Origin: an uncultured Gammaproteobacteria bacterium
GTDB taxonomy: Bacteria > Patescibacteriota > Microgenomatia > UBA8517
Assembly: GCA_964430475.1 (NCBI GenBank)
Contig: CAYSEQ010000001.1
Location: forward strand, 92,951-156,950
Direction of reading: 5' to 3'
DNA: 64,000 nt
This document shows positions 1 through 64,000 of this stretch, one piece after another (the stretch's first letter is position 1; every line of letters starts with the position of its first letter). The notes beneath the pieces were generated by a model. That model did not search any database. It was not told the origin of the DNA and saw only the letters and a list, made by a program, of their open reading frames with translations. The position numbers and the translations under genes were made by a program.

Positions 1-996
1 ACTTGATGGAATACCAACCAGCGGAAATTCTTTTTTTAATATCATGTCCCTTGCCTGTAAAAAATACCAACCAATATCACCAAAAAAAGCCATCGTTTCA
101 CCTATCCTGTACAATCTCAAAAATAATCCTAACGCAAGTATTCCCAAAAGAATCGCGTAGTATTTAGAAAACCTAGCAAAAAGTTCAACTAAAATAGCTG
201 AATGTAAACCGTAATGTTTTTTAAAATAATAAAATCTACTTTTAGCAAAAATTTTCTTCAATTTTTCACTGATATCTTTGGATTTTTGACCATAATGTAC
301 AACTTGAGCATGGGGAATCATATAAATTTTTCCTATTTTATTAACTTTTTTGCACAGATCACTTTCTTCAAAATATAGGAAGAAATGTTCATCAAAACCT
401 CCTATCTTGTTGAAGACTGTACTTCGAATCATAAAAGCGCTTCCTGGCACCACATCTAATCTTACCTTTTCCTTTCTTTTTCTCCATTCAATATCTTTCA
501 TGAAATAATTTCTTGACACTGGATTGTTTGGAAAAACCTTGTTGATAAAAGATAGGGAAAATATACCCTCTAATGGTGTAAGTTCTCGCGTTCCTTGGCT
601 TAGTGAAATATTTCCGTCCTCATCTAATAAAAAGGGGGCAACTATAGCTGCATCCTTATTTTGGTCTAAAAATCTAGCTAAATTATTAAGAGTAGAAGAA
701 GTTTTGAGAAGCGTATCGGGATTAAGTATTAATAGATACTCTCCTAAAGCATATTTAAATCCAAGATTATTTCCTCCCCCATAACCTAAATTTCTGGGGC
801 TTTTTACATACTTTATTTTTTTACTAATTCCAATATATCGAGAAACATTCTTTTCTTTAGAATTGTCAACGACAATAATTTCATAGTCAAAATTTACCTT
901 TTGTATTAGAACACTCCTAATACTTCTTAAAAGATCCTCCAAATTTTTATAATAGACATAAATTATTGATACTTTTATTTTTTGGATTTTTGACAT
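1..996 (-). CDS. Family 2 glycosyltransferase domain (N-terminal, WbbL-like) fused in frame to a membrane domain that looks like the start of a GT-C ArnT/PMT-like domain. Partial: it runs off the window start.
   Basis: Reverse-strand translation by eye gives MSKIQKIKVSIIYVYYKNLEDLLRSIRSVLIQ...IIVVDNS...NLGYGGGNN... followed by a TM helix and ...GETMAFFGDIGWYFLQARDMILKKEFPLVGIPSS (DE..Y..AR.ML-like ArnT N-terminal motif). There is no stop before position 1, so it is absent from the ORF track. The start ATG is at 996 and overlaps the 3' end of the next gene by 22 nt. Confidence 0.6.
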   Translation of the reverse strand, partial: MSKIQKIKVSIIYVYYKNLEDLLRSIRSVLIQKVNFDYEIIVVDNSKEKNVSRYIGISKKIKYVKSPRNLGYGGGNNLGFKYALGEYLLILNPDTLLKTSSTLNNLARFLDQNKDAAIVAPFLLDEDGNISLSQGTRELTPLEGIFSLSFINKVFPNNPVSRNYFMKDIEWRKRKEKVRLDVVPGSAFMIRSTVFNKIGGFDEHFFLYFEESDLCKKVNKIGKIYMIPHAQVVHYGQKSKDISEKLKKIFAKSRFYYFKKHYGLHSAILVELFARFSKYYAILLGILALGLFLRLYRIGETMAFFGDIGWYFLQARDMILKKEFPLVGIPSS

Positions 997-2084
997 AGGC
1001 CAAGCATAACTTCTTCCAAAAGACGATAGTGTCTCTCCCAACTAAATTTTTTAGATACATATTCTCTAGCATTCCTCCCCATATCTTCGGCTAATTTAGG
1101 ATTTTCTAAAAGATAAGTGATTTTCTCTGAAAATTCTTTCGGGTCTCTTTTCAATAAAAATCCTGTTTTTCCATGAAGTACTGTCTCCTTATACCCACCT
1201 TCTTTAACTGCTAATACCGGAGTTTCGCATGCCATTGACTCAATTGCTATCAAACCAAATGGTTCATTAATGCTTGTACACAAGGTTAAAATACTCTCTG
1301 AATATTTTTTTGCTAATTTTCTATCTGTTCTTTTTTTGGAAAAGCTTACTACTTCAAATTCAAAGTCAATATTTTTTGGTACAAATGACAAGGCTTTTTC
1401 AATTAAGTCATAGCCATCAATTTTATGCCTTTCACCCACAAACAATATTTTATTTTTTTTCTTTGAAATCTTTTTAAAAACTTTTAAATCAACCCCCGGA
1501 TAACACACGCTAGCTTCTCTTTTATAAAATCTTTTAACCTTTTTACTAACATATTCTGAATTAGTAAGAATAATACTTGCTTTTTGGGCATTAACTTTAT
1601 CAATCTTCTTTCTATATTTTCTTGTTAGATTCTCATATAAGGTTTTATAAAATACAACCTTTTCATTAAAACGCAATTCCTTTTCATAGGCGATACGCAA
1701 AAGTTCGTGACAATAGTATACTGTTGGCAAATTTATATATCTTAACAAAAATGGTGCCTGCGTAAATTTATCAGGATGTATAAGACAAACATCGTAAGGT
1801 TTTGAATTGATTTTTTTGGCAATATCGTAGTGAATTTTTCTTAAAGAAAAAAAATTTTTCCAGTCACGGTAAATTCTGTTAATAAAAATTGGCAAATTAT
1901 TGAAAAGATTTATCTTAAAGATGTAAACATTGTTAGCAAAAAATCGTATATCTAGAAAATCTTTGTCTTCGGAGTCCATCTCGTACAAATCAATATTATG
2001 TTTAAGACTTAAACGCCTAACCTCTTCAAACAAAACTCTTTTGGCTCCACCCGCTGGAAGATTGTGGTAGACTGCAATATTCAT
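975..2084 (-). CDS. Family 4 glycosyltransferase (GT-B fold)
   Basis: The C-terminal EPFGLIAIESMACETPVLAVKEGGYKETV motif is typical of GT4 (E-x7-E region). Confidence 0.75.
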   Translation of the reverse strand: MNIAVYHNLPAGGAKRVLFEEVRRLSLKHNIDLYEMDSEDKDFLDIRFFANNVYIFKINLFNNLPIFINRIYRDWKNFFSLRKIHYDIAKKINSKPYDVCLIHPDKFTQAPFLLRYINLPTVYYCHELLRIAYEKELRFNEKVVFYKTLYENLTRKYRKKIDKVNAQKASIILTNSEYVSKKVKRFYKREASVCYPGVDLKVFKKISKKKNKILFVGERHKIDGYDLIEKALSFVPKNIDFEFEVVSFSKKRTDRKLAKKYSESILTLCTSINEPFGLIAIESMACETPVLAVKEGGYKETVLHGKTGFLLKRDPKEFSEKITYLLENPKLAEDMGRNAREYVSKKFSWERHYRLLEEVMLGLCQKSKK

Positions 2085-2920
2085 CTTTTTTCCAAAATTA
2101 CAATAAAATCATTACCCCAAAATACATTAAATGGAAAGTACTTGCTTAGGGGATAAAGGTAAACAATAAAATTAAAAAGTAAATCTTTCCAGCTCAATAC
2201 AGGTTTGTTAACTGTTACATTAGTAGAAAAAATTTTTCCGCAAAAACCGTTTCTAGAAAAAAGTTTCTTTAACGAAAAGTAAGTAGATTCCGAAACATGC
2301 ATTATCTTATGAGAACTACTCCGAATCTCTGATGGAGGCGATAGATTGGGATACGAATTACCGGTTAATAAATTGTTTAGTTTAACCAAGACTGTGCTTA
2401 AAGGATAACACCAAAATCTATAAGTAAGATCGTTAAAAATTTTGTTAGGAGAAGTATGAACTATTACCCTACCATCACCTTTTAAGATCTTCTTTATCTT
2501 CTCAAATACAATTATTTGCTCTTCGGGATAAAGATGTTCGAGTACTTCTACAAGAAAAATTACATCAAAACTTCCTTTAGGAAAACTTAACTTCTTAGCA
2601 TCTCTGACCATAAATTTAACCTTAGATTGAACACTTGGACTGTAATGCTTTTTTGCTTTATTTGCTAATTTTATTGCAGCCTTTGAGTAATCTACACCTA
2701 TTGCTCTTTTTGCTCCGTTTTCAGCTGCCCAAAACACCAATTCCCCTCTTCCACAACCGATATCCAGAACGCTAAGATTTTTTAAATTAGGAATTTCTTT
2801 TACTATTCTCGAAAGACGGGGTTCCAGAATTTTACCGAAACTTTTTTTAAACTCGCGATAACCAGTACAATCAGTTAAATAATATTTTTCGTCGTAATAT
2901 TTAGGATCCACTCTTCTCAT
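2081..2920 (-). CDS. Class I SAM-dependent methyltransferase
   Basis: VLDIGCGRGELVFWAAENGAKRAIGVDYS is the glycine-rich SAM-binding motif I. It overlaps its neighbours by 4 nt and 20 nt, suggesting operon coupling. Confidence 0.7.
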   Translation of the reverse strand: MRRVDPKYYDEKYYLTDCTGYREFKKSFGKILEPRLSRIVKEIPNLKNLSVLDIGCGRGELVFWAAENGAKRAIGVDYSKAAIKLANKAKKHYSPSVQSKVKFMVRDAKKLSFPKGSFDVIFLVEVLEHLYPEEQIIVFEKIKKILKGDGRVIVHTSPNKIFNDLTYRFWCYPLSTVLVKLNNLLTGNSYPNLSPPSEIRSSSHKIMHVSESTYFSLKKLFSRNGFCGKIFSTNVTVNKPVLSWKDLLFNFIVYLYPLSKYFPFNVFWGNDFIVILEKR

Positions 2921-4133
2921 ATAACTCTTTCCTCAAAAAGTAAAAAATTAAAGGTAACGCTACCAATGAGCCAATTAAGCAAGAAACACCTGCACCAATC
3001 AATCCAAACTTAATAACCATTGGTAATATTGCTAGAAAAAGTCCAAGCGTACTTACAAAGGTCACTAATGTCACATATCCTTGTTTCTTAAGAGACAAGA
3101 AAAGCACCGATGAAGTTCCTGAAATCGCCCGTAGTATTCCAAAAAGCGAAAGGACTCTAATCACTGGAACAACATCTACCCACTTTGTCCCTAATATAAG
3201 AAATGTAAACGGCCTAGCAAATAAGATTAGAAAAAGCCCAAAAACCACTGTCGGTAGCGAAACAAAAAAAACAACTTTGAAGTATGCTTTCTTTAATCTC
3301 TCCAGATCGTCTGAAATTTTGGAATATACAGGGAATACAACCTTGCTCACTATTTCCCCACCTTCAGAAATAGGAAGAGTGGAAATTTTATAAGCGACCT
3401 GGTAAAAACCTAATGAGCCACTTCCCATGAATTTACCGACCACTATATCGTCAAGATGTTGAAATAGATACTCAAATATGCTGGCAAGGGTTACCCACTT
3501 TCCTCTGTGAATGATTATTTTTAACTTAATAGGTTCAATTTTAAATCTTGGTCGAGGTTTAATAAACATCCACGACCAGATTAATTCCAGAATAGTTCCT
3601 GCAAGCATACCAAGGACCAGACTTTCTGCACTCTTCAAAATAAAAGCACTAATCAGAGTTACCAAACCGTCAAGGATAAAAATATTTGATCTTAACCAAA
3701 ATTCTTTATTAAACCAAAGTTCTTTTTGTAAATTTACTATGCTTGGATTTATAAACCCCCTCAAAAAAGGTATACTACTTATCAATAGGATTAACTTATA
3801 AGAATTGGGTTCATTAAAAAAAGAGGAAATTATTTTTGCAAATATAACTAAAATTATTGTTATTAAAATTCCTCTCGCTATTGAAACAATCCAGGCTGAA
3901 TCCAAATATTTTTTTACATTTGCCTTCTCCTGTATCAAAAATACATTTATCCCGGTATCAGTAAGAATTTCCAAAAAGGCAAGGGCTAAAGAAGCAATAC
4001 CAAATATACCGAATTCTTTTGGACCTAGAATTCTAGCGAGTATCGCGATCTTTAAAAATGCAATTAGACGGGTTATGGATCTTAAACTCCCCATCCACAA
4101 GATGCCTTTTATTGTACTTTTGGTGTAGCCCAC
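2901..4133 (-). CDS. Wzx-like oligosaccharide flippase (polysaccharide biosynthesis protein, MOP superfamily)
   Basis: A 410-aa polytopic membrane protein. The N-terminus LRSITRLIAFLKIAILARILGPKEFGIFGIASLA matches the Wzx/PST-family signature. Confidence 0.65.
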   Translation of the reverse strand: MGYTKSTIKGILWMGSLRSITRLIAFLKIAILARILGPKEFGIFGIASLALAFLEILTDTGINVFLIQEKANVKKYLDSAWIVSIARGILITIILVIFAKIISSFFNEPNSYKLILLISSIPFLRGFINPSIVNLQKELWFNKEFWLRSNIFILDGLVTLISAFILKSAESLVLGMLAGTILELIWSWMFIKPRPRFKIEPIKLKIIIHRGKWVTLASIFEYLFQHLDDIVVGKFMGSGSLGFYQVAYKISTLPISEGGEIVSKVVFPVYSKISDDLERLKKAYFKVVFFVSLPTVVFGLFLILFARPFTFLILGTKWVDVVPVIRVLSLFGILRAISGTSSVLFLSLKKQGYVTLVTFVSTLGLFLAILPMVIKFGLIGAGVSCLIGSLVALPLIFYFLRKELYEKSGS

Positions 4134-4170
4134 GAAGTAATTTTATAATCTCTGTTCTGAAAATTAAATG

Positions 4171-5157
4171 TTATAAAAATATTAATTTTCTCAAACCATA
4201 AATCTGCATCTTCATCATTAAAGAAGATAATAAACCTACCATAAATCCTGCCATGACACAAAAGTCTGCAATTATTTGAACGACTACTCCCCAAATCCCT
4301 GAAACCAAACTTGCCGTTTTTACATATACCTTTCGGAAAGCGTAATAGAAATAAGAAGCTAAAAGCCCAATAATTAGTGCTAAATTACCCTTAAATAGGA
4401 AGATTGTTATTAAAATGCCTACTAAATATCGTGAAACTACCAAAAGAGCTTTAATATTGTGCGACTTAAATCCTTTTAAGGGGTGCAACCAAATTCCAGA
4501 CTCAGCATCTCCCTTGGCGTACTTAAAAATTTTCTTTGAAAATTCCGACAACGAAGAAGGCATTTTCCAGTCAACTTGTGCATCTTTAACCCTTGCGTAC
4601 CTTAAACCGCTTACAACGCATTTGTAATTAAAAACTGTATCTTCAGCAGTATCTTTTAGCCTCTCAGGAAATCCGCCCACTTTTCTCCACGCCTCCTTCT
4701 TAAAAGCAATCGATCTTGTTGCAGGTAAATAATTTCTACCAAAACTTTTAGCGTCCGTACCTAAAAATACTGTAAAGGCTTTCTCTAGGGAATTAAAAGC
4801 AAGCATCCTATAAAATCCTGCTGAAATATCGACATTTTTCGATTTTAGGGGACCAACAATTTTTTTAAGCCAATCTTTTTTGGGAACACATCCTGCGTCG
4901 GTGATTGCTATTATCTCATTTTTAGACAAGGCAATTCCTAAGTTCCTTCCTTCTGCACGACTACACTTTTTGACGATAAGTTTTATTCTTTTACTCTTTT
5001 TTTGATAATCTTTAATAATTTCAATTGTATTATCCGTCGAACAGGCATCAACAATAACTATCTCATCAGGTTTTTTTGACTGAAGAAGTAAGGCATCAAG
5101 CAAACTAGATATAAATCTTCCTTCATTCAGCGTCGTTATGCAAACCGATACTTTCAT
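4171..5157 (-). CDS. Family 2 glycosyltransferase with C-terminal transmembrane helices (GtrB/polyprenol-phosphate glycosyltransferase-like architecture)
   Basis: The N-terminus MKVSVCITTLNEGRFISSLLDALLLQSKKPDEIVIVDACSTDNT is a GT2 DxD region. The C-terminal ~90 aa are hydrophobic. Confidence 0.65.
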   Translation of the reverse strand: MKVSVCITTLNEGRFISSLLDALLLQSKKPDEIVIVDACSTDNTIEIIKDYQKKSKRIKLIVKKCSRAEGRNLGIALSKNEIIAITDAGCVPKKDWLKKIVGPLKSKNVDISAGFYRMLAFNSLEKAFTVFLGTDAKSFGRNYLPATRSIAFKKEAWRKVGGFPERLKDTAEDTVFNYKCVVSGLRYARVKDAQVDWKMPSSLSEFSKKIFKYAKGDAESGIWLHPLKGFKSHNIKALLVVSRYLVGILITIFLFKGNLALIIGLLASYFYYAFRKVYVKTASLVSGIWGVVVQIIADFCVMAGFMVGLLSSLMMKMQIYGLRKLIFL

Positions 5158-5165
5158 TAAAAACT

Positions 5166-6185
5166 CTAATTAAGCCATAAGTTTAAATATTTTTTTTCTA
5201 ATTCATCCCAAGTCTGAGTTCTTACCCATTTAAATGCTTTATTAGTTAATTCCAGATATTTTTTGTGATAAATTTCATAAAATTTAATTATCTTAACAAT
5301 TTTTTTTGGATCTTTGAAGCAAAAAATATACTCTTTAAAAGGAGTGAGAAAGTATATATCTTTTTCTATTGGTAAGCCGTAAGAAACTAATACCAAACAA
5401 TGATGTGCAAAAGCCTCAAGAATTGTAAGGTATCCTGATGCAAAAACGTATCGAGCTTTGGAATAGAGTTTTTCAGGGTTTTTCCAACCGTGAACTTTTC
5501 CATAAATTTCGCAAGCTTCCCGTAGTTCACCATCTCCACAAAATTCAACCCTTATACCATATTTTTGGAAAAAATTATGATAACGCTTCAATATCTTCAA
5601 AAAAATTCGTAATGTTGTTTTTTTGTCTAGTCTTCCCACATAAATTATGAGTTTTTCTTTCTTTTTTGATTTAAATCTAGGAATGTTCACCCCTCCAAGA
5701 ACCACTTCATCTGCCTTAATTCCGAAATATTTCTTTATATAACTCCCCACAGCTATCGTTGCATTTGAAAGTCTAAACGCCAACCTTTTTTGAAATATAC
5801 TCCTGATCGGTATCGGAAATTCTCCTTCCCAACCGTGAAAAGTTGTATAGATTTTCTTCCTTAAAAACAGAAATCTAAAAGGTAAATACCATATAAAAAC
5901 ATCGTGTATGTGTACTATGTCACTTTTTTTGATTAATTGAATATTTTTTAAAATCCAAGCCCAAGTATATAAAAGGCCTATTAATTTTAATTTAGGTTGA
6001 TTGAAGTAAATTACTGAAATTCTACCGCTGACTATATCTTTATCTTTAAGATGGGTGTCAAATTTAGTGGTCAGTACAGTAATCTCATGGCCTTTTTTAA
6101 TCAATCTTTTTGAAATTTCTAAAACATGTTTTTCAACTCCTCCCACATGAGGATAAAAAAGCCGAGTCATAAATAAAATTCTCAT
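5166..6185 (-). CDS. Family 4 glycosyltransferase
   Basis: MRILFMTRLFYPHVGGVEKHVLEISKRLIKKGHEITVLT is a GT4 N-terminal Rossmann motif. Confidence 0.6.
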   Translation of the reverse strand: MRILFMTRLFYPHVGGVEKHVLEISKRLIKKGHEITVLTTKFDTHLKDKDIVSGRISVIYFNQPKLKLIGLLYTWAWILKNIQLIKKSDIVHIHDVFIWYLPFRFLFLRKKIYTTFHGWEGEFPIPIRSIFQKRLAFRLSNATIAVGSYIKKYFGIKADEVVLGGVNIPRFKSKKKEKLIIYVGRLDKKTTLRIFLKILKRYHNFFQKYGIRVEFCGDGELREACEIYGKVHGWKNPEKLYSKARYVFASGYLTILEAFAHHCLVLVSYGLPIEKDIYFLTPFKEYIFCFKDPKKIVKIIKFYEIYHKKYLELTNKAFKWVRTQTWDELEKKYLNLWLN

Positions 6186-6238
6186 TTCTAGGCACTAATA
6201 GCGTCGTCAATTTAACTTTATCGAACCTAATCTTTATT

Positions 6239-6712
6239 TTAAAGATTCGCACTTCTCAAAAGAGAGAATAGAAGAATCGTTAGGCTAATAAAAGAGATAT
6301 AAATGATGATTTTTGATATTAAAATTAAATCTAACTCCTTTTTTCTCTTTTTGTCTATCAAAAACCCTATAAAAAAGTAAAAAAGACCCGATGTCACTAC
6401 CACTATCATCAACGATATTGACCAAGGAATTTCTCTCATGAAACTCATTAGATTTCCAGCAATTAAATATCCAGGAAGACTAAGTAAAAGTATTAAGAAA
6501 ACTCCAGTCGAAGTGCAAAAGGATACCCCAAAGATTTTAGAACAAGTGATAAGAGAAGGAATAAATGTTCCAAAAAAAACAAGGATCACACCCAATAAAA
6601 GTCCTAAGATATATAAAGATAGAAAAAATTTTTTATAAGATAACTTGGAAATCTTTTCTCTTAGTCTCTTGAAATTAATACTCTTTTTTAATTTCAACAA
6701 ACTCTTTTTCAT
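6239..6712 (-). CDS. Small polytopic membrane protein, function unknown
   Basis: A 157-aa ORF with 4 predicted hydrophobic segments and no recognisable motif. Confidence 0.35.
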   Translation of the reverse strand: MKKSLLKLKKSINFKRLREKISKLSYKKFFLSLYILGLLLGVILVFFGTFIPSLITCSKIFGVSFCTSTGVFLILLLSLPGYLIAGNLMSFMREIPWSISLMIVVVTSGLFYFFIGFLIDKKRKKELDLILISKIIIYISFISLTILLFSLLRSANL

Positions 6713-6736
6713 AAAAATAGATTATTTTGCTTAAAT

Positions 6737-7078
6737 TTACTCAGGGTTTAATTTTCTTTTGGAATCCTGCCAAAGGGCGTACATGGAGACAACCCAAATT
6801 CTTTCCTCTGGCGATGACCAACTCCCGTCAGCACCTTGAACAAAATATCTGTATTTTCCACCCCTTTTCTCTCTTTTTATCTTAGTAAATCTTCCTCCCC
6901 TATCTATTGCTTCAACCTCAACCGCTCCCCTTGAAAATCTTCTCCTTAGGGCTTGTGAGGCTCTTTCATAAGCTAGGGGATCATTTATTAGCTGATTAGC
7001 CTTTTTATCCAAGTCGTCAGCGGTTGATAAATCCAAATTCTGAAGATAGGTAATCGTTTTTTTAAAATAATCAAGCAT
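6737..7078 (-). CDS. Hypothetical protein (basic, noticeably higher GC than its neighbours)
   Basis: A 113-aa ORF with local GC of about 40% against about 30% in the flanks. No motif recognised. Confidence 0.35.
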   Translation of the reverse strand: MLDYFKKTITYLQNLDLSTADDLDKKANQLINDPLAYERASQALRRRFSRGAVEVEAIDRGGRFTKIKREKRGGKYRYFVQGADGSWSSPEERIWVVSMYALWQDSKRKLNPE

Positions 7079-7186
7079 ATTTATATTTATAATCTATAAT
7101 CTTTAGCCTAATTGGTCAAGAGGACAATCGGTACAAGTTAGTTTTTAAGAAGAAAGAAAATTAAGAAAAGTTTACTTGAAAAATTT

Positions 7187-7858
7187 TTACCTTTTTTCAA
7201 AAGTTACCTCATTTACATACAAAATTGGATTTAGTTCTTCTCCCTTTTTCCTAAGATTTTCTTTTAAAGGTGTAACCTTACCTTCAATCCCCACTGAATT
7301 TAAAATCTCCTTTAATTGTTCTTGAGTGAATCTACTTCTTAGCGTACTTCCCTTGATAAATACATTAGGCTCGCAATAGCTTGCAGTTTTTTCTAAATAT
7401 CTCATCTCTTCAACATCATCCGGTGATTTAAGAGTCAAAAAAGCCTTACCTCCAGATTTAAGCGACCGATAAATATCTTTAAAGATGATACCTGTCTGTT
7501 CAAATGTAAAATAATTCAAAGATATCCGCGAATAAGCAATATCTATTGATGAATCTTTAAGCGGAAGAGGTTGTAAACTGAAATCAACTTGTATTACCAC
7601 GAGTCTATCGGAAAGATTTGTAGATTTGACTTTTTCCTGAAGTTTTTTCAGTGCGAACTCCGAAATATCAAGAGCGATAACGCTATGCCCATTTTTCAAA
7701 AAATACAAGGCGTCTGCTCCTGTCCCTGTTCCCAGATCTGCAACTAGCGAGTTTCTCGGGAATAGCTTTTCAACCTTTTCAGCATACTCGGATGGTGGAT
7801 CATCAGCTTTATAAGTTTTTTGATGAATAATGTCCCAAAGTTTTGCTTCATCTGCCAT
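7187..7858 (-). CDS. Class I SAM-dependent methyltransferase
   Basis: LVADLGTGTGADALYFLKNGHSVIALDISEFALKKL is SAM-binding motif I followed by an acidic residue. Confidence 0.65.
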   Translation of the reverse strand: MADEAKLWDIIHQKTYKADDPPSEYAEKVEKLFPRNSLVADLGTGTGADALYFLKNGHSVIALDISEFALKKLQEKVKSTNLSDRLVVIQVDFSLQPLPLKDSSIDIAYSRISLNYFTFEQTGIIFKDIYRSLKSGGKAFLTLKSPDDVEEMRYLEKTASYCEPNVFIKGSTLRSRFTQEQLKEILNSVGIEGKVTPLKENLRKKGEELNPILYVNEVTFEKR

Positions 7859-7910
7859 ACATTTTCTAGATTAAACAATTCTTATCACACTTCCTATTTT
7901 GCCCCATTTG

Positions 7911-8588
7911 TTACTTTGAATGATTAGGTAGAAAACTTTTTCTAAAATAACTTAAAACAAAGGGGTAAAATCGAAGTAATAACGTAAAACTTACGAAAAT
8001 TAAAGCAATTATCCTAACAAATGAAAAAGGCACAGTTTGTACATCCGATCCTACTTTTGAATGCAAAAATATCAAATAAAAGATTAAATAGTTAAGTGCG
8101 TGGAATAACCTCCAGTTTTTTCTAAAAAAGGGTTTTGTCCTAAAATATGCAGCGAAGAAAGAAAGAAAGGCGAGCAAAAACCCAATCTTCCCATAAACAA
8201 TCAATAAATCCATTTGAGTCTGAAAATTTGGAAAAAATTCTAGAAAGGCTTTTAAGGCGTTTTTAGAAAGTTGATAAACGATAATGTTTTGAAAAAGTGG
8301 ATGAACTAAAATAAAACCATAGGTAATTAAACCCTGAGTTGTATGAATTCTGTAAGCACTGGCTCCAAGAAATTTAATCCAAAAATTCATTTGTGAACCT
8401 AAAATTATCTGCATCGAAAGAAGAAGATAAGCCATCATTCCCGAAAATCTTTGAAAGGCATTGACAAGGGTTAAAGGATTTGTTAAGACATACTCTATTG
8501 AAGTATTTTTAATTATTGTTACTGGCGCGCAAGAAATGGTTAACAACCAAATGGAAAAAACTACAATCTTTTTTTGTCTTAAAGACAT
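7911..8588 (-). CDS. Ferric-reductase-like transmembrane domain protein (MsrQ/YedZ-like, putative bis-heme b)
   Basis: About 6 TM helices and two His pairs with the classic spacing: RIH-x13-H(P) and FH-x12-H. This is the hallmark of the FRD/MsrQ heme-ligating helices. Confidence 0.45.
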   Translation of the reverse strand: MSLRQKKIVVFSIWLLTISCAPVTIIKNTSIEYVLTNPLTLVNAFQRFSGMMAYLLLSMQIILGSQMNFWIKFLGASAYRIHTTQGLITYGFILVHPLFQNIIVYQLSKNALKAFLEFFPNFQTQMDLLIVYGKIGFLLAFLSFFAAYFRTKPFFRKNWRLFHALNYLIFYLIFLHSKVGSDVQTVPFSFVRIIALIFVSFTLLLRFYPFVLSYFRKSFLPNHSK

Positions 8589-8606
8589 TTTAATTTAGCA
8601 TTTATT

Positions 8607-8635
8607 TTGCTAATATCTTAAATTAAGTATATACT
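8607..8635 (+). promoter_or_regulatory. Putative sigma70-type promoter, TTGCTA-17-TATACT, ending 8 nt before the ATG at 8644. The transcript would be near-leaderless.
   Basis: Hexamers read directly from the sequence. Confidence 0.3.
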
Positions 8636-8643
8636 TTAAAGTC

Positions 8644-9711
8644 ATGAGATTTCTACTTTTAATTTTCATTATATTATTGTCTTTCCTCATCATAAATAGG
8701 TTCCTACGAGTCCAAAAGGGAAAGATTCAACTGGATCGAGGTAGTTTACAAATCAGTATACAACGAGATTCCACTCAAACCCCTAGTGAAACAGTTTCAA
8801 AATCTAACCCGTTTGGGTTAATGATCCCTACTGTCTCAATTTCTGCCGATAAAAAAGTGGAAATAGCTAAAGAACTTGGAGTAACCTATTATAGACCCAA
8901 CGATATTAATCCGGTAAACATTGAGTGTTTGGAATGCGAGGAGGCAAAAAAAGCAGGTTTAAAACTTGTTCTTACAGTAAGAAATAACAAAGGCGCCCGT
9001 ACACCCTCGGAACCACCTCGAGATATTGAAGAATACAGAAATTTTGTATCAGAGGTTCTTGATAGATATAAGCCCTTCTTACTAGTTGTTGAAAATGAAC
9101 AGAACTCAGGACTTTTTTATACAGGAAGTGCGGAAGAATATTTAGAACAACTAAAAATAGCTTGTGAAGTAGCACACTCCAAAGGTTATAAGTGCACTGA
9201 TGGAGGTTTAGTAGGTTCTTTAGTCATATTACTTACTGCGGATTCCTACGAACAGGAAGGGAATCCTTCATATGCAGAAGAGTATCTGAAAAAGGCTCTT
9301 GACCCTAAAGATTATTCAAGGTTAATAAATTCCAAAAACACGCAAATCTACCGTAAGCAAATAGAGTTTGGAAGGAAAGTGCTTGCAGGCTACAAAAACG
9401 CGGGCGCAGATTATGTAAATTTTCATTGGTATTCGAGTTCTTCAGAGGCTTTTGTGGAAGCTGTAAATTTCTTTAAAAAAGCAACAGGACTTCCTGCATT
9501 AACAAATGAAATGGGACAGCAAGAAAATGTAGACCCTTCTCAGGTAACCGCAATAATGAAAAAGGTCACAGAATTAAATCTTCCCGTGGCTATTTGGTTT
9601 AGTGCAGATATACCTCTTCTAGGACAAGCAAGGGGGTTGGTAAATCCAGATGGAACTTTAAGAGAAAACGGAATTGCTTTTAAAAATTTTATTCAAGAAA
9701 ATTTCAAATAA
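8644..9711 (+). CDS. Secreted TIM-barrel glycoside-hydrolase-like protein (GH5-like catalytic pair)
   Basis: A signal peptide MRFLLLIFIILLSFLIINRFL. VVENEQN is a candidate acid/base NE(P) motif and ALTNEMGQ a candidate nucleophile Glu, about 130 aa apart as in clan GH-A. Confidence 0.4.
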   Translation: MRFLLLIFIILLSFLIINRFLRVQKGKIQLDRGSLQISIQRDSTQTPSETVSKSNPFGLMIPTVSISADKKVEIAKELGVTYYRPNDINPVNIECLECEEAKKAGLKLVLTVRNNKGARTPSEPPRDIEEYRNFVSEVLDRYKPFLLVVENEQNSGLFYTGSAEEYLEQLKIACEVAHSKGYKCTDGGLVGSLVILLTADSYEQEGNPSYAEEYLKKALDPKDYSRLINSKNTQIYRKQIEFGRKVLAGYKNAGADYVNFHWYSSSSEAFVEAVNFFKKATGLPALTNEMGQQENVDPSQVTAIMKKVTELNLPVAIWFSADIPLLGQARGLVNPDGTLRENGIAFKNFIQENFK

Positions 9712-9807
9712 CAAGTTGTCCTACACAACAAGAATCAATCTAAAACTTCTTCGTTAGCATATAAACTAAAACTGAAAAGTTAATTTAATTTTCAATTTAT
9801 TTAAAGT

Positions 9808-9932
9808 GGGGCGGATGAGACTTGCACTCATCATGCTAGCATTCCACGGCTGGATTTGAGACCATTACCCGCAGACTTTCATACAAGTAGGAGTACCCAC
9901 TTGTGACGGCAATCTAATGCCGTTTCGCCCCG
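9808..9932. ncRNA. Candidate structured small RNA of unknown class (GC-rich, multi-hairpin). Strand undetermined.
   Basis: A 125-nt GC-rich island between two convergent gene ends. The 5' GGGGCG pairs with the 3' CGCCCC. Internal hairpins are GAUGAG/CUCAUC (loop ACUUGCA), ACAAGU/ACUUGU, and ACGGCA/UGCCGU (loop AUCUAA). Confidence 0.35.
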
Positions 9933-9988
9933 TTGACATTAGAAAAAAACTATAAGCAAGCTTAATTATAACTCTAGTATTAAGTGTT

Positions 9989-10318
9989 TTAAGGAGGAAC
10001 AATAACGGAATATTTCACACACCTTAGATATCGATGAATCTCAATGTCAAAAATCTTAACTTCTTCTTCAACAAGACGTTTCTCCCCTATTTTAGGTGGA
10101 CAAGTTGCTTCAGGATCCAGCGAGACACCTTTTTCTTGGGATAGATTTCCCTTTGGATCTATATAAGTGCCTTCCCAGACAGTAAGTCTTTGAGGATTTT
10201 CAGCACTACAACCATTAATAAGGCCAACAAGCAATAATCCACTTAAGACTTTTTTAAGTGATTCGGTTCGATTATTGGTTTTTTCTCTTTCTAACATTTT
10301 GCTGAAATTTATTTTCAA
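9989..10318 (-). CDS. Small putative lipoprotein or secreted protein
   Basis: A 109-aa ORF. Its N-terminal hydrophobic segment ends in LINGC-SA (lipobox-like). Confidence 0.3.
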   Translation of the reverse strand: MKINFSKMLEREKTNNRTESLKKVLSGLLLVGLINGCSAENPQRLTVWEGTYIDPKGNLSQEKGVSLDPEATCPPKIGEKRLVEEEVKIFDIEIHRYLRCVKYSVIVPP

Positions 10319-10365
10319 AAGGCTTTAAAAATTTTTAAACTCTAACTTATGTAAAAATAAAATAG

Positions 10366-10439
10366 TGGGCACTGTTGGACTTGAACCAACGACCTCTGCA
10401 ATGTGAGTGCAGCGCTCTTGCCAACTGAGCTAAGTGCCC
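10366..10439 (-). tRNA. tRNA-Val (anticodon CAC)
   Basis: The reverse complement folds as a canonical cloverleaf: GGGCACT acceptor, GCTC/GAGC D-stem, anticodon stem CTGCA/TGCAG with loop CTCACAT, T-arm GTTGG-TTCAAGT-CCAAC and discriminator A. 74 nt, no encoded CCA. Confidence 0.85.
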
Positions 10440-10503
10440 CAGGTAATTTGATTTTTTTATTTTTAAAGGACTATTTTAGCACTTAACATTACTTTTTAAA
10501 AGA

Positions 10504-10532
10504 TTGACAATCTTATCATTTATCTTATAAAT
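10504..10532 (+). promoter_or_regulatory. Putative sigma70 promoter, TTGACA-16-TATAAAT, about 27 nt upstream of the guaB-like gene
   Basis: A consensus -35 hexamer and a near-consensus -10, read directly. Confidence 0.35.
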
Positions 10533-10558
10533 TAAATTGTCTTAAATTTTTTTAAATT

Positions 10559-11629
10559 ATGAACAATAACTTCCCTCTTGGGCTTTCCTTTGATGATGTT
10601 TTACTTATACCTCAATACTCCGAAATTGATTCACGTTCCGAAATAGATCTCTCAGTAAAACTTTCCAAAAGGTTATTGTTGAAAATCCCATTAATAAGTG
10701 CAAATATGAGTGATGTAACTGGAGTTAAAATGGCTGTTGCACTTGGAAAACTTGGTGGATTAGGTGTTATACCAAGATTTATACCAATAGACAAGGAGGC
10801 GGATATGGTATCAAAAGTTAAGAAAGAAAGAGTACTTGTTGGCGCTTCAGTGGGTTGTAAAGACTGGAAAGAAAGAGGGACTGCTTTAGTCTCTGCAGGC
10901 GCTGACGCTTTGTTCTTGGATGTTGCTCATGGACATTTAAAAAAAGCCTTAGAAGTCACAAGACTCTTGAAACAAGAGTTTGGCGAAAATGTAGATATAG
11001 TTAGTGGCAATGTAGCCACAAAAGAAGCCGCAGAAGATTTATTTTCAAACGGCGCCGATGTTGTGAAGGTAGGTGTCGGACCGGGATCAATTTGCACGAC
11101 AAGAATTGTTACAGGATGCGGTGTACCCCAAATTACAGCGATTTTAGAATGCTTTAAATCTGCAAAAAAATTTAAAAAAACCTTAATTGCAGATGGGGGA
11201 ACAAAAAACTCCGGTGATATCGTCAAGGCACTGGCAGCTGGTGCTCACGCAGTGATGATTGGCAACCAATTTGCAGGAACAGACGAGGCTAGCGGAAGAT
11301 TAATAAAAAGGAATGGAATTCTTTATAAAATGTATAACGCCTCCACATCTTACTCAGAGAAGAAAAATCACCTAAAAACTTCTGGAATGAAGTTGTCATC
11401 TAATTACATAAAACAAATTGAAGGCGTAGAATCGCTTGTGCCCTACAAAGGACCTTTAAAAGAAGTAGTTGAAAGAATGTTAGCTAACATCCGTTCAGGC
11501 CTTAGCTACTCGGGGTCAAAAAACATTGAAGAACTTCATTCAAAAGCACGTTTCTTAAAAATCACCCTCAATGGATTCAGAGAAAGCCTGCCACATGATG
11601 TAATCGTTCAGGAAAATCATTCTGGCTAA
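10559..11629 (+). CDS. IMP dehydrogenase/GMP reductase family protein (lacks the CBS subdomain)
   Basis: The N-terminus GLSFDDVLLIPQYSEI, the catalytic-Cys loop VGVGPGSICTTR and IADGG are all present. At 356 aa there is no room for the CBS pair. Confidence 0.8.
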   Translation: MNNNFPLGLSFDDVLLIPQYSEIDSRSEIDLSVKLSKRLLLKIPLISANMSDVTGVKMAVALGKLGGLGVIPRFIPIDKEADMVSKVKKERVLVGASVGCKDWKERGTALVSAGADALFLDVAHGHLKKALEVTRLLKQEFGENVDIVSGNVATKEAAEDLFSNGADVVKVGVGPGSICTTRIVTGCGVPQITAILECFKSAKKFKKTLIADGGTKNSGDIVKALAAGAHAVMIGNQFAGTDEASGRLIKRNGILYKMYNASTSYSEKKNHLKTSGMKLSSNYIKQIEGVESLVPYKGPLKEVVERMLANIRSGLSYSGSKNIEELHSKARFLKITLNGFRESLPHDVIVQENHSG

Positions 11630-11673
11630 TTTTTTATTTACAAGCTAAAATAGGTTTTATTTAAGTAAAATTT

Positions 11674-12231
11674 ATGTTAAAACGTCTAGGCGCATTTTTT
11701 TTGGACATCACAGAGGTAATCGTATTTGCAATTGCGATATTTTTATTTGTATACCTCTTAATTCTCCAACCTCATAAAATAAAAGGGCAATCAATGGAAC
11801 CCAATTTTTTCGACGGCGAATACTTATTAACTGAAAAGGTTAGCTACAGACTTAATGGACCCAAAAGAGGCGATGTAATCGTTTTTAAAGCACCAACTGG
11901 AAATGACGAGGAGTTTATCAAAAGAATCATCGGTCTACCTCAAGAAAAGGTCTCAATTAAGGATGGAAAGGTTTACATTAATGGGCATGTTCTTGAAGAG
12001 AACTACTTGCCTGGAAGTACCCAAACATTAGGCGGATTCTTCTTAAAAGAGGGAGAGGAAAAGGTCGTTCCTGAGGGATACTATTTTGTTTTAGGTGATA
12101 ATCGAAGCGCCTCATCTGATTCCCGTTCTTGGGGTTTTGTGGCTAAAGAAAAAATTACTGGTCGTGCATGGATTCTCTATTGGCCACCGCAAAAGGCCGG
12201 CATTGTTCCAAAAGTTAATTATTCCCTCTAA
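11674..12231 (+). CDS. lepB: Signal peptidase I
   Basis: The SPase I boxes are present: GQSMEPN (catalytic Ser), FIKRIIGLP (Lys box) and GDNRSASSDSRSWG. Confidence 0.8.
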   Translation: MLKRLGAFFLDITEVIVFAIAIFLFVYLLILQPHKIKGQSMEPNFFDGEYLLTEKVSYRLNGPKRGDVIVFKAPTGNDEEFIKRIIGLPQEKVSIKDGKVYINGHVLEENYLPGSTQTLGGFFLKEGEEKVVPEGYYFVLGDNRSASSDSRSWGFVAKEKITGRAWILYWPPQKAGIVPKVNYSL

Positions 12232-13091
12232 TTCCCCTTACCCGAAGTTATCAATTTAAAAAACCTCTGAAGCCTTTCTTCAGTCTCGTCTAAATTTCCT
12301 TTAAAGATTATTAGAATCCTTGTCTCTCTTCTGGAACGAATGAGTTTAAGAGTTGTTCTTTTGTCTGAGCTAACACTACCAGGTTTTGGTTGAAGAGCCC
12401 TTTCCATTTCTTCTTGCATTCTATCTATCTCTTTTGAAATAATTCTTAATTGATCAAGTCTCATTCCTCGCCTTGCGATTGGTTGTTTTGATTTCGCTTT
12501 CATCCTCCTTGCTAACTCTTCTGCTCTTCTTACCGACCCGGATTCCTTAAGAATTATCTTATATGCCTGAATCATTAAATCCACATCATCAATCGCAGCA
12601 AGAGCTCTCGCATGTCCTTCAGTAATCAAACCTGACAATATTCCATCCTTTAATGCGTCCGGTAATGTGAGAAGCCTTAAGGTGTTGGACACATAGGCAA
12701 CTGATTTACCTATCCTTGCAGCAATCTCACTTGCTGAAAGTCCAAACTCTGTTTGCAATCTCTCAAAACCTTTAGCTCTGTCAATTGGGTTTAAGTCAAC
12801 TCTCTGGACATTTTCGACTAAAGCCATCTCAAGCATGCCTTCTGGGGTGGTTTCTCTAATGATTGCTGGAACATGGGTTAAACCTGCAAGCCTTGCTGCT
12901 CGCCAACGTCTTTCACCGGCTATAATCTGATATCCAGCAGGCGTTTTTGCTACAACCAGAGGCTCCAAAATCCCATGCGCCTTTATTGAGTCAACTAAAT
13001 CAACTAGACTTTCCGGTGTAATCGCACCCCTGGGTTGCAAGGGATTAGGTTGAAGTTGATTAATATCTATTTGTACTACCTCATCTGCCAT
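12228..13091 (-). CDS. parB: ParB/Spo0J-family CTP-switch DNA-binding protein. It is an orphan: there is no adjacent parA.
   Basis: HGILEPLVV and the GERRWRAARLAG (GERRxRA) CTPase motif are followed by an HTH region. GC is higher than in neighbouring genes. Confidence 0.8.
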   Translation of the reverse strand: MADEVVQIDINQLQPNPLQPRGAITPESLVDLVDSIKAHGILEPLVVAKTPAGYQIIAGERRWRAARLAGLTHVPAIIRETTPEGMLEMALVENVQRVDLNPIDRAKGFERLQTEFGLSASEIAARIGKSVAYVSNTLRLLTLPDALKDGILSGLITEGHARALAAIDDVDLMIQAYKIILKESGSVRRAEELARRMKAKSKQPIARRGMRLDQLRIISKEIDRMQEEMERALQPKPGSVSSDKRTTLKLIRSRRETRILIIFKGNLDETEERLQRFFKLITSGKGN

Positions 13092-13131
13092 AAATTTAGG
13101 TTTTTTATTTTTGGAATTAAAGATATCTTAA

Positions 13132-13386
13132 TTAAGCGACATTGACTACCCTTTTATCCCCTCTTTTGACAAATTTAACAATACCTGAAACTACTGAATA
13201 AAGTGTATGATCTCTCCCTACTTTAACACCCTTTCCTGCTAAGAATTTAGTTCCTCTTTGCCTAACAAGAATAGACCCAGATCTAACTTTTTGTCCATTA
13301 GAAACCTTCACACCTAAAAACTTTGGTCTTGGTCGTGTATGTTGGGTAAGTTTTCCTCCTTGCTTCTTATGTGCCATATTCTCCAA
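13132..13386 (-). CDS. rpmA: 50S ribosomal protein L27
   Basis: MAHKKQGG...[18 protein letters not shown] is the canonical L27. Confidence 0.9.
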
Positions 13387-13506
13387 ATAATTAAATTCTT
13401 TTAAACCTAAATATCCTCACTGCCAATATAATTTAAATTTTCACGCATGTCAAGATAGCACTTTGATATACATATACATATTTTATTCAGCTTTGATTGA
13501 GAAATT

Positions 13507-13815
13507 TTAAGAAATATCCTCTATAAGAAGCCTGGTATATTGGGGTGTAAAGCCTCTAACCCTTCGGTAGCGAGATTTTGCCTTAAATTTTAAAACCCTG
13601 ATCTTTTTCCCGGGTTTTTCTCCCAAAATTTTAAATTTAACTTTGACATCGGAAATATTGGGCTTACCTATCTTAGGTACCGAATCTTTTACCAATAAAA
13701 GTACTTCAGGGGTTAATTCGCTTTCCTTTAATCTGGGCACGAGTATTTCTTCACCCCTTTTTACTTTGTATTGAAAGCCTTTAATTCTTATTACGGCATA
13801 AGTATTTTCTGCCAT
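13507..13815 (-). CDS. rplU: 50S ribosomal protein L21
   Basis: YAVIRIKGFQYKV at the N-terminus, with L27 immediately downstream in the conserved rplU-rpmA order. Confidence 0.85.
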   Translation of the reverse strand: MAENTYAVIRIKGFQYKVKRGEEILVPRLKESELTPEVLLLVKDSVPKIGKPNISDVKVKFKILGEKPGKKIRVLKFKAKSRYRRVRGFTPQYTRLLIEDIS

Positions 13816-13847
13816 TAGATTTATATTTTAGTATTTTTCAAATAATC

Positions 13848-14903
13848 TCACAAGCCCTTTCTGGAGTTAATAACTAAAGCTAGGGATATCACAGAACCTA
13901 AAAGAGCTGAACCGCCAGCCGAAACAAATGGTAATGGAATGCCAGTAATTGGGAATAAACCAACATTCATACCAATGTGAATAAGCGTTTGAGCAAAGAA
14001 TGAAAGCAGAACACCGGATACAAATGCACGTGCAATCAAATTTTTTGCTTTTTTCAAAATATCAGTCATCATGTATAAAATTATGAAAAGATCAGATAAA
14101 ACTAAGAAAGATCCCAAAAAACCAAGTTCTTCAGAAATGGAAGCAAAGATGAAGTCTGTATGTCTTTCTGGTAAAAAAAGTAATTGCGTTTGGACACCCT
14201 TTCCTAAACCCCTCCCAAAGATTCTTCCTGAACCAACAGCTATCATCGATTGAATACTATTATAACCTGCGCCTAAGGGATCTGAAAAAGGTTTTAAAAA
14301 AACAAGAATTCTTTCTTTCTGATAAGGTAAAAGTAAAAACCATATGAAAGGTAATAAAATTAAAAAGGCTAACAATCCTCCTAAAAAATGTATTTTTTTA
14401 ATATTTGAAGCCAAAAGTGTACCCAAAAATCCTGCTGCTAAAAGGAAAGCCACTCCAAGCGAGGGTTGTATTAATATAAGAAAGAAAGGTACGGCAAAAA
14501 AAAATAATAGTCTGACAAAATTTTTAAAATTGATTTCATTTTCTGTTGACATTTTCGCAAAGTGAATAATTAGAAAAGCCCTAACAATTTCGGATGGTTG
14601 GAGTGTTATAGGACCAATAGGAATCCAACGAATGGCTCCTCGGGTAATCTCACCTAGTAAAAGTGGAAGTACTAAAAGAAAAAGACTTAAAAAATAAAGA
14701 TGCTTAGAAAAAATGCTAAAAATTTCAAAATCTATTAAGAGAAAAATTAAAAAAATAACAATAGACAAAAAGATATAAAGATAATAGTTAGGAAATAAAA
14801 ATGGGGCAATTGAACGAAGTACAAAAATGCTAATGATGAAAAGCATTACTACGGAAAAAATAAGCAGATAATCTTGCTGGGTAAGTTTAAATATTTTCAA
14901 CAT
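13848..14903 (-). CDS. SEDS-family peptidoglycan glycosyltransferase (RodA/FtsW paralogue)
   Basis: GSGRIFGRGLGKGVQTQ..FLPE.HTDFIFA and PITGIPLPFVSAGGSA are SEDS signatures. Confidence 0.8.
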   Translation of the reverse strand: MLKIFKLTQQDYLLIFSVVMLFIISIFVLRSIAPFLFPNYYLYIFLSIVIFLIFLLIDFEIFSIFSKHLYFLSLFLLVLPLLLGEITRGAIRWIPIGPITLQPSEIVRAFLIIHFAKMSTENEINFKNFVRLLFFFAVPFFLILIQPSLGVAFLLAAGFLGTLLASNIKKIHFLGGLLAFLILLPFIWFLLLPYQKERILVFLKPFSDPLGAGYNSIQSMIAVGSGRIFGRGLGKGVQTQLLFLPERHTDFIFASISEELGFLGSFLVLSDLFIILYMMTDILKKAKNLIARAFVSGVLLSFFAQTLIHIGMNVGLFPITGIPLPFVSAGGSALLGSVISLALVINSRKGL

Positions 14904-14906
14904 CTT

Positions 14907-17900
14907 TCAAATCTTTTCTACTTTAAAATTCCCGATCAATAATTTTTGAGTTAAAGTTTTCCGCTTTATTTTTTGGATAAGTTCTTTACTCGTTGGTAAC
15001 CAAGGAGTATGTACTATAATGTTCTGATCAATTTTTATATTCATGTTTTTCCTTGCTAATTGAATTTTTCGTATTAAATCTCTAGATTTTGCTTCTTCCT
15101 CCAATTCCTCAGATATATCTAATAAAAGCGACACCCTTAAAAATCTTGAAGTATGTGATTTATCAGACTTAACTGAAAACCAATTTCCTTTTATTTTTAA
15201 GTTTTTGTAGTCCTTCGTAAAAAAAACTTCTTTCACATTTAGTTCAGTCTTTAATAAAGTATTATATTCCGACGGTTTATACATCTTCGCGGAGTCGTTA
15301 AACCAGTAGCACATAGCTTTCAGGGGTTGACGAACAGGAATGTTTTCCTTCTTACGAATACTATGCCCAAGCTCAACTAATTCTCTAACAATAGCCATCT
15401 GTTCAATCAACTTATATTCTTTTAGAGTTGGTTTTTGAGTCTTGGGCCAATTAGATAAATGAACAGACTTTTCTTTTGTAAGGTTTCTGTAAATTACTTC
15501 AGAAATAAATGGATTAAATGGGGCAAGAATTTTGCAAAGTGTAGTCAAGACAAAATAACAAGTCTCGTAAAAATTTTCAGCATCCCTTTTTGAAACCTTA
15601 TCAAAACCCGTTCTTTCACGCGATCTTCTTATGTACCAGTTAGAAAGATCTTCAACAAATTCTTCAATCTTATTACTTGCGCTAAATGCATCATATTCTT
15701 TCAATTTCTCTGTTACAATAAAGATAGTTTCTTTTAATCTTGCCCTAATCCACTTATCCAAGATATTTTGGCTTGTTTTTTTGGGTTTTAAACCTTTAGG
15801 TCTAAAACCGTCAAGATTTGCATAGGTGACAAAAAAGTTATAGACATTCCAAAGCTTGATGTGAAATCTTCTCCTTACTTCATCTGCCACTTTATATCCA
15901 AAAAGTAAATTTTCGCTAGGATTTTGCTTGACATACATCCAGCGCATCACATCCACACCAATTTTCTCAGCACCCTCATTAAATTCAATCATGTTGCCCC
16001 AACTTTTATGCATAGGCTTACCATCTTCGGCAAGTAATGTAGCAAAACCAAGCACATTCTTGAAAGGTTCGCGGTTTTCTAAAACCGCACTCATGGCTAT
16101 TAACGAATAAAACCAATTCTTAAACTGTCCCGGAAAACTTTCTGTTATAAAATCAGCAGGAAACCATTTTAGCCACTCTTTCCTATTTATTAGATAAAGC
16201 GGTTCACTTTTATTGTCTGAAGAAATTGTAGAAAAAGGAACTATTCCTGCGTCTAGCCAAGGATTACCTACATCAGGAATTCGTTCGCTTAATTCTCCAC
16301 ATCTTGAACACCTTATTTTAATCTCATCAATGAAAGGTTTGTGAGGACTGTGACCTTTGAAACTTTCCCAACCTTCGACTGCCCTTGTTTTTAACTCCTC
16401 TTTTCCTCCAATAACTTCAAAGTTGTTACATTTCTTACATTCCCAAATTGGAAGCGCCAAACCCCAATAACGATTTTTCTTTGATATTAACCAATCATGC
16501 ATATTTGTAAGCCAGTCTAACTCTCTTTTAAGACCAAATGAAGGTATCCAGTTAATCTTTCTAGCAACCCTTTTCATTGCTTCCCTTAAAGGATTAACGG
16601 CAATATACCACTCATCTGTGAGTTTAAACACAAGTTCCTTTTTACACCTCCAACAAACAGGATATCTATGCTTATATTTATCAACCTTATAAAGGTATTT
16701 TCCATTCTGATATTCTCTTAGATAATCAATGATCAAATGCGGTTCCTCTTTTGCATTCTTACCTGTTAAAAAGCCAAAATCAGGTAAGTAACTTGCATCA
16801 TCTTCTATTGCAGGGATTATCGGAAGATTAAGTTTTTCACCAAGTTTATGATCTTCTGCTCCGGTTCCAGTAGAGGTGTGGACAAGTCCGGTTCCCTCTT
16901 CTTCGCTTATCGGCATAATCCTTGGATCCGTCGCAATTACTTCATGAAATCCTTTTTCATTCTTGACCTTTAGAACCGCAGATAAGTTATCAAACGGGGT
17001 TTCGTACTTTAATCCCAAAAGACTCTCACCTTTTACTTCCTTTAAAACTTTTACATCTTTCGCAAAGACGCTTTTAACTAGTTTCTTGCCTATCCAAAAC
17101 TTATCCTTCCCATCGTATACAAGTTGGTAATCAGATTGAGGATTAACTGCGACCGCTATATTTGCAGGGACTGTCCAGGGGGTGGTTGTCCATATAAGTA
17201 AGAATTCATTTTCCCCACCCACAACAGGAAATTTCAGGTACAAAGATTCATGAGTCACTTCCCTGTAATCTTCAGTTAATATTTCATGTTCGGAAATAGC
17301 TGTTTGACAACGGGGGCACCAAGGTACAACATCACTCCCTTTATAGATTAAGCCTCTTTTGTGACATTCTTTAAGAAAATGCCAAATCATGTAATTATTT
17401 ACATCAGATAGAGTAAAGTAAGAATTCTCCCAATCCATAAAGTATCCTAGCCTTTTAGACTGATCAGTTTGGATTCTTGCATACTTAAACACTCTTTTCT
17501 TACACAACTCTACGAACTTAGCAATACTTGCTGTCCTATCACCAGGTACAAGGTTTTCAATATCCCGCTTACTTTTTAGTCCTAATTCTTTTTCAACTTC
17601 TACCTCAACCCAAAGTCCCTGACAATCAAAACCATTTTGAAATCTTTGCTTATAACCCAACATGTTATAAAACCTTTGCCAAAGATCTTTGTAAGTTCTT
17701 CCCCAAGCATGATGAACACCCATAGGATTGTTCGCAGTTATTGGTCCGTCCAAAAAGGAGAATATTTTTTTTGATTTTGCGTTTTTTCGAAGGTATTCTT
17801 TAACAACACCGCTTTTGTACCAATAATCCAATAATTTCCTCTCTAAATCTGGGAAACTAACTTTCGGGAAAACAGGAGTGAAGAAAGGCTTTATTTTGCT

Positions 17901-17954
17901 TTTTCTATCCATCATGAAGCTAATTTTACAATAGAATTGTTTAAATTTTAACAC
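14907..17954 (-). CDS. ileS: Isoleucyl-tRNA synthetase
   Basis: HHAWG (a HIGH variant), WTTTPWTVPAN (IleRS editing/CP1 signature), KMHKS (a KMSKS variant) and C-terminal CxxC zinc motifs. 1015 aa. Confidence 0.85.
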   Translation of the reverse strand: MLKFKQFYCKISFMMDRKSKIKPFFTPVFPKVSFPDLERKLLDYWYKSGVVKEYLRKNAKSKKIFSFLDGPITANNPMGVHHAWGRTYKDLWQRFYNMLGYKQRFQNGFDCQGLWVEVEVEKELGLKSKRDIENLVPGDRTASIAKFVELCKKRVFKYARIQTDQSKRLGYFMDWENSYFTLSDVNNYMIWHFLKECHKRGLIYKGSDVVPWCPRCQTAISEHEILTEDYREVTHESLYLKFPVVGGENEFLLIWTTTPWTVPANIAVAVNPQSDYQLVYDGKDKFWIGKKLVKSVFAKDVKVLKEVKGESLLGLKYETPFDNLSAVLKVKNEKGFHEVIATDPRIMPISEEEGTGLVHTSTGTGAEDHKLGEKLNLPIIPAIEDDASYLPDFGFLTGKNAKEEPHLIIDYLREYQNGKYLYKVDKYKHRYPVCWRCKKELVFKLTDEWYIAVNPLREAMKRVARKINWIPSFGLKRELDWLTNMHDWLISKKNRYWGLALPIWECKKCNNFEVIGGKEELKTRAVEGWESFKGHSPHKPFIDEIKIRCSRCGELSERIPDVGNPWLDAGIVPFSTISSDNKSEPLYLINRKEWLKWFPADFITESFPGQFKNWFYSLIAMSAVLENREPFKNVLGFATLLAEDGKPMHKSWGNMIEFNEGAEKIGVDVMRWMYVKQNPSENLLFGYKVADEVRRRFHIKLWNVYNFFVTYANLDGFRPKGLKPKKTSQNILDKWIRARLKETIFIVTEKLKEYDAFSASNKIEEFVEDLSNWYIRRSRERTGFDKVSKRDAENFYETCYFVLTTLCKILAPFNPFISEVIYRNLTKEKSVHLSNWPKTQKPTLKEYKLIEQMAIVRELVELGHSIRKKENIPVRQPLKAMCYWFNDSAKMYKPSEYNTLLKTELNVKEVFFTKDYKNLKIKGNWFSVKSDKSHTSRFLRVSLLLDISEELEEEAKSRDLIRKIQLARKNMNIKIDQNIIVHTPWLPTSKELIQKIKRKTLTQKLLIGNFKVEKI

Positions 17955-18101
17955 TCAGTGTGAGATTAATACATTCTAGTTTATCTCCTTTTTTAGAATA
18001 TTATCTTATGCTAACTTGCTAACACTAAATTTTAAATCTAACTTAAAGAATTAAAATAAAGACTAAAAACTGGGGATTGGACGTTTATGTATATACTTGC
18101 T

Positions 18102-19289
18102 TCACGAAATTTTTCTGAGGAATGCGGGTATTTCGAATTTCTCTCCAAAAATATCCTCTTCTTCAGGTATCTGGGTAGGTCTAGTTTCTTCTTTCTCTTT
18201 CTCTTCTTCTTCAATTTTATCTTCAGCTTCCTTCTTTTCTCCTTTGGGTTCCGGAGCTTCACTAACAACACCTTGAAAAGTTGGAGTATGAGAAAAGCTC
18301 GCAATTCTGGAGCGTGTTTCATCAAATCCTGTTGCAACGACGGTAATCCTTATTTGATCAGGCATGTCGTCTTTTATAACAGCACCAAAAATAATATTCG
18401 CATCTGCATCAGCTGCACTTGAAATTATTCTCGCAGCTTCGTCTACCTCGTACATAGTTAAATCTCTTCCACCAGCAATATTAAAAAGAACTCCTGTTGC
18501 ACCCTCGATAGACAAATCTAGCAGTGGAGAAGAAATTGCCGATCTTGCTGCCATTTGAGCTCTATTTTCGCCTACTCCTGTTCCTATGCCGAGAAGTGCT
18601 GTCCCGGCATCCTTCATTACTGTTTTTACATCCGCAAAATCTACATTAATAAGACCGGGAGTGGTGATTAACTCTGCTATCCCTAAAACAGCTTGTTCCA
18701 ATACAGAATCCGCTACTTTAAAAGCATCTAAAAGTGTCATTTTCCTATCAACCACATCCATAAGTCTCTGATTTGGAATTACAATAAGGGTATCAACCGC
18801 TTCTTTCAACTTTTCTATACCCTCTTCGGCGACCACACTTCGTCTCGTACCTTCAAAGGCAAACGGTTTTGTAACTATTGCTACAGTAAGTGCTCCAGCC
18901 TCTTTTGCAATTTGAGCAATAATTGGAGAGGCACCAGTTCCAGTTCCTCCTCCCATACCCGCTGTGATAAAAACCATATCTGAATCTACTAAAAACTCTT
19001 TTATCTTTTCTCTTGATTCCTCAGCAGCCTGAGCACCGATTAACGGATCCCCGCCTGACCCCAAACCTTTTGTCAACTTCTCACCAATCTGAAGTTTAGC
19101 AGGAGCTTTATTTAGAAGGAGAACTTGAGTATCTGTATTTATAGAAATAAATTCTACACCCTTAATCTCTCCATTCTCTACCATAGAGCTTACAGCATTA
19201 CCCCCACCACCTCCTACACCAACAACCTTTATTTTGGCAAGTCTCGCTGAATCTGGTTTAACAAGTGCCATACTTTCTATTTGCTCCAA
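18102..19289 (-). CDS. ftsZ: Cell division protein FtsZ
   Basis: The GVGGGGGNAV tubulin signature, NTDTQ and an acidic C-terminal linker followed by a C-terminal peptide. Confidence 0.95.
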   Translation of the reverse strand: MEQIESMALVKPDSARLAKIKVVGVGGGGGNAVSSMVENGEIKGVEFISINTDTQVLLLNKAPAKLQIGEKLTKGLGSGGDPLIGAQAAEESREKIKEFLVDSDMVFITAGMGGGTGTGASPIIAQIAKEAGALTVAIVTKPFAFEGTRRSVVAEEGIEKLKEAVDTLIVIPNQRLMDVVDRKMTLLDAFKVADSVLEQAVLGIAELITTPGLINVDFADVKTVMKDAGTALLGIGTGVGENRAQMAARSAISSPLLDLSIEGATGVLFNIAGGRDLTMYEVDEAARIISSAADADANIIFGAVIKDDMPDQIRITVVATGFDETRSRIASFSHTPTFQGVVSEAPEPKGEKKEAEDKIEEEEKEKEETRPTQIPEEEDIFGEKFEIPAFLRKIS

Positions 19290-19388
19290 CTACACTAAAC
19301 CATCACTAATAGTTATTAATATTCAGGGCTCTACTTGTGACAAAACAAGCATTACAAGTAATTACTTTCTTTTGTCTTTCAAATATAT

Positions 19389-20654
19389 TTAGGGCAGGAG
19401 ATTTTTTACAATATCAATAAATTTATTAAATACTCCCTTTGCGGGCAGTTTAAATCGTTTTGAGAAAAATGTCAACGGTTCTTCAACATCTCTTGATACT
19501 CCATATAAAATCAAACCTATAGGTGTAGCAAAGGACGGATTCATAATATCATCAATTAACCCACCTACACCTTGAGGATATCCTACTCTTACAGGAAGAG
19601 ATAACATTCTCTTGGCAGAATCAACTACGCCTATAGTCTCTGCCCCACCCCCTGTAAGGATTGCCCCTGCAGGAACCTGGTTTGCTAGACCCTCCCTTTC
19701 CAAAGATAGTCTAACCATAGTAAAAATTTCGTTAAGTCTGGGCCTTATTATTCCCTCACTTAGTGTCTTTTTTGAAACCTTTTTCGACTCATCAACGCCC
19801 AAAGAACCTAAATCAAATTCATCGTCGGTATCTTTTTTCTTAAGTTTTTTTTGAGATTCTGACAATGCAAGTTTTATTTTCTCTGCTGTTTCTAGAGAAA
19901 CCCTCAAACCTATAGCTAAATCATTTGTCACATTTTTTGCTCCAATAGGTAAGACTCGCGAATATGTTAGTTCTCCTTCTGAGAAAACAGAAATGGTGGT
20001 CGTACCACCACCAATATCAATAAGTACACATCCGAGTTCTTTCTCCGTTTTAGTCAAGACAGCTTTTGAGGCGGCGAGGCCTGAAAAAACAAGTTCAATC
20101 GGGTTAATACCAACTTCATTAACTAATTTTTTCAAATTTTTGACAGCGGCAGACGAAGAAGTAACAAGGTGTGTCTCAACTTCAAGTCTCACTCCACTCA
20201 TTCCAATAGGATCTTTAATTCCCCCTTCGCCGTCTACGGTAAACTCTCTAGGAAGAACATGGATTAACTCACGCGACGAAGGAAGTGAAATGGCAGACGC
20301 AGCCTCAACAACTCTTTCTACATCTTCAACATTAATTTCTCCATTTGGTGAGGAGACCGCAACGACTCCATGAGAATTTTGGGAACTTACACTTGCTCCT
20401 CCAATAGCGATAAAAGCCTCATTGAGATTGTATCCTGCCATTCTTTCAGCTTGTTCTACGCTAGAAACCAACGCCTCAACAGCCTCTTCTATATCTACAA
20501 TCTGTCCCTTTTTAATTCCACGAGATTCAACTGATGAAACACCAATAACATTAATCAAATTTTCAAGATTAGCCTCATCAGTCACCGCCTGAGCAATAAT
20601 TGTTACAATTTTAGAAGAGCCAAGTTCTATTCCTGAAATTATTTTTCCTCTCAT
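19389..20654 (-). CDS. ftsA: Cell division protein FtsA
   Basis: Actin-like ATPase motifs (IELGSSKIV, DIGGGTT) and its position upstream of ftsZ. Confidence 0.85.
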   Translation of the reverse strand: MRGKIISGIELGSSKIVTIIAQAVTDEANLENLINVIGVSSVESRGIKKGQIVDIEEAVEALVSSVEQAERMAGYNLNEAFIAIGGASVSSQNSHGVVAVSSPNGEINVEDVERVVEAASAISLPSSRELIHVLPREFTVDGEGGIKDPIGMSGVRLEVETHLVTSSSAAVKNLKKLVNEVGINPIELVFSGLAASKAVLTKTEKELGCVLIDIGGGTTTISVFSEGELTYSRVLPIGAKNVTNDLAIGLRVSLETAEKIKLALSESQKKLKKKDTDDEFDLGSLGVDESKKVSKKTLSEGIIRPRLNEIFTMVRLSLEREGLANQVPAGAILTGGGAETIGVVDSAKRMLSLPVRVGYPQGVGGLIDDIMNPSFATPIGLILYGVSRDVEEPLTFFSKRFKLPAKGVFNKFIDIVKNLLP

Positions 20655-20671
20655 CTTTAATTTAAAAAATT

Positions 20672-21373
20672 TTATCCTGTCCTTAACACAGGGTTTTCAA
20701 ATCTCAAATCAATTTCGAGGTCTTTATAATCTTTAATTTTAAAGTCAAAATCTTCTTTATTCAACTGACTATAAATTAAGACGAACTTTCCCAACAAATA
20801 ATCTAAATCACCCTCTAATGGGAATATTACCCTTGGGCCATCTTGGAGTTCAATAAGCAAAAAGTTTTCCTCCTTTGTTGACGAAAGTACCTGATACTGG
20901 CTTGAGAGTAAGGAAGTTATTTTCAAAGCAAAAAGAGTCTCCTCATCCACTTTGCCACCATAAGAAGGCACATTATCGACTATAGTAACAATATTGGGAA
21001 AATCCTGGGTTGACTCCATTAGAACGAACCCTTCGTTAGAAATAAAATAAGTCTTATTGGAAAACCTAGACTTCAATGTAAATTTGGGTCTCCTCTCAGA
21101 AACATTCACATTAAGCCTGTTGGGAAGCTGAAAGTGCAAACTGAAATCTTTGACTAATGTGTCGTTTTTTAAAAGTCTAACTATCTCACTTCTGGCTTTG
21201 CTTAAACTTTTTCCTCTCAAAATTTTTAACTTTTCTTCCAAGAATTGACTGCAGGGTTCATCTTGATTCTTACAGACTATTTCATCAACCAAGATGTAAT
21301 GTGGAAGAACAAAAAGGGAAGCGAGTAAAAATATAATTGCTAAAAATACTGTGAAAAATTTTATCCTATTCAT
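20672..21373 (-). CDS. ftsQ: FtsQ/DivIB-like division protein (N-terminal TM plus POTRA-like domain)
   Basis: A bitopic 233-aa protein at the canonical position between murG and ftsA. Sequence similarity is weak. Confidence 0.45.
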   Translation of the reverse strand: MNRIKFFTVFLAIIFLLASLFVLPHYILVDEIVCKNQDEPCSQFLEEKLKILRGKSLSKARSEIVRLLKNDTLVKDFSLHFQLPNRLNVNVSERRPKFTLKSRFSNKTYFISNEGFVLMESTQDFPNIVTIVDNVPSYGGKVDEETLFALKITSLLSSQYQVLSSTKEENFLLIELQDGPRVIFPLEGDLDYLLGKFVLIYSQLNKEDFDFKIKDYKDLEIDLRFENPVLRTG

Positions 21374-22482
21374 TTTATAAGATTTTCTATTTCTAGAACT
21401 AACTTCTCACGCGCTTTGATATCAGGATTACGATTTTTCTTCAATCCTTTTGCAATTTTCTTCCAATTATTTTTTAAAAAAATTACTTCAGAAATCAGAC
21501 TCTTAGGAGTTAATTCATCTTGATGTATTATTCTTGATCCAGCGTATCTTTTCGCGAAGGATGCATTTTTTTCTTGTTCTTGAAGATATGAAAAGGGTAT
21601 TGGGACTAATATAGATGGTTTGAACGAAGCAACAATCTTAGAAACGGTATTAGCTCCAGCCCTTGAAATAACAATGGAGGCTGAATTAAAAATTTTTGCG
21701 TATTTATCAGGGCTTACTGTACCAAAAACCCAATATCTTCTTTTTAACTTCTTATCCAAGCTCTCTTTTATCTTTTTAAACTTTTCTTCCTCTTTTAGGC
21801 CTGTCAAATGAATTACCTTACCTATTGACAACAACCTTTCTAGGCTTTTCTCAACAACTTCATTTAAAAAAAGACTTCCTGACTGGCCTCCTGTAACCAA
21901 AATTAGTGGTTCTTTAGGAATATTTTTAAGTATTTTAGGCTTAAAAATAGTGTAGTCAATTGGATTACCAGTTAAAACTGTCTTTCCTCTGGGAAAGTAT
22001 TTCTTACTTGAAATTCTTGAGATGGCAACTTTCTTTGCAAAAATTGCTCCGAAACGATTTGCTATTCCCGCAACAGACACTTGTTCGTGAATTAAAATCG
22101 GAATTCTTAAAAAAAATCCCGCGATAACCACAGGAATTGAACTAGAACCACCAAAAGAAACAATAATATGAGGTTTTATTTTTAAAAGAAGAAAAAAAGC
22201 CTGCAGTAAACCTACTGGAATTTTCAAAAGTGACGGTATTGTCCAGAGCGTAAAAGTTCTCTGAAGACGACCAGAAATTAAGCCATATGTTTTAATACCA
22301 TATTTAGGAAAATAAAGAATTGGCAAAGTTGGAATATTTTCTCCTTCAATAGAGCTTTTAAATCCTATCCAGTAAAAATCCCAATTCTTTTTTCTCTTTC
22401 TTGCTTCTTTAAATACTTCAAAGGCTGTTGAAGCTGCGTGACCTCCAGTTAAAACAATTTTTTTATTTCTAAGGTTAGACAT
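21370..22482 (-). CDS. murG: MurG, undecaprenyldiphospho-muramoylpentapeptide beta-N-acetylglucosaminyltransferase
   Basis: The N-terminus IVLTGGHAAS, the GT28 fold and its position after ftsW. Confidence 0.75.
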   Translation of the reverse strand: MSNLRNKKIVLTGGHAASTAFEVFKEARKRKKNWDFYWIGFKSSIEGENIPTLPILYFPKYGIKTYGLISGRLQRTFTLWTIPSLLKIPVGLLQAFFLLLKIKPHIIVSFGGSSSIPVVIAGFFLRIPILIHEQVSVAGIANRFGAIFAKKVAISRISSKKYFPRGKTVLTGNPIDYTIFKPKILKNIPKEPLILVTGGQSGSLFLNEVVEKSLERLLSIGKVIHLTGLKEEEKFKKIKESLDKKLKRRYWVFGTVSPDKYAKIFNSASIVISRAGANTVSKIVASFKPSILVPIPFSYLQEQEKNASFAKRYAGSRIIHQDELTPKSLISEVIFLKNNWKKIAKGLKKNRNPDIKAREKLVLEIENLIK

Positions 22483-23578
22483 TTTTAGAGTATCTATCGA
22501 TACTTAAAAGTATTCCACAACCAAGCATTAAAGTAATGAGAGATGAACCTCCGTAAGAAATAAAAGGCAGTGGGACTCCTGTTAGAGGAACAAGTGCAAC
22601 CATTGAACCTAAATTTAATATAGTCTGAAGTCCTAAGGCTGAAACGATACCCGCTGATAAAACTTTTGAAAATTGGTCTCTGGAATTTTTTACTACATCA
22701 ACACATATAAGTATAAAATAAAGGTATAAACAAATAAGGACGATAGAACCAATAAACCCGGTTTCTTCCGCAACAATCGCAAAAATAGAATCTGTAGCAG
22801 TTTCTGGCAAAAAAAGATGTTTCTGTCTTGATTGACCAAGGCCAACCCCTAAAAAACCTCCTGATCCCAAGGCTAGTAGTATTTGTCTTATATGATAGGA
22901 ACCTCCTAAGGGATTTTTTATGGTTTCAACAAAACCTAAAAGTCGATCCCTTCTATACGGTGAAATCAAAATTAAGATGATACTTAAAAATGTCCCTAGT
23001 ATAAGACTAAAGGTAATCAACTTCTTACTCACTCCAGCAATAAACAATTGAATTAGACTCATTCCCACTATCAAAATGGTAGTACCTAAATCCGGTTGAA
23101 GCATTATCAAGAATGCCGAGATGACAATCGGTGGAAAGAATGCATATATTTTTTTCTTTTTATAACTAATTTTGGCCAAGAAACTTGCAAGTGAAATTTT
23201 AAGGAATTCAGATGGCTGAATCGAAAAATCCCCAAGAAAAATCCAACGTTTTGCACCCAATAACTCTTTACCTAAACCCGGAAGAAGCACCAACACAAGA
23301 GTCACCAAAGAAAGGAAAAAAAGAGGAACCGCAATTTTTTCCCAAAATAAATAGTGTACCTTGGAAAATACGAAAAGAAGAATGATTCCTATAAAGGCCC
23401 ATAAAACTTGTTGTTTGACAAAATAAAACTTATCGGAAAACTGCCTTTGTGCAAGGGGAGCTGAAACATCAGCAATCGCAACCAGTCCTAAAACTGTTAA
23501 AAGGATTAAGACAATTAAAATCCTATTTCCAATTAAGTTATTTTTATATTTAAATTTTTTAAATAATTGGCGTTGCAC
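22475..23578 (-). CDS. ftsW: FtsW (SEDS family)
   Basis: RQKHLFLPETATDSIFA and PLTGVPLPFISYGGSS. Confidence 0.85.
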   Translation of the reverse strand: MQRQLFKKFKYKNNLIGNRILIVLILLTVLGLVAIADVSAPLAQRQFSDKFYFVKQQVLWAFIGIILLFVFSKVHYLFWEKIAVPLFFLSLVTLVLVLLPGLGKELLGAKRWIFLGDFSIQPSEFLKISLASFLAKISYKKKKIYAFFPPIVISAFLIMLQPDLGTTILIVGMSLIQLFIAGVSKKLITFSLILGTFLSIILILISPYRRDRLLGFVETIKNPLGGSYHIRQILLALGSGGFLGVGLGQSRQKHLFLPETATDSIFAIVAEETGFIGSIVLICLYLYFILICVDVVKNSRDQFSKVLSAGIVSALGLQTILNLGSMVALVPLTGVPLPFISYGGSSLITLMLGCGILLSIDRYSKNV

Positions 23579-23581
23579 CTT

Positions 23582-24637
23582 TTAGATTACACTAAGCCAC
23601 AAACCAAATATGGCAAGCATTAAACCAGCAAGCCAGGCTCGTGTAACAATTTTAGGTTCCTCCCACCCTTTAGCAAGAAACGCATGATGAATAGGGGCTA
23701 GTGGAAAAATAGGGCGCTTAAGAATCCTCCATCCAAAAATTTGAATTGCTGAACTCACAAGTTCTATAACAAATAATCCGGCTATTACAAAAAGTGCAAT
23801 CACGCTCCCAGTCAACAGACCAATCACAGCAAGCATTGCACCAAATGAAAGCGCACCCGCATCACCTAAAAAAATCCTTGCAGGCCATACATTAAAGTAA
23901 AGAAATGAAATCAAGGATCCTAACCAAAGAGTTATAAAAAGGGAAAGTGGGGTATCTAAATTTGACCAGGCAATTGCAGCAAAAGCAAATAAACAAATAA
24001 CTAATAATCCTGTAGCCAGTCCGTCCAGACCATCGGTAATATTAAACGCATTGCTAAAAAGGACAATAATGAACGAAGATATTGGAATATACCAAAAACC
24101 AAAATCTATAGTTTTATTAAAAAATGGGATATGAATTATATCAATACCCAACTTTTTATAAAGAGTTACACCTATAACAATTGCAATAATCCATTCGAGT
24201 ATAAACTTTTGTCTTCTCCCCAAACCAAACCATTGACCTAAATTACCTTTGGTTGGTTTACCAAAAATTTTTAAAAGGTCATCAGAAAGACCTAAAAGTC
24301 CGAAAGATAAGAATGTAAAAAAAATTACGAAAAGTTCTGATTTAAAATCATATGAACTTCTTATGTAAACGCCCATTCTTGCAGCAAACGGAAAAAGAAA
24401 TGCAAAAGATAGTGACACAAAGCAAATTATCAAAATTCCACCTCCAACTGGCGTTCCCGCCTTAACATCGTGTAACTTGTCAAAAAGGGGTACCTTTCCT
24501 TTCTTGGGCGCTTCTTTTTTTCTAACTAATCTTAGTTTGTAAAGAATATCAATAAATGGGATGATTAAGAGGCTACTTATTATAAAAGAAAATATTATTA
24601 AACCCAAAGCTAAGGGCAGTATATTTGGCGAACTCAT
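23582..24637 (-). CDS. mraY: Phospho-N-acetylmuramoyl-pentapeptide transferase MraY
   Basis: NAFNITDGLDGLATG is the MraY/GPT family signature. Confidence 0.9.
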   Translation of the reverse strand: MSSPNILPLALGLIIFSFIISSLLIIPFIDILYKLRLVRKKEAPKKGKVPLFDKLHDVKAGTPVGGGILIICFVSLSFAFLFPFAARMGVYIRSSYDFKSELFVIFFTFLSFGLLGLSDDLLKIFGKPTKGNLGQWFGLGRRQKFILEWIIAIVIGVTLYKKLGIDIIHIPFFNKTIDFGFWYIPISSFIIVLFSNAFNITDGLDGLATGLLVICLFAFAAIAWSNLDTPLSLFITLWLGSLISFLYFNVWPARIFLGDAGALSFGAMLAVIGLLTGSVIALFVIAGLFVIELVSSAIQIFGWRILKRPIFPLAPIHHAFLAKGWEEPKIVTRAWLAGLMLAIFGLWLSVI

Positions 24638-24704
24638 AAAAATCTCTCAAACATTAAAACTTATATTAGCAAAAGTATTATAACAAAATATTTATAATAA
24701 AACT

Positions 24705-25505
24705 TTAATGATTTTTCAGCAAATAATTTCCCCGCTCTAAAATAATCTTAAACCCCTTTTTCCTTAAATTACTCATATGTGTCCTGACTGCGGAGTAAGA
24801 AGCATAACCCGCCCATATAAGATTTTTGATATCATGGATATTCAAAGATTTTTCTTCTCCAAAAAGTTCCAAGATTCGCCTTTCGGTCGGAGTAAGGTGA
24901 ATATCATCTTCAGGCAAAAAAACATATCCCAAGCCTCTTCTATTAACTATAATCTTTGGATTTTCAGGATCCTCTTCAATCTTTCTCCTTATATAATGTA
25001 TCGTGACTCTAACCTTGCTATCAACATTTTCAGAATCGCCCCAAACTTTTCCTAATTCTCTTACTGCTACCATACCTCCTTTTTTTTGTACAAGTAACAT
25101 CAAAACTTGAAACTCTCTTGGGCTTAATTCTACCCTACCTTTTATTGGAAGTTCTATTGATCTATCTTGCTCGCGTATTGAAATCTCCCCAAATTTCCAA
25201 GTTACTTCTGGTTGTGAATTTCTCTCCTTAAGACAATAACCAGTACCCCTGATATTTAAAATCTTTAAGCCTTTTCTTCGTATTTTATGAATAATAAACC
25301 TAACATTTGAATAACTTCCAAATTTTTCTTCAAGATCAGCGTATGGAACAATTCCTTCTGCATTTTCAAGCATTTCTAAAAGTTGTGACTCTCTAGGAGT
25401 TAAATGAGGGGTTCCCTCACTTTCATTTAGGTTCTTACCAAAATTTTCCTTAAATTTTTCTGAAGGAAGATCTCCTTGTTGAGACTCGAATTCAGGAATT
25501 GCCAT
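24705..25505 (-). CDS. Protein made of three tandem OmpR/PhoB-type winged-helix (trans_reg_C) DNA-binding domains with no receiver domain
   Basis: Three repeats each end in the OmpR wing motif: ...LTPRESQLLEML...IRGTGYCL; ...LSPREFQVLMLL...NRRGLGYVFL; ...LTPTERRILELF...LERGNYLL. Confidence 0.6.
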   Translation of the reverse strand: MAIPEFESQQGDLPSEKFKENFGKNLNESEGTPHLTPRESQLLEMLENAEGIVPYADLEEKFGSYSNVRFIIHKIRRKGLKILNIRGTGYCLKERNSQPEVTWKFGEISIREQDRSIELPIKGRVELSPREFQVLMLLVQKKGGMVAVRELGKVWGDSENVDSKVRVTIHYIRRKIEEDPENPKIIVNRRGLGYVFLPEDDIHLTPTERRILELFGEEKSLNIHDIKNLIWAGYASYSAVRTHMSNLRKKGFKIILERGNYLLKNH

Positions 25506-25537
25506 TTGCGCCTATAATATAATATAAAATTAAATTT

Positions 25538-26560
25538 TTAAAGTCCCCGATAAATTCTTCTTGCTGTTTCAAAAATAAAAGTCGCCCAATATAAGGGACT
25601 TATGATAAGATCGTGAGCGTGAAGCCAATCTACTCTTTGACCACCAAAACCTTTTTTAAAAACACTCACCCCAAAAAATCTGTGTTTGGGATTGTCGTTG
25701 GGTGCAATCCCCCAGAAATCATAATAATGAATACCTTTACTTTTTAGATATTTAATAATTTGCCATTGTGTAAAATACGAAGCATTGGTGTTTCTTGCAC
25801 TATCAGAAGAAGCACTGTGGTGGTAGAAAGCCTTTTCGCCATAAAAAATTATTAATGCGGAAACTAACTGTTCACCATTTCTTTCGCATATAAAAAGTTT
25901 AGCCTGATCTTCCTTCCCAAACACTTCCAACTGTGCCTTAAAAAGTTCTTCCGAAAATCCCACAAATCTATGCCTTCTGATAGTTTCTTCCTGTAATCTA
26001 TAAAGAACTTTAGCATCGTCTGGATTATCCGAAATCTTAATCGTATAACCTTCAGTAAGACTTTTCTTTATCAAATATCGAGTCGTTTTTCGCATTCCTT
26101 TTAGTATCTCCTCCTCACTTTCTCCAATATCCAAAACAAGGGTATGTTCTCCATGAAGATGCATGGGTGCAGAAATAAAACCAAGCTTTCTTAGTCTATT
26201 TTTTAATTGCTCAGAATCTGCAACATCCGGTCTTATCCTAACAAACCAAACCCTATAATCCTGGGCAATCTTTTTAATCGAATTTACAACAAACTTGTAA
26301 AGATTTTCATTCTCATAATCAATTACAGGTCCACCGGGAATCAAAAAATGTGGTCCTCTCTTAGCTGGCTGATGAATAAGCAGAAATAGTCCGACTAAAC
26401 GGTTTTTTTCGTAAACACCCATTCTTTTTATTTTTAAACCAACCCGTTTGTTTACTTCGCCCCAGTTCCAAGATTGAAGAAAAGTTCCAGGTTTTCTAGG
26501 AAGTAAAAATCCCTCCCATTCTCTCTTATCAGTAATTTCCTTAATTTCGTAATTTGGCAT
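25538..26560 (-). CDS. FemAB/FemX-family aminoacyl-tRNA-dependent peptidoglycan aminoacyltransferase
   Basis: FLQSWNWGEV and YYDFWGIAP are FemABX signatures. The length (340 aa) is FemX-like, without the coiled-coil insert. Confidence 0.7.
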   Translation of the reverse strand: MPNYEIKEITDKREWEGFLLPRKPGTFLQSWNWGEVNKRVGLKIKRMGVYEKNRLVGLFLLIHQPAKRGPHFLIPGGPVIDYENENLYKFVVNSIKKIAQDYRVWFVRIRPDVADSEQLKNRLRKLGFISAPMHLHGEHTLVLDIGESEEEILKGMRKTTRYLIKKSLTEGYTIKISDNPDDAKVLYRLQEETIRRHRFVGFSEELFKAQLEVFGKEDQAKLFICERNGEQLVSALIIFYGEKAFYHHSASSDSARNTNASYFTQWQIIKYLKSKGIHYYDFWGIAPNDNPKHRFFGVSVFKKGFGGQRVDWLHAHDLIISPLYWATFIFETARRIYRGL

Positions 26561-26578
26561 TAATATATAACAATTATT

Positions 26579-27835
26579 TTACAGAGATTTAACACAAATT
26601 TTTAGTAAGCGAGTAACATACAAGGCTTTTTCTTTACTCATTGCTTGATAAGTCGGTAAATTTAAAATTTTTCCGGCTAAGCTCTCGGCACGGGGACAGA
26701 AACCAACTCTATAATTTACAACTGCTAGATCTTTTACTGGAACTATAACGTCTTTGTACCAATCTCCGAGTAAAATCCCTTTCTTTTTCATGCATTCTAT
26801 AATCCTAGGTGCATTTTGGTAAATCACAGGAAATCTCACCCAGACAGAACCCTCATCCCTGCGGGGAAGTTTAAACAAAGAAGTCTTGAGGCTCCTAAAA
26901 TATAAGTTTGCAATTTTTTTCCTCTTCTTATTAAACCTTTCAAGTTTGAAAAATTGATTGTGGGCAAGTTGAGCAAGAGCACCTGGAAATTTCGATGGAA
27001 AAATCTTAGGTCGTTTACCAAACTTCTCTTCTTTCAGGACAGCTTTTGATAGAAATCCTAATTTCTGAAGTATTAAAAGCACAATCTTTCCTAAAGTTAT
27101 ATTACCCAAGCCTAAATTCAAGAAGGGTAAAACTAATAAATTAATTAGTATAGGGTGCAAAAGTTGCTGAAAAACCCAAAGCCTAGGAGGATAATTCAAC
27201 TTATCTCTTTCTTTTTTGAGCTGTTGATAAAGATCTTTATCCTTTGTTAAAATCATTCCACCGAAGACGCTTGATATTACTTTATCCCTACCAAAGCTAA
27301 AAAAAGACACCTTACCAAAAGTACCTAGTAGTCTACCATTAAAACTTCCTCCTAAACACAAAGCGCAATCCTCCACTAGAGGGATTTTCTTTTCTTTTGA
27401 GAATTTTAATATCTCTTTCATATTGGCAGGGATACCAAATGTATGTTGAACAATTATTGTCTTCGTTTTTTCACTTACCTTTTCACGCATGTCTCGGATA
27501 TCCATATTGAAATTTTCATCCACATCTATATATAGAGGCTTTGCACCCAACCACAGTATAGCGTTCGGGACAGCAACACAAGTAAGCGCTTGCAAAGCTA
27601 CTTCATCATTCCCTTTCACGCCAAGTGCTTTTAAGATAAGATATAAAGCACTTCTACCACTATTCACTGCTAAAGCAAGATAACCTCTCCCAAATTTTCT
27701 TGCAAATATTTTTTCGAACTCTTCGGTCTTAGTTGAATCAAACCATAATTGGGGAGAAAATAAAAGCCTTAAAGCCAAAAAAATATCGTCTTTTTCAGTG
27801 TTCGGCGATAAGGCAATCGCAATAGGGTTTTCCAT
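26579..27835 (-). CDS. DegT/DnrJ/EryC1/StrS-family PLP-dependent sugar aminotransferase
   Basis: The N-terminal fold is GRGYLALAVNSGRSALYLILKALG...VEDCALCLGG...SFFSFGRDK, with a putative PLP Lys. Confidence 0.6.
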   Translation of the reverse strand: MENPIAIALSPNTEKDDIFLALRLLFSPQLWFDSTKTEEFEKIFARKFGRGYLALAVNSGRSALYLILKALGVKGNDEVALQALTCVAVPNAILWLGAKPLYIDVDENFNMDIRDMREKVSEKTKTIIVQHTFGIPANMKEILKFSKEKKIPLVEDCALCLGGSFNGRLLGTFGKVSFFSFGRDKVISSVFGGMILTKDKDLYQQLKKERDKLNYPPRLWVFQQLLHPILINLLVLPFLNLGLGNITLGKIVLLILQKLGFLSKAVLKEEKFGKRPKIFPSKFPGALAQLAHNQFFKLERFNKKRKKIANLYFRSLKTSLFKLPRRDEGSVWVRFPVIYQNAPRIIECMKKKGILLGDWYKDVIVPVKDLAVVNYRVGFCPRAESLAGKILNLPTYQAMSKEKALYVTRLLKICVKSL

Positions 27836-29430
27836 TATATCTTTTTTGAAAATTCCAACATTATTTTAGCCGGCAATCTACCCTCAAGAAGTACCACACT
27901 ATCCTTAGAATTTAATATACCTTTCACAATTTGATAAAGCTTATCTTCGTTGACATATATAAGCTTATCTTTCTTGGTCATACCTTTTTTTAAGTCATTC
28001 AAAAAATCTCTGTTCGTCAAATACACTATTTCGGCTTTACCGCTTAGCAACTTTCCAATCTTTTGATGAATAGCACCTGATCTTTGACCTAATTCTATAA
28101 TTCCACTGGTTATGACAATTCTTCTTTTATTTTTGAAACTTTTTAAATAATTTATAGCAGCCTCAAATGAGGATGGTGTAGAGTTATATGTATCATCAAT
28201 GATGATGTTGCCTCCCAACTCATAAACATTCATTGTCCCTTTTGGTAAAACCAGATTCTTAACACCTTCTTCTATCTTTTTCCAAGAAACGCCAAAAAGT
28301 TTAGCGACTAAAATTCCAGCAGTAAGATTTTCGAGAAGGTGTTCTCCAGTCAAATTAGTGGAAAAAACATGCTTTGCGCTTTTATATTTTACTTCGAAAA
28401 CAATACTTTTTCTTTTAAAAGATAAAACTCTTGCAACAATGTCCGCGTTTTCATCCCAACTTTCTTGGGTACTATGTTTAACAAAATAACTCAAAACCTT
28501 TAGTTTTGACTTGAGTTTCTTTGCTCGTAAAAAAAGCTCTCGGCAATGTTTATTGTTAAAATTAAAAATCGCAAGACCTTCTTGAGGTAAACTTTCAATT
28601 AACTCAAATTTCGCTTTTTTAATGTTTTCTAAGCTTCCAAACAAGGCAAGATGCTGTTCTTCAATCCCTGTCAATATGCCAATAGATGGATGTACAATCT
28701 CGGTAAGTTTTTTTATTTCTCCCCTCTTATAAGCCCCCATTTCAACGACAAAAAATTCAGTTCCAGACTTAACATTCAGAATCGCCTTTCTAGCTACACC
28801 AAACTCTGTATTTTCGCTTCCTTCTGTCTTTGCTACCTTGAATTTTTGAGATAAAAGATGCGCTACAAATTCCTTGGTAGTTGTCTTCCCATAGCTTCCC
28901 GTAATTCCAATAACAATCGGTTTTACACTATCTAAGACTTCACGAGCTTTCTTGATTTCCTCTCTTTTAATCTTATTAACAATGGGAGTCGTCCATAAAA
29001 TACCAAGGAAGGGTGTAACTAACAACAAAACCTCGCCTACCAAAAGATTTCTGAAAAAAAGGGTAGCCAGGATCCCTAAAACCGAAGCCAAAAAAATCTT
29101 CTGAGCTCTCTGTGTAAATACCGGCTTTTTTAGGTTCTTTGTAAAAAGTTTCCAAAATGTCAGGAAATCAAGATATAGAATTCCAATCAAAAACAAAAAC
29201 CCTACAGGATAAAGCTTTAAAAAAAACGCTGTTAGGATCTTGAAAAAGATGAATAAAATACCCAATTTCTTTACACCTTCGTAGGATTTAAAAAAAACCG
29301 AGAATCTGTCCCAACGATACTCCTTTGTTTGTAACCAATATATCCAGTTTAATATCTGTGAAAAAGCCTGGATTGCCCAAAAAACAAAAATCGTAAAAAA
29401 ATTTAATGAGAGAAAATCTGTTTCTGCCAT
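27835..29430 (-). CDS. murF: MurF-like Mur ligase (D-Ala-D-Ala adding enzyme) in which an N-terminal ~150-aa four-TM domain replaces the usual N-terminal domain
   Basis: The P-loop IGITGSYGKTTTKE, the MurF C-terminal DDTYNSTPSSFEAAINYL, and 4 hydrophobic helices in residues 1-150 with no internal Met before the ligase core. Confidence 0.65.
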   Translation of the reverse strand: MAETDFLSLNFFTIFVFWAIQAFSQILNWIYWLQTKEYRWDRFSVFFKSYEGVKKLGILFIFFKILTAFFLKLYPVGFLFLIGILYLDFLTFWKLFTKNLKKPVFTQRAQKIFLASVLGILATLFFRNLLVGEVLLLVTPFLGILWTTPIVNKIKREEIKKAREVLDSVKPIVIGITGSYGKTTTKEFVAHLLSQKFKVAKTEGSENTEFGVARKAILNVKSGTEFFVVEMGAYKRGEIKKLTEIVHPSIGILTGIEEQHLALFGSLENIKKAKFELIESLPQEGLAIFNFNNKHCRELFLRAKKLKSKLKVLSYFVKHSTQESWDENADIVARVLSFKRKSIVFEVKYKSAKHVFSTNLTGEHLLENLTAGILVAKLFGVSWKKIEEGVKNLVLPKGTMNVYELGGNIIIDDTYNSTPSSFEAAINYLKSFKNKRRIVITSGIIELGQRSGAIHQKIGKLLSGKAEIVYLTNRDFLNDLKKGMTKKDKLIYVNEDKLYQIVKGILNSKDSVVLLEGRLPAKIMLEFSKKI

Positions 29431-30122
29431 GAGTTTATTTCTAAAGCTACCTTTTTAGGGTCTTCGTAAGGAAGTCTATGGCCCTGGTTTTCAAAAACCA
29501 CAAGTTTACTTCCCAAAATGCGGGATTTTAGAAAGAATGCGTCTTTAATTGGAGTCATCTTATCTTTTTCTCCCCAAAGAATAAGTACAGGAATTTTAAT
29601 TTTACTTACAGAATCTTTCAAATCCTCATTAACAACCTTCTTAAATATCTCGCGCATAATCCCTTGAGTCTTCTCGTAATCGTGTTCCCTGGCTAATTTG
29701 TAAAGTAGCCTTCTAAAGTTCTTAGCAATTTTAGGATAAATCAAAAATACCTTCCCTAACTTCGCAACTAAAATGAAAACTAATCTTTTTAAAAAAATTG
29801 TTCTTGAAATTCCTCTTGTTTCACAAAGAATTATTCCATAAAGATCTCGTTTATGATTTAAGGCAAGTTTTAATGCAATCGCTCCGCCAAAAGAATGTCC
29901 AAAGACAAAAAACTTTACTTTTGAAAATCTTTTCTCTGCTTTTTTTAAAACATAATCAGAATATTCCTTTAACCCCCAAACCTTCTTTGGTGCGGGCCTC
30001 CCAAAACCTGGAAGCTTGATAAGAAAAACACGCCAACCAAGACCTAAAAGTTCTTTTTTGAGTGGGATCAGGCTTTCTGTCTTTGCACCCCAACCGTGAA
30101 TAAGAACTATATTTTTAAGCAT
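29403..30122 (-). CDS. Alpha/beta-hydrolase fold protein
   Basis: IVLIHGWG..., the nucleophile elbow GHSFGG and a C-terminal His. It overlaps murF by 28 nt. Confidence 0.65.
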   Translation of the reverse strand: MLKNIVLIHGWGAKTESLIPLKKELLGLGWRVFLIKLPGFGRPAPKKVWGLKEYSDYVLKKAEKRFSKVKFFVFGHSFGGAIALKLALNHKRDLYGIILCETRGISRTIFLKRLVFILVAKLGKVFLIYPKIAKNFRRLLYKLAREHDYEKTQGIMREIFKKVVNEDLKDSVSKIKIPVLILWGEKDKMTPIKDAFFLKSRILGSKLVVFENQGHRLPYEDPKKVALEINSWQKQIFSH

Positions 30123-30197
30123 TTAAGATTTTCTTAATAAATTAAGAACTTAAAATTATAGAGAATTAGTAGGTTTAAGTATTTTTTAACATAAAAT

Positions 30198-31607
30198 TTA
30201 GAAAGTTAACGATCTAACTGCTTCTTTAAATTGATAACCCCGATCCTTATAATCTTTAAACATATCAAATGAGGCAGCTGCAGGTGAAAGAAGTACCACC
30301 CCACCTTTAGGTGTAATCTCAAAAGACTTCTGGATCAACTCTTGCATTTTAGGATACCCAAGTTCTAGTAAATTTCCTCTAAAATTTGCCCTTTTAATAG
30401 AACGCTTTATCTTTTTCGCTATCTGCCCAATCAAGATTACATTTGCTATATTTTTGGCTTTTGAAATTTCTTTTCCAAGAAGGTCATAATTCAACCCCTT
30501 ATCAGATCCACCAAGAATCAATGTGAGAGGTTCTTCAAATGAACGCAGTGCGGCTATTGTAGTTTGAGGATTAGTCGAAAACGAATCATTGTAAAAAGAT
30601 ACTCCTTTGACTTCCGCAACTAATTCTAGTCTGTGCTCAAGTCCTTTAAAAGAAAAAAGGACCTTTCTTATCGTCAGTGGATGGACACCAGCAAGATATG
30701 CCGCACAAGCTGCTGCACAAATGTTTTCCCAGTTATGCTTCCCCCTCAACAATAAGTCTTGGGTATCTCCTATTTCCATAGACCTTCCAGAAAAATTAAT
30801 AAAAATCTTTCCATTTTTTACATATGCTCCTTTTACTTTCTTTTTAGTACTAAAATAAAAGACTTTAGCGTTAGTAAGACGCGAGAAAGACTTTGAAACT
30901 TTATAGTCAAATGCTAAAACGCAAAAATCCTCCTTCGCCTGATGCCTAACAATCTGAGACTTTGCTTTTATGTATTCCTCCTTGTCTTTGTGCCAGTCAA
31001 GATGGTCCTCGGTAATATTTAAAACAACACTGATATGTGGACTCTTAGTCAAATCTATTAGCTGAAAGGAGGAGAGCTCTAAAACAACCCAATCGCTGGG
31101 CTTAAGTTTGGGTAAAAGTTCCAAAACAGGCAGACCTATATTGCCAGCAAGATAAACGCTCCTCCCATCTTTTTTCAAAATTTCATAGATCAAGGTGCTT
31201 GTAGTACCTTTTCCTTTAGTGCCAGTGACACCTATGATCCTTGCTTGACAATCATCAAAAAAAACTTTAATTGCTGAAGTAACAAAAACACCTTTACTTT
31301 CTGCCTCAACTATCTCAGGAAGATATCTGTAAACTGCCGGTGTACGAAAAATACAATCAAAACTACCTAATCCATGTTTTAAATAGTTCCTACCAAGAAC
31401 AAGTCTTGCCTTCCGGATATCAAAACCCGAAAAATCTAGTTCTTTCTTTGTCTTTCTATCAAATATTGTCAATTCAGCGCCATTTTTAAGTAAATACTTT
31501 GCTGAATCTAAGCCATTAATTCCCCAACCCAAGATTGCGATTTTTTTACTCTTCCAATTATTCATCTTTAGTAGTAAAGGTATGATAAAACTAAAAAATT
31601 TAATCAA
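30198..31607 (-). CDS. murD: UDP-N-acetylmuramoylalanine--D-glutamate ligase MurD
   Basis: KIAILGWGINGLDSAKYLLKNGAELTIFD (MurD Rossmann), GVTGTKGKGTT and LAGNIGLPVLELL. Confidence 0.8.
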   Translation of the reverse strand: MIKFFSFIIPLLLKMNNWKSKKIAILGWGINGLDSAKYLLKNGAELTIFDRKTKKELDFSGFDIRKARLVLGRNYLKHGLGSFDCIFRTPAVYRYLPEIVEAESKGVFVTSAIKVFFDDCQARIIGVTGTKGKGTTSTLIYEILKKDGRSVYLAGNIGLPVLELLPKLKPSDWVVLELSSFQLIDLTKSPHISVVLNITEDHLDWHKDKEEYIKAKSQIVRHQAKEDFCVLAFDYKVSKSFSRLTNAKVFYFSTKKKVKGAYVKNGKIFINFSGRSMEIGDTQDLLLRGKHNWENICAAACAAYLAGVHPLTIRKVLFSFKGLEHRLELVAEVKGVSFYNDSFSTNPQTTIAALRSFEEPLTLILGGSDKGLNYDLLGKEISKAKNIANVILIGQIAKKIKRSIKRANFRGNLLELGYPKMQELIQKSFEITPKGGVVLLSPAAASFDMFKDYKDRGYQFKEAVRSLTF

Positions 31608-32661
31608 ATCCTATAAACTGAACCTCAGGCTCAAGCTTGATACCAAACTTATTATAAATATCACTAGAAATTACCTCAGAAAGTTTCTTTATGTCTTTGG
31701 CGGTGGCTTTCTTCCTGTAATTTGTAATCACTAGTGCGTTTTTACTAGATACTCTTGCACCTCCTATACCTTTTCCCCTCCAACCCGCTTTATCAATTAA
31801 CCAACCTGCAAATAGCTTATACCTATTCTCTCCATCCTCGTAAAAAGGCATGTCAGGGTATTTTTTAATTAAAGCTTTGAAAATCTTTTTCCCTACAAAA
31901 GGATTTTTGAAAAAAGACCCAGCATTCCCAACAAATTTGGGATTTTCAAGCTTCTTCCTTCTTAAATAAAGAACAGCTTTTCTTACCTCTTTTAATGTCG
32001 GATTTATAACATTTTTTTTCATAAAATAGTCAGTAAGGGACTTATAGGTAAGTGTCGGGGTAGCATTTTTCTTTAACATAAGAAATACTTCGGTAATTAA
32101 ATAGCGTCCAATGTTTCGGGGAATCTTAAATATACTAGATCTATAAGAAAATTTGCAGTCGTTTTTTGAGAAAGTTACAAATTTTTGTTCCTTAAAATCA
32201 AAAGCGATAAGTTTCACAAATGTATCCTTTAATTCTTGGCCGTAGGCACCTATATTTTGGATAGGTGAAGCACCAACTGTTCCGGGAATCCCTGAAAGGC
32301 ATTCTATGCCTTGTAAATTTTTATCAACGCAGATTTTTACCAATCGATCCCATTTTAAACCGGCTTGAGCTTTAACTAAAACATGCCCTTTCCTTTTTGT
32401 AAAACTCACTTTATTACCTCTAAATTTTATTACCAAACCCTTAAAACCAGAATCATTTATAAGAATATTACTTCCCTCACCAATGACAAAAATCGGCAAT
32501 TTTTTTTCTTTCGCAAATAAGACTGCTTGCAAAACATCATTTTTTGTCTTTAAGACGCAAAAATATTGAGCTTTTCCTCCAACCTGAAATGTAGTCAAAT
32601 CTCTAAGATTAACATTCTTATAAAATATCAAGTTTGTATTATCTACTGAAACATTAAGCAT
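31600..32661 (-). CDS. murB: UDP-N-acetylenolpyruvoylglucosamine reductase MurB
   Basis: LTTFQVGG.A, an FAD-binding N-terminal domain and IGEGSNIL. Confidence 0.8.
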   Translation of the reverse strand: MLNVSVDNTNLIFYKNVNLRDLTTFQVGGKAQYFCVLKTKNDVLQAVLFAKEKKLPIFVIGEGSNILINDSGFKGLVIKFRGNKVSFTKRKGHVLVKAQAGLKWDRLVKICVDKNLQGIECLSGIPGTVGASPIQNIGAYGQELKDTFVKLIAFDFKEQKFVTFSKNDCKFSYRSSIFKIPRNIGRYLITEVFLMLKKNATPTLTYKSLTDYFMKKNVINPTLKEVRKAVLYLRRKKLENPKFVGNAGSFFKNPFVGKKIFKALIKKYPDMPFYEDGENRYKLFAGWLIDKAGWRGKGIGGARVSSKNALVITNYRKKATAKDIKKLSEVISSDIYNKFGIKLEPEVQFIGFD

Positions 32662-32666
32662 TTTTC

Positions 32667-34238
32667 TTATCTTTTTATTTCTTTAACGCCACCTCTAAGT
32701 GCTACCTTCACTGCATCAAAGTCCGACCATTCGTATTCTTTTCCATTATAAGCCATGCTCATTTCATGTCCCTTTCCACAGATTATAATAACATCTTCTT
32801 TTTTGGCTAATTTTTGAATAGCAAACGAAATTGCCTCTCCCCTTTCAGGAATTCTTATAAACACATGGTTTGGATTTTTTCCTAACTTATTTAAAACAGT
32901 AAGATTTCTTTTGTTTCCTAATTTGATTTCTTTGGAGTTATTTTTTTTAGCGCCCTTCACCATCTCCCTAATAATATCGTTGACATTTTCACTTCTGGGG
33001 TCTTCTGCGGTAAATATTGAGACATCTGCAATACGCGTTGATATCTCACCCATCAAAGATCTTTTCCCAACATCTCGCTCACCGGCACAACCTAAAACAG
33101 CAATCAACCTTCCCTTATTCCTTTTTTCTATCATCCTTTTTAAATATCCAAGCACATTCTCTAAGGAATTCGGAGTGTGAGCAAAATCTATAAAAATATC
33201 AAGTTTAGCTTTCTTTATCTTTTCTAAACGTCCTTTAGGGGTCTGAAATTGAGCGATATATTTTTTAAGTTTCTGGATATCGGGTGTATAAAATTTCACT
33301 GCCGCAATAGCCGCCAAAATATTATAAACATTATATTCCCCTAAAAGCTTAGTTCTAACACTAAAGGACCTCACACCGTCAATAAGCTCAAAAGTGGTGT
33401 ATGAATCAGATTCGTTTATGTTTATGGCTAAAATATCGGATCCTTTGTCCTTCAATCCATAAGTAATGATTTCTACGGATGGATCTATTTCTTTCTTAAA
33501 CGCTGTATATATATTTGGATCATCTTTATTAAGAACTGCTTTTTTAGTATGTTTAAAAAGCTTTATTTTAGCCTGAAGATACTTTTGGAAAGTTTTATGG
33601 TAATCAAGATGCTCATGAGTGACATTTGTTAAGACTGCACAATCAAAATCAATGCCAAATACCCTTTCTTGATCTAGTGCATGAGAGGTAACCTCCAACA
33701 CAGCAAACTCACACCTTTGTTTTACCATCTTGTACAAAAGGCTATGAAGTAATGTCGGATCTGGACTCGTTACATGAAGTCCAGTATCAAATTCTTTTTC
33801 TTTAATTTTTGCTCCGATTGTTGAAATCAGTCCCGTTTTATGACCCAAAGAATTTAACAATTCACTAATTAAAGTTGAAACCGTTGTCTTACCATCAGTT
33901 CCAGTCACACCTATAATTTTTAAGTTCCTGGAAGGGTAGCCATAAAAAGCAGCAGAAAGTAGACCCAAAAACTTTCTAGAATCCTCGACTTTAATATAAA
34001 CCACTTCATTTGGAATTTTTCTTGAGGATTTTGGATTTTCACTTACGATAACCTTGGCTCCTTTTTGAATCGCATCAAAAATGAAGGTGTTACCGTCAAC
34101 ATGTAAGCCTTTAATGGCAACAAAGAGACTTCCCTCTCCAATTTCCCTTGAATCTTGAGATATTTTTTTAACATCATAATCCTTAAAATTATATATCTTA
34201 CAATTTGAAATTCCCTGAAGAAGACGGGTCAGTTTCAT
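32667..34238 (-). CDS. murE: MurE (UDP-MurNAc-L-Ala-D-Glu : diamino acid ligase)
   Basis: The DSREIGEGSLFVAIKG N-terminal signature and IIGVTGTDGKTT. The specificity motif reads EDPR rather than the canonical DNPR. Confidence 0.85.
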   Translation of the reverse strand: MKLTRLLQGISNCKIYNFKDYDVKKISQDSREIGEGSLFVAIKGLHVDGNTFIFDAIQKGAKVIVSENPKSSRKIPNEVVYIKVEDSRKFLGLLSAAFYGYPSRNLKIIGVTGTDGKTTVSTLISELLNSLGHKTGLISTIGAKIKEKEFDTGLHVTSPDPTLLHSLLYKMVKQRCEFAVLEVTSHALDQERVFGIDFDCAVLTNVTHEHLDYHKTFQKYLQAKIKLFKHTKKAVLNKDDPNIYTAFKKEIDPSVEIITYGLKDKGSDILAININESDSYTTFELIDGVRSFSVRTKLLGEYNVYNILAAIAAVKFYTPDIQKLKKYIAQFQTPKGRLEKIKKAKLDIFIDFAHTPNSLENVLGYLKRMIEKRNKGRLIAVLGCAGERDVGKRSLMGEISTRIADVSIFTAEDPRSENVNDIIREMVKGAKKNNSKEIKLGNKRNLTVLNKLGKNPNHVFIRIPERGEAISFAIQKLAKKEDVIIICGKGHEMSMAYNGKEYEWSDFDAVKVALRGGVKEIKR

Positions 34239-34262
34239 AATTCAACAAAAATCGAAAACGCC

Positions 34263-35546
34263 CTATATTTCCTCAATTTTAGCACCTAATTTTTTTAAGT
34301 TTTGGGAAAAATGAGGATGTCCTCTATACAGTGCATCAGCATTTAATATTACCGTTTCTCCCTCGGAAATCATAGCTGAAATAACCATTGCCACTACTGC
34401 ACGAATAATGTAAGGAGCTTCCAGTATCGCACCCCTTAATTTATTTCCGGCAATAACGATAACTCTATGAGGATCCGCCATTATAATATTCGCTCCCAGT
34501 TTTCCCAACTCCGATGTCCAAAAAAGTCCTGCTTCGTACATCCAGTTATGAAAAAGTACTTGTCCTTCTTTTGCAGCAAGTGCAAGTGGAATAAAAAGAG
34601 GTAAAATGTCCACAGGAAGTGCAGGCCAAGGTTGAGCTTTTACAACTAAGGTTTTTCTCCCTTCCTCAGAAGAGATAACAATCTCATCCTGGTCAACATA
34701 AGCACTGCCATCCTTATACTTAATCCTAACGCCAAACTTCTCAAAAATTCTTGCAATTGGCTTAAACTCTCTTTGCAAGGCATCATGTACTACCACTTTC
34801 CCTTTGGTGGCGGAAGCCATTGCCAAAAAAGTGGCGATTTCATAATGGTCGCTCAATATCCTGTGCTCGGTTGGTTTTAACAATTTTCCTCCTTCAATTT
34901 CCAGAATATTTGAACCTACCCCATCTATCTTTGCTCCACAAGCGTTCAAAAAGTTACAGAGATCCTGCACTTGAAGTTCGCAAGCACCTCCAATAATCTT
35001 TGTTTTACCTGGAAGTCCAACAGCTAGCATGATCGCATTCTCTGTTGCCGTGGGGCTGACTTCAGTAAGCCAAATTTCTCTTGCTTTAGCCTCTCTGGCA
35101 TCCATAGAAACACTTGAAGTAGTCTCTCTTATCTTCACACCCAAATCCCTAAACGCTTGATAATGTGGATCTAATGTTCTATACCCAAGCGTGCAGCCAC
35201 CTGGCAAATCCTTAAAAACTACTTTCTTGAACCTATAAAGCATTGGTCCCCAGAGAAGGGATGTCCCTCTCATATTTCCTAAATCCTCTTTATCCAAGTT
35301 TTTAAAAGACAAATTTTTGTTATCGATTGTCAATGTCTTATTCTCTTTATCCCACAACACTTTACTCCCCATTTTTTGGAGTATATTCAGAAGTCTTGTA
35401 ACATCCGTTATATCTGGGACATTTTTGAATTTTACGGGTTGATCAAACAAAATACTGGCAGGAATCAAAGCAACTGCTGAGTTTTTACTTCCAGAAGGAT
35501 ACACTTCACCTTCAAGTCTTTGACAACCAATTACTCTTATATTCAT
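34263..35546 (-). CDS. murA: UDP-N-acetylglucosamine 1-carboxyvinyltransferase MurA
   Basis: YPSGSKNSAV and LPGGCTLGYR (catalytic Cys) in an EPSP-synthase fold. Confidence 0.85.
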   Translation of the reverse strand: MNIRVIGCQRLEGEVYPSGSKNSAVALIPASILFDQPVKFKNVPDITDVTRLLNILQKMGSKVLWDKENKTLTIDNKNLSFKNLDKEDLGNMRGTSLLWGPMLYRFKKVVFKDLPGGCTLGYRTLDPHYQAFRDLGVKIRETTSSVSMDAREAKAREIWLTEVSPTATENAIMLAVGLPGKTKIIGGACELQVQDLCNFLNACGAKIDGVGSNILEIEGGKLLKPTEHRILSDHYEIATFLAMASATKGKVVVHDALQREFKPIARIFEKFGVRIKYKDGSAYVDQDEIVISSEEGRKTLVVKAQPWPALPVDILPLFIPLALAAKEGQVLFHNWMYEAGLFWTSELGKLGANIIMADPHRVIVIAGNKLRGAILEAPYIIRAVVAMVISAMISEGETVILNADALYRGHPHFSQNLKKLGAKIEEI

Positions 35547-35574
35547 AAATTCTTCTTATTCTATCACAAATTCT

Positions 35575-37287
35575 TTATTTTTCAGGCTGAATTTTAAAGA
35601 TGTCAAAAAGTTCCTTCGCAATCGAATACCACAAGGGTGCAGCTGTTTCAGAAGCCCATGGCGAACTTTTTGGCTCTTTGAGACTTACAAGCATTACAAA
35701 TTTAGGATCGTCAAATGGAGCAAATCCTACAAAAGAAGCAATAGTCTTTTCCTCATCATAGTGTCCTTCTATAGGAATCTGTGCTGTGCCGGTTTTTCCT
35801 GCTACCTTAAATCCAGGAATATTAGTCCATTTTGACTCTCCCCTTTTAGCTGCTTCATACATCATATAAGAAACTTCATCAGCTGCCTCCTTGGATATTA
35901 CCCTACCTCGTACCTCCGGCTTTATATCTTCAACCCAATTTTCACCAACAATTTTGTCAACCACCTGAGGTTTTACCATAATACCATCATTTGCAATAGT
36001 AGCGGCTGCAACCAGCATTTGTATGGGGGTGACCGCGATTCCTTGCCCGAAACTTGCTGTTGCCAAATCTACCTCAGACCACTGCACCTTATCCCTTAAC
36101 CTCGGCGTATCTTCTCCCTGAAGATCAATTCCTGTCTTTTGACCAAATCCGAATTTACTTAAATAATCATATAATTTTTCAATCCCAAGTTTCTGAGCCA
36201 CAAACACCATGCCAACATTATCCGAATTAACAATAACTTCTATCATATTTGAATTAGGACGATACACATTATTCCAAGTTTCTATACTGTACTTTCCAAT
36301 CTTAACCGGACCTGCACATATGTTGCAAACAGTTTCAGGTTCAACAACTTTAGCGTCTAAGGCTGAAGCCATAACTATTATCTTGAAAATGGAGCCTGGC
36401 TCAAATGAACTAGAAATGACAGGATTTGAAAAAAGCGAATCTGAAAACTTCCAATACTTTGCTGGATCATAACTTGGGTAGGATGCCATACCCAAAACTG
36501 CACCACTTTTAGGATCCATCACAACTGCCAATCCTTCGTTGCTTGCATACTTTTTTAAACCCTCAAGAAGTTCTCTTTCCAAAATAAGCTGAATTCTTTT
36601 ATCAATGTGTGTTTGTAAATCAACCCCGGATATAGCTTCAGACTCAGACTCTCTTGATACAAGAATTGGAATTCCTCCTACATCTTCTTCGCGCCTGGTA
36701 AAACCAGATTTGCCCGAAAGAATCAAATTATAAAAACCCTCCAAACCAAAATAACCAGTGTCCTCTCCTTGGCTATTTTTACCGACAAAACCTAAAAGGT
36801 GCGCGCTTGAAGAACCCTCAGGATAGAATCTTTTTTCCTCTCTTTGAAATCCTATCCCTTTTATATTTAAGTTTTCTATCTTACTTTTAGTCTCTGCGTC
36901 AATCCTACTTTTCAGGACTACCCACACTACATCTTTTTTAGTCAAAAGATTGAAAATTCTTTCAACCTCCTTTAAAACATCCTCCCTTTCATTAGGATCC
37001 TCCACAAAAAGGGGTGCTAATTCTTCCGCAATTTTCCTAGGATCTTTTTCTATGCGAGGCAAATCCGCAAAGACTAGCCACGCATCAGTGGTTGCAACCA
37101 ACCAACTTCCATCAGTTGACAATATCTCTCCTCGGTGAGCAAAAGTTTCCGAAGTTTTTTGATATTGTGCTCTTGCTTTCCTAGAAAATTCCTCGCCTTT
37201 ATAAACCTGCCAATAAAAAAGTCTTAGAATGATCAATAAAAAGGAAAAAATAAAGAAAAGCTTGACCAAAAAAACACGGGTTTGCAT
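35575..37287 (-). CDS. ftsI: Class B penicillin-binding protein / FtsI transpeptidase
   Basis: An N-terminal TM. SxxK (GSIFK), SxN (NSDN) and KTGT (AGKTGTA) motifs. Confidence 0.85.
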   Translation of the reverse strand: MQTRVFLVKLFFIFSFLLIILRLFYWQVYKGEEFSRKARAQYQKTSETFAHRGEILSTDGSWLVATTDAWLVFADLPRIEKDPRKIAEELAPLFVEDPNEREDVLKEVERIFNLLTKKDVVWVVLKSRIDAETKSKIENLNIKGIGFQREEKRFYPEGSSSAHLLGFVGKNSQGEDTGYFGLEGFYNLILSGKSGFTRREEDVGGIPILVSRESESEAISGVDLQTHIDKRIQLILERELLEGLKKYASNEGLAVVMDPKSGAVLGMASYPSYDPAKYWKFSDSLFSNPVISSSFEPGSIFKIIVMASALDAKVVEPETVCNICAGPVKIGKYSIETWNNVYRPNSNMIEVIVNSDNVGMVFVAQKLGIEKLYDYLSKFGFGQKTGIDLQGEDTPRLRDKVQWSEVDLATASFGQGIAVTPIQMLVAAATIANDGIMVKPQVVDKIVGENWVEDIKPEVRGRVISKEAADEVSYMMYEAAKRGESKWTNIPGFKVAGKTGTAQIPIEGHYDEEKTIASFVGFAPFDDPKFVMLVSLKEPKSSPWASETAAPLWYSIAKELFDIFKIQPEK

Positions 37288-37613
37288 TACTTCCTCAAGA
37301 AAGCAAACACATCCTCAACATCAATATAAATTTTTTGGTCAACTTTCCTAAATCCTAATTCCGAAGCTTTCTTCTCAAGCTCCATTAACGAGGTAGTATA
37401 GGCTAACTTACTTTCAATTTCTTTATTTTTTCTAGAAAGAGACTCAATTTCATCTTCTAAACGGCTTATTTGACCACCCCAACCCAAAACCTGCAAGGTT
37501 AAAAACACTTTTATAAGTACATAAACTCCTAAAGAAACGACCAATAATACTCTTTTATTTAGTCTTACCTTTTTTTCATTATTTTTTGTTTTTCTTAGAA
37601 AATTGTATTTCAT
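37287..37613 (-). CDS. ftsL: FtsL-like bitopic coiled-coil division protein
   Basis: A 108-aa protein with one TM plus a coiled coil, sitting between rsmH and ftsI. Confidence 0.45.
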   Translation of the reverse strand: MKYNFLRKTKNNEKKVRLNKRVLLVVSLGVYVLIKVFLTLQVLGWGGQISRLEDEIESLSRKNKEIESKLAYTTSLMELEKKASELGFRKVDQKIYIDVEDVFAFLRK

Positions 37614-38584
37614 ATTTTTTCTAAAACCCTAAGTCTTGCACTTCGCGCTCTAGGGTTTTCCTTAATTTCCTCTTCTTTAGGTAAAATAGGCTTTTTCGTT
37701 ATCACTTTTCCTTCTTTCTTTTCTTCCAAAGTTTTGAAAAAGTGCTTAACTATCCTATCTTCACCCGAATGATAACTAATCACGACTAACCTTCCACCTC
37801 TATCAAGTAAATTAAAAGCCTTGGGCAAAGTTTTTTTTAAATTCTCAAGTTCACTATTAACCGCTATACGAAGGGCTAGGAAAGGCAGTGTAGCGGGATT
37901 TAAGTTGCGATGCTTAATCGTAGACTCTTTGATAATCTGCAAAAAATCACCAACCTTTTCAATACTTTTTAGCTTTCTTGTTTCAATAATTTTCCTCACA
38001 AGTTTTCTTGCAGATTTTAAATCCATTACCTCACCAAATAACTTAAGCAAGTTTCTCCTGTCTAAAAGTCTTAACAAATCTGAAGCCTTAACACCTTGAC
38101 CTTCGGGATCAAAACGCATGTCAAGAGGGTCGGACGGTCTATTAAAAGAAAAACCTCTGTTTTCTTTTTCAAGTTGATAAGACGATATCCCTAAATCGAA
38201 TAAAACCCCATTTACTTTTTCAAAACCAAATCGTTTTGCAATCCTATCAAGGCTCAAAAAATTACCTTTGACTAATTTGATATCGCCCCAAACCAAAGAT
38301 GTTTGGTTTGGGACAGGGCAGGCTTTTCTCTTTAAAGTTTGATCAGATAGGATTTTTTTAATTTCTTTTCTTGCTATACCAAGAGATTTTCTATCAGCTT
38401 CAATACCCAATACATGTCCGCCTCTTTCCCAGATTTTTATTGTATGCCCTCCCAAGCCAAGTGTGGCATCTATAAACTTTGCCCTAGGTTTTAAATGTGC
38501 AAGTTCATTTAGCTTTAAAGCTTCCAAAACTTCATCAACAAGTACTGGCCTATGTATTCCTTGACCTTTTCTTAAATATTCCAT
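37610..38584 (-). CDS. rsmH: 16S rRNA (cytosine1402-N4)-methyltransferase RsmH (MraW)
   Basis: FIDATLGLGGHT and FDLGISSYQLE. Confidence 0.9.
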   Translation of the reverse strand: MEYLRKGQGIHRPVLVDEVLEALKLNELAHLKPRAKFIDATLGLGGHTIKIWERGGHVLGIEADRKSLGIARKEIKKILSDQTLKRKACPVPNQTSLVWGDIKLVKGNFLSLDRIAKRFGFEKVNGVLFDLGISSYQLEKENRGFSFNRPSDPLDMRFDPEGQGVKASDLLRLLDRRNLLKLFGEVMDLKSARKLVRKIIETRKLKSIEKVGDFLQIIKESTIKHRNLNPATLPFLALRIAVNSELENLKKTLPKAFNLLDRGGRLVVISYHSGEDRIVKHFFKTLEEKKEGKVITKKPILPKEEEIKENPRARSARLRVLEKI

Positions 38585-39026
38585 GTTCTAACCACTTCTC
38601 TTCCTTCGCAATCTTCTCGATAGCCAGGGATGCCTTTTCTTCTGCGCTCTTTTCCAGATCAATCCACTTTTCTTTAGCCCATATTTCAACCCTATCCCCC
38701 AATCCAAGAAAGACTACCTCTTCCTTCAATCCAGCAAAATCTACTAAAACCTCAGGCAATACAAACCTTCCCTGACTATCTAGACTCACCTCAAAAGCTG
38801 ATCCCAAGATAAACCTATCGATATCCCTTATCGGGGAGATCACCAGATGGGTTCTACCGATAAGGCGATCTATTAGATTTTGCCAATTCTGTTTTGAAAC
38901 CAACACACAACACCCCTCGTACCACCTCGCGACTATCATCTCTGAACCCAACTCTTCCCTGAACTTTTTAGGTACTGCTACTCTATTTTTTTGTGTTAAT
39001 TTGCTAAAGTACTGCCCAATAAGCAT
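38550..39026 (-). CDS. mraZ: Transcriptional regulator MraZ
   Basis: The N-terminus LDSKGRV-like: MLIGQYFSKLTQKNRVAVPKKFREEL, with a duplicated MraZ domain, and ...DSQGRFVLP. Confidence 0.85.
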   Translation of the reverse strand: MLIGQYFSKLTQKNRVAVPKKFREELGSEMIVARWYEGCCVLVSKQNWQNLIDRLIGRTHLVISPIRDIDRFILGSAFEVSLDSQGRFVLPEVLVDFAGLKEEVVFLGLGDRVEIWAKEKWIDLEKSAEEKASLAIEKIAKEEKWLEHGIFKKRSRNT

Positions 39027-39064
39027 TGAGTGTTAAGGGCAGTTTTGAGAATATTTTATACTAT

Positions 39065-39074
39065 ATTCACCACT
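39065..39074 (-). promoter_or_regulatory. Copy 1 of an exact 10-mer ATTCACCACT (minus-strand AGTGGTGAAT). Candidate MraZ operator box, proximal.
   Basis: An exact direct repeat also found at 39127..39136. It contains a GTGGTG core resembling the MraZ-box GTGG motif. Confidence 0.35.
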
Positions 39075-39081
39075 TTTAACC

Positions 39082-39110
39082 ATTTTTATACATTATTAAC
39101 AGAATGTCAA
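39082..39110 (-). promoter_or_regulatory. Putative mraZ promoter (minus strand): TTGACA at 39105-39110, with an A/T-rich -10 around 39082-39090
   Basis: A consensus -35 hexamer lying between the two boxes. The -10 spacing is ambiguous (14-17 nt). Confidence 0.3.
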
Positions 39111-39126
39111 GATGATATTCTTTAAA

Positions 39127-39136
39127 ATTCACCACT
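39127..39136 (-). promoter_or_regulatory. Copy 2 of the ATTCACCACT box, distal, upstream of the -35
   Basis: An exact 10/10 match to copy 1. Confidence 0.35.
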
Positions 39137-39213
39137 AAAAGAACAAAAAATGGCAAGTAAAAGATTAATTAAGCATTATGTAGCTCTATTTTTATGAAGT
39201 TCCTTAACTTAAG

Positions 39214-39972
39214 CTAGTTACTTTCGGAGACACCAATGATGATCAACTTGTCTAGAGTTTTTGAGATTGGATCTTTCGACCAACTTTTACTTTCTTCATC
39301 CCAACGATAAATTTCTGCTCCACTTTCTAGAACCTCATTTTCAACCTGAAATCTACCTGAAGCAAAAATTCCATAAGGACCCGAAACTATATTCGCAGGA
39401 TTAAAAGAAGGTAGACCAACAGTCTGCATGGTTACAAAATAAGTTCCCTTAGGAGAAGATTTACTAAGCTTAATCTTTAAGACTCCGTCAATGCTAGTCA
39501 AGGTATCCACACCTTTCTGCATATGAAATTCAGTCTCAAATTTTGATAAAAGTTTCCCCTCAGCATTCCTAAACTTCAGTGTCAACTTCCCTACTTCTAC
39601 GCCCTCATCGTACCTAAATTTCCCCGAAGACTCGCTTCCTAAAAGAAGATCCGTTTCAAAAAAACTTTTGTCTTTAATATCCACCGTGCCTGGAACACCC
39701 TGAGTAACTTTTTCCTTTGTCTCATAAAGAAGCTCGTAGTCAAGCGAAGATCCCAATTTTGACATATTTTCTATCCTTAACTTTAGATAATGTCCATCAC
39801 TCGTGGGTGTGAGGGAAACGAATGGCCTATCCTTTAGAGGGACATCAAGAAGTGCACTCTCTTCTTCTTGATTTTGTACTTCAGGAGTGTTTTTTTTATT
39901 AACGAAAAATAATACCACTACGATTGATATTATACCTAGCAGTAAAAGAACGAGCTCTAAATATTTTCTCAT
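39214..39972 (-). CDS. Hypothetical secreted or membrane-anchored protein
   Basis: An N-terminal TM/signal MRKYLELVLLLLGIISIVVVLFFV, then a beta-rich domain. Confidence 0.4.
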   Translation of the reverse strand: MRKYLELVLLLLGIISIVVVLFFVNKKNTPEVQNQEEESALLDVPLKDRPFVSLTPTSDGHYLKLRIENMSKLGSSLDYELLYETKEKVTQGVPGTVDIKDKSFFETDLLLGSESSGKFRYDEGVEVGKLTLKFRNAEGKLLSKFETEFHMQKGVDTLTSIDGVLKIKLSKSSPKGTYFVTMQTVGLPSFNPANIVSGPYGIFASGRFQVENEVLESGAEIYRWDEESKSWSKDPISKTLDKLIIIGVSESN

Positions 39973-40066
39973 CTTACCTAAAAAAGATTAACCTATTTTT
40001 TCTTTGAAATTCAAGTGTCTAAAAATATTTATCAAAGTAAAAATTCAACCTTGAGCACACATTACC

Positions 40067-41476
40067 TTACAATTTTTCATTAAACCAATCTTCAAGTTTA
40101 GCTATACTAACCCTCTCTTGTTTTTTAGTATCTCTATCTCTTATAGTTACACTATCATCTTTCAATGACTGAAAATCAATGGTCACACACCAGGGTGTTC
40201 CTATTTCATCTTGAGAAAAGTATCTTTTACCAATATTGCCTCTGTCATCCCATGCCACATAGAAATCTTTTGAAAGAATCTCAAAAACATTTCTAGCTTT
40301 GTCTATAAGTTCCTCTTTATTCGAAAGAAGTGGAAAAACAGCAACTTTATATGGAGAAAGTTGAGGATGGAGGGACAAAATCACTCTTTCTTTTTCCTCC
40401 CTATAAGCATCCAAAAGAAAAAATAGTACTGCCCTATCAACACCTCCTGATATTTCAATCACCCACGGAACATATTCTTTTTTAGTTTCTGGATCTTTGT
40501 AAACTAGACCATGCCTGCTAAGATCCCAATCTCCCCTGTGATGAATACCCTCAAATTCCTTCCAACCAAATGGAGAGTTGTATTCAATGTCGGTTGCAAA
40601 TCGGGCATAATGCGCTCTTTCTTTTTCTTCATGATCCCTAAAGCGCAAATTCTTCTCACTTATACCTAGTTTTATATACCAATCTAATCTTTCTTTTTTC
40701 CAATACTCAAAGGTTTCACTTGCTTTTTTATCGTCGGGAGGGATAAAATACTCCAACTCCATTTGCTCAAATTCCCTACTTCTGAAGGTAAAGTTTCCTG
40801 GAGTGATTTCGTTTCTAAACGCCTTACCAATTTGGGCTACGCCAAAAGGAATCTTTACCCTTGTTGATTTAACTATATTCTGAAAGTTAACAAAAACACC
40901 CTGTGTAATTTCACCACGAAGATACGCCTTTTGTTTAGGTTCGGTTGTCCCAAGATATACCTCAGTTAAGAGATTGAACAATTTTGGATCAGTAAATTCG
41001 TGAGATTCGGTACAACATGGACATAAGATTTTGTTTTCAGACTTAAAAAGATAATAAGCCTTCTTGGCCGCTGATTGTGAGTTTGGCTCCTGATTACCCC
41101 GTTTGGATTTGTAAAAATCCTGCCATCTTTCCAGCCAATATTTTTCCTCAATAGTCCTGTCTTGAAGCTCGGCAAAATGGTCAGCCCTAAACCTTGCGTG
41201 ACAATTTTTGCATTCAACAAGAGGATCTGTGAAAGCCTCAAGATGTCCGGAAACCTTCCAAACCTCAGGGTTCATGATTATCGCCGCGTCTATTCCCAAA
41301 ACATCTTCCCTTGAATAGACCATATCTTTCCACCAAATTTTTTTGATATTGTTTTTAAGCTCAACCCCAAGTGGACCGTAATCCCAGAAACCCGCTAACC
41401 CCCCATATATTTCGCTACCTGGATAGATAAACCCTCTTCTTTTAGCAAGCGAGGAAACTTTTTCTAATAAATTCAT
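40067..41476 (-). CDS. glyQS: Glycyl-tRNA synthetase (alpha2 type)
   Basis: RGFIYPGSEIYGGLAGFWDYGPLGVELKNN is the diagnostic GlyRS N-terminus. Class II motifs are present. Confidence 0.85.
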   Translation of the reverse strand: MNLLEKVSSLAKRRGFIYPGSEIYGGLAGFWDYGPLGVELKNNIKKIWWKDMVYSREDVLGIDAAIIMNPEVWKVSGHLEAFTDPLVECKNCHARFRADHFAELQDRTIEEKYWLERWQDFYKSKRGNQEPNSQSAAKKAYYLFKSENKILCPCCTESHEFTDPKLFNLLTEVYLGTTEPKQKAYLRGEITQGVFVNFQNIVKSTRVKIPFGVAQIGKAFRNEITPGNFTFRSREFEQMELEYFIPPDDKKASETFEYWKKERLDWYIKLGISEKNLRFRDHEEKERAHYARFATDIEYNSPFGWKEFEGIHHRGDWDLSRHGLVYKDPETKKEYVPWVIEISGGVDRAVLFFLLDAYREEKERVILSLHPQLSPYKVAVFPLLSNKEELIDKARNVFEILSKDFYVAWDDRGNIGKRYFSQDEIGTPWCVTIDFQSLKDDSVTIRDRDTKKQERVSIAKLEDWFNEKL

Positions 41477-41528
41477 ATCTAAATTATAACCTTAAGCAAA
41501 AGTGTACGCTAGGATAAATCTAAAATAT

Positions 41529-42644
41529 TTATTCCTTTTGATTTTCTTCTCCACTTTGCAATTCAGGAAAATCCAATCCCTTGATTTGAAAGGCTGATGA
41601 GCCTATACGACCTTGAATTGAACCCACAACATTTGCCGTTGAAGTAATCATTCTCCTAATCTGACCTTCGCGTTGCTTCCACAATCTCTCATACAAGGCT
41701 CTTTCCTTTTCAAGTTCTATTTGCATCTCGGAATATACTTCTACTAAAGCTTCGAGCTGCTGCCGAAATTCATGAGAGGTTACATATTCGTAAAGATATT
41801 CAGCCTTTTCTTCTCTATGGGCAGAAAGCGCCTTTTGAAAAGCGATATCCAGTAGATTTTTTCTAAGCAGAGTAGCAAGAGGAAGAACCAACGAAAAAGA
41901 GACAACCCAAACCCCATCTTTTAATCCAAAACCTGTTTGGATCTCTTTGGGAAAAACTGAACTAACTATCACAGGGATATTCGCTTTTTCGCTCCTCAAA
42001 TCGTTTTTAAGTTTTGCAATCCATTTATCATCCCAATTTTTTGTCCTTTTCGTCTCCCATAAAATGACGCCACAAACATATCCCTTTGGGCTTTTTACTA
42101 TTTGTCTAATATCTGCGCCCTTAATTCCTTTACCTACAGGTTCAATTTTGTCGTTGGGAAAAGTCTCTCTAAGTGTAGACTCTACATCAAGCTCTAACAC
42201 CTCACCCTGAAGCTGTTGCGAACCTATCTGTGCTTTTCTTAATGCCTCTTCAAGCTGAGATTGAAGGTCTTGAATTTTTTTATCCTTCTCCAAATCTTTA
42301 AGCCGGTGTTCCTCATAGGCTCTTTTCAAGACAGCTTCTTCAATCCTTTTCCTTTCCTCATCAATTTTCCTTTGTAATTCAAGCTCTAGTTCCTTCTCCC
42401 GATCTTCCAGTTTTCTTCTTTCCTCTCTAAGTTTTAACTCTTCTTCCCTTAGTCTATCCAATTTAATATCTTTTTCTTTAAGTTGTCTTTTGAGATCTTC
42501 AATCTCGGTAACATGCCTTTCCTCAATCTCCTTACTAATCTTTTCCTTAAGTTCACTTCTTAACTCCTGCTCTATTTCCTGCCTAAGAGCGTCTTTGATC
42601 TTTATCTCTCCACCGCAATAGGGGCATTTAAGTAATATGGACAT
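41529..42644 (-). CDS. Zn-ribbon / long coiled-coil / C-terminal PD-(D/E)xK-like domain protein (DUF2130-like)
   Basis: CPYCGG at the N-terminus, about 130 aa of E/K/R-rich coiled coil, and a C-terminal GAD...VILWETK (D...ExK pattern). Confidence 0.5.
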   Translation of the reverse strand: MSILLKCPYCGGEIKIKDALRQEIEQELRSELKEKISKEIEERHVTEIEDLKRQLKEKDIKLDRLREEELKLREERRKLEDREKELELELQRKIDEERKRIEEAVLKRAYEEHRLKDLEKDKKIQDLQSQLEEALRKAQIGSQQLQGEVLELDVESTLRETFPNDKIEPVGKGIKGADIRQIVKSPKGYVCGVILWETKRTKNWDDKWIAKLKNDLRSEKANIPVIVSSVFPKEIQTGFGLKDGVWVVSFSLVLPLATLLRKNLLDIAFQKALSAHREEKAEYLYEYVTSHEFRQQLEALVEVYSEMQIELEKERALYERLWKQREGQIRRMITSTANVVGSIQGRIGSSAFQIKGLDFPELQSGEENQKE

Positions 42645-42653
42645 AAGTGCCTT

Positions 42654-43217
42654 TTATTCTACCACACTCCTTTCTTGAAGAAGCCTTTTTCCAACTCTTA
42701 TGGAAGTAATTTCCCTTTCTAATATTTCGCTTAAAATTTCGTCTGGTTTTTCCATACTCTTACCTTCGGGCCAAAATCCAAGGATTACAAGGACCTTGTA
42801 AATAAAGTCTTTTCTTAAACTTTTTAACCTGCTTGTGCTAGTTAATGTCTTAAGGGTATCCAATAACAAAAGGTAGAGCTTTTGATTTTTTTCTTCAAAA
42901 TTAGTAAGTTTTAAAATAGTCTCTAAAACAAAATAGCCTACAGCCAGTCTTTTCAAATCTGATTTTAATTCCGCAAAAGACCTGATTATTTGAACCTCTG
43001 TCATTAAACTAATGCCCTTTGATTTATTAGCGGAAAATTTTACCTGACTGAAAACCTCTATATGTCCTCTTTTTCGACTTGTTGGTTTGCGTACACCCTT
43101 AGCTAAAACCTCTAATTTTCCAAAATTCTTGGTGTAAAGAAAAAGGATTCTATCAGCCTCACCAAAATTTTTCCTTTTAAGAACTACTGCTTCTGAGGAA
43201 AATTTACGAGGTAGCAT
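42654..43217 (-). CDS. recO: DNA repair protein RecO (short form)
   Basis: The N-terminal OB fold SEAVVLKRKNFGEADRILFLYTKNFGKLEVLAKGVRK matches the RecO N-terminus. Confidence 0.5.
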   Translation of the reverse strand: MLPRKFSSEAVVLKRKNFGEADRILFLYTKNFGKLEVLAKGVRKPTSRKRGHIEVFSQVKFSANKSKGISLMTEVQIIRSFAELKSDLKRLAVGYFVLETILKLTNFEEKNQKLYLLLLDTLKTLTSTSRLKSLRKDFIYKVLVILGFWPEGKSMEKPDEILSEILEREITSIRVGKRLLQERSVVE

Positions 43218-43231
43218 AAAAAATACTAAAC

Positions 43232-45232
43232 CTAAATTTTAACTTTAATTTCCTTGTCGGTTTTAAGATAAAACTCTTGCATTTTTTTACCTAAGGTTAA
43301 GCTATATAAGGGAGAATCCCTACCGGGTTGTTTTTGGATATATATCTTGTAAACCTGATCAAACTTTTGAGGTAGTTCATATTTAACTTTTACCTCTACT
43401 ATACCCTGGGGTCTCAATTCAAAAAAACCTGAAAAGACCGTCTTGCCAAACTCTTCGTAAGGATCCTTTTTCTCTTGCAGTCCTTCAAGGCTTAATAACT
43501 TACTGCCTTTTGGTACATAGATCCTTACCCAATTTGGAAGAACGCTATTAAGCCAGCCATCATGCCTCATTGGATTTTTGTAAATAATACTCAAAACTTT
43601 CACTACACTACCATCTTCTCTAATTTCAACTTCTTGGTTTACTTCCTGGGTAACATATAGGTTTGATTTTCGACCTCCAAGATTAGCATCGTTTATCATA
43701 AGAAAATCCCCATCGTAGTCATTGATCCTTCCAGCTATTCCGAAACTCTCCAGAGCATGTTGAACCTTTTCATCAAACATAAAAATAAGTATGTGCTTTT
43801 CAAAAATAGATCGAAGAAGCGCGTTGAAAAGGGCAGGTAATTTACTTGTTGGTAAACCCAATGTATCTTTCAAAATAGTATTCATCATCGGACCTATGAT
43901 TTTCTTGCGATTGTCGAAGTTCGGTGGTGCGTACACAATCTTACCAGGCTCATTTTCACTCCAAACGATAGGTCCTTCCAGATCCGCAAAACTTTCTAAC
44001 TCATACACCACCTGCGGACAATTACACAACTCAACAATATTATTTGAATAACCTCCGTATCCCGGAACTTGTATTTCGCCCAAAACATCAAGAATATTTA
44101 CGAGTGTAAAAGTATCCACTGCGATAACTCCATCAATGTTTTTAATTCCAGCCGATGCTGCTTCTCTCGTAAAAAGTTGCATGGACTCAAAAAAGTCAGG
44201 CGACCAATTCATATCTCTTAACCTATAATTTTTTGATATCAAATAGGGACCTTTTATGTATTTTCTCAATACCTCAGGAGCTTCAACTTTTGGTTTATAA
44301 AGATTGTCAAGATTATATATATCATTCGAAGATATAGGCTCAATTATCCCATTTTTTACCTTCGCTATTGAGTAGGCTGTGATAAAACCTCCAGTTGGGC
44401 GAAGTTCCTTGTCATTTTGAAAAATTAGTAGATATCTTCTTTCGCTGTCTAAACCCAAAAGGTAAGGGATAACTTCAAGTAAAGGCTTTCCTCTAATGAC
44501 AAAATTTGATCCTAACTCCACCAGCTCTTTCCCCTTCTCAATCCTATCCCTTATCGGCAGACCAAACATTTTCTCAGGATATCTGGCTGGATCTATATAA
44601 TCGACTTCTTGTTTTAGAAGAGAAACCTTAGTCGAGATTACACCAGACTTTGAGATCAGATCAGGAAGCGATTCTATAATGAACCCAATCGTGTCATAAG
44701 TGCTTTTTCTATCTGGCACCTCTCCCTGAGCATTTTTAAAACCGATAATGTAGGCGTAAGGCGAAACGGTTTCAACTAAAAGGTCTGTTGTCTCAACGCC
44801 ATAAATCCCGGCATTTATTATATGAGAGGCATCGGAAACATAAGTACCCACAAGCGGAAGAAACTTTAACCATCCTACATATTTGAATACCTTTTGGGTT
44901 TCAATAAGGGTATTCTTTACATCTTTTAATTCCCCTTTTATTTTTACGAGATCTTTTTCATCTAAAGCCTGATTTAGTTTTTGTAAGGAACTTTCCAAAG
45001 ACTTGGCATTAAGATAAATCTTGTAAAAACCTATCCCAAACATAAATGCCGTCAGGACAATAAAAAAAAGGATAATCAGTCCTATTTTTCTAAGATTTAA
45101 ACTCCGAAAAGAAACCCAAAAGCTCCTTTTTCTTAATTTCTCGGACTTTCTCTCTTCCATATTAAAGGTGGTTTCCAAATCAGTTGAATTCTCAGAAACC
45201 TCTACACTTTTTATTTTCCTAAACTCAACCAT
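43232..45232 (-). CDS. DUF4012-like large extracytoplasmic protein with an N-terminal TM anchor
   Basis: RRYLLIFQNDKELRPTGGFITAYS and SPDFF segments match what I remember of DUF4012. It is immediately adjacent to a phosphoglycosyl transferase, as is typical. Confidence 0.5.
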   Translation of the reverse strand: MVEFRKIKSVEVSENSTDLETTFNMEERKSEKLRKRSFWVSFRSLNLRKIGLIILFFIVLTAFMFGIGFYKIYLNAKSLESSLQKLNQALDEKDLVKIKGELKDVKNTLIETQKVFKYVGWLKFLPLVGTYVSDASHIINAGIYGVETTDLLVETVSPYAYIIGFKNAQGEVPDRKSTYDTIGFIIESLPDLISKSGVISTKVSLLKQEVDYIDPARYPEKMFGLPIRDRIEKGKELVELGSNFVIRGKPLLEVIPYLLGLDSERRYLLIFQNDKELRPTGGFITAYSIAKVKNGIIEPISSNDIYNLDNLYKPKVEAPEVLRKYIKGPYLISKNYRLRDMNWSPDFFESMQLFTREAASAGIKNIDGVIAVDTFTLVNILDVLGEIQVPGYGGYSNNIVELCNCPQVVYELESFADLEGPIVWSENEPGKIVYAPPNFDNRKKIIGPMMNTILKDTLGLPTSKLPALFNALLRSIFEKHILIFMFDEKVQHALESFGIAGRINDYDGDFLMINDANLGGRKSNLYVTQEVNQEVEIREDGSVVKVLSIIYKNPMRHDGWLNSVLPNWVRIYVPKGSKLLSLEGLQEKKDPYEEFGKTVFSGFFELRPQGIVEVKVKYELPQKFDQVYKIYIQKQPGRDSPLYSLTLGKKMQEFYLKTDKEIKVKI

Positions 45233-45898
45233 CTATACAGCTCCTTTCCCAGAAATCATTGCCCAAGGGGTTTTTAAGATAATAAGAATATCAAAAAGGA
45301 GACTTTTTTTCCTTGCATAATAGGCATCCATCTGAATTCTTTTGTCAAAATTCACCTCACTTCTTCCAGATACCTGCCAATATCCCGTTATTCCTGGTTT
45401 TACTTTCAAAACTTCCTTTACCAATTCTTTGGTATGAGGATATCTTTTTTGCTGTTCTCTCAATTCATCAGGATAATAAGCCCTAGGACCAACAATACTC
45501 ATCTCTCCTTTTAAAACATTTATAAATTGAGGCATCTCATCTATTGAAAACCTCCGAATTATTCTACCTACCTTTGTGACCCTTGGATCTTTAAAAAGCT
45601 TATAACTTGAAGCTTTGTACTCTTTATAGAGCTCTTTAAACCTAGGATCTTTCTTCATAAGATAATGGGCGTTGACAATCATCGACCTGAATTTATATAG
45701 GCGAAATAGCTTTCCATTCTTGCCCACACGTGGCGGAATATCTGCAAAAACCGGACCTGGCGAGGTCAACTTTATTAGTAAAGCAGTTGTCAAAAGAATA
45801 GGAGAAAAAATGATAATAAGAAAAATTGATCCAAATATATCTATCGTTCTTTTAGTTATATTATAAAAAGAACTTAGGTCCTCGCTCGAAAAAATCAT
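45233..45898 (-). CDS. Initiating polyprenyl-phosphate sugar phosphotransferase (bacterial sugar transferase, WbaP/WcaJ C-terminal-domain type)
   Basis: KRTIDIFGS...TSPGPVFADIPPRVGKNGKLFRLYKFRSM...DEMPQFINVLKGEMSIVGPRA. Confidence 0.85.
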   Translation of the reverse strand: MIFSSEDLSSFYNITKRTIDIFGSIFLIIIFSPILLTTALLIKLTSPGPVFADIPPRVGKNGKLFRLYKFRSMIVNAHYLMKKDPRFKELYKEYKASSYKLFKDPRVTKVGRIIRRFSIDEMPQFINVLKGEMSIVGPRAYYPDELREQQKRYPHTKELVKEVLKVKPGITGYWQVSGRSEVNFDKRIQMDAYYARKKSLLFDILIILKTPWAMISGKGAV

Positions 45899-45961
45899 AA
45901 TCGGGCAGAATATTATAATATGTCAAGCCTTAGTAAATCATACCAAAAAATTAAAAATCTT

Positions 45962-47047
45962 CTATTCAACATATTCCTTTTTACTTTTTTCTAGATTCCT
46001 AAAAACCTCTTTGACTAAATCAGTCTTATCTAGCCTACATACAAGAAGACCATCCTCGGTATCAACTACAGCAATATTGGAAAGACCTATCAAGGCAATA
46101 ACCTTTCCTTTTGGCCCTATAATGAGGTTATCTTGAGAATCAATAAACTCTGTATCCACGCCACCCTCAACAACAGTTTTTACATTTTTAGTAATTAAGG
46201 ATTTGTAAAAAAGTTCCCATGTCCCTGCATCTTCCCAACCAACCTCAACAGGAATAACCGCACGTTTATCTTTGGGCATTTTCTCAAAAATCGCATATTC
46301 AACAGACTCTTTTTTAAATTTATGATATTCGGCCTTAAGTGTCCGTTCCCAACGAGGAGTTCCCCAAGCTTCAGCAATCTTTTGGAGTCCTTCCCACATT
46401 TCAGGCTCATATTCTTGATAAAAGGAAAGCATAACATCTGATCTCCAGGCGCGATAGCCTGTATTTATAAGCCACTTTTTAGATCTGAAAAGTTTTTCAG
46501 CTAAAGCTTTTTTAGGCTTCTCAATATGCTTTACGATTTCAACCAGTTTATGACCGTCTATACGCTCAATTGTCCTCCCCAGTTTCACCCATCCGTGATG
46601 GACAGACGGATAAGTAGGTTTTTCATCAACCGAAACTATCAGACTTTTTTTGTTCGCATACTCTCCTGCTAAGACAACAGCTTTAAGAAAGTCCATTTCC
46701 TTTGCTATAAAGTGATCGGACCAGGAAACCATCATTACTTCAGCGGGGAATATTTTATTGATAATTGCTGTTGCCAATCCTACTGCGCCAAGATTGTCTC
46801 TTCTTTCAGGCTCCGCGATTATATTCTTCTTAGGAATCTCGTGGGCTTGAACTCTAACATAAGGAATGTAAACTTCCTCGGTTGAAATAAATATATCCTC
46901 GGGCTTAAAAACCTTCAAAAATCTTGAAAGAGTAAGCTGAAAAAATGACTTTCCTTTAACGAGAGGATAAAACTGTTTAGGATAGCTTTTCCGGCTTACC
47001 GGCCACATTCGGGTGCCGTATCCGCCGCAAAAAATTACTATTTTCAT
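45962..47047 (-). CDS. Mannose-1-phosphate guanylyltransferase-like sugar nucleotidyltransferase
   Basis: IFCGGYGTRMWPVSRKSYPKQF, IIAEPERRDN, SDHFI and AGTWE. Confidence 0.65.
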   Translation of the reverse strand: MKIVIFCGGYGTRMWPVSRKSYPKQFYPLVKGKSFFQLTLSRFLKVFKPEDIFISTEEVYIPYVRVQAHEIPKKNIIAEPERRDNLGAVGLATAIINKIFPAEVMMVSWSDHFIAKEMDFLKAVVLAGEYANKKSLIVSVDEKPTYPSVHHGWVKLGRTIERIDGHKLVEIVKHIEKPKKALAEKLFRSKKWLINTGYRAWRSDVMLSFYQEYEPEMWEGLQKIAEAWGTPRWERTLKAEYHKFKKESVEYAIFEKMPKDKRAVIPVEVGWEDAGTWELFYKSLITKNVKTVVEGGVDTEFIDSQDNLIIGPKGKVIALIGLSNIAVVDTEDGLLVCRLDKTDLVKEVFRNLEKSKKEYVE

Positions 47048-47071
47048 TTAACAATTAAATCTATATAAAAC

Positions 47072-48172
47072 TTATTTTAATTTGCTTTTGGTATACTTAT
47101 CAACTATTACTTTGATTTTTTCCTTAAATTTTTCCTTTGAAAATTTTTCAGCATTTTTAAAAAGTACATTTTTATCCCAAGGACCATGGCTCTCCATCAA
47201 ACCCACAGCTTCTATTATACTTTCTTTAGACTGTTCATCGAAGAAAATTCCAGTTTTCCCTTCAATTACCGTCTCTTTAGCCCCACCTTTTCTGTAGGCA
47301 ATAACAGGAGTGCCCGCTGCTTGTGCCTCAACCGCTACCATCCCAAAATCTTCTTCTTGAGGTTGTATCAGCGCTTTTGCATCAATATATAGTTTAATTA
47401 GCTCATCTTCTCTAACAAACGACTTGAAGGTAATATTCTTTCTAGCAAGTGATCGCAACTTTTTCTCCTCACTGCCAACACCAACTATTACAAGAGGCAA
47501 TGCTAAATCATTAAATGCCTCAATAACAAGATCGACGCGTTTATAAGGAACAAGCCTTGAGACCACAAGATAATACTTTTTCCGCGAAACGCTTTTTTTA
47601 CTAATTCTGACTATTTTTCTCACATCTACTGGTGGATATATTAATTGCGATGTTCTTCCATAAAACTTTCTAATTCTTTCTTGAACAGCCTTTGAAATTC
47701 CAACCATAACATCCGGTCTTTGAGCAGCTATTTTATCCCAATATCTAAGGTAACCAACTATAGGCTTAGAGAAAAAACTAAATAACTTTGACTTAAAATA
47801 AAAATGATAATGACTCCAAAGATATCTTGTAGGTGTAAGACAATAGCAGATGTGAAGAGTACTTGGTTTAGTAAGTATACCCTTCGCAGCTTCTGAGGTA
47901 ACCGAGATTACCAAGTCATACCCCTCAAAATTAAAGTATTCAAACGCAATTGGCATAAGGAAAGGAAAAATTTCATGATGATTTCTTATAAAGGGTAACT
48001 TTTGCAAAAACGATGTCTCTACAGAAGGGAAAGCTTTCGCCCATAAGGCTTTCCTGGGATTATAAACCGAAGTATAAAGTGGGGCTTTCGGGAAAATCTC
48101 ATGAAGTGTTAATAGTACCCTCTCTGCGCCACCCCACTTGTTTACTCTATCATAGACAATCGCTACCTTCAT
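47072..48172 (-). CDS. Family 4 glycosyltransferase
   Basis: EDFGMVAVEAQAAGTPVIAYRKGGAKETV. Confidence 0.7.
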   Translation of the reverse strand: MKVAIVYDRVNKWGGAERVLLTLHEIFPKAPLYTSVYNPRKALWAKAFPSVETSFLQKLPFIRNHHEIFPFLMPIAFEYFNFEGYDLVISVTSEAAKGILTKPSTLHICYCLTPTRYLWSHYHFYFKSKLFSFFSKPIVGYLRYWDKIAAQRPDVMVGISKAVQERIRKFYGRTSQLIYPPVDVRKIVRISKKSVSRKKYYLVVSRLVPYKRVDLVIEAFNDLALPLVIVGVGSEEKKLRSLARKNITFKSFVREDELIKLYIDAKALIQPQEEDFGMVAVEAQAAGTPVIAYRKGGAKETVIEGKTGIFFDEQSKESIIEAVGLMESHGPWDKNVLFKNAEKFSKEKFKEKIKVIVDKYTKSKLK

Positions 48173-48219
48173 TTTTTAAAGATTTGATTAGAAAATACTT
48201 TCATACACCTAACTGACGC

Positions 48220-49404
48220 TTAGTGCTTTTCTTCTATTACTCTTTCATACACACGAAAAGTTTCCTTAGCCATTCTTCTCCAGGAAAATTCCTTTGCAAA
48301 ATCCCTCCCTTTTTTCAAATACTCACGCCTTTTTCCTTGAGGCATTTTAAATATCTTTTCCATAACTTTTATCAAAGATTCTTCACTTGTAGGATCAAAA
48401 AAGAAAGCCTTATCTTTATAAACTTCTCTAAAAACAGGTATATCAGAAGCTATCACTAAGCAACCAGAAGCCATTGCCTCCAATCCCTGTAGACCAAATC
48501 CCTCAGAAAGAGATGGATATAAAAAAGCCAAAGAATTTTGATAAAGGACCCTTAAATCACTATCCTTTACAAAACCCAGAATTCTAACATAGCGCTGTGC
48601 GTTATTATTAACAATATAACCTTTTAGTCTTGATTTAAAAGAGTCTTTTATCCCTGCAATTACAAGCAAAGCATCCATTTTTTTCGTTTCGTTGAGTTTT
48701 TTAACTGCACGAACAGCAAGCTCCAAGTTTTTGTGAGGATAAGCATTTCCTACATAGAAAAAATAATTTTTATGCTTAAGATTGAAATTTCCAAGAAGTT
48801 TTTTTTCTAATCTTTTCCTCTCCAAAAAAAACCTCTGTACTCCTTCAGGCACAACCACAACTTTAGAAGGTTCAACTCCAAAATAACTTAAAATCTGCTT
48901 TTTGATTACTTTACTTGGTACAAAAATTTTTTTGGCTCTTAAGATAGAGTTCCTAAAAATAATTTTATAGGGAATTCGCTTTATCAAGTATCTATAAAAT
49001 GGCAAGGTTGTTGAATTTTTCCCTTGAAAATGCATTATCATATCGTGAATTGTTACAACAAAATCTCCATTGTAAAACATGGGTACATTAAAATGGGGGA
49101 AATGCACTAGGCTAGGTTTTTCTCGGTGTATTATAAATGGAATTTTTATTTGTTCGTCAATCGTATAGTGTTTTATGTCCGAAAGAATCTTATTCCAATT
49201 TTTGGGAAACTTTAATTGATTATAGTACTTTTTGCGCAGAAGGACGACAAAATTAAATTTCTCATATCTTTTATCAGAAAGTGAGAGAGTTTTAAGTTCT
49301 TTTATTAAATTTGCCACATACCTCCCAATTCCAGAGTTTTCTAAACCATACATTCTTCCATCAATTAATATCTTTTTTCCCATAAAAACTTCACTTTTAA
49401 CCAA
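48220..49404 (-). CDS. Family 4 glycosyltransferase
   Basis: SEGFGLQGLEAMASGCLVIASDIPVFREV. Confidence 0.75.
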   Translation of the reverse strand: MVKSEVFMGKKILIDGRMYGLENSGIGRYVANLIKELKTLSLSDKRYEKFNFVVLLRKKYYNQLKFPKNWNKILSDIKHYTIDEQIKIPFIIHREKPSLVHFPHFNVPMFYNGDFVVTIHDMIMHFQGKNSTTLPFYRYLIKRIPYKIIFRNSILRAKKIFVPSKVIKKQILSYFGVEPSKVVVVPEGVQRFFLERKRLEKKLLGNFNLKHKNYFFYVGNAYPHKNLELAVRAVKKLNETKKMDALLVIAGIKDSFKSRLKGYIVNNNAQRYVRILGFVKDSDLRVLYQNSLAFLYPSLSEGFGLQGLEAMASGCLVIASDIPVFREVYKDKAFFFDPTSEESLIKVMEKIFKMPQGKRREYLKKGRDFAKEFSWRRMAKETFRVYERVIEEKH

Positions 49405-50311
49405 AAAGCAATGTAGAAAAAAATCTTTTTAGTCTCATTAACCTTATTCCTAAAACAACAATATAATTTACAACTAAAGGATACCTTTTCCAAAGTCTTT
49501 TTCGATAAAAAATTTCCATCGATTCTACGCCAGCCATTCTAAATCTAAGCTTTTCCTCTAAACTAACTTTTACTTTTGAACTTTCACTCTTGCCTTTTGA
49601 AACACCTTTAAAGTGGATAATCGTAGCGTTCGGATAATAAACTATTTTCCAGCCTCGCATTTTTATCCGCCAACACAAGTCCACATCCTCCCCATCCAAG
49701 AAATAATCTTCATCAAACCAACCAACCTCGTCTAAAACTTTCCTCCGGGTCAAGAAAAACGCTCCTTGTGCTACATCTATCTCATGCTCAATATCCGCTG
49801 GAATCCATCCATACCAATATTGACCAAAAAGCCTAGAATTTGGGAAAAGTTTATCCAACCCAGTCAAAAGGTGAACAAAACCTATCCATGGTGTAATAAA
49901 CTTTCTCCTTGCGTCTTTATCTAAATCTCCATTTGGAAGAAGAATCTTACACGATAAAACACCTACATCCTGGTGTAAATCCAAGTAGCTAACCGTATTT
50001 TTCAAGGTATCTTTATTAACCAGCGTATCGGAATTTAAGAACAAAACATACCTCCCTCTACAAACATCTTTTGCCTTATTATTTCCTTTAGCAAAACCTA
50101 GATTTTTTTTATTGACTATTAGCTTAACCCAAGGGAATTTTTTTCTAACAAGATATTGGGATCCATCAGTCGAAGCATTATCGATAACGATGATTTCGCT
50201 TTCCACCTCATTTTTCACTTTAACCAATGAAAGTAAACAATTCTCAAGAAATTCTTTGGTGTTGAAGTTAAGAATTACAATGGAAAGTTTAGGTTTTTTC
50301 ATTTCTAGCAA
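49397..50311 (-). CDS. Family 2 glycosyltransferase (WbbL/rhamnosyltransferase-like)
   Basis: LSIVILNFNT...IIVIDNASTDGS...KNLGFAKGNN. Confidence 0.75.
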   Translation of the reverse strand: MLEMKKPKLSIVILNFNTKEFLENCLLSLVKVKNEVESEIIVIDNASTDGSQYLVRKKFPWVKLIVNKKNLGFAKGNNKAKDVCRGRYVLFLNSDTLVNKDTLKNTVSYLDLHQDVGVLSCKILLPNGDLDKDARRKFITPWIGFVHLLTGLDKLFPNSRLFGQYWYGWIPADIEHEIDVAQGAFFLTRRKVLDEVGWFDEDYFLDGEDVDLCWRIKMRGWKIVYYPNATIIHFKGVSKGKSESSKVKVSLEEKLRFRMAGVESMEIFYRKRLWKRYPLVVNYIVVLGIRLMRLKRFFSTLLFG

Positions 50312-51503
50312 CTTTTAATAAATCCTCATAAATTTTGTCGTGAAGTTTTACTATTACCTCCCAATCGTAGTACTTCCTTACATGATCTTGACCTTTCTTA
50401 CCAATTCTTTCTGCTAAAACTTCGTCTTTCAAAAGCATGACTGCCTTTCTAGCAAGTTCTTCGTAAGAATTCGCTATCAAAACATTAACGCCATCCATCA
50501 CATTCAAACCCGCTATTCCAATACTTGTTGAAATTACAGGAAGCCCCGTAGCCATTGCCTCAAGAATCTTTAACCTAGTACCCCCCTCACCCATTATAGG
50601 CGCAACCATTATACTTGATTTCCTATAAGCATCTCTCGCATCAGCAATATTTTCGGTAATCTCAATATCTTCGTTCTTTTTAGATTCCTCTTTCAACCAC
50701 ATTGGGATTCTACGACCTACTATCCAAACTTTTGCATTTTTATATTCCCTTTTAATTAAGGGCCAAACCTTTTTAACTAAAATTTCCGTTGCTTCCTGGT
50801 TTTGCAGCCACTCAAAATTAGTCACACCATATAAAATTCTTGGTGGTTTTATCCTTTCTATCTTCTTCTCCATAAAAAATTTAACATCTACTCCATTTGG
50901 AATTATTTCAATTTTTTTATTTGGTACAAGTTTAAGCATTTCTTTTCTGTCTTCTTCGGAAACAGCAAATAATCTATCTGCCTTATTCCAATAATATTTC
51001 TCCCAAAACCTAACTTTGTAGACATCTAGCATAAACATCGGCCTCAAAATCAAAGGCACTTTTACATCCACATGATGTTTGTAGACCTTGTGCCATATTG
51101 TCTGTTCTACCAAAATTGTAGGGATATCTGTTTTTCCCAGATGCGGCATTACATAAAAGGTTTCTGCATGAATTAGGTCATATCTTTCAGACTTGAGTTC
51201 GTTCCTAATCTCCTTTCTTTCTTCAAAAGAGGAATTTCTGACAACTAAAAGTGGAAAGGGGCCGAAAACAGAAAGAAAGATGTTTCTTATGGTCCAGGGT
51301 TTTCTTGGTCTTTCAAAAACTTTGACCTTTTTACAATATTTTTTTAACTCTGGGATAAACTTACGCTCTGATTCATCTTTAATTAATGAAAAAAGCGTTA
51401 TCTCGTGTTGCCTAGCTAAATATTTAATGATGTTATACCAACGCGTTTGGCCGCCACTCATTGTAATAGTTGGCAAATATGGAACAAGCATTAAAATCTT
51501 CAT
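50289..51503 (-). CDS. Family 4 glycosyltransferase
   Basis: GEGGTRLKILEAMATGLPVISTSIG. Confidence 0.75.
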   Translation of the reverse strand: MKILMLVPYLPTITMSGGQTRWYNIIKYLARQHEITLFSLIKDESERKFIPELKKYCKKVKVFERPRKPWTIRNIFLSVFGPFPLLVVRNSSFEERKEIRNELKSERYDLIHAETFYVMPHLGKTDIPTILVEQTIWHKVYKHHVDVKVPLILRPMFMLDVYKVRFWEKYYWNKADRLFAVSEEDRKEMLKLVPNKKIEIIPNGVDVKFFMEKKIERIKPPRILYGVTNFEWLQNQEATEILVKKVWPLIKREYKNAKVWIVGRRIPMWLKEESKKNEDIEITENIADARDAYRKSSIMVAPIMGEGGTRLKILEAMATGLPVISTSIGIAGLNVMDGVNVLIANSYEELARKAVMLLKDEVLAERIGKKGQDHVRKYYDWEVIVKLHDKIYEDLLKVARNEKT

Positions 51504-51505
51504 TT

Positions 51506-53095
51506 TTACTTAAGTTTTAATATTACATAACTGTCAGTTTTTTCTAATACCTTAAATCTTCTAATAAATTCTTGGGTTTGGGGATTATCTAGATTAACCG
51601 AAGCATAATATAGTGCTCCTTCTGATATTAATTCCTCTATTGGCAATTCCACCACTGGCCAACCTCTCCTTTTTGTTTGATAAAGAAATGCCGTATCACC
51701 ATTATAATCTGCAATAACCAATGCATCTTTAGGAGTTAACCTCTGTACTGCGAGGCCTGCTTCCACTATCTCTGGATGATTAATTTTATAAAACTCCTTG
51801 ACCTGATAGACCCCTAAAATAAAGCCTAAGAAAACTAGCACAATAAGACCTATTCTTAAGTAATTTCTTTTTAAAATGCGTAAGTTCCAAAGATATACCA
51901 AACCAGAAGAAAAACCTAAAGATACAGCAGGGATAGCAATCGCCTGATAGTAATCGTGCCTTACATTAGCAGTAGCAAAGACGCTCACATAAAAAAACAT
52001 TCCTATTAAAAAAACATTAATAAAGTTTCTAGACTTTTCATTAATAAAACCAAAGAAAAATGGTATCAAACCAAAATAGCCTAGAATAAGTTTTGAAAGT
52101 CTTTCACCAAATATCCAGTACCAAAAAGCTGGCTTAAACCTAATCCCATCACCATTAAAAGTCCACTTCCAAAAAGGAATCCCCTCAGGAAAGTTTAACA
52201 TCCAAATTCTCCATAAAGTAAAGGGGAGAAAAATTATAATGAAGGTGAAAATTAAGGACTTTTGTCTAAAAAATTTAAACGAGTATTTTTTATATCCGAT
52301 AAATACTGCGGGAAATAGATAAAAAACGAAATAAGGCTTTACAAGTAAAGCAATACTTAATGCTACCCCAGATAAAAAAAGAAAAGATCTTTTTTCAGTC
52401 TCGATAAATCTTAAGAAAAGATAAAGACTGATACATCCAAAAAAAATCCCCAGAGGCTCAGGTAAAATCACTCTACTGAAATAAATATTGTAAGGCAAAA
52501 GAAGATAAAAAATTCCAGCTATTAAACCAGCAGTTTCAGAGATTAATTTTTTAGCGAGAAAAAACAATATCAACCCGGTTCCTAAAGATGCGAATATTGA
52601 TATGAGTCTACCCCAAACTTCTAAAGAAAAAAAACTCAAATATTTTGCCAAAAGTGCATTTAAAAAGTTATAGATTGGAAACTCTACAAAACGATACCCT
52701 TCAGGATTAAATAAACCACTTTGCACCCTTGAAATGTCATGATATTTAGGGTGGAGCAAATCTATACCATTCTCCAAATATATTCTTGTAACAGAAGCGG
52801 TATCTGCTTGTCTAAATGAATGCCAATCGGCAATAGGAGAATTGATTCTATAAAGCCGAAGTAAAAACCCAACCAAAACAGTAAAAATTAAGACTATGGA
52901 TGAAATTCTTTTATCTTCAAAAAATTTAAATTTATACTTTTTCTTCAAACGCCACACAGTATAGATCAAAATTAACAAAACTAGCAATAAGACAACAAAG
53001 AGTATGTCGTAATATTTAGTAAACAAAATTTTCAACAATAGGTAATTCATTTTTTCCGTTCTAGTAGTGAAATACACATACCCATAATGAGCCAA
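51506..53095 (-). CDS. GT-C fold membrane glycosyltransferase (ArnT/PMT-like) with a C-terminal extracytoplasmic domain
   Basis: About 11 TM helices. The first-loop motif is ADWHSFRQADTA, and there is a soluble C-terminal domain of about 100 aa. Confidence 0.45.
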   Translation of the reverse strand: MAHYGYVYFTTRTEKMNYLLLKILFTKYYDILFVVLLLVLLILIYTVWRLKKKYKFKFFEDKRISSIVLIFTVLVGFLLRLYRINSPIADWHSFRQADTASVTRIYLENGIDLLHPKYHDISRVQSGLFNPEGYRFVEFPIYNFLNALLAKYLSFFSLEVWGRLISIFASLGTGLILFFLAKKLISETAGLIAGIFYLLLPYNIYFSRVILPEPLGIFFGCISLYLFLRFIETEKRSFLFLSGVALSIALLVKPYFVFYLFPAVFIGYKKYSFKFFRQKSLIFTFIIIFLPFTLWRIWMLNFPEGIPFWKWTFNGDGIRFKPAFWYWIFGERLSKLILGYFGLIPFFFGFINEKSRNFINVFLIGMFFYVSVFATANVRHDYYQAIAIPAVSLGFSSGLVYLWNLRILKRNYLRIGLIVLVFLGFILGVYQVKEFYKINHPEIVEAGLAVQRLTPKDALVIADYNGDTAFLYQTKRRGWPVVELPIEELISEGALYYASVNLDNPQTQEFIRRFKVLEKTDSYVILKLK

Positions 53096-54450
53096 AAACA
53101 GATAGCAAATTTAGAAGCTTCAAATATGTCAATAAAAAATGCATTTAAGAAAATTCCAGGCAATGCACCTAAAACCCCACCGATAAGAGAAAGTACTGCA
53201 ACATCTTTATACTGCTGAAGTGGGAAAAAAAGTAAAAATCTTCTTAAAATGTTTATAAAAATAAGGAAAAATGAAAGGAAACCTAAGATTCCAACTTCCC
53301 CTAAAAGACGTAAAAAATCATTATCTGTAGCTAATGTAATAGATGAATAACCCGTTCCTAAAATAGGATTTTTTGTAAATGCTCTCAACGCCCGAGGCCA
53401 TTCAACATTTAATCTAATATTAGTAGACCTGTCCTCTGATTGGACCTCATTTTTTGTTGGAGAAAAATTCTCGTTGTTTTCAAAAAGAATTTCACTCTGA
53501 GCAAGTACTAGTTTAGGTTTATAAAGGTAATTTAAAAGATTAAATTCTAAAAACCTTTCGCTAGTCACCTTAAAAATACGCATATATCGTGACATTAAAC
53601 TAGGTGAAAAGAAAGTGAACAAAAAACTAACTATTAATACCAGTAAAATGGTTCTATATTTTTTCAAAAAAACTAAACTTATGACAACTGCCAAAATATA
53701 AGAAACGAATGAGATTCTTGATGCAGCGTTAACCAGAAGCCATAACCCACTAAGCCATATAAAAAAAGAGGTTATTTTTGTCTTCTTCTCATTTGAACTG
53801 ACAAATATAGAAACTACGATTGGAAGGGTAAGCACTAAAAATGCAGCAAGATCATAATGCCCTGCAAAAGTTGAATTTATATGAGCGCCTTCAACATATC
53901 TTAAAGCTATGCCCTTTGAATATTCCTCATTCTGTGTAATCACCATGGGCCAGTCCAAATATCTTTGTCCGAATCCGTATATAAACACTATGGCAATAAC
54001 TACGAAAATTATCTTCACAAAGTAATCAATGGCGTTGGGATTTCTTCTAGCAAACTCTAATCCAATGAAAAATGGAATAAAGTACTCAACCCTTCTTAGC
54101 CAATGTAAAAAACCTATATGAGGCACAACTGTGGAGGTTATAAAGATAGCTGATAAAAGAGAAATAAAACCTGACAATAAAAAAATCAAAATTGACCTGT
54201 TAATTTGATCTTTTAAGAAACTTCTTAAAGAACTACTTACTAAAAATAAAAATAGAATGCCGGAAAGGGCTAGTAAAAAGTCCTCAATCCGTATGGAAAC
54301 AAATGTTCCCGGAACCCTAATAAGGGGAAATTTAGGATAAAGGGTTACAAAAATAAAAATCATCGAGACCGTATATTTGAGCAATGGATTAAGCCATAAT
54401 AAACGCTTTAGCATATGCTTTTGCTGCCTCCTTTCCTGATAAAATTCCAA
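53047..54450 (-). CDS. O-antigen ligase / Wzy_C-family polytopic membrane protein
   Basis: ILGTGYSSITLATDNDFLRLLGEVGILGFLSF matches the Wzy_C signature (GxGxG...H/N..yL..l.E.GiiG). Confidence 0.5.
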   Translation of the reverse strand: MEFYQERRQQKHMLKRLLWLNPLLKYTVSMIFIFVTLYPKFPLIRVPGTFVSIRIEDFLLALSGILFLFLVSSSLRSFLKDQINRSILIFLLSGFISLLSAIFITSTVVPHIGFLHWLRRVEYFIPFFIGLEFARRNPNAIDYFVKIIFVVIAIVFIYGFGQRYLDWPMVITQNEEYSKGIALRYVEGAHINSTFAGHYDLAAFLVLTLPIVVSIFVSSNEKKTKITSFFIWLSGLWLLVNAASRISFVSYILAVVISLVFLKKYRTILLVLIVSFLFTFFSPSLMSRYMRIFKVTSERFLEFNLLNYLYKPKLVLAQSEILFENNENFSPTKNEVQSEDRSTNIRLNVEWPRALRAFTKNPILGTGYSSITLATDNDFLRLLGEVGILGFLSFFLIFINILRRFLLFFPLQQYKDVAVLSLIGGVLGALPGIFLNAFFIDIFEASKFAICFWLIMGMCISLLERKK

Positions 54451-55309
54451 ACAATATCATCCTCCAAAACGCACCCAGCTTTAGCAATAACCTTAAAACT
54501 GGATACTGCCACTTTGGATAATGCTTTCTGAAAAACAACTTTATTCCTTCAAATTCGTGTAAAACATGGGACCAGGAACTCCCACTTGCCCCACCATAAT
54601 GAGTTATAAACCATGTAGGAATATAAAAAATCTTCCAGCCGCGCGCTCTTGCTCTATAGCAAAGATCAACATCTTCCGTATACATAAAAAAATCTCTATC
54701 AAAACCACCAGTTTGTTCATAAACTTGCCTTCTCACAAACATAAAGGCTCCTGTAACCCAATCAAGTTCTTGCTTTATTTTAAAAAAACCTGCACCCTTA
54801 TTAAAAAATCTTGAATGGACTGGATGAAATGGTTTAATCAACTTATCCACTAAAGGAATATCCTGGATAATCATCCATGAAAACACTCTCAGAAGAGTTG
54901 GAAAATATCCGCCTGGTCCTTGCAATTTTCCATCTTTTCCTTTGAGGGCGCATGTCGATATACCTATATCAAGATTTTTATCCATCCAAGAAACCATCTT
55001 ACCCAAGACATTGTCGTGAATAAGCGTATCCGAGTTTAATAGCAAGATATATCTTCCCCTTGATACTTTCATTCCCTGATTGTTCGCTCTTCCAAATCCT
55101 ACATTTTTTTTATTTTCAATTACTTTCATCTCAACTTCTGAAAGATTTTTCTCAAGCTTTTTTAAAATGTTTCTTGAATTGTCAGACGACGCATTATCCA
55201 CAACGATAATCTCGTACGAAATATTCCGAGTATTCCTAACAACAGATAAAATTGCATTTTTAACAAGCTTTTCTGTATTAAAGTTAACAATTATAATTGA
55301 AAGATCCAT
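54389..55309 (-). CDS. Family 2 glycosyltransferase (WbbL-like)
   Basis: LSIIIVNFNT...IIVVDNASSDNS...KNVGFGRANN. Confidence 0.75.
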   Translation of the reverse strand: MDLSIIIVNFNTEKLVKNAILSVVRNTRNISYEIIVVDNASSDNSRNILKKLEKNLSEVEMKVIENKKNVGFGRANNQGMKVSRGRYILLLNSDTLIHDNVLGKMVSWMDKNLDIGISTCALKGKDGKLQGPGGYFPTLLRVFSWMIIQDIPLVDKLIKPFHPVHSRFFNKGAGFFKIKQELDWVTGAFMFVRRQVYEQTGGFDRDFFMYTEDVDLCYRARARGWKIFYIPTWFITHYGGASGSSWSHVLHEFEGIKLFFRKHYPKWQYPVLRLLLKLGAFWRMILFGILSGKEAAKAYAKAFIMA

Positions 55310-55857
55310 TTCTTTTTTATCTCCTTATAAAGGCTAACCACACTCATGGTAAAATTTTGGATAAGAACTGGAATAAAAAGAATTGTTATAACCCCTAGAA
55401 GAAACCTTATCAGTAAATTTGAATAAACCATTTTCACAGTAACTTTCTGATTCCACTTTTTTCCATTTATATAAATTGCATCTTTAGCATGTTTCGGTTC
55501 AAAACCGTTTACAAACAAGCTCTCCCGCATTGGGTGAACTATTTCTTCTAAAAAAGTGCTTCTAGTTTGGTCGCGAATCAATATTTGAGCCTCTTCAGGA
55601 GGGTAATTAAGCCTGAATGTGAGAAAGTGTAAGTCAAACGGTCCCAATTTCTGCATATAATCCTGATAATGCTTAAGAACGCTTGCCCTATCTAAATCGC
55701 TATAATAAGCTCTTCTTAAAGGGGTTTCTGTATCAGCAGGTTCGTTGGACTGAAGAGAATTCGGTGGAGGTGGAGGAAATTGAGGTTGAGGCAAGAGAAG
55801 ATAAGTAAGAAAAACAAATGATATTAAAATGTATACAATTTTCACAATACTTTTCAT
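55291..55857 (-). CDS. Hypothetical bitopic protein with a poly-proline linker
   Basis: An N-terminal TM, a PQPQFPPPPP linker, a globular domain of about 110 aa and a C-terminal TM. Confidence 0.35.
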   Translation of the reverse strand: MKSIVKIVYILISFVFLTYLLLPQPQFPPPPPNSLQSNEPADTETPLRRAYYSDLDRASVLKHYQDYMQKLGPFDLHFLTFRLNYPPEEAQILIRDQTRSTFLEEIVHPMRESLFVNGFEPKHAKDAIYINGKKWNQKVTVKMVYSNLLIRFLLGVITILFIPVLIQNFTMSVVSLYKEIKKKWIFQL

Positions 55858-55875
55858 GAGAATATAAATTACTCA

Positions 55876-56598
55876 TTATTGGAAAAGCCTGGCTCTCCCT
55901 AGTCTATAGTTTAAATTTCTAACTTCTCTTTCGCCGATGACCTTTGCCGGAATCCCAGCAACTATTTTATAATCGTCAACATCCTTAGTAACCACAGCAC
56001 CAGCTGCAACAACCGCTCCTTTACCTATCTTTACTCCTGGTAAAATTATGGCTCTGGGACCAACAAAAACGTAATCCTCTATCTTAACTTTGGCATTAAC
56101 TGCTCGAAAAAACGGATCGTTGATATTATGCTCTGAGTTGTAAATCAGAACTTGTGAGGCTATATCTACATGATTTCCAATCTCAAGTAGGTCTCTACCG
56201 TCGAGGAAAGCGTTTTCTCCTATTTTGGTATCCTCGCCAATTTTAACATTTTTAGGTTCAAAAAATCTACATCCCATATGAATCGTAGAACCCCTTCCTA
56301 TTTTTACGCCAGCTAATTTGAAAACTAAGTGCCTTATTGTTGCAAAGGGCACATGAAGACTTACTAAATGGATGAAAAAAAGCTTAAGATCAAGATACCA
56401 ATTATAAAATCTTAGCAAAATCTTCTCTTTTGCTTGTTTCAAACTTAACTTCCTTCCGTATTTATCCATGAAAACAATTCCTTTTGACGATACTCTGATA
56501 TTTTCTGAAAATAACATTTTAAAAATTTGTTCCGATTTTATGGACTTTTTATTGTATTTTCTAATAAATCTAGAGTTTCCCTGGCAGACTTTTGCCAC
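55876..56598 (-). CDS. Hexapeptide-repeat (left-handed beta-helix) sugar O-acetyltransferase
   Basis: [40 protein letters not shown]. The true start is probably the internal Met (MDKYG, about nt 56466), which avoids the 61-nt overlap. Confidence 0.7.
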
Positions 56599-57659
56599 GA
56601 AAAGTTTTTCACGCGTTTTAAACCTCTTTCTATTAACTTATTTTTTTCTTTTTGACTCATACTAAGAATTGTTTTCAGTCCACCAGCAATACTTTCTATA
56701 TTATAAGGGTTTACATATATACCTGCATCTTTTACAATTTCAGGAAGACTTGCAACTTTACTCACTACAACCGGTGTTCCACAAGCCATACTACTTAAGA
56801 CATCCATACCAAATCCTTCCCAAAATGATGGCAAAACATACAATTCTGCAGCAGTTAAGAGTGCGGCCTTTTCTTTTTCACTCACATAACCTGTAAATAA
56901 AACATTTTTTTCTAATTTTAAATCCTTTATCTTCTTAAAGATTGGATGATAAAGCCATCCCTTCTTTCCTGCGATTACCAAAAGACAATCAAATTCCTTA
57001 ACTATGTTTTTATAAGCCTCTAAAAGTCCTTCAACATTTTTACTAGGCTTTAATGTTGATAAAAAAAGGATATACTTTTTGTATATCCTATATTTTTTAA
57101 GAATTCGTCGCACAAAATTTTTAGAAATTTTTGTGTTGAAGTTATCTTTATCAAATCCATGATAAATTATTTTCACTTTTTTTGAGGCAAAAGGATAATG
57201 TCGTACAATATCATTAGCTGTAGATTTTGACGGAGAAATGATATATTTTGATACAGATATTGAAATAGCACTCCAGTATTTTAACTGCCAAAAATCGTAT
57301 TTTCTAAATTGGCCCGAAAATTTGAGATAACCTAGGTCATGTATTGTACAAATCATCGGTGCACGCGAGAAAATCGGTAAATAATGCGATGGTGAAAAAA
57401 ACACATCTAACTTTTCAGTCGTCAAAAGCCGAGGCATTAAACCGGTCAAGACCCAAAATTTCCCACTAGGAAAAATCTTATATTCCCAAAAGGGATTGCT
57501 TCTGGGCATATCTTCATTTGGAGGATTTTTTAAATAAATTCTAAACCTTAGATTATTATCCTGTAGTTTGTGAAGATTAACTAGTATTTGCCACGCGTAT
57601 TGATTGACTCCAACTTTCTCCGTCACATTTGCTTCGTTTCCATCAATCCCTATCAACAT
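56538..57659 (-). CDS. Family 4 glycosyltransferase
   Basis: [31 protein letters not shown]. Confidence 0.75.
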
Positions 57660-57751
57660 AAACTTTTATATGAAAGTAATTTTAAATGTGATAACCTTAT
57701 TTTTCAATTTTTGACTTCCTATCCTTATAATTTAAGTAATAAAAGTTAAAT

Positions 57752-58846
57752 TTATAAGGCAAGCTTTTTATAAACCTCCAATGTAGCTTTAGCGGTTTTA
57801 ATCCAATCATACCTTTTAAGGACAGAAAGACCCTTTTTAACCCAAAAGTCTTTTTTCTTTAAAACATTCAAAATTCCTTCTGAAATTGAAACAGGATCTT
57901 GGGGGTCAACCAAAAAAGCGGCGTCCTTACCTATCTCACGCATACTGCCAAGATTAGAAGTAACAACCGGTGTTTTGCATGCAAAGGACTCCAAAATCGG
58001 CAGTCCAAAACCTTCGTAAAGCGATGGATAAACTAAAGCTTCAGCTGCCGTGAAAAGTTTTGGCAAATCTAATTTCGGAACAAAGCCTAAAAATTTTACG
58101 CCTCTTATAGGACTTATACCCTTAACTTCACTACCAATAACCACTAATTTCAAGCCTGTAATGGGTTTTATTCTCTCAAAGGCTTCAATAACTCTCTTAA
58201 CATTCTTTCTCGGACTGGTACCAATAGCAAGAATAAAATTCCCTGAAATCAAATACTTTCTCTTTACTTTTTCTACCTCGTACTTTTTAGCAGGTTTAAA
58301 AATTGGATCAGGAGCCTCAGGTATGATAGATATTCTTTCGGGTCTAAAACCAAAATCAAGGCAATCTTCATAAGTGGTTTTTGATGGCACAATAATTCTA
58401 TCTACCTCTTTGACAACCCATCTTAGTCTTGCCTTGTGCACGGAAATTATCTTAGGATCTGAATACATGGGAAACTTTAATGGTATCAAATCGTGAATAG
58501 TACTTACCTTAAAAGCCAAGGAGGGAGGCTGCACCCAATCCGAAGAGTGCAGGACATCAACTTTTCCTATCAACCTCTCAATATTCAAAACATGTAGTCT
58601 ATTCCATAAAATATCGGCAAAAAAGGGAGAAATAGGAAAGATTTTATACTTAACATTGTTAAACTGCCCAACTTTTTTTAATTCGTTTAACTTAAACTCT
58701 AAAACATTTCTCCCCCTTAGAGAACCGCCATACAAAATGAATTCGTCTTTATTATCAATTTTTAGTAAATTTTTGACGAGATTTTCCGTATACACTGACA
58801 CTCCAAAATCGTAAATCATTTGCGAAACATCAATCGCTATCCTCAT
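57752..58846 (-). CDS. Family 4 glycosyltransferase
   Basis: YEGFGLPILESFACKTPVVTSNLGSMREI. Confidence 0.75.
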   Translation of the reverse strand: MRIAIDVSQMIYDFGVSVYTENLVKNLLKIDNKDEFILYGGSLRGRNVLEFKLNELKKVGQFNNVKYKIFPISPFFADILWNRLHVLNIERLIGKVDVLHSSDWVQPPSLAFKVSTIHDLIPLKFPMYSDPKIISVHKARLRWVVKEVDRIIVPSKTTYEDCLDFGFRPERISIIPEAPDPIFKPAKKYEVEKVKRKYLISGNFILAIGTSPRKNVKRVIEAFERIKPITGLKLVVIGSEVKGISPIRGVKFLGFVPKLDLPKLFTAAEALVYPSLYEGFGLPILESFACKTPVVTSNLGSMREIGKDAAFLVDPQDPVSISEGILNVLKKKDFWVKKGLSVLKRYDWIKTAKATLEVYKKLAL

Positions 58847-58851
58847 AAATT

Positions 58852-60234
58852 TTAGATTTCCTTTCTTAGCAAGATATCCAAAGGTCCCAATTTTTCAGCT
58901 TCAACATAGTTTTGGTCAATATACTCCTTTATTAAAGGCATTGCACTTACTAAATTTATCCCTTGCACTTGCGCATGTTTATCTCTTACAACTACTCTAG
59001 GCGGATCAGTAATTAAACCGCTTAAAATTTTTTCCTCCGCTTCCCTCATAAACCAAGGGAATTGAAATACAAAAACATTTCCCGGAGGAAGCCTGTTGGC
59101 TAAAAAATAAAGATGTGGAGTAGTACCAAAAGCAAAGACTTTATCTTCACTTTCTGAATAATTATTGATTTTATCAACTAATCTTTTCTCTAAATCTCCA
59201 AAAAAAAGCACATCTTTCCCCCAAGCCCATTGGTAAAAGGGTATGATTAAATAAAAAGAGAATAAAAAATAGAATAACAATCCAATTTTTAAAATATTGG
59301 GCTGAAGATTTAGGAAAAGATAATATAAAGATATTAAAACAAAAGGTAGTGATGGCTGTAAATGAACAAAGTCAAACCTTGCGTAGACAAAAGATAAAGT
59401 ACCAAGTAAAAACACACTCAAAAGTTTCAGAATTTTAAAATCCTTTCTAAAATAAATTAGCCAGAAAGAAATAAATACAGGCCAGTAAACCCAGAAAGCC
59501 TTTACTAGATCGAATAAACTTGGATATTTTCTACCCATTTGTGCAAATGTCGTTAAATTAAAAGTTATAGTCCAATAAAATAAATCTTTTATGACACCCA
59601 TTTTTACAAAATAAATTATCACCGGTAGTTCAACCAATACCATAAAAACTAAAAACCAAAAAATGGTTTTGTATCTTTTTTCTAAAAAAAATAAACCTAC
59701 TAGAAGAAAAATCAAGACAACACTTACCTGTTTCATCTCCAAAGAAAGACCCAAGACTAATCCCAGGAAAGCAGAGTAAAACTTAGCATTCAAATCTTTT
59801 GAAATCAATAAATAAAATGCAAAAAGAAAGATTGGTACCACTAAAGAATCAATCCATAAAACATACCCTTCAAAAAAGGGGTGCCAAAACGCATATAAAA
59901 GATTCAAAATTAACAAAAATTTACTATCCTTAGAAATTTTTCTTGCGATAAGAAACAAAAGAATATGATTGATAATAATCGTTACTGCATGCAAAAAAAA
60001 TGCACCCAACGGAGTTTTAATTCCGAGAGTATAAAAATTAACTGGAAGGAAAAAAAGTCCGGGAAAGTGCTGGTCTATGATCTCTTTATAAGGTAAAAGT
60101 CCTTTAGTCGTTAGATAAGAATAGACAAAAATTTCGGGATACGGAAAAAAAATAATCTTGGTCAAGATAAAAACATGCAGACCAATTATTAATATCAGAA
60201 AAATATTATAAAAGTTAAAAATTTTGTTTTTCAT
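58852..60234 (-). CDS. Polytopic membrane protein, possibly a GT-C-like glycosyltransferase
   Basis: About 12 TM helices with a C-terminal soluble domain of about 100 aa. This is the same architecture as the adjacent GT-C genes. The sequence motif is weak. Confidence 0.35.
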   Translation of the reverse strand: MKNKIFNFYNIFLILIIGLHVFILTKIIFFPYPEIFVYSYLTTKGLLPYKEIIDQHFPGLFFLPVNFYTLGIKTPLGAFFLHAVTIIINHILLFLIARKISKDSKFLLILNLLYAFWHPFFEGYVLWIDSLVVPIFLFAFYLLISKDLNAKFYSAFLGLVLGLSLEMKQVSVVLIFLLVGLFFLEKRYKTIFWFLVFMVLVELPVIIYFVKMGVIKDLFYWTITFNLTTFAQMGRKYPSLFDLVKAFWVYWPVFISFWLIYFRKDFKILKLLSVFLLGTLSFVYARFDFVHLQPSLPFVLISLYYLFLNLQPNILKIGLLFYFLFSFYLIIPFYQWAWGKDVLFFGDLEKRLVDKINNYSESEDKVFAFGTTPHLYFLANRLPPGNVFVFQFPWFMREAEEKILSGLITDPPRVVVRDKHAQVQGINLVSAMPLIKEYIDQNYVEAEKLGPLDILLRKEI

Positions 60235-61703
60235 TCTTTAACCCAATAAGTTATTTTCCCAACCCCAGTAAAATCGCCATACTCCTCTTTTATCTTAAAG
60301 CCCCCATTAATAATTTCACTTTCAACCACTCTTCTAGGATCAGATAAGTCTCGCAAATATTCAAAATAATAAATTCCACTTTTATCATCTATCAGCATCT
60401 TGGTTTTTTCTCTTGTTTTCTCTGAATTTGCGAAAATTGAATCCGTAGCTCCCATTGCCTCAACCATCCCATTTGAATACCATCTATAAGGAGTAAAAGG
60501 TTCGGGATATTCAAATAGAATTATCTCGGAATCGGATACCTTATCTTCAACAAATCTCACAGCTTCCCTCCATTTTTCTCTCTGTTGGCGAGGATCATTC
60601 CAGTAAATAAACAATCCTAAAAAATTAAAGACTATCAAAAGCATAAAAGATAAAACCCTTAAGAAGTTATTCTTCATTGTCGTTATTCCCAAACCAACAA
60701 GTATATAAAACGCTGGTAATAGAAAGAGAAATCTAAAGAAATTAAAAGCAGGTATGATAAAAGACAAAGACAAAACTAAAACCAAAGGAACAAAGTACCA
60801 CAGCCAAATTATTTTCAAGCTTTTTTTTAGAAAAATAAAACTTCTCAACAGGCCTAAAAAGGCTGGAACCGAAGAAAACAAAACCAAAACAAGATAAACC
60901 GATTTATTAATTAGCGAAATCCTCCCAAAAACAAACTTTGTCCAAACAAACAAAATCTGTCTTATATCACTTCCTCCAGCAACTTCTTTCCATCCGGGCA
61001 AAGCATTCAAAAGCCACAAGCCGTTTTCAACTTGTTTTCTAAAAATCGGAAACCAGAAGAAACTTAATATTAAAATTGGCAAATGCGAAATCAAAAATCT
61101 GATCAAAAAATCTGTATCTTTTAACTTTTTTTCAAAAAATGAAAATAACCAAAAAATGGGTAATAAAAATAATGGTAGGTAATCAGTAAAAACAAGTGCA
61201 GTAATTGAAAAAGAAAATAATACCCACCTTAGATTCAAGAAAGAGTAGACAGCAAGTGTAGCTAAAAATGCAGCCATAGAATACATTCTTGCTTCTTGGG
61301 AATAGAAAATATGGAGTTGGGAGGTTGCGATAAGCAAACTAACAAGAATTGGGCTAGTCGGTTCGGTACTATTTTTATACAAATGTTTGCAGATCTTAAA
61401 TACAAGAAATACAGTCGCTACGCCAAACAAGACTGAAGGAAGTCTCAGTGAGAATTCTGAAAAACCAAAAATATTTGTCCATAATTTAAGAAATAAATAG
61501 TAAAGGGGCGGGTGATTATCAAATTTTGGAAACTCAGTTAGAATGTACCAAAACGAACCTTTCTTAACTTCAAAAGCACCGATGGACTCATCAAGCCAAA
61601 GAGATTGATTAATCGCCAAAAGTCTTAACAGAAAAGACATAAGTAAAATAAAAAGTACAGAATACCTACTACTAATACATCGATGTATTGTTAGTGAGGA
61701 CAT
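60231..61703 (-). CDS. GT-C fold glycosyltransferase, family 39/83 (ArnT/PMT-like)
   Basis: LWLDESIGAF...HPPLYYLFLKLW is the classic ArnT/PMT first-loop DE motif plus HPPLYY. Confidence 0.65.
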   Translation of the reverse strand: MSSLTIHRCISSRYSVLFILLMSFLLRLLAINQSLWLDESIGAFEVKKGSFWYILTEFPKFDNHPPLYYLFLKLWTNIFGFSEFSLRLPSVLFGVATVFLVFKICKHLYKNSTEPTSPILVSLLIATSQLHIFYSQEARMYSMAAFLATLAVYSFLNLRWVLFSFSITALVFTDYLPLFLLPIFWLFSFFEKKLKDTDFLIRFLISHLPILILSFFWFPIFRKQVENGLWLLNALPGWKEVAGGSDIRQILFVWTKFVFGRISLINKSVYLVLVLFSSVPAFLGLLRSFIFLKKSLKIIWLWYFVPLVLVLSLSFIIPAFNFFRFLFLLPAFYILVGLGITTMKNNFLRVLSFMLLIVFNFLGLFIYWNDPRQQREKWREAVRFVEDKVSDSEIILFEYPEPFTPYRWYSNGMVEAMGATDSIFANSEKTREKTKMLIDDKSGIYYFEYLRDLSDPRRVVESEIINGGFKIKEEYGDFTGVGKITYWVKE

Positions 61704-61869
61704 TTTTTTGTTCTAAATCTCCCCTGTATTTAAAAAAATTACTTTAAATTTACTTTTTTTAGTTTCCTTTTTTACAGGAAAGTATTATAGCTTTATTAGT
61801 TGGACGCTTTAAGCTTCTTTAGCCTTTTTCGCAACTTTATCGACTTAAACCTTAAAACCACTATATGAC

Positions 61870-62661
61870 TCATAGAGTTTTTAAAAAATGCTTTACTGCT
61901 AGATTAAATTTTTTACTTCTTTCCCAAATTTTCACCCAAACCGAAACCTTGTATATCATCATTAGGTAAGTTAAAGAAAAACCCTCAAAGCCATCCAAAA
62001 ATCCAAAATGCCGAATAAACCTTGATAAAAAAACCCTGATGGGCCACCAAAAAAGATTAAAAAAGGTTGGGTCAACACCTCTTTGAATTAGATTTTCTGC
62101 CTCAATCTCCGAGTATCGATTCTGACGAGCCAAAAATTCATAAATATTATCATATTGCTTATGAACTATTGCTAGGTTCTCGGTACCTGGAAGTTCAAAA
62201 ATCTTGCCTTGAACTTGAGGATAAGAATGAATATCCTTTTTCCATAAGACCTTTCCTTTCTTGAAAAATCTTATCTGTCTGTCAGGCCACCAATTAGTAT
62301 GTTTTATCCATTTCCCAAAAATAATATTTTTTCTGGGTATATTTACAGCATCATATTTTCCTGATTTACTAATCTCTTTAAGCTTTTTTTTAAGGTCATC
62401 CGTAATATACTCATCAGGGTCAAGTAGAATCACCCATTCTCCTCCACACGCTTCAATCATCTTATTTCTAATTAGCTCAATATAAGACACTTTATCTATA
62501 TCAATAAGCTTAGCACCAAACTTTTTTGCTACCACCCGTATATTACGATCTACTCTTGACAAATTAAAAATTAAAATCTCATCAGCAAAGCCCTTTAAAG
62601 ATTTTAGACACCTTTCCAATTTTTCGCTTTCGTTAAAAGAAGCAATCGCTAATGAAATCAT
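61870..62661 (-). CDS. Family 2 glycosyltransferase
   Basis: ISLAIASFNE..., ILLDPDE (DxD) and a GT-A fold length. Confidence 0.6.
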   Translation of the reverse strand: MISLAIASFNESEKLERCLKSLKGFADEILIFNLSRVDRNIRVVAKKFGAKLIDIDKVSYIELIRNKMIEACGGEWVILLDPDEYITDDLKKKLKEISKSGKYDAVNIPRKNIIFGKWIKHTNWWPDRQIRFFKKGKVLWKKDIHSYPQVQGKIFELPGTENLAIVHKQYDNIYEFLARQNRYSEIEAENLIQRGVDPTFFNLFWWPIRVFLSRFIRHFGFLDGFEGFSLTYLMMIYKVSVWVKIWERSKKFNLAVKHFLKTL

Positions 62662-62701
62662 ATAGTTTTGATATACTAAATTTTAGTAATCTGTTGACTT
62701 G

Positions 62702-63715
62702 TTAAGTTAATTCTTCAAAAATTTCCTCATATTTTTTCACAATTTTGTCCCATGAGAATTTTTGAGCTTGTTTCCTAGGTTTACTACCCCAATCAATTTT
62801 TAAAGCCATTTTTAAAGCCTGAGCATAAGCGTTAGTATCTGTTGGATCAACTAATATACCAGCATTACCAACAATCTCCTTCCTTTGCTCATCGTTAGGT
62901 GCAACAACAGGAAGCCCACTGGCTAGCGCTTCTAAATAAACCATACCAAAAGCCTCGTTTGGCCAAGAAGGCAAAGTGAAAAGATCACATGAGCGATAAT
63001 AATTTGCGATTTCCTCAAACCCAACCTTTTTAATCATAAACCTTCCTCGTAATTTTAAATTAGCAAGTTTCCTAATCTCAGTTTCATAATCCCCTTCTCC
63101 TAAGATCAAAAGGCTAGCTTTTTTAAGCCTTGATACAGCTTCTATAGCTAGCTCCATTCTTTTTTCTTTAACCAAGGCTCCAACCATTAAAATAATAGGT
63201 CTTGGGAGAGGAATATCTACTTTCGGTCCTAATGGTTTAAAAACTTCTAAATTTACTCCGTCGGGAACTTGGTAAACCTTTATAAAAGGATTTATCCTCT
63301 TTGCCCATTTAGCCTGCCTTGAGGTTAATCCCACAAATGCATCTGGAAAACAGTAAATATTGTTTCTATCATCCCAACCAATACCGGAGTGGCCAATAAC
63401 AACCATCCTTCCACCCCTTAACCATGTAAGAAGGCGTACCAAAGCAGGTTGCCAACCACCATTTATAGGAATTACGATATCAAATTTTTCTCTCCAAAGA
63501 TTAATGAGATTTTTGAAAGTAAACCAAAATATAAAAATTCCTTGAGGATCAATAAAAAACCTCCAAAAAAAGGACCATCTTTTTAAAGGCTTGACTTTGG
63601 CACTGAAAATAACTACATCATAACCATTCTTCAATCTTTTTGATATTTCTTCAACAAATCTCTCAGCTCCCCTAAGCACACCTCCCTGATAAGCACTTAA
63701 AATCCCTATCTTCAT
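62702..63715 (-). CDS. Family 4 glycosyltransferase
   Basis: NEAFGMVYLEALASGLPVVAPNDEQRKEIVGNAG. Confidence 0.7.
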   Translation of the reverse strand: MKIGILSAYQGGVLRGAERFVEEISKRLKNGYDVVIFSAKVKPLKRWSFFWRFFIDPQGIFIFWFTFKNLINLWREKFDIVIPINGGWQPALVRLLTWLRGGRMVVIGHSGIGWDDRNNIYCFPDAFVGLTSRQAKWAKRINPFIKVYQVPDGVNLEVFKPLGPKVDIPLPRPIILMVGALVKEKRMELAIEAVSRLKKASLLILGEGDYETEIRKLANLKLRGRFMIKKVGFEEIANYYRSCDLFTLPSWPNEAFGMVYLEALASGLPVVAPNDEQRKEIVGNAGILVDPTDTNAYAQALKMALKIDWGSKPRKQAQKFSWDKIVKKYEEIFEELT

Positions 63716-63772
63716 TTTTTAAATACTAAACAATTCGTCCTTTTTATTAAATAAAAATAAAGAAAAAATCGG

Positions 63773-64000
63773 TTAATTCCAAAATCTATATCTGAAAAGT
63801 GTTAAAACCGCAACAAATCCATCTACCCAACTAATCTTTTTCCCTTCCTTATAGCCTCTGGGTTTTATCTTTATAGGAATTTCATGGATTTCGAGCCCCT
63901 TTTTTAATATTTTCGCGGTTATTTCTGGTTCGAACTCAAAACGCTTAGATTTAAGTTCTATTCCATCTAAAACTTTTCTTTTGAACATTTTGTAACCTGT
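63773..64000 (-). CDS. C-terminal part of a family 2 glycosyltransferase (DPM1/GtrB-like polyprenol-phosphate sugar synthase). The gene continues beyond the window end.
   Basis: ...RFEFEPEITAKILKKGLEIHEIPIKIKPRGYKEGKKISW resembles the C-termini of dolichyl/undecaprenyl-phosphate glycosyltransferases. The listed 71-aa ORF is an internal-Met truncation. Confidence 0.5.
   Translation of the reverse strand, partial: TGYKMFKRKVLDGIELKSKRFEFEPEITAKILKKGLEIHEIPIKIKPRGYKEGKKISWVDGFVAVLTLFRYRFWN

Follow-up and report, generated by a model that had tools for sequence, protein, structure and literature searches.

Does the 21-kb run of about 20 sugar-adding genes at positions 43232-64000 of the analyzed window (a stretch of 64,000 nucleotides) encode a strain-variable surface coat, a collection of unrelated functions, or the pathway to a single conserved glycan? 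A first-pass annotation, made from the sequence alone, had described a co-directional glycan locus with a satellite at the window start, and read it as protein O-glycosylation or lipoglycan decoration rather than a simple O-antigen. Our analysis confirmed the observation and supported the interpretation in part. We found no paper that describes this locus or the second locus discussed below, and the new result is the conservation of the main locus. We consider it fairly probable that the locus belongs to the core genome of a Woesebacteria-like member of the Microgenomates (Patescibacteria/CPR), is inherited vertically, and makes a single complex, conserved envelope glycan, carried on polyprenyl phosphate and built by enzymes on both membrane faces; its likely extent is 43232-64000 plus about 1.2 kb past the window end.

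Organization of the Locus

All genes listed in the first-pass annotation between 43232 and 64000 are real, with the coordinates given below, and lie on the minus strand. Pfam and public gene calls upheld the initiating transferase, the ManC-like enzyme, six GT4, the acetyltransferase, and the O-antigen-ligase-family protein (Wzy_C). Two genes in the interval had not been listed, encoding a DUF4012 protein (43232-45232) and a 188-aa bitopic protein (55291-55857). The shared strand and the overlaps that had been stressed are genuine, but the strand is uninformative, because all Pfam-supported genes from 12.2 to 64 kb are on the minus strand, and the long overlaps become shorter when the start codons of the public gene calls are used (longest ORFs are spaced by -62 to +166 nt, the latter being the largest gap). 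In a simple scan, promoter and terminator matches, some of them inside the locus, equaled the shuffled expectation, and the main locus has no GC anomaly. The signal above chance comes from other genomes, where the collinearity is conserved.

Priming and Cytoplasmic Enzymes

The locus encodes a small single-TM polyprenyl-phosphate glycosyl-1-phosphate transferase (PGT; 45233-45898, 221 aa; Bac_transf, E = 6.5e-60), which aligns to the C-terminal catalytic part of the NCBIfam models EPS_sugtrans, WbaP, and WcaJ, and has a median identity of 70% in relatives. Immediately after its stop (gap 0) is the start codon of the DUF4012 gene, whose product (666 aa; PF13196, 5.6e-22) has a large extracytoplasmic part anchored by an N-terminal TM. 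This adjacency recurs in 64 of 65 related contigs, and the DUF4012 protein appears to be a conserved partner of the PGT; DUF4012 likewise adjoins the PGT in the EPS locus of Bifidobacterium longum (PMC5412050). The neighboring ManC-like NDP-hexose pyrophosphorylase (45962-47047, 361 aa; NTP_transferase and ManC_GMP_beta-helix) consists of a guanylyltransferase domain and a beta-helix without the isomerase domain, and matches positions 3-350 of the 467 of TIGR01479 (8.5e-61, below cutoff); none of the enzymes of the main locus reaches an NCBIfam equivalog cutoff. Two non-orthologous forms occupy the ManC slot in relatives (27-34% or 52-65% identity).

The GT4 enzymes are GT4a (47072-48172, 366 aa; Glycos_transf_1, 1.2e-30) and GT4b (48220-49383, 387 aa; Glycos_transf_1, 8.2e-34), both syntenic in relatives; GT4c (50289-51503, 404 aa; Pfam), the most conserved glycosyltransferase of the locus, with up to 74-75% identity in relatives; GT4d (56538-57659, 373 aa; Glycos_transf_1, 6.2e-36; 62/65 loci) and GT4e (57752-58846, 364 aa; Glycos_transf_1 and Glyco_transf_4; 65/65 loci); and the GT-B glycosyltransferase GT4f (62702-63715, 337 aa; Glycos_transf_1, 1.1e-27), whose orthologue occupies the corresponding place in 54 of 65 loci. 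The four GT2 previously counted are three complete genes and the C-terminal 75 aa of a fourth (see below). Among the complete ones, GT2a (49397-50302, 301 aa; Glyco_tranf_2_3 and Glycos_transf_2) occurs in Woese- and Amesbacteria-type loci (28/65), and GT2b (54389-55309, 306 aa; Glycos_transf_2, 3.4e-27; 25/65 loci) occurs in Woesebacteria-type loci and is missing from most Daviesbacteria-type loci. GT2c (61870-62661, 263 aa; Glycos_transf_2; 56/65 loci) is a soluble GT2 of a GmaR/SunS-like subgroup, with a sub-cutoff match to NCBIfam SunS (3.2e-13) and GmaR (2e-11), ThuS-like 7msk, and SunS as its only PDB matches. A WcaF-like hexapeptide acetyltransferase with a left-handed beta-helix (55876-56517 and 213 aa in the public gene call, the longest ORF extending to 56598; Hexapep, 1.1e-19; WcaF-family NF007797, 2.9e-28, below cutoff) is present in 63 of 65 loci at a median identity of 61%.

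Membrane Enzymes and the Polyprenyl-Phosphate-Sugar Synthase

The three membrane proteins first listed as GT-C glycosyltransferases are indeed such enzymes, not transporters; GTC1 and GTC3 both score above the PMT_2 gathering score. GTC1 (51506-53095, 529 aa from a TTG start; 58/65 loci) is over cutoff for PMT_2 (40.3 bits) and PMT (35.9 bits), and has invariant D75/D83 within its PIADWHSWRQADT loop and a C-terminal soluble domain. GTC3 (60231-61703, 490 aa; PMT_2, 38.2 bits vs. cutoff 26.1; 59/65 loci) aligns to GTC1 in hhalign (98.5%) and has invariant D38-E39 following the first TM segment in its hydropathy profile; a soluble domain of about 120 aa forms its C-terminus. GTC2 (58852-60234, 460 aa) has no Pfam or NCBIfam match of its own; the motif DQHFPG in one of its loops is invariant, and about residues 345-460, at the C-terminus, form an alpha/beta domain. 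Acidic loop residues are invariant in all three families, which are distinct subfamilies that diverged anciently.

The DPM1-like GT2 noted at the window end (63773-64000, the C-terminal 75 codons and stop) is indeed a relative of polyprenyl-phosphate-sugar synthases. Its full gene encodes 234 aa (L156:1381-2085, same contig), with Pyrococcus DPMS (1.4e-18, residues 1-211), ArnC, and GtrB as best PDB matches; the best NCBIfam matches of an orthologue are AglJ, PpgS, and ArnC, all below cutoff. It is a candidate DPM1/ArnC/GtrB/PpgS-like synthase, and 54 of the 65 syntenic loci encode it, at a median identity of 61%. No GtrA-like flippase for a polyprenyl-phosphate-sugar was identified.

The Wzy_C-family polytopic membrane protein (53047-54363, 438 aa in the gene call; PF04932, 47.8 bits vs. 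cutoff 31.7; 61/65 loci) may be either a ligase or a polymerase. All 31 orthologues tested match PF04932 and none has a PglL-specific domain; the TIGR04370 repeat-unit-polymerase model is weakly matched by four of them, and RfaL by one. Searches of PDB sequences and profiles gave no match, and no similarity to any solved ligase was detected. The 188-aa protein is lineage-specific. A Pro-rich linker joins its N-terminal TM to an alpha+beta domain of about 110 aa, which is followed by a TM helix at the C-terminus. The protein lacks a PCP-like fold, and no Wzz Pfam match was found, so that no polysaccharide co-polymerase was identified. Likewise, the locus holds no chain-length regulator and no target protein, and neither locus nor window contains an LCP ligase (Pfam).

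A Second Glycan Locus

The genes at 1-6185, previously taken as a satellite of the main locus, were confirmed by Pfam and contig context, but belong to a second, separately conserved locus (locus B) with its own Wzx, Wzy_C, and GT-C. Within the window, all on the minus strand, it comprises the N-terminus of a GT2-PMT_2 fusion (1-996), a GT4 (975-2084), a SAM methyltransferase (2081-2920), a Wzx/MOP flippase (2901-4133), a GT2 (4171-5157), and a GT4 (5166-6185); past the window start are the remainder of the fusion, a 251-aa GT2, whose only or best solved relatives are the protein/peptide glycosyltransferases GmaR and SunS, and a 375-aa Wzy_C. More than 2000 homologues of its Wzx exist; those that match best, at 51-62% identity, carry Woese-, Levy-, Gottesman-, Chisholm-, and Beckwithbacteria names. 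Woese- and Chisholmbacteria contigs share the gene order of locus B, as do Levybacteria contigs for the core only. No PGT of its own was seen in the contig context or in relatives' contigs.

The flippase at 2901-4133 had been assigned to the main glycan; in relatives, however, the main locus has its own MOP/Wzx flippase at the 5' end, a position that our source contig stops short of, so that this gene is known from relatives alone. Nor is either SAM methyltransferase invoked for that glycan (2081-2920 and 7187-7858) in the main locus, whose own methyltransferase(s) are just past the window end.

Conservation among Related Microgenomates

Using motif patterns from one GT-C, we retrieved related loci from 71 species genomes, with Woese-, Davies-, and Amesbacteria names. 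Gene order is identical in 65 of them, no case is non-collinear, and the interleaving of GT-C with GT4 and GT2 genes is retained in all 65 loci. In 80 metagenome contigs the main locus continues as PGT-DUF4012-recO-aaRS-mraZ, and in about 45 long ones the backbone PGT-DUF4012-recO-aaRS-o252-mraZ-mraW-PBP is conserved; in all relatives seen, the locus immediately precedes the recO-aaRS-dcw peptidoglycan/division cluster and runs in the same direction. Median identities of the glycan genes are 47-70%, except for the ManC slot (32%), and those of recO, aaRS, mraZ, mraW, and PBP on the same contigs are 48-62%. GT2a, GT2b, the ManC type, and extra GT-C paralogues differ between lineages. Part of the conserved order may stem from the general high collinearity of these small genomes.

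The tight spacing, the identical order, and the GT-C genes lying among GT4 and GT2 genes (gaps of 2-5 nt or a 4-nt overlap) argue for one unit, while the conserved backbone, housekeeping-like identity, and lack of a GC anomaly argue that it is core rather than accessory. As first suggested, this is not the behavior of a simple O-antigen.

A Proposed Pathway

The following proposal builds on the enzyme families above; we infer the order of steps, the sugars, and the product. The ManC-like enzyme would supply an NDP-hexose, probably GDP-mannose, and the small monotopic PGT would transfer a sugar-1-phosphate onto polyprenyl phosphate at the inner face. Elongation to a large lipid-linked oligosaccharide may then fall to the six GT4 and to two or three soluble GT2; the acetyltransferase, together with the methyltransferase(s) from the adjacent upstream gene(s), would modify this product, and the MOP/Wzx flippase would flip it outward. 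In a parallel branch, the 234-aa GT2 would make polyprenyl-phosphate-hexose, from which the three GT-C enzymes would add residues outside the membrane. Wzy_C may ligate the finished glycan to an acceptor or polymerize it, with the DUF4012 and 188-aa proteins as putative conserved extracytoplasmic accessory parts.

Acceptor and Alternative Explanations

The acceptor may be surface proteins (pilins or an S-layer, O-glycosylated en bloc) or, with equal plausibility, a common polysaccharide or lipoglycan anchored in wall or membrane; something else is a lesser possibility. General protein O-glycosylation, with Wzy_C as a PglL/PilO/WsaB-type O-oligosaccharyltransferase acting en bloc on type IV pilins or S-layer, is a serious if tentative candidate, and at least one PMT_2 enzyme might glycosylate proteins directly. 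About nine cytoplasmic and at least three external conserved transferases, with neither chain-length regulator nor LCP ligase, fit one large oligosaccharide better than a repeat-unit polymer. Monoderms are not known to have the lipid A-core to which a WaaL-type ligase would attach a glycan. GTC1 passes the PMT cutoff, but PMT and PMT_2 models also pick up lipid- or glycan-directed GT-C such as ArnT; GmaR and SunS are the only or best solved relatives of GT2c and the 251-aa GT2 of locus B, but the similarity is limited to the GT-A core. The absence of a PglL-specific domain from the Wzy_C family and of detectable similarity to any solved ligase also weighs against an oligosaccharyltransferase, and the window contains no target protein or Ser/Thr/Pro-rich protein of the kind that the first-pass annotation suggested looking for. 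As a precedent, the Bacteroidota have general O-glycosylation loci, among them the decasaccharide cluster of Tannerella forsythia, that are likewise deeply conserved (PMC6120980, PMC12871550). Just as credible is a conserved cell-wall polysaccharide or lipoglycan, whose role would resemble that of enterobacterial common antigen, a secondary cell-wall polymer, or lipomannan, and in which Wzy_C polymerizes flipped repeat units and the GT-C enzymes extend or branch them from polyprenyl-phosphate-sugar. PGT, Wzx, and Wzy_C are the standard parts of Wzx/Wzy-dependent synthesis, and GT-C enzymes build mycobacterial mannan and arabinan. The TIGR04370 matches, the position beside the dcw cluster, and the Bifidobacterium DUF4012 precedent point the same way; the missing co-polymerase and LCP ligase do not, and for a single repeat unit about 12 transferases would be an unusually high number.

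Two independent, interleaved pathways are an unlikely explanation, in which PGT, GT4, GT2, Wzx, and Wzy_C make a heteroglycan and the synthase and GT-C enzymes decorate another molecule (for example proteins, a lipoteichoic-acid-like polymer, or the locus B product). Since the genomes are highly collinear around the locus too, order alone does not prove one product; synthase and GT-C pairs act elsewhere as stand-alone modification modules (ArnC/ArnT, GtrB/GtrC, PpgS/Rv3779), and the lack of a PGT in locus B makes cross-talk between the loci possible. However, the GT-C genes are not clustered with the synthase but interspersed with GT4 and GT2 genes, an arrangement that recurs in each of the 65 loci. 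An ordinary strain-variable O-antigen or capsule-type island, possibly horizontally acquired, is very improbable: PGT, GT2, GT4, acetyltransferase, and Wzy_C are families typical of such islands, and several slots do vary by lineage, but the same order in 65 species genomes under three candidate-phylum names, identity equal to that of housekeeping neighbors, fixed flanks, and unremarkable GC all contradict it. Least credible of all is a transporter function for the membrane proteins, or an assembly of unrelated operons brought together by chance; GTC2 without a family match and the predicted promoter and terminator sites inside the locus would allow this, but the GT-C identity of the membrane proteins and the collinearity of 65 loci contradict it.

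The main locus is thus probably a core envelope-glycan pathway operating on both membrane faces, not a variable O-antigen or capsule island. Given the same gene order and housekeeping-level conservation in many uncultured Microgenomates (CPR), its product is probably a conserved cell-surface glycan of these bacteria rather than a strain-variable coat.

Gene Content and Organization of the Main Glycan Locus

The main glycan locus (referred to here as locus A) occupies 43232-64000 on the minus strand and continues for about 1.2 kb beyond the window end. ORF calling found 18 complete ORFs and one cut ORF in this interval, all on the minus strand. Based on Pfam and the gene calls of the public record, they encode, read in the direction of transcription, a GT2 truncated at the window end (63773-64000), GT4f, GT2c (61870-62661), GTC3 (PMT_2; 60231-61703), GTC2 (no match; 58852-60234), GT4e, GT4d, a hexapeptide acetyltransferase (AcT), a 188-aa protein (no match; 55291-55857), GT2b, a Wzy_C protein (53047-54363), GTC1 (PMT_2 and PMT; 51506-53095), GT4c, GT2a, GT4b, GT4a, a ManC-like nucleotidyltransferase (45962-47047), a 221-aa Bac_transf polyprenyl-phosphate glycosyl-1-phosphate transferase (PGT; 45233-45898), and a 666-aa DUF4012 protein (43232-45232). 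The first-pass annotation had counted six GT4, four GT2, one acetyltransferase, one Wzy_C, and three GT-C, in agreement with these assignments, and had left out the DUF4012 gene and the gene for the 188-aa protein. Its description of the genes as nearly contiguous holds (intergenic distances of -62 to +166 nt), but the long overlaps that it also reported shrink with the public gene calls, because they come from taking the most upstream start codon.

The shared orientation of these genes says little, since all supported genes from 12.2 to 64 kb lie on one strand, and a promoter and terminator scan of the window is uninformative on operon structure, as its counts equal the shuffled expectation. 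The GC content of locus A (0.31-0.37) resembles that of the remainder, with no step at the locus (0.30-0.39 over the window). The PGT, with a Bac_transf match of E 6.5e-60 in Pfam, is of the kind expected for the priming transferase of a Wzx/Wzy-dependent pathway. In a search for sugar specificity, none of the GT4, GT2, PGT, or ManC-like proteins of locus A reached an NCBIfam equivalog cutoff.

Conservation of Locus A in Related Genomes

The window corresponds to the reverse strand of an 81.6-kb Logan contig (run SRR11582147), and proteins identical to those of the window are also encoded on a 166-kb NCBI contig. The nearest named relatives of the window proteins belong to Candidatus Woesebacteria, a member of the Microgenomates group within Patescibacteria. 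Related loci were found by motif scans seeded from locus A itself. A first scan, covering one genome per species with GTC2 motifs as the query, yielded 71 loci from genomes named Woese-, Davies-, and Amesbacteria, "Microgenomates," and "Patescibacteria." When the window proteins were compared by BLASTP with all ORFs of these loci, the order was identical in 65 of the 71 and non-collinear in none, with most gene absences attributable to contig ends or to the 10-kb limit set on the flanks. The shared order is synthase-GT4f-GT2c-GTC3-GTC2-GT4e-GT4d-AcT-188aa-(GT2b)-WzyC-GTC1-GT4c-(GT2a)-GT4b-GT4a-(ManC)-PGT, where "synthase" is the GT2 truncated at the window end. Most Daviesbacteria-type loci lack GT2a and GT2b. 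Comparison with related genomes, which had been proposed as a check, returned 65 collinear copies of one conserved unit and not a mosaic of unrelated operons. Many of the matching loci are deposited under the MAG title "uncultured Gammaproteobacteria bacterium" (e.g., stretches L003, L006, L010, and L012), one under "Alphaproteobacteria," and one under "Candidatus Binatia"; these titles look generic or wrong, because the syntenic records carry a Microgenomates-type locus.

In a second search, the DUF4012 protein served as the query against JGI metagenomes, and 80 contigs were recovered. The PGT and DUF4012 genes are adjacent in 64 of 65 of these, and DUF4012 adjoins recO in 62 of 73, followed beyond recO by an aminoacyl-tRNA synthetase (aaRS) gene, a gene for a 252-aa protein, mraZ, mraW, and a penicillin-binding protein (PBP) gene, an arrangement that the window matches. 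Median identities of the glycan proteins to those of the window lie between 47 and 70% (PGT 70, GT4c 59, GT4a 58, GT2a 56, DUF4012 55, GT2b 52, GTC1 51, WzyC 48, and GT4b 47%), with the ManC slot as the exception at 32%. On the same contigs, the median identities of the neighbors are 49% for RecO, 62% for the aaRS, 52% for MraZ, 48% for MraW, and 57% for the PBP. As its identity equals that of its housekeeping neighbors, locus A evolves like the core genome and unlike O-antigen or capsule islands. The earlier view that it is unlike a simple O-antigen locus is supported by the 65 collinear loci, the housekeeping-like identity, and the lack of GC deviation.

The ManC slot (45962-47047, and the same slot in the related stretches L074-L153) is bimodal, with identities of either 27-34% or 52-65%. 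Two non-orthologous NDP-sugar enzymes at the same position suggest a lineage-specific change of one activated sugar. In the flanking backbone, the 252-aa protein between the aaRS gene and mraZ (window 39214-39972) has an N-terminal TM segment and no Pfam match, and is kept at the same position in 45 related contigs (40-52% identity). A DUF2130 gene between recO and the aaRS gene (window 41529-42644) is found in only 12 of the 80 related contigs; the backbone is otherwise fixed, and this interval is where it varies.

GT-C Enzymes and the Candidate Polyprenyl-Phosphate-Sugar Synthase

In Pfam, GTC1 matches both PMT_2 (40.3 bits, cutoff 26.1) and PMT (35.9 bits, cutoff 22.7), and GTC3 matches PMT_2 (38.2 bits, cutoff 26.1). 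GTC2 itself has no Pfam match, but PF13231 is present in most of its orthologs. The GT-C architecture is recognizable in a polytopic N-terminal module, a long first outer loop, and a C-terminal soluble domain. The loop carries invariant acidic residues, namely D54 within DQHFPG in GTC2, D75 and D83 in GTC1, and D38-E39 in GTC3, which the predicted fold would place on the outer face of the membrane. Sequence and profile searches of GTC1 and GTC3 against solved GT-C enzymes gave nothing significant (best match EmbA, E 0.09).

The donor for these enzymes is probably a polyprenyl-phosphate-linked sugar, for which locus A also contains a candidate synthase. The same contig gives the complete sequence (234 aa) of the GT2 truncated at the window end, which contains a DAD motif. 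The seven best solved relatives of this GT2 in a PDB search are the Pyrococcus dolichol-phosphate-mannose synthase (DPMS; 5mlz, 1.4e-18 over residues 1-211) together with three sequences each of ArnC and GtrB sll0501. The best NCBIfam matches of an ortholog are AglJ, PpgS, ArnC, PgfS, and a haloarchaeal dolichyl-phosphate hexose transferase, all far below cutoff (114.6 bits against a cutoff of 325 for AglJ). One or two SAM methyltransferase genes precede the synthase.

This conserved locus varies mainly in how many GT-C enzymes it encodes. Extra PMT_2 paralogs of about 500-550 aa are inserted at several positions, mainly in Daviesbacteria-type genomes (L022:5362-6882 and L004:642-2291 in two stretches from relatives, with similar genes in L023, L027, L028, L032, L040, L047, and L072).

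Flippase and Upstream Region

No MOP/Wzx flippase gene is present in 43232-64000 or in the readable 1.9 kb beyond the window end. The first-pass annotation had combined the main locus with the Wzx at window 2901-4133; that Wzx is part of the satellite locus described below, and the orthologous loci of relatives carry their own MOP/Wzx flippase (Polysacc_synt) at the 5' end, with only 22-27% identity to it. Locus A therefore need not rely on the Wzx at 2901-4133. The upstream region in relatives consists of genes encoding a polytopic protein of about 900 aa, Wzx, a GT2, and a methyltransferase. The ~900-aa protein (L013:82-2850, L011:416-3127, and L027:153-2753, all in relatives and outside the window) is encoded directly upstream of Wzx; it begins with about 10 TM segments, continues with an outside domain of about 450 aa, and is anchored by a TM segment at its C-terminus. 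Pfam, PDB, and hhalign searches gave no match and no support for it being a further GT-C; another membrane enzyme acting on glycans is a possible role. Between the GT2 and methyltransferase genes, Woesebacteria-type loci have an asparagine synthase (glutamine amidotransferase) gene in reverse orientation (L013:4941-6812, minus strand, with equivalents in L004, L005, and L010-L016); it may take part in sugar-acid amidation or be unrelated.

The Satellite Locus

The satellite locus (locus B) covers window 1-6185 on the minus strand and continues beyond the window start (L002:11089-15286). Its gene order is GT4, GT2, Wzx, methyltransferase, GT4, a GT2-PMT_2 fusion (741 aa), GT2 (251 aa), and Wzy_C (375 aa), after which come Big_6/Glucodextran_B and LysM proteins in the opposite orientation, and PolX. 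Its Wzx has more than 2000 homologs, the best of which (51-62% identity) carry Woese-, Levy-, Gottesman-, Chisholm-, and Beckwithbacteria names. Related loci were found on contigs L157, L159/L160, and L161. A Woesebacteria contig has an identical order and far flank, with all eight genes at 45-63% identity, and so does a Chisholmbacteria contig at 33-51% identity, in which GT2 and PMT_2 are split into two genes; they form one fused protein in Woese- and Levybacteria. The possibility that locus B is a variable, strain-specific locus was ruled out by this conservation across several candidate phyla.

On the Levybacteria contig (L161:16050-21230), genes for a GT87-family GT-C, a 334-aa protein, and two PMT_2 come after the locus B core, and those for a 234-aa GT2 and another PMT_2 lie upstream. 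Glycan loci rich in GT-C appear to be characteristic of the group in general. A PGT is encoded in locus A but not in locus B, and there may be a link between the two loci. The genes between locus B and a tRNA-Val gene (10366-10439) include one (window 7911-8588, minus strand) for a polytopic protein of 225 aa that matches Ferric_reduct below threshold, and one (window 8644-9711, plus strand) for a 355-aa protein with a signal anchor and a weak match to Glyco_hydro_cc.

Comparison with Known Systems

Searches of the full-text literature found no description of either locus; DUF4012 and unnamed Microgenomates-enriched membrane families are mentioned by Méheust et al. 2019 (PMC6744442). By sequence comparison, locus A does not appear to be a member of any characterized system, sharing only Pfam-level families and fold. 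In its logic, it resembles by analogy mycobacterial LM/LAM/AG synthesis, the dolichol LLO pathway, and synthase-plus-ArnT-type modules, and in its conservation it is comparable to ECA and the Bacteroidota O-glycosylation loci.

The mycobacterial and corynebacterial LM/LAM/AG pathways combine the GT4 enzymes PimA/PimB, the synthases Ppm1 or PpgS, and the GT-C enzymes PimE, MptA/B/C, EmbA/B/C, AftA-D, and Rv3779. Sequence similarity to these GT-C families is not significant (EmbA being the best profile match), and locus A, whose genes form one string, has a PGT, a Wzx (in relatives), and a Wzy_C that are unused in LM/LAM synthesis. With the dolichol LLO pathway (ALG7, ALG1/2/11, RFT1, DPM1/ALG5, ALG3/9/12/6/8/10, and STT3/AglB; AglD/AglR/AglS in Haloferax), the fold alone is in common, at 9-14% identity, and locus A ends in a Wzy_C protein instead of an STT3/PglB/AglB oligosaccharyltransferase, with no STT3-like gene identified in it. 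The three-component systems ArnC/ArnT, GtrA/GtrB/GtrC, CsbB/YfhO, and Rhizobium RgtE with RgtA-D decorate the glycan of other loci, whereas the GT-C genes of locus A are embedded among primary-glycan genes and no GtrA-like flippase was found.

The ECA locus (wec/rff, in the E. coli layout) is comparable in that a single co-directional cluster, conserved lineage-wide and serving a surface glycan, groups the genes for priming, glycosyl transfer, and acetylation with those for Wzx (for locus A, found in relatives) and a protein of Wzy type, but it uses a WecA-type primer instead of Bac_transf, a Wzz co-polymerase, and a trisaccharide unit, and has no GT-C. The Bacteroidota general O-glycosylation loci, such as the decasaccharide cluster of Tannerella forsythia, are conserved at a deep taxonomic level, and their product is a defined oligosaccharide of large size that carries methyl and acetyl groups (PMC6120980, PMC12871550). 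Their hosts are diderm, and the likeness to locus A is one of locus-level features. We know of no GT-C enzymes or DPM1-like synthase in these loci. In the EPS locus of Bifidobacterium longum 105-A, the priming Bac_transf gene lies directly beside a DUF4012 gene (PMC5412050), the same adjacency as in locus A; unlike locus A, that locus is strain-variable, has a Wzz beside DUF4012, and lacks GT-C.

Proposed Pathway and Possible Acceptors

The families, fold, and conservation observed for locus A fit a two-compartment polyprenol pathway, from which we infer the order of reactions, the sugars, and a single product. The ManC-like enzyme would supply an NDP-hexose and the PGT would prime the lipid carrier; the six GT4 and two or three of the GT2 enzymes may then extend the glycan in the cytoplasm, with acetylation and methylation, before it is flipped by a Wzx of the kind found in relatives. 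Outside, the three GT-C enzymes would continue extension with the polyprenyl-phosphate-sugar made by the candidate synthase, and the Wzy_C protein would carry out the final step. The main argument for one product rather than two is that the GT-C genes are interleaved with GT4 and GT2 genes, with gaps of 2-5 nt or a 4-nt overlap, and are kept so in all relatives.

Surface proteins as acceptors, i.e., protein O-glycosylation, have in our estimate slightly less than an even chance. The only solved relatives of GT2c (61870-62661), and the best ones of the 251-aa GT2 of locus B (L002:13327-14082), are the protein or peptide glycosyltransferases GmaR and SunS/ThuS, of which GmaR is a flagellin O-GlcNAc transferase; both GT2 proteins are small and soluble, and finding a GmaR/SunS-like enzyme in each locus weakly suggests that proteins are glycosylated directly. 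A glycan locus conserved at such depth is also known from the general O-glycosylation of Bacteroidota. Against this, no target gene is found nearby: the Ser/Thr/Pro-rich target anticipated by the first-pass annotation did not emerge, as the window search gave only an antisense-frame artifact, and the window contains no pilin or S-layer gene. Nor does the Wzy_C family point to a protein ligase. PF04932 (Wzy_C) is present in the window protein and all 31 orthologs, but NCBIfam matches among the latter are weak and mixed (IctB 10, repeat-unit polymerase 4, RfaL 1, and a weak PEP_O_lig_1 match in 1 of 31, E 0.093), with no other Pfam family common to the 31 and no PglL-specific features found. PDB sequence and profile searches were empty, and hhalign comparisons with E. 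coli WaaL and WzyE were not significant, so that the family has no link detectable by such comparisons to any characterized ligase or polymerase.

That the product is instead a wall or membrane polymer or a lipoglycan is about equally likely, as locus A adjoins the dcw cluster and its PGT-DUF4012 pairing recurs in the Bifidobacterium EPS locus (PMC5412050). A classical Wzy polymer fits less well, because locus A has no Wzz Pfam match and neither it nor the window has a Wzz or LCP gene; the 188-aa protein is bitopic and resembles a PCP in topology, but structural comparison of its confidently predicted model (pLDDT 88) matched no PCP; and about 12 conserved transferases are many for one repeat unit. 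A more specific version of the two-compartment pathway, which we consider less likely than not, is a Microgenomates counterpart of the eukaryotic and archaeal lipid-linked-oligosaccharide pathway. In this version, the PGT and the GT4 and GT2 enzymes would begin a defined glycan on the inside, three or more GT-C would complete it outside from polyprenyl-phosphate-sugar to more than 12 sugars, and a Wzy_C ligase would transfer it en bloc to pilins or S-layer proteins. If true, this glycan would be a universal, essential surface feature of an uncultured lineage and a likely determinant of host attachment.

Implications for the Microgenomates Envelope

To our knowledge, the Microgenomates have no cultured representative. 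Locus A, at about 22 kb, would account for roughly 2% of the genome if this has the size typical of the group, assumed here to be about 1 Mb. The fusion of a PGT/Wzx/Wzy_C pathway with several GT-C enzymes in one core, lineage-wide, operon-like unit is an unusual bacterial case, which provides a defined enzyme set for heterologous reconstitution and ties two lineage-specific unknown proteins, the 188-aa protein and DUF4012, to glycan assembly. Its gene-for-gene retention and housekeeping rate of evolution, beside the division and peptidoglycan cluster, point to an indispensable, conserved surface glycoconjugate, and the glycan is a possible common antigen for labeling, sorting, and enriching these organisms.
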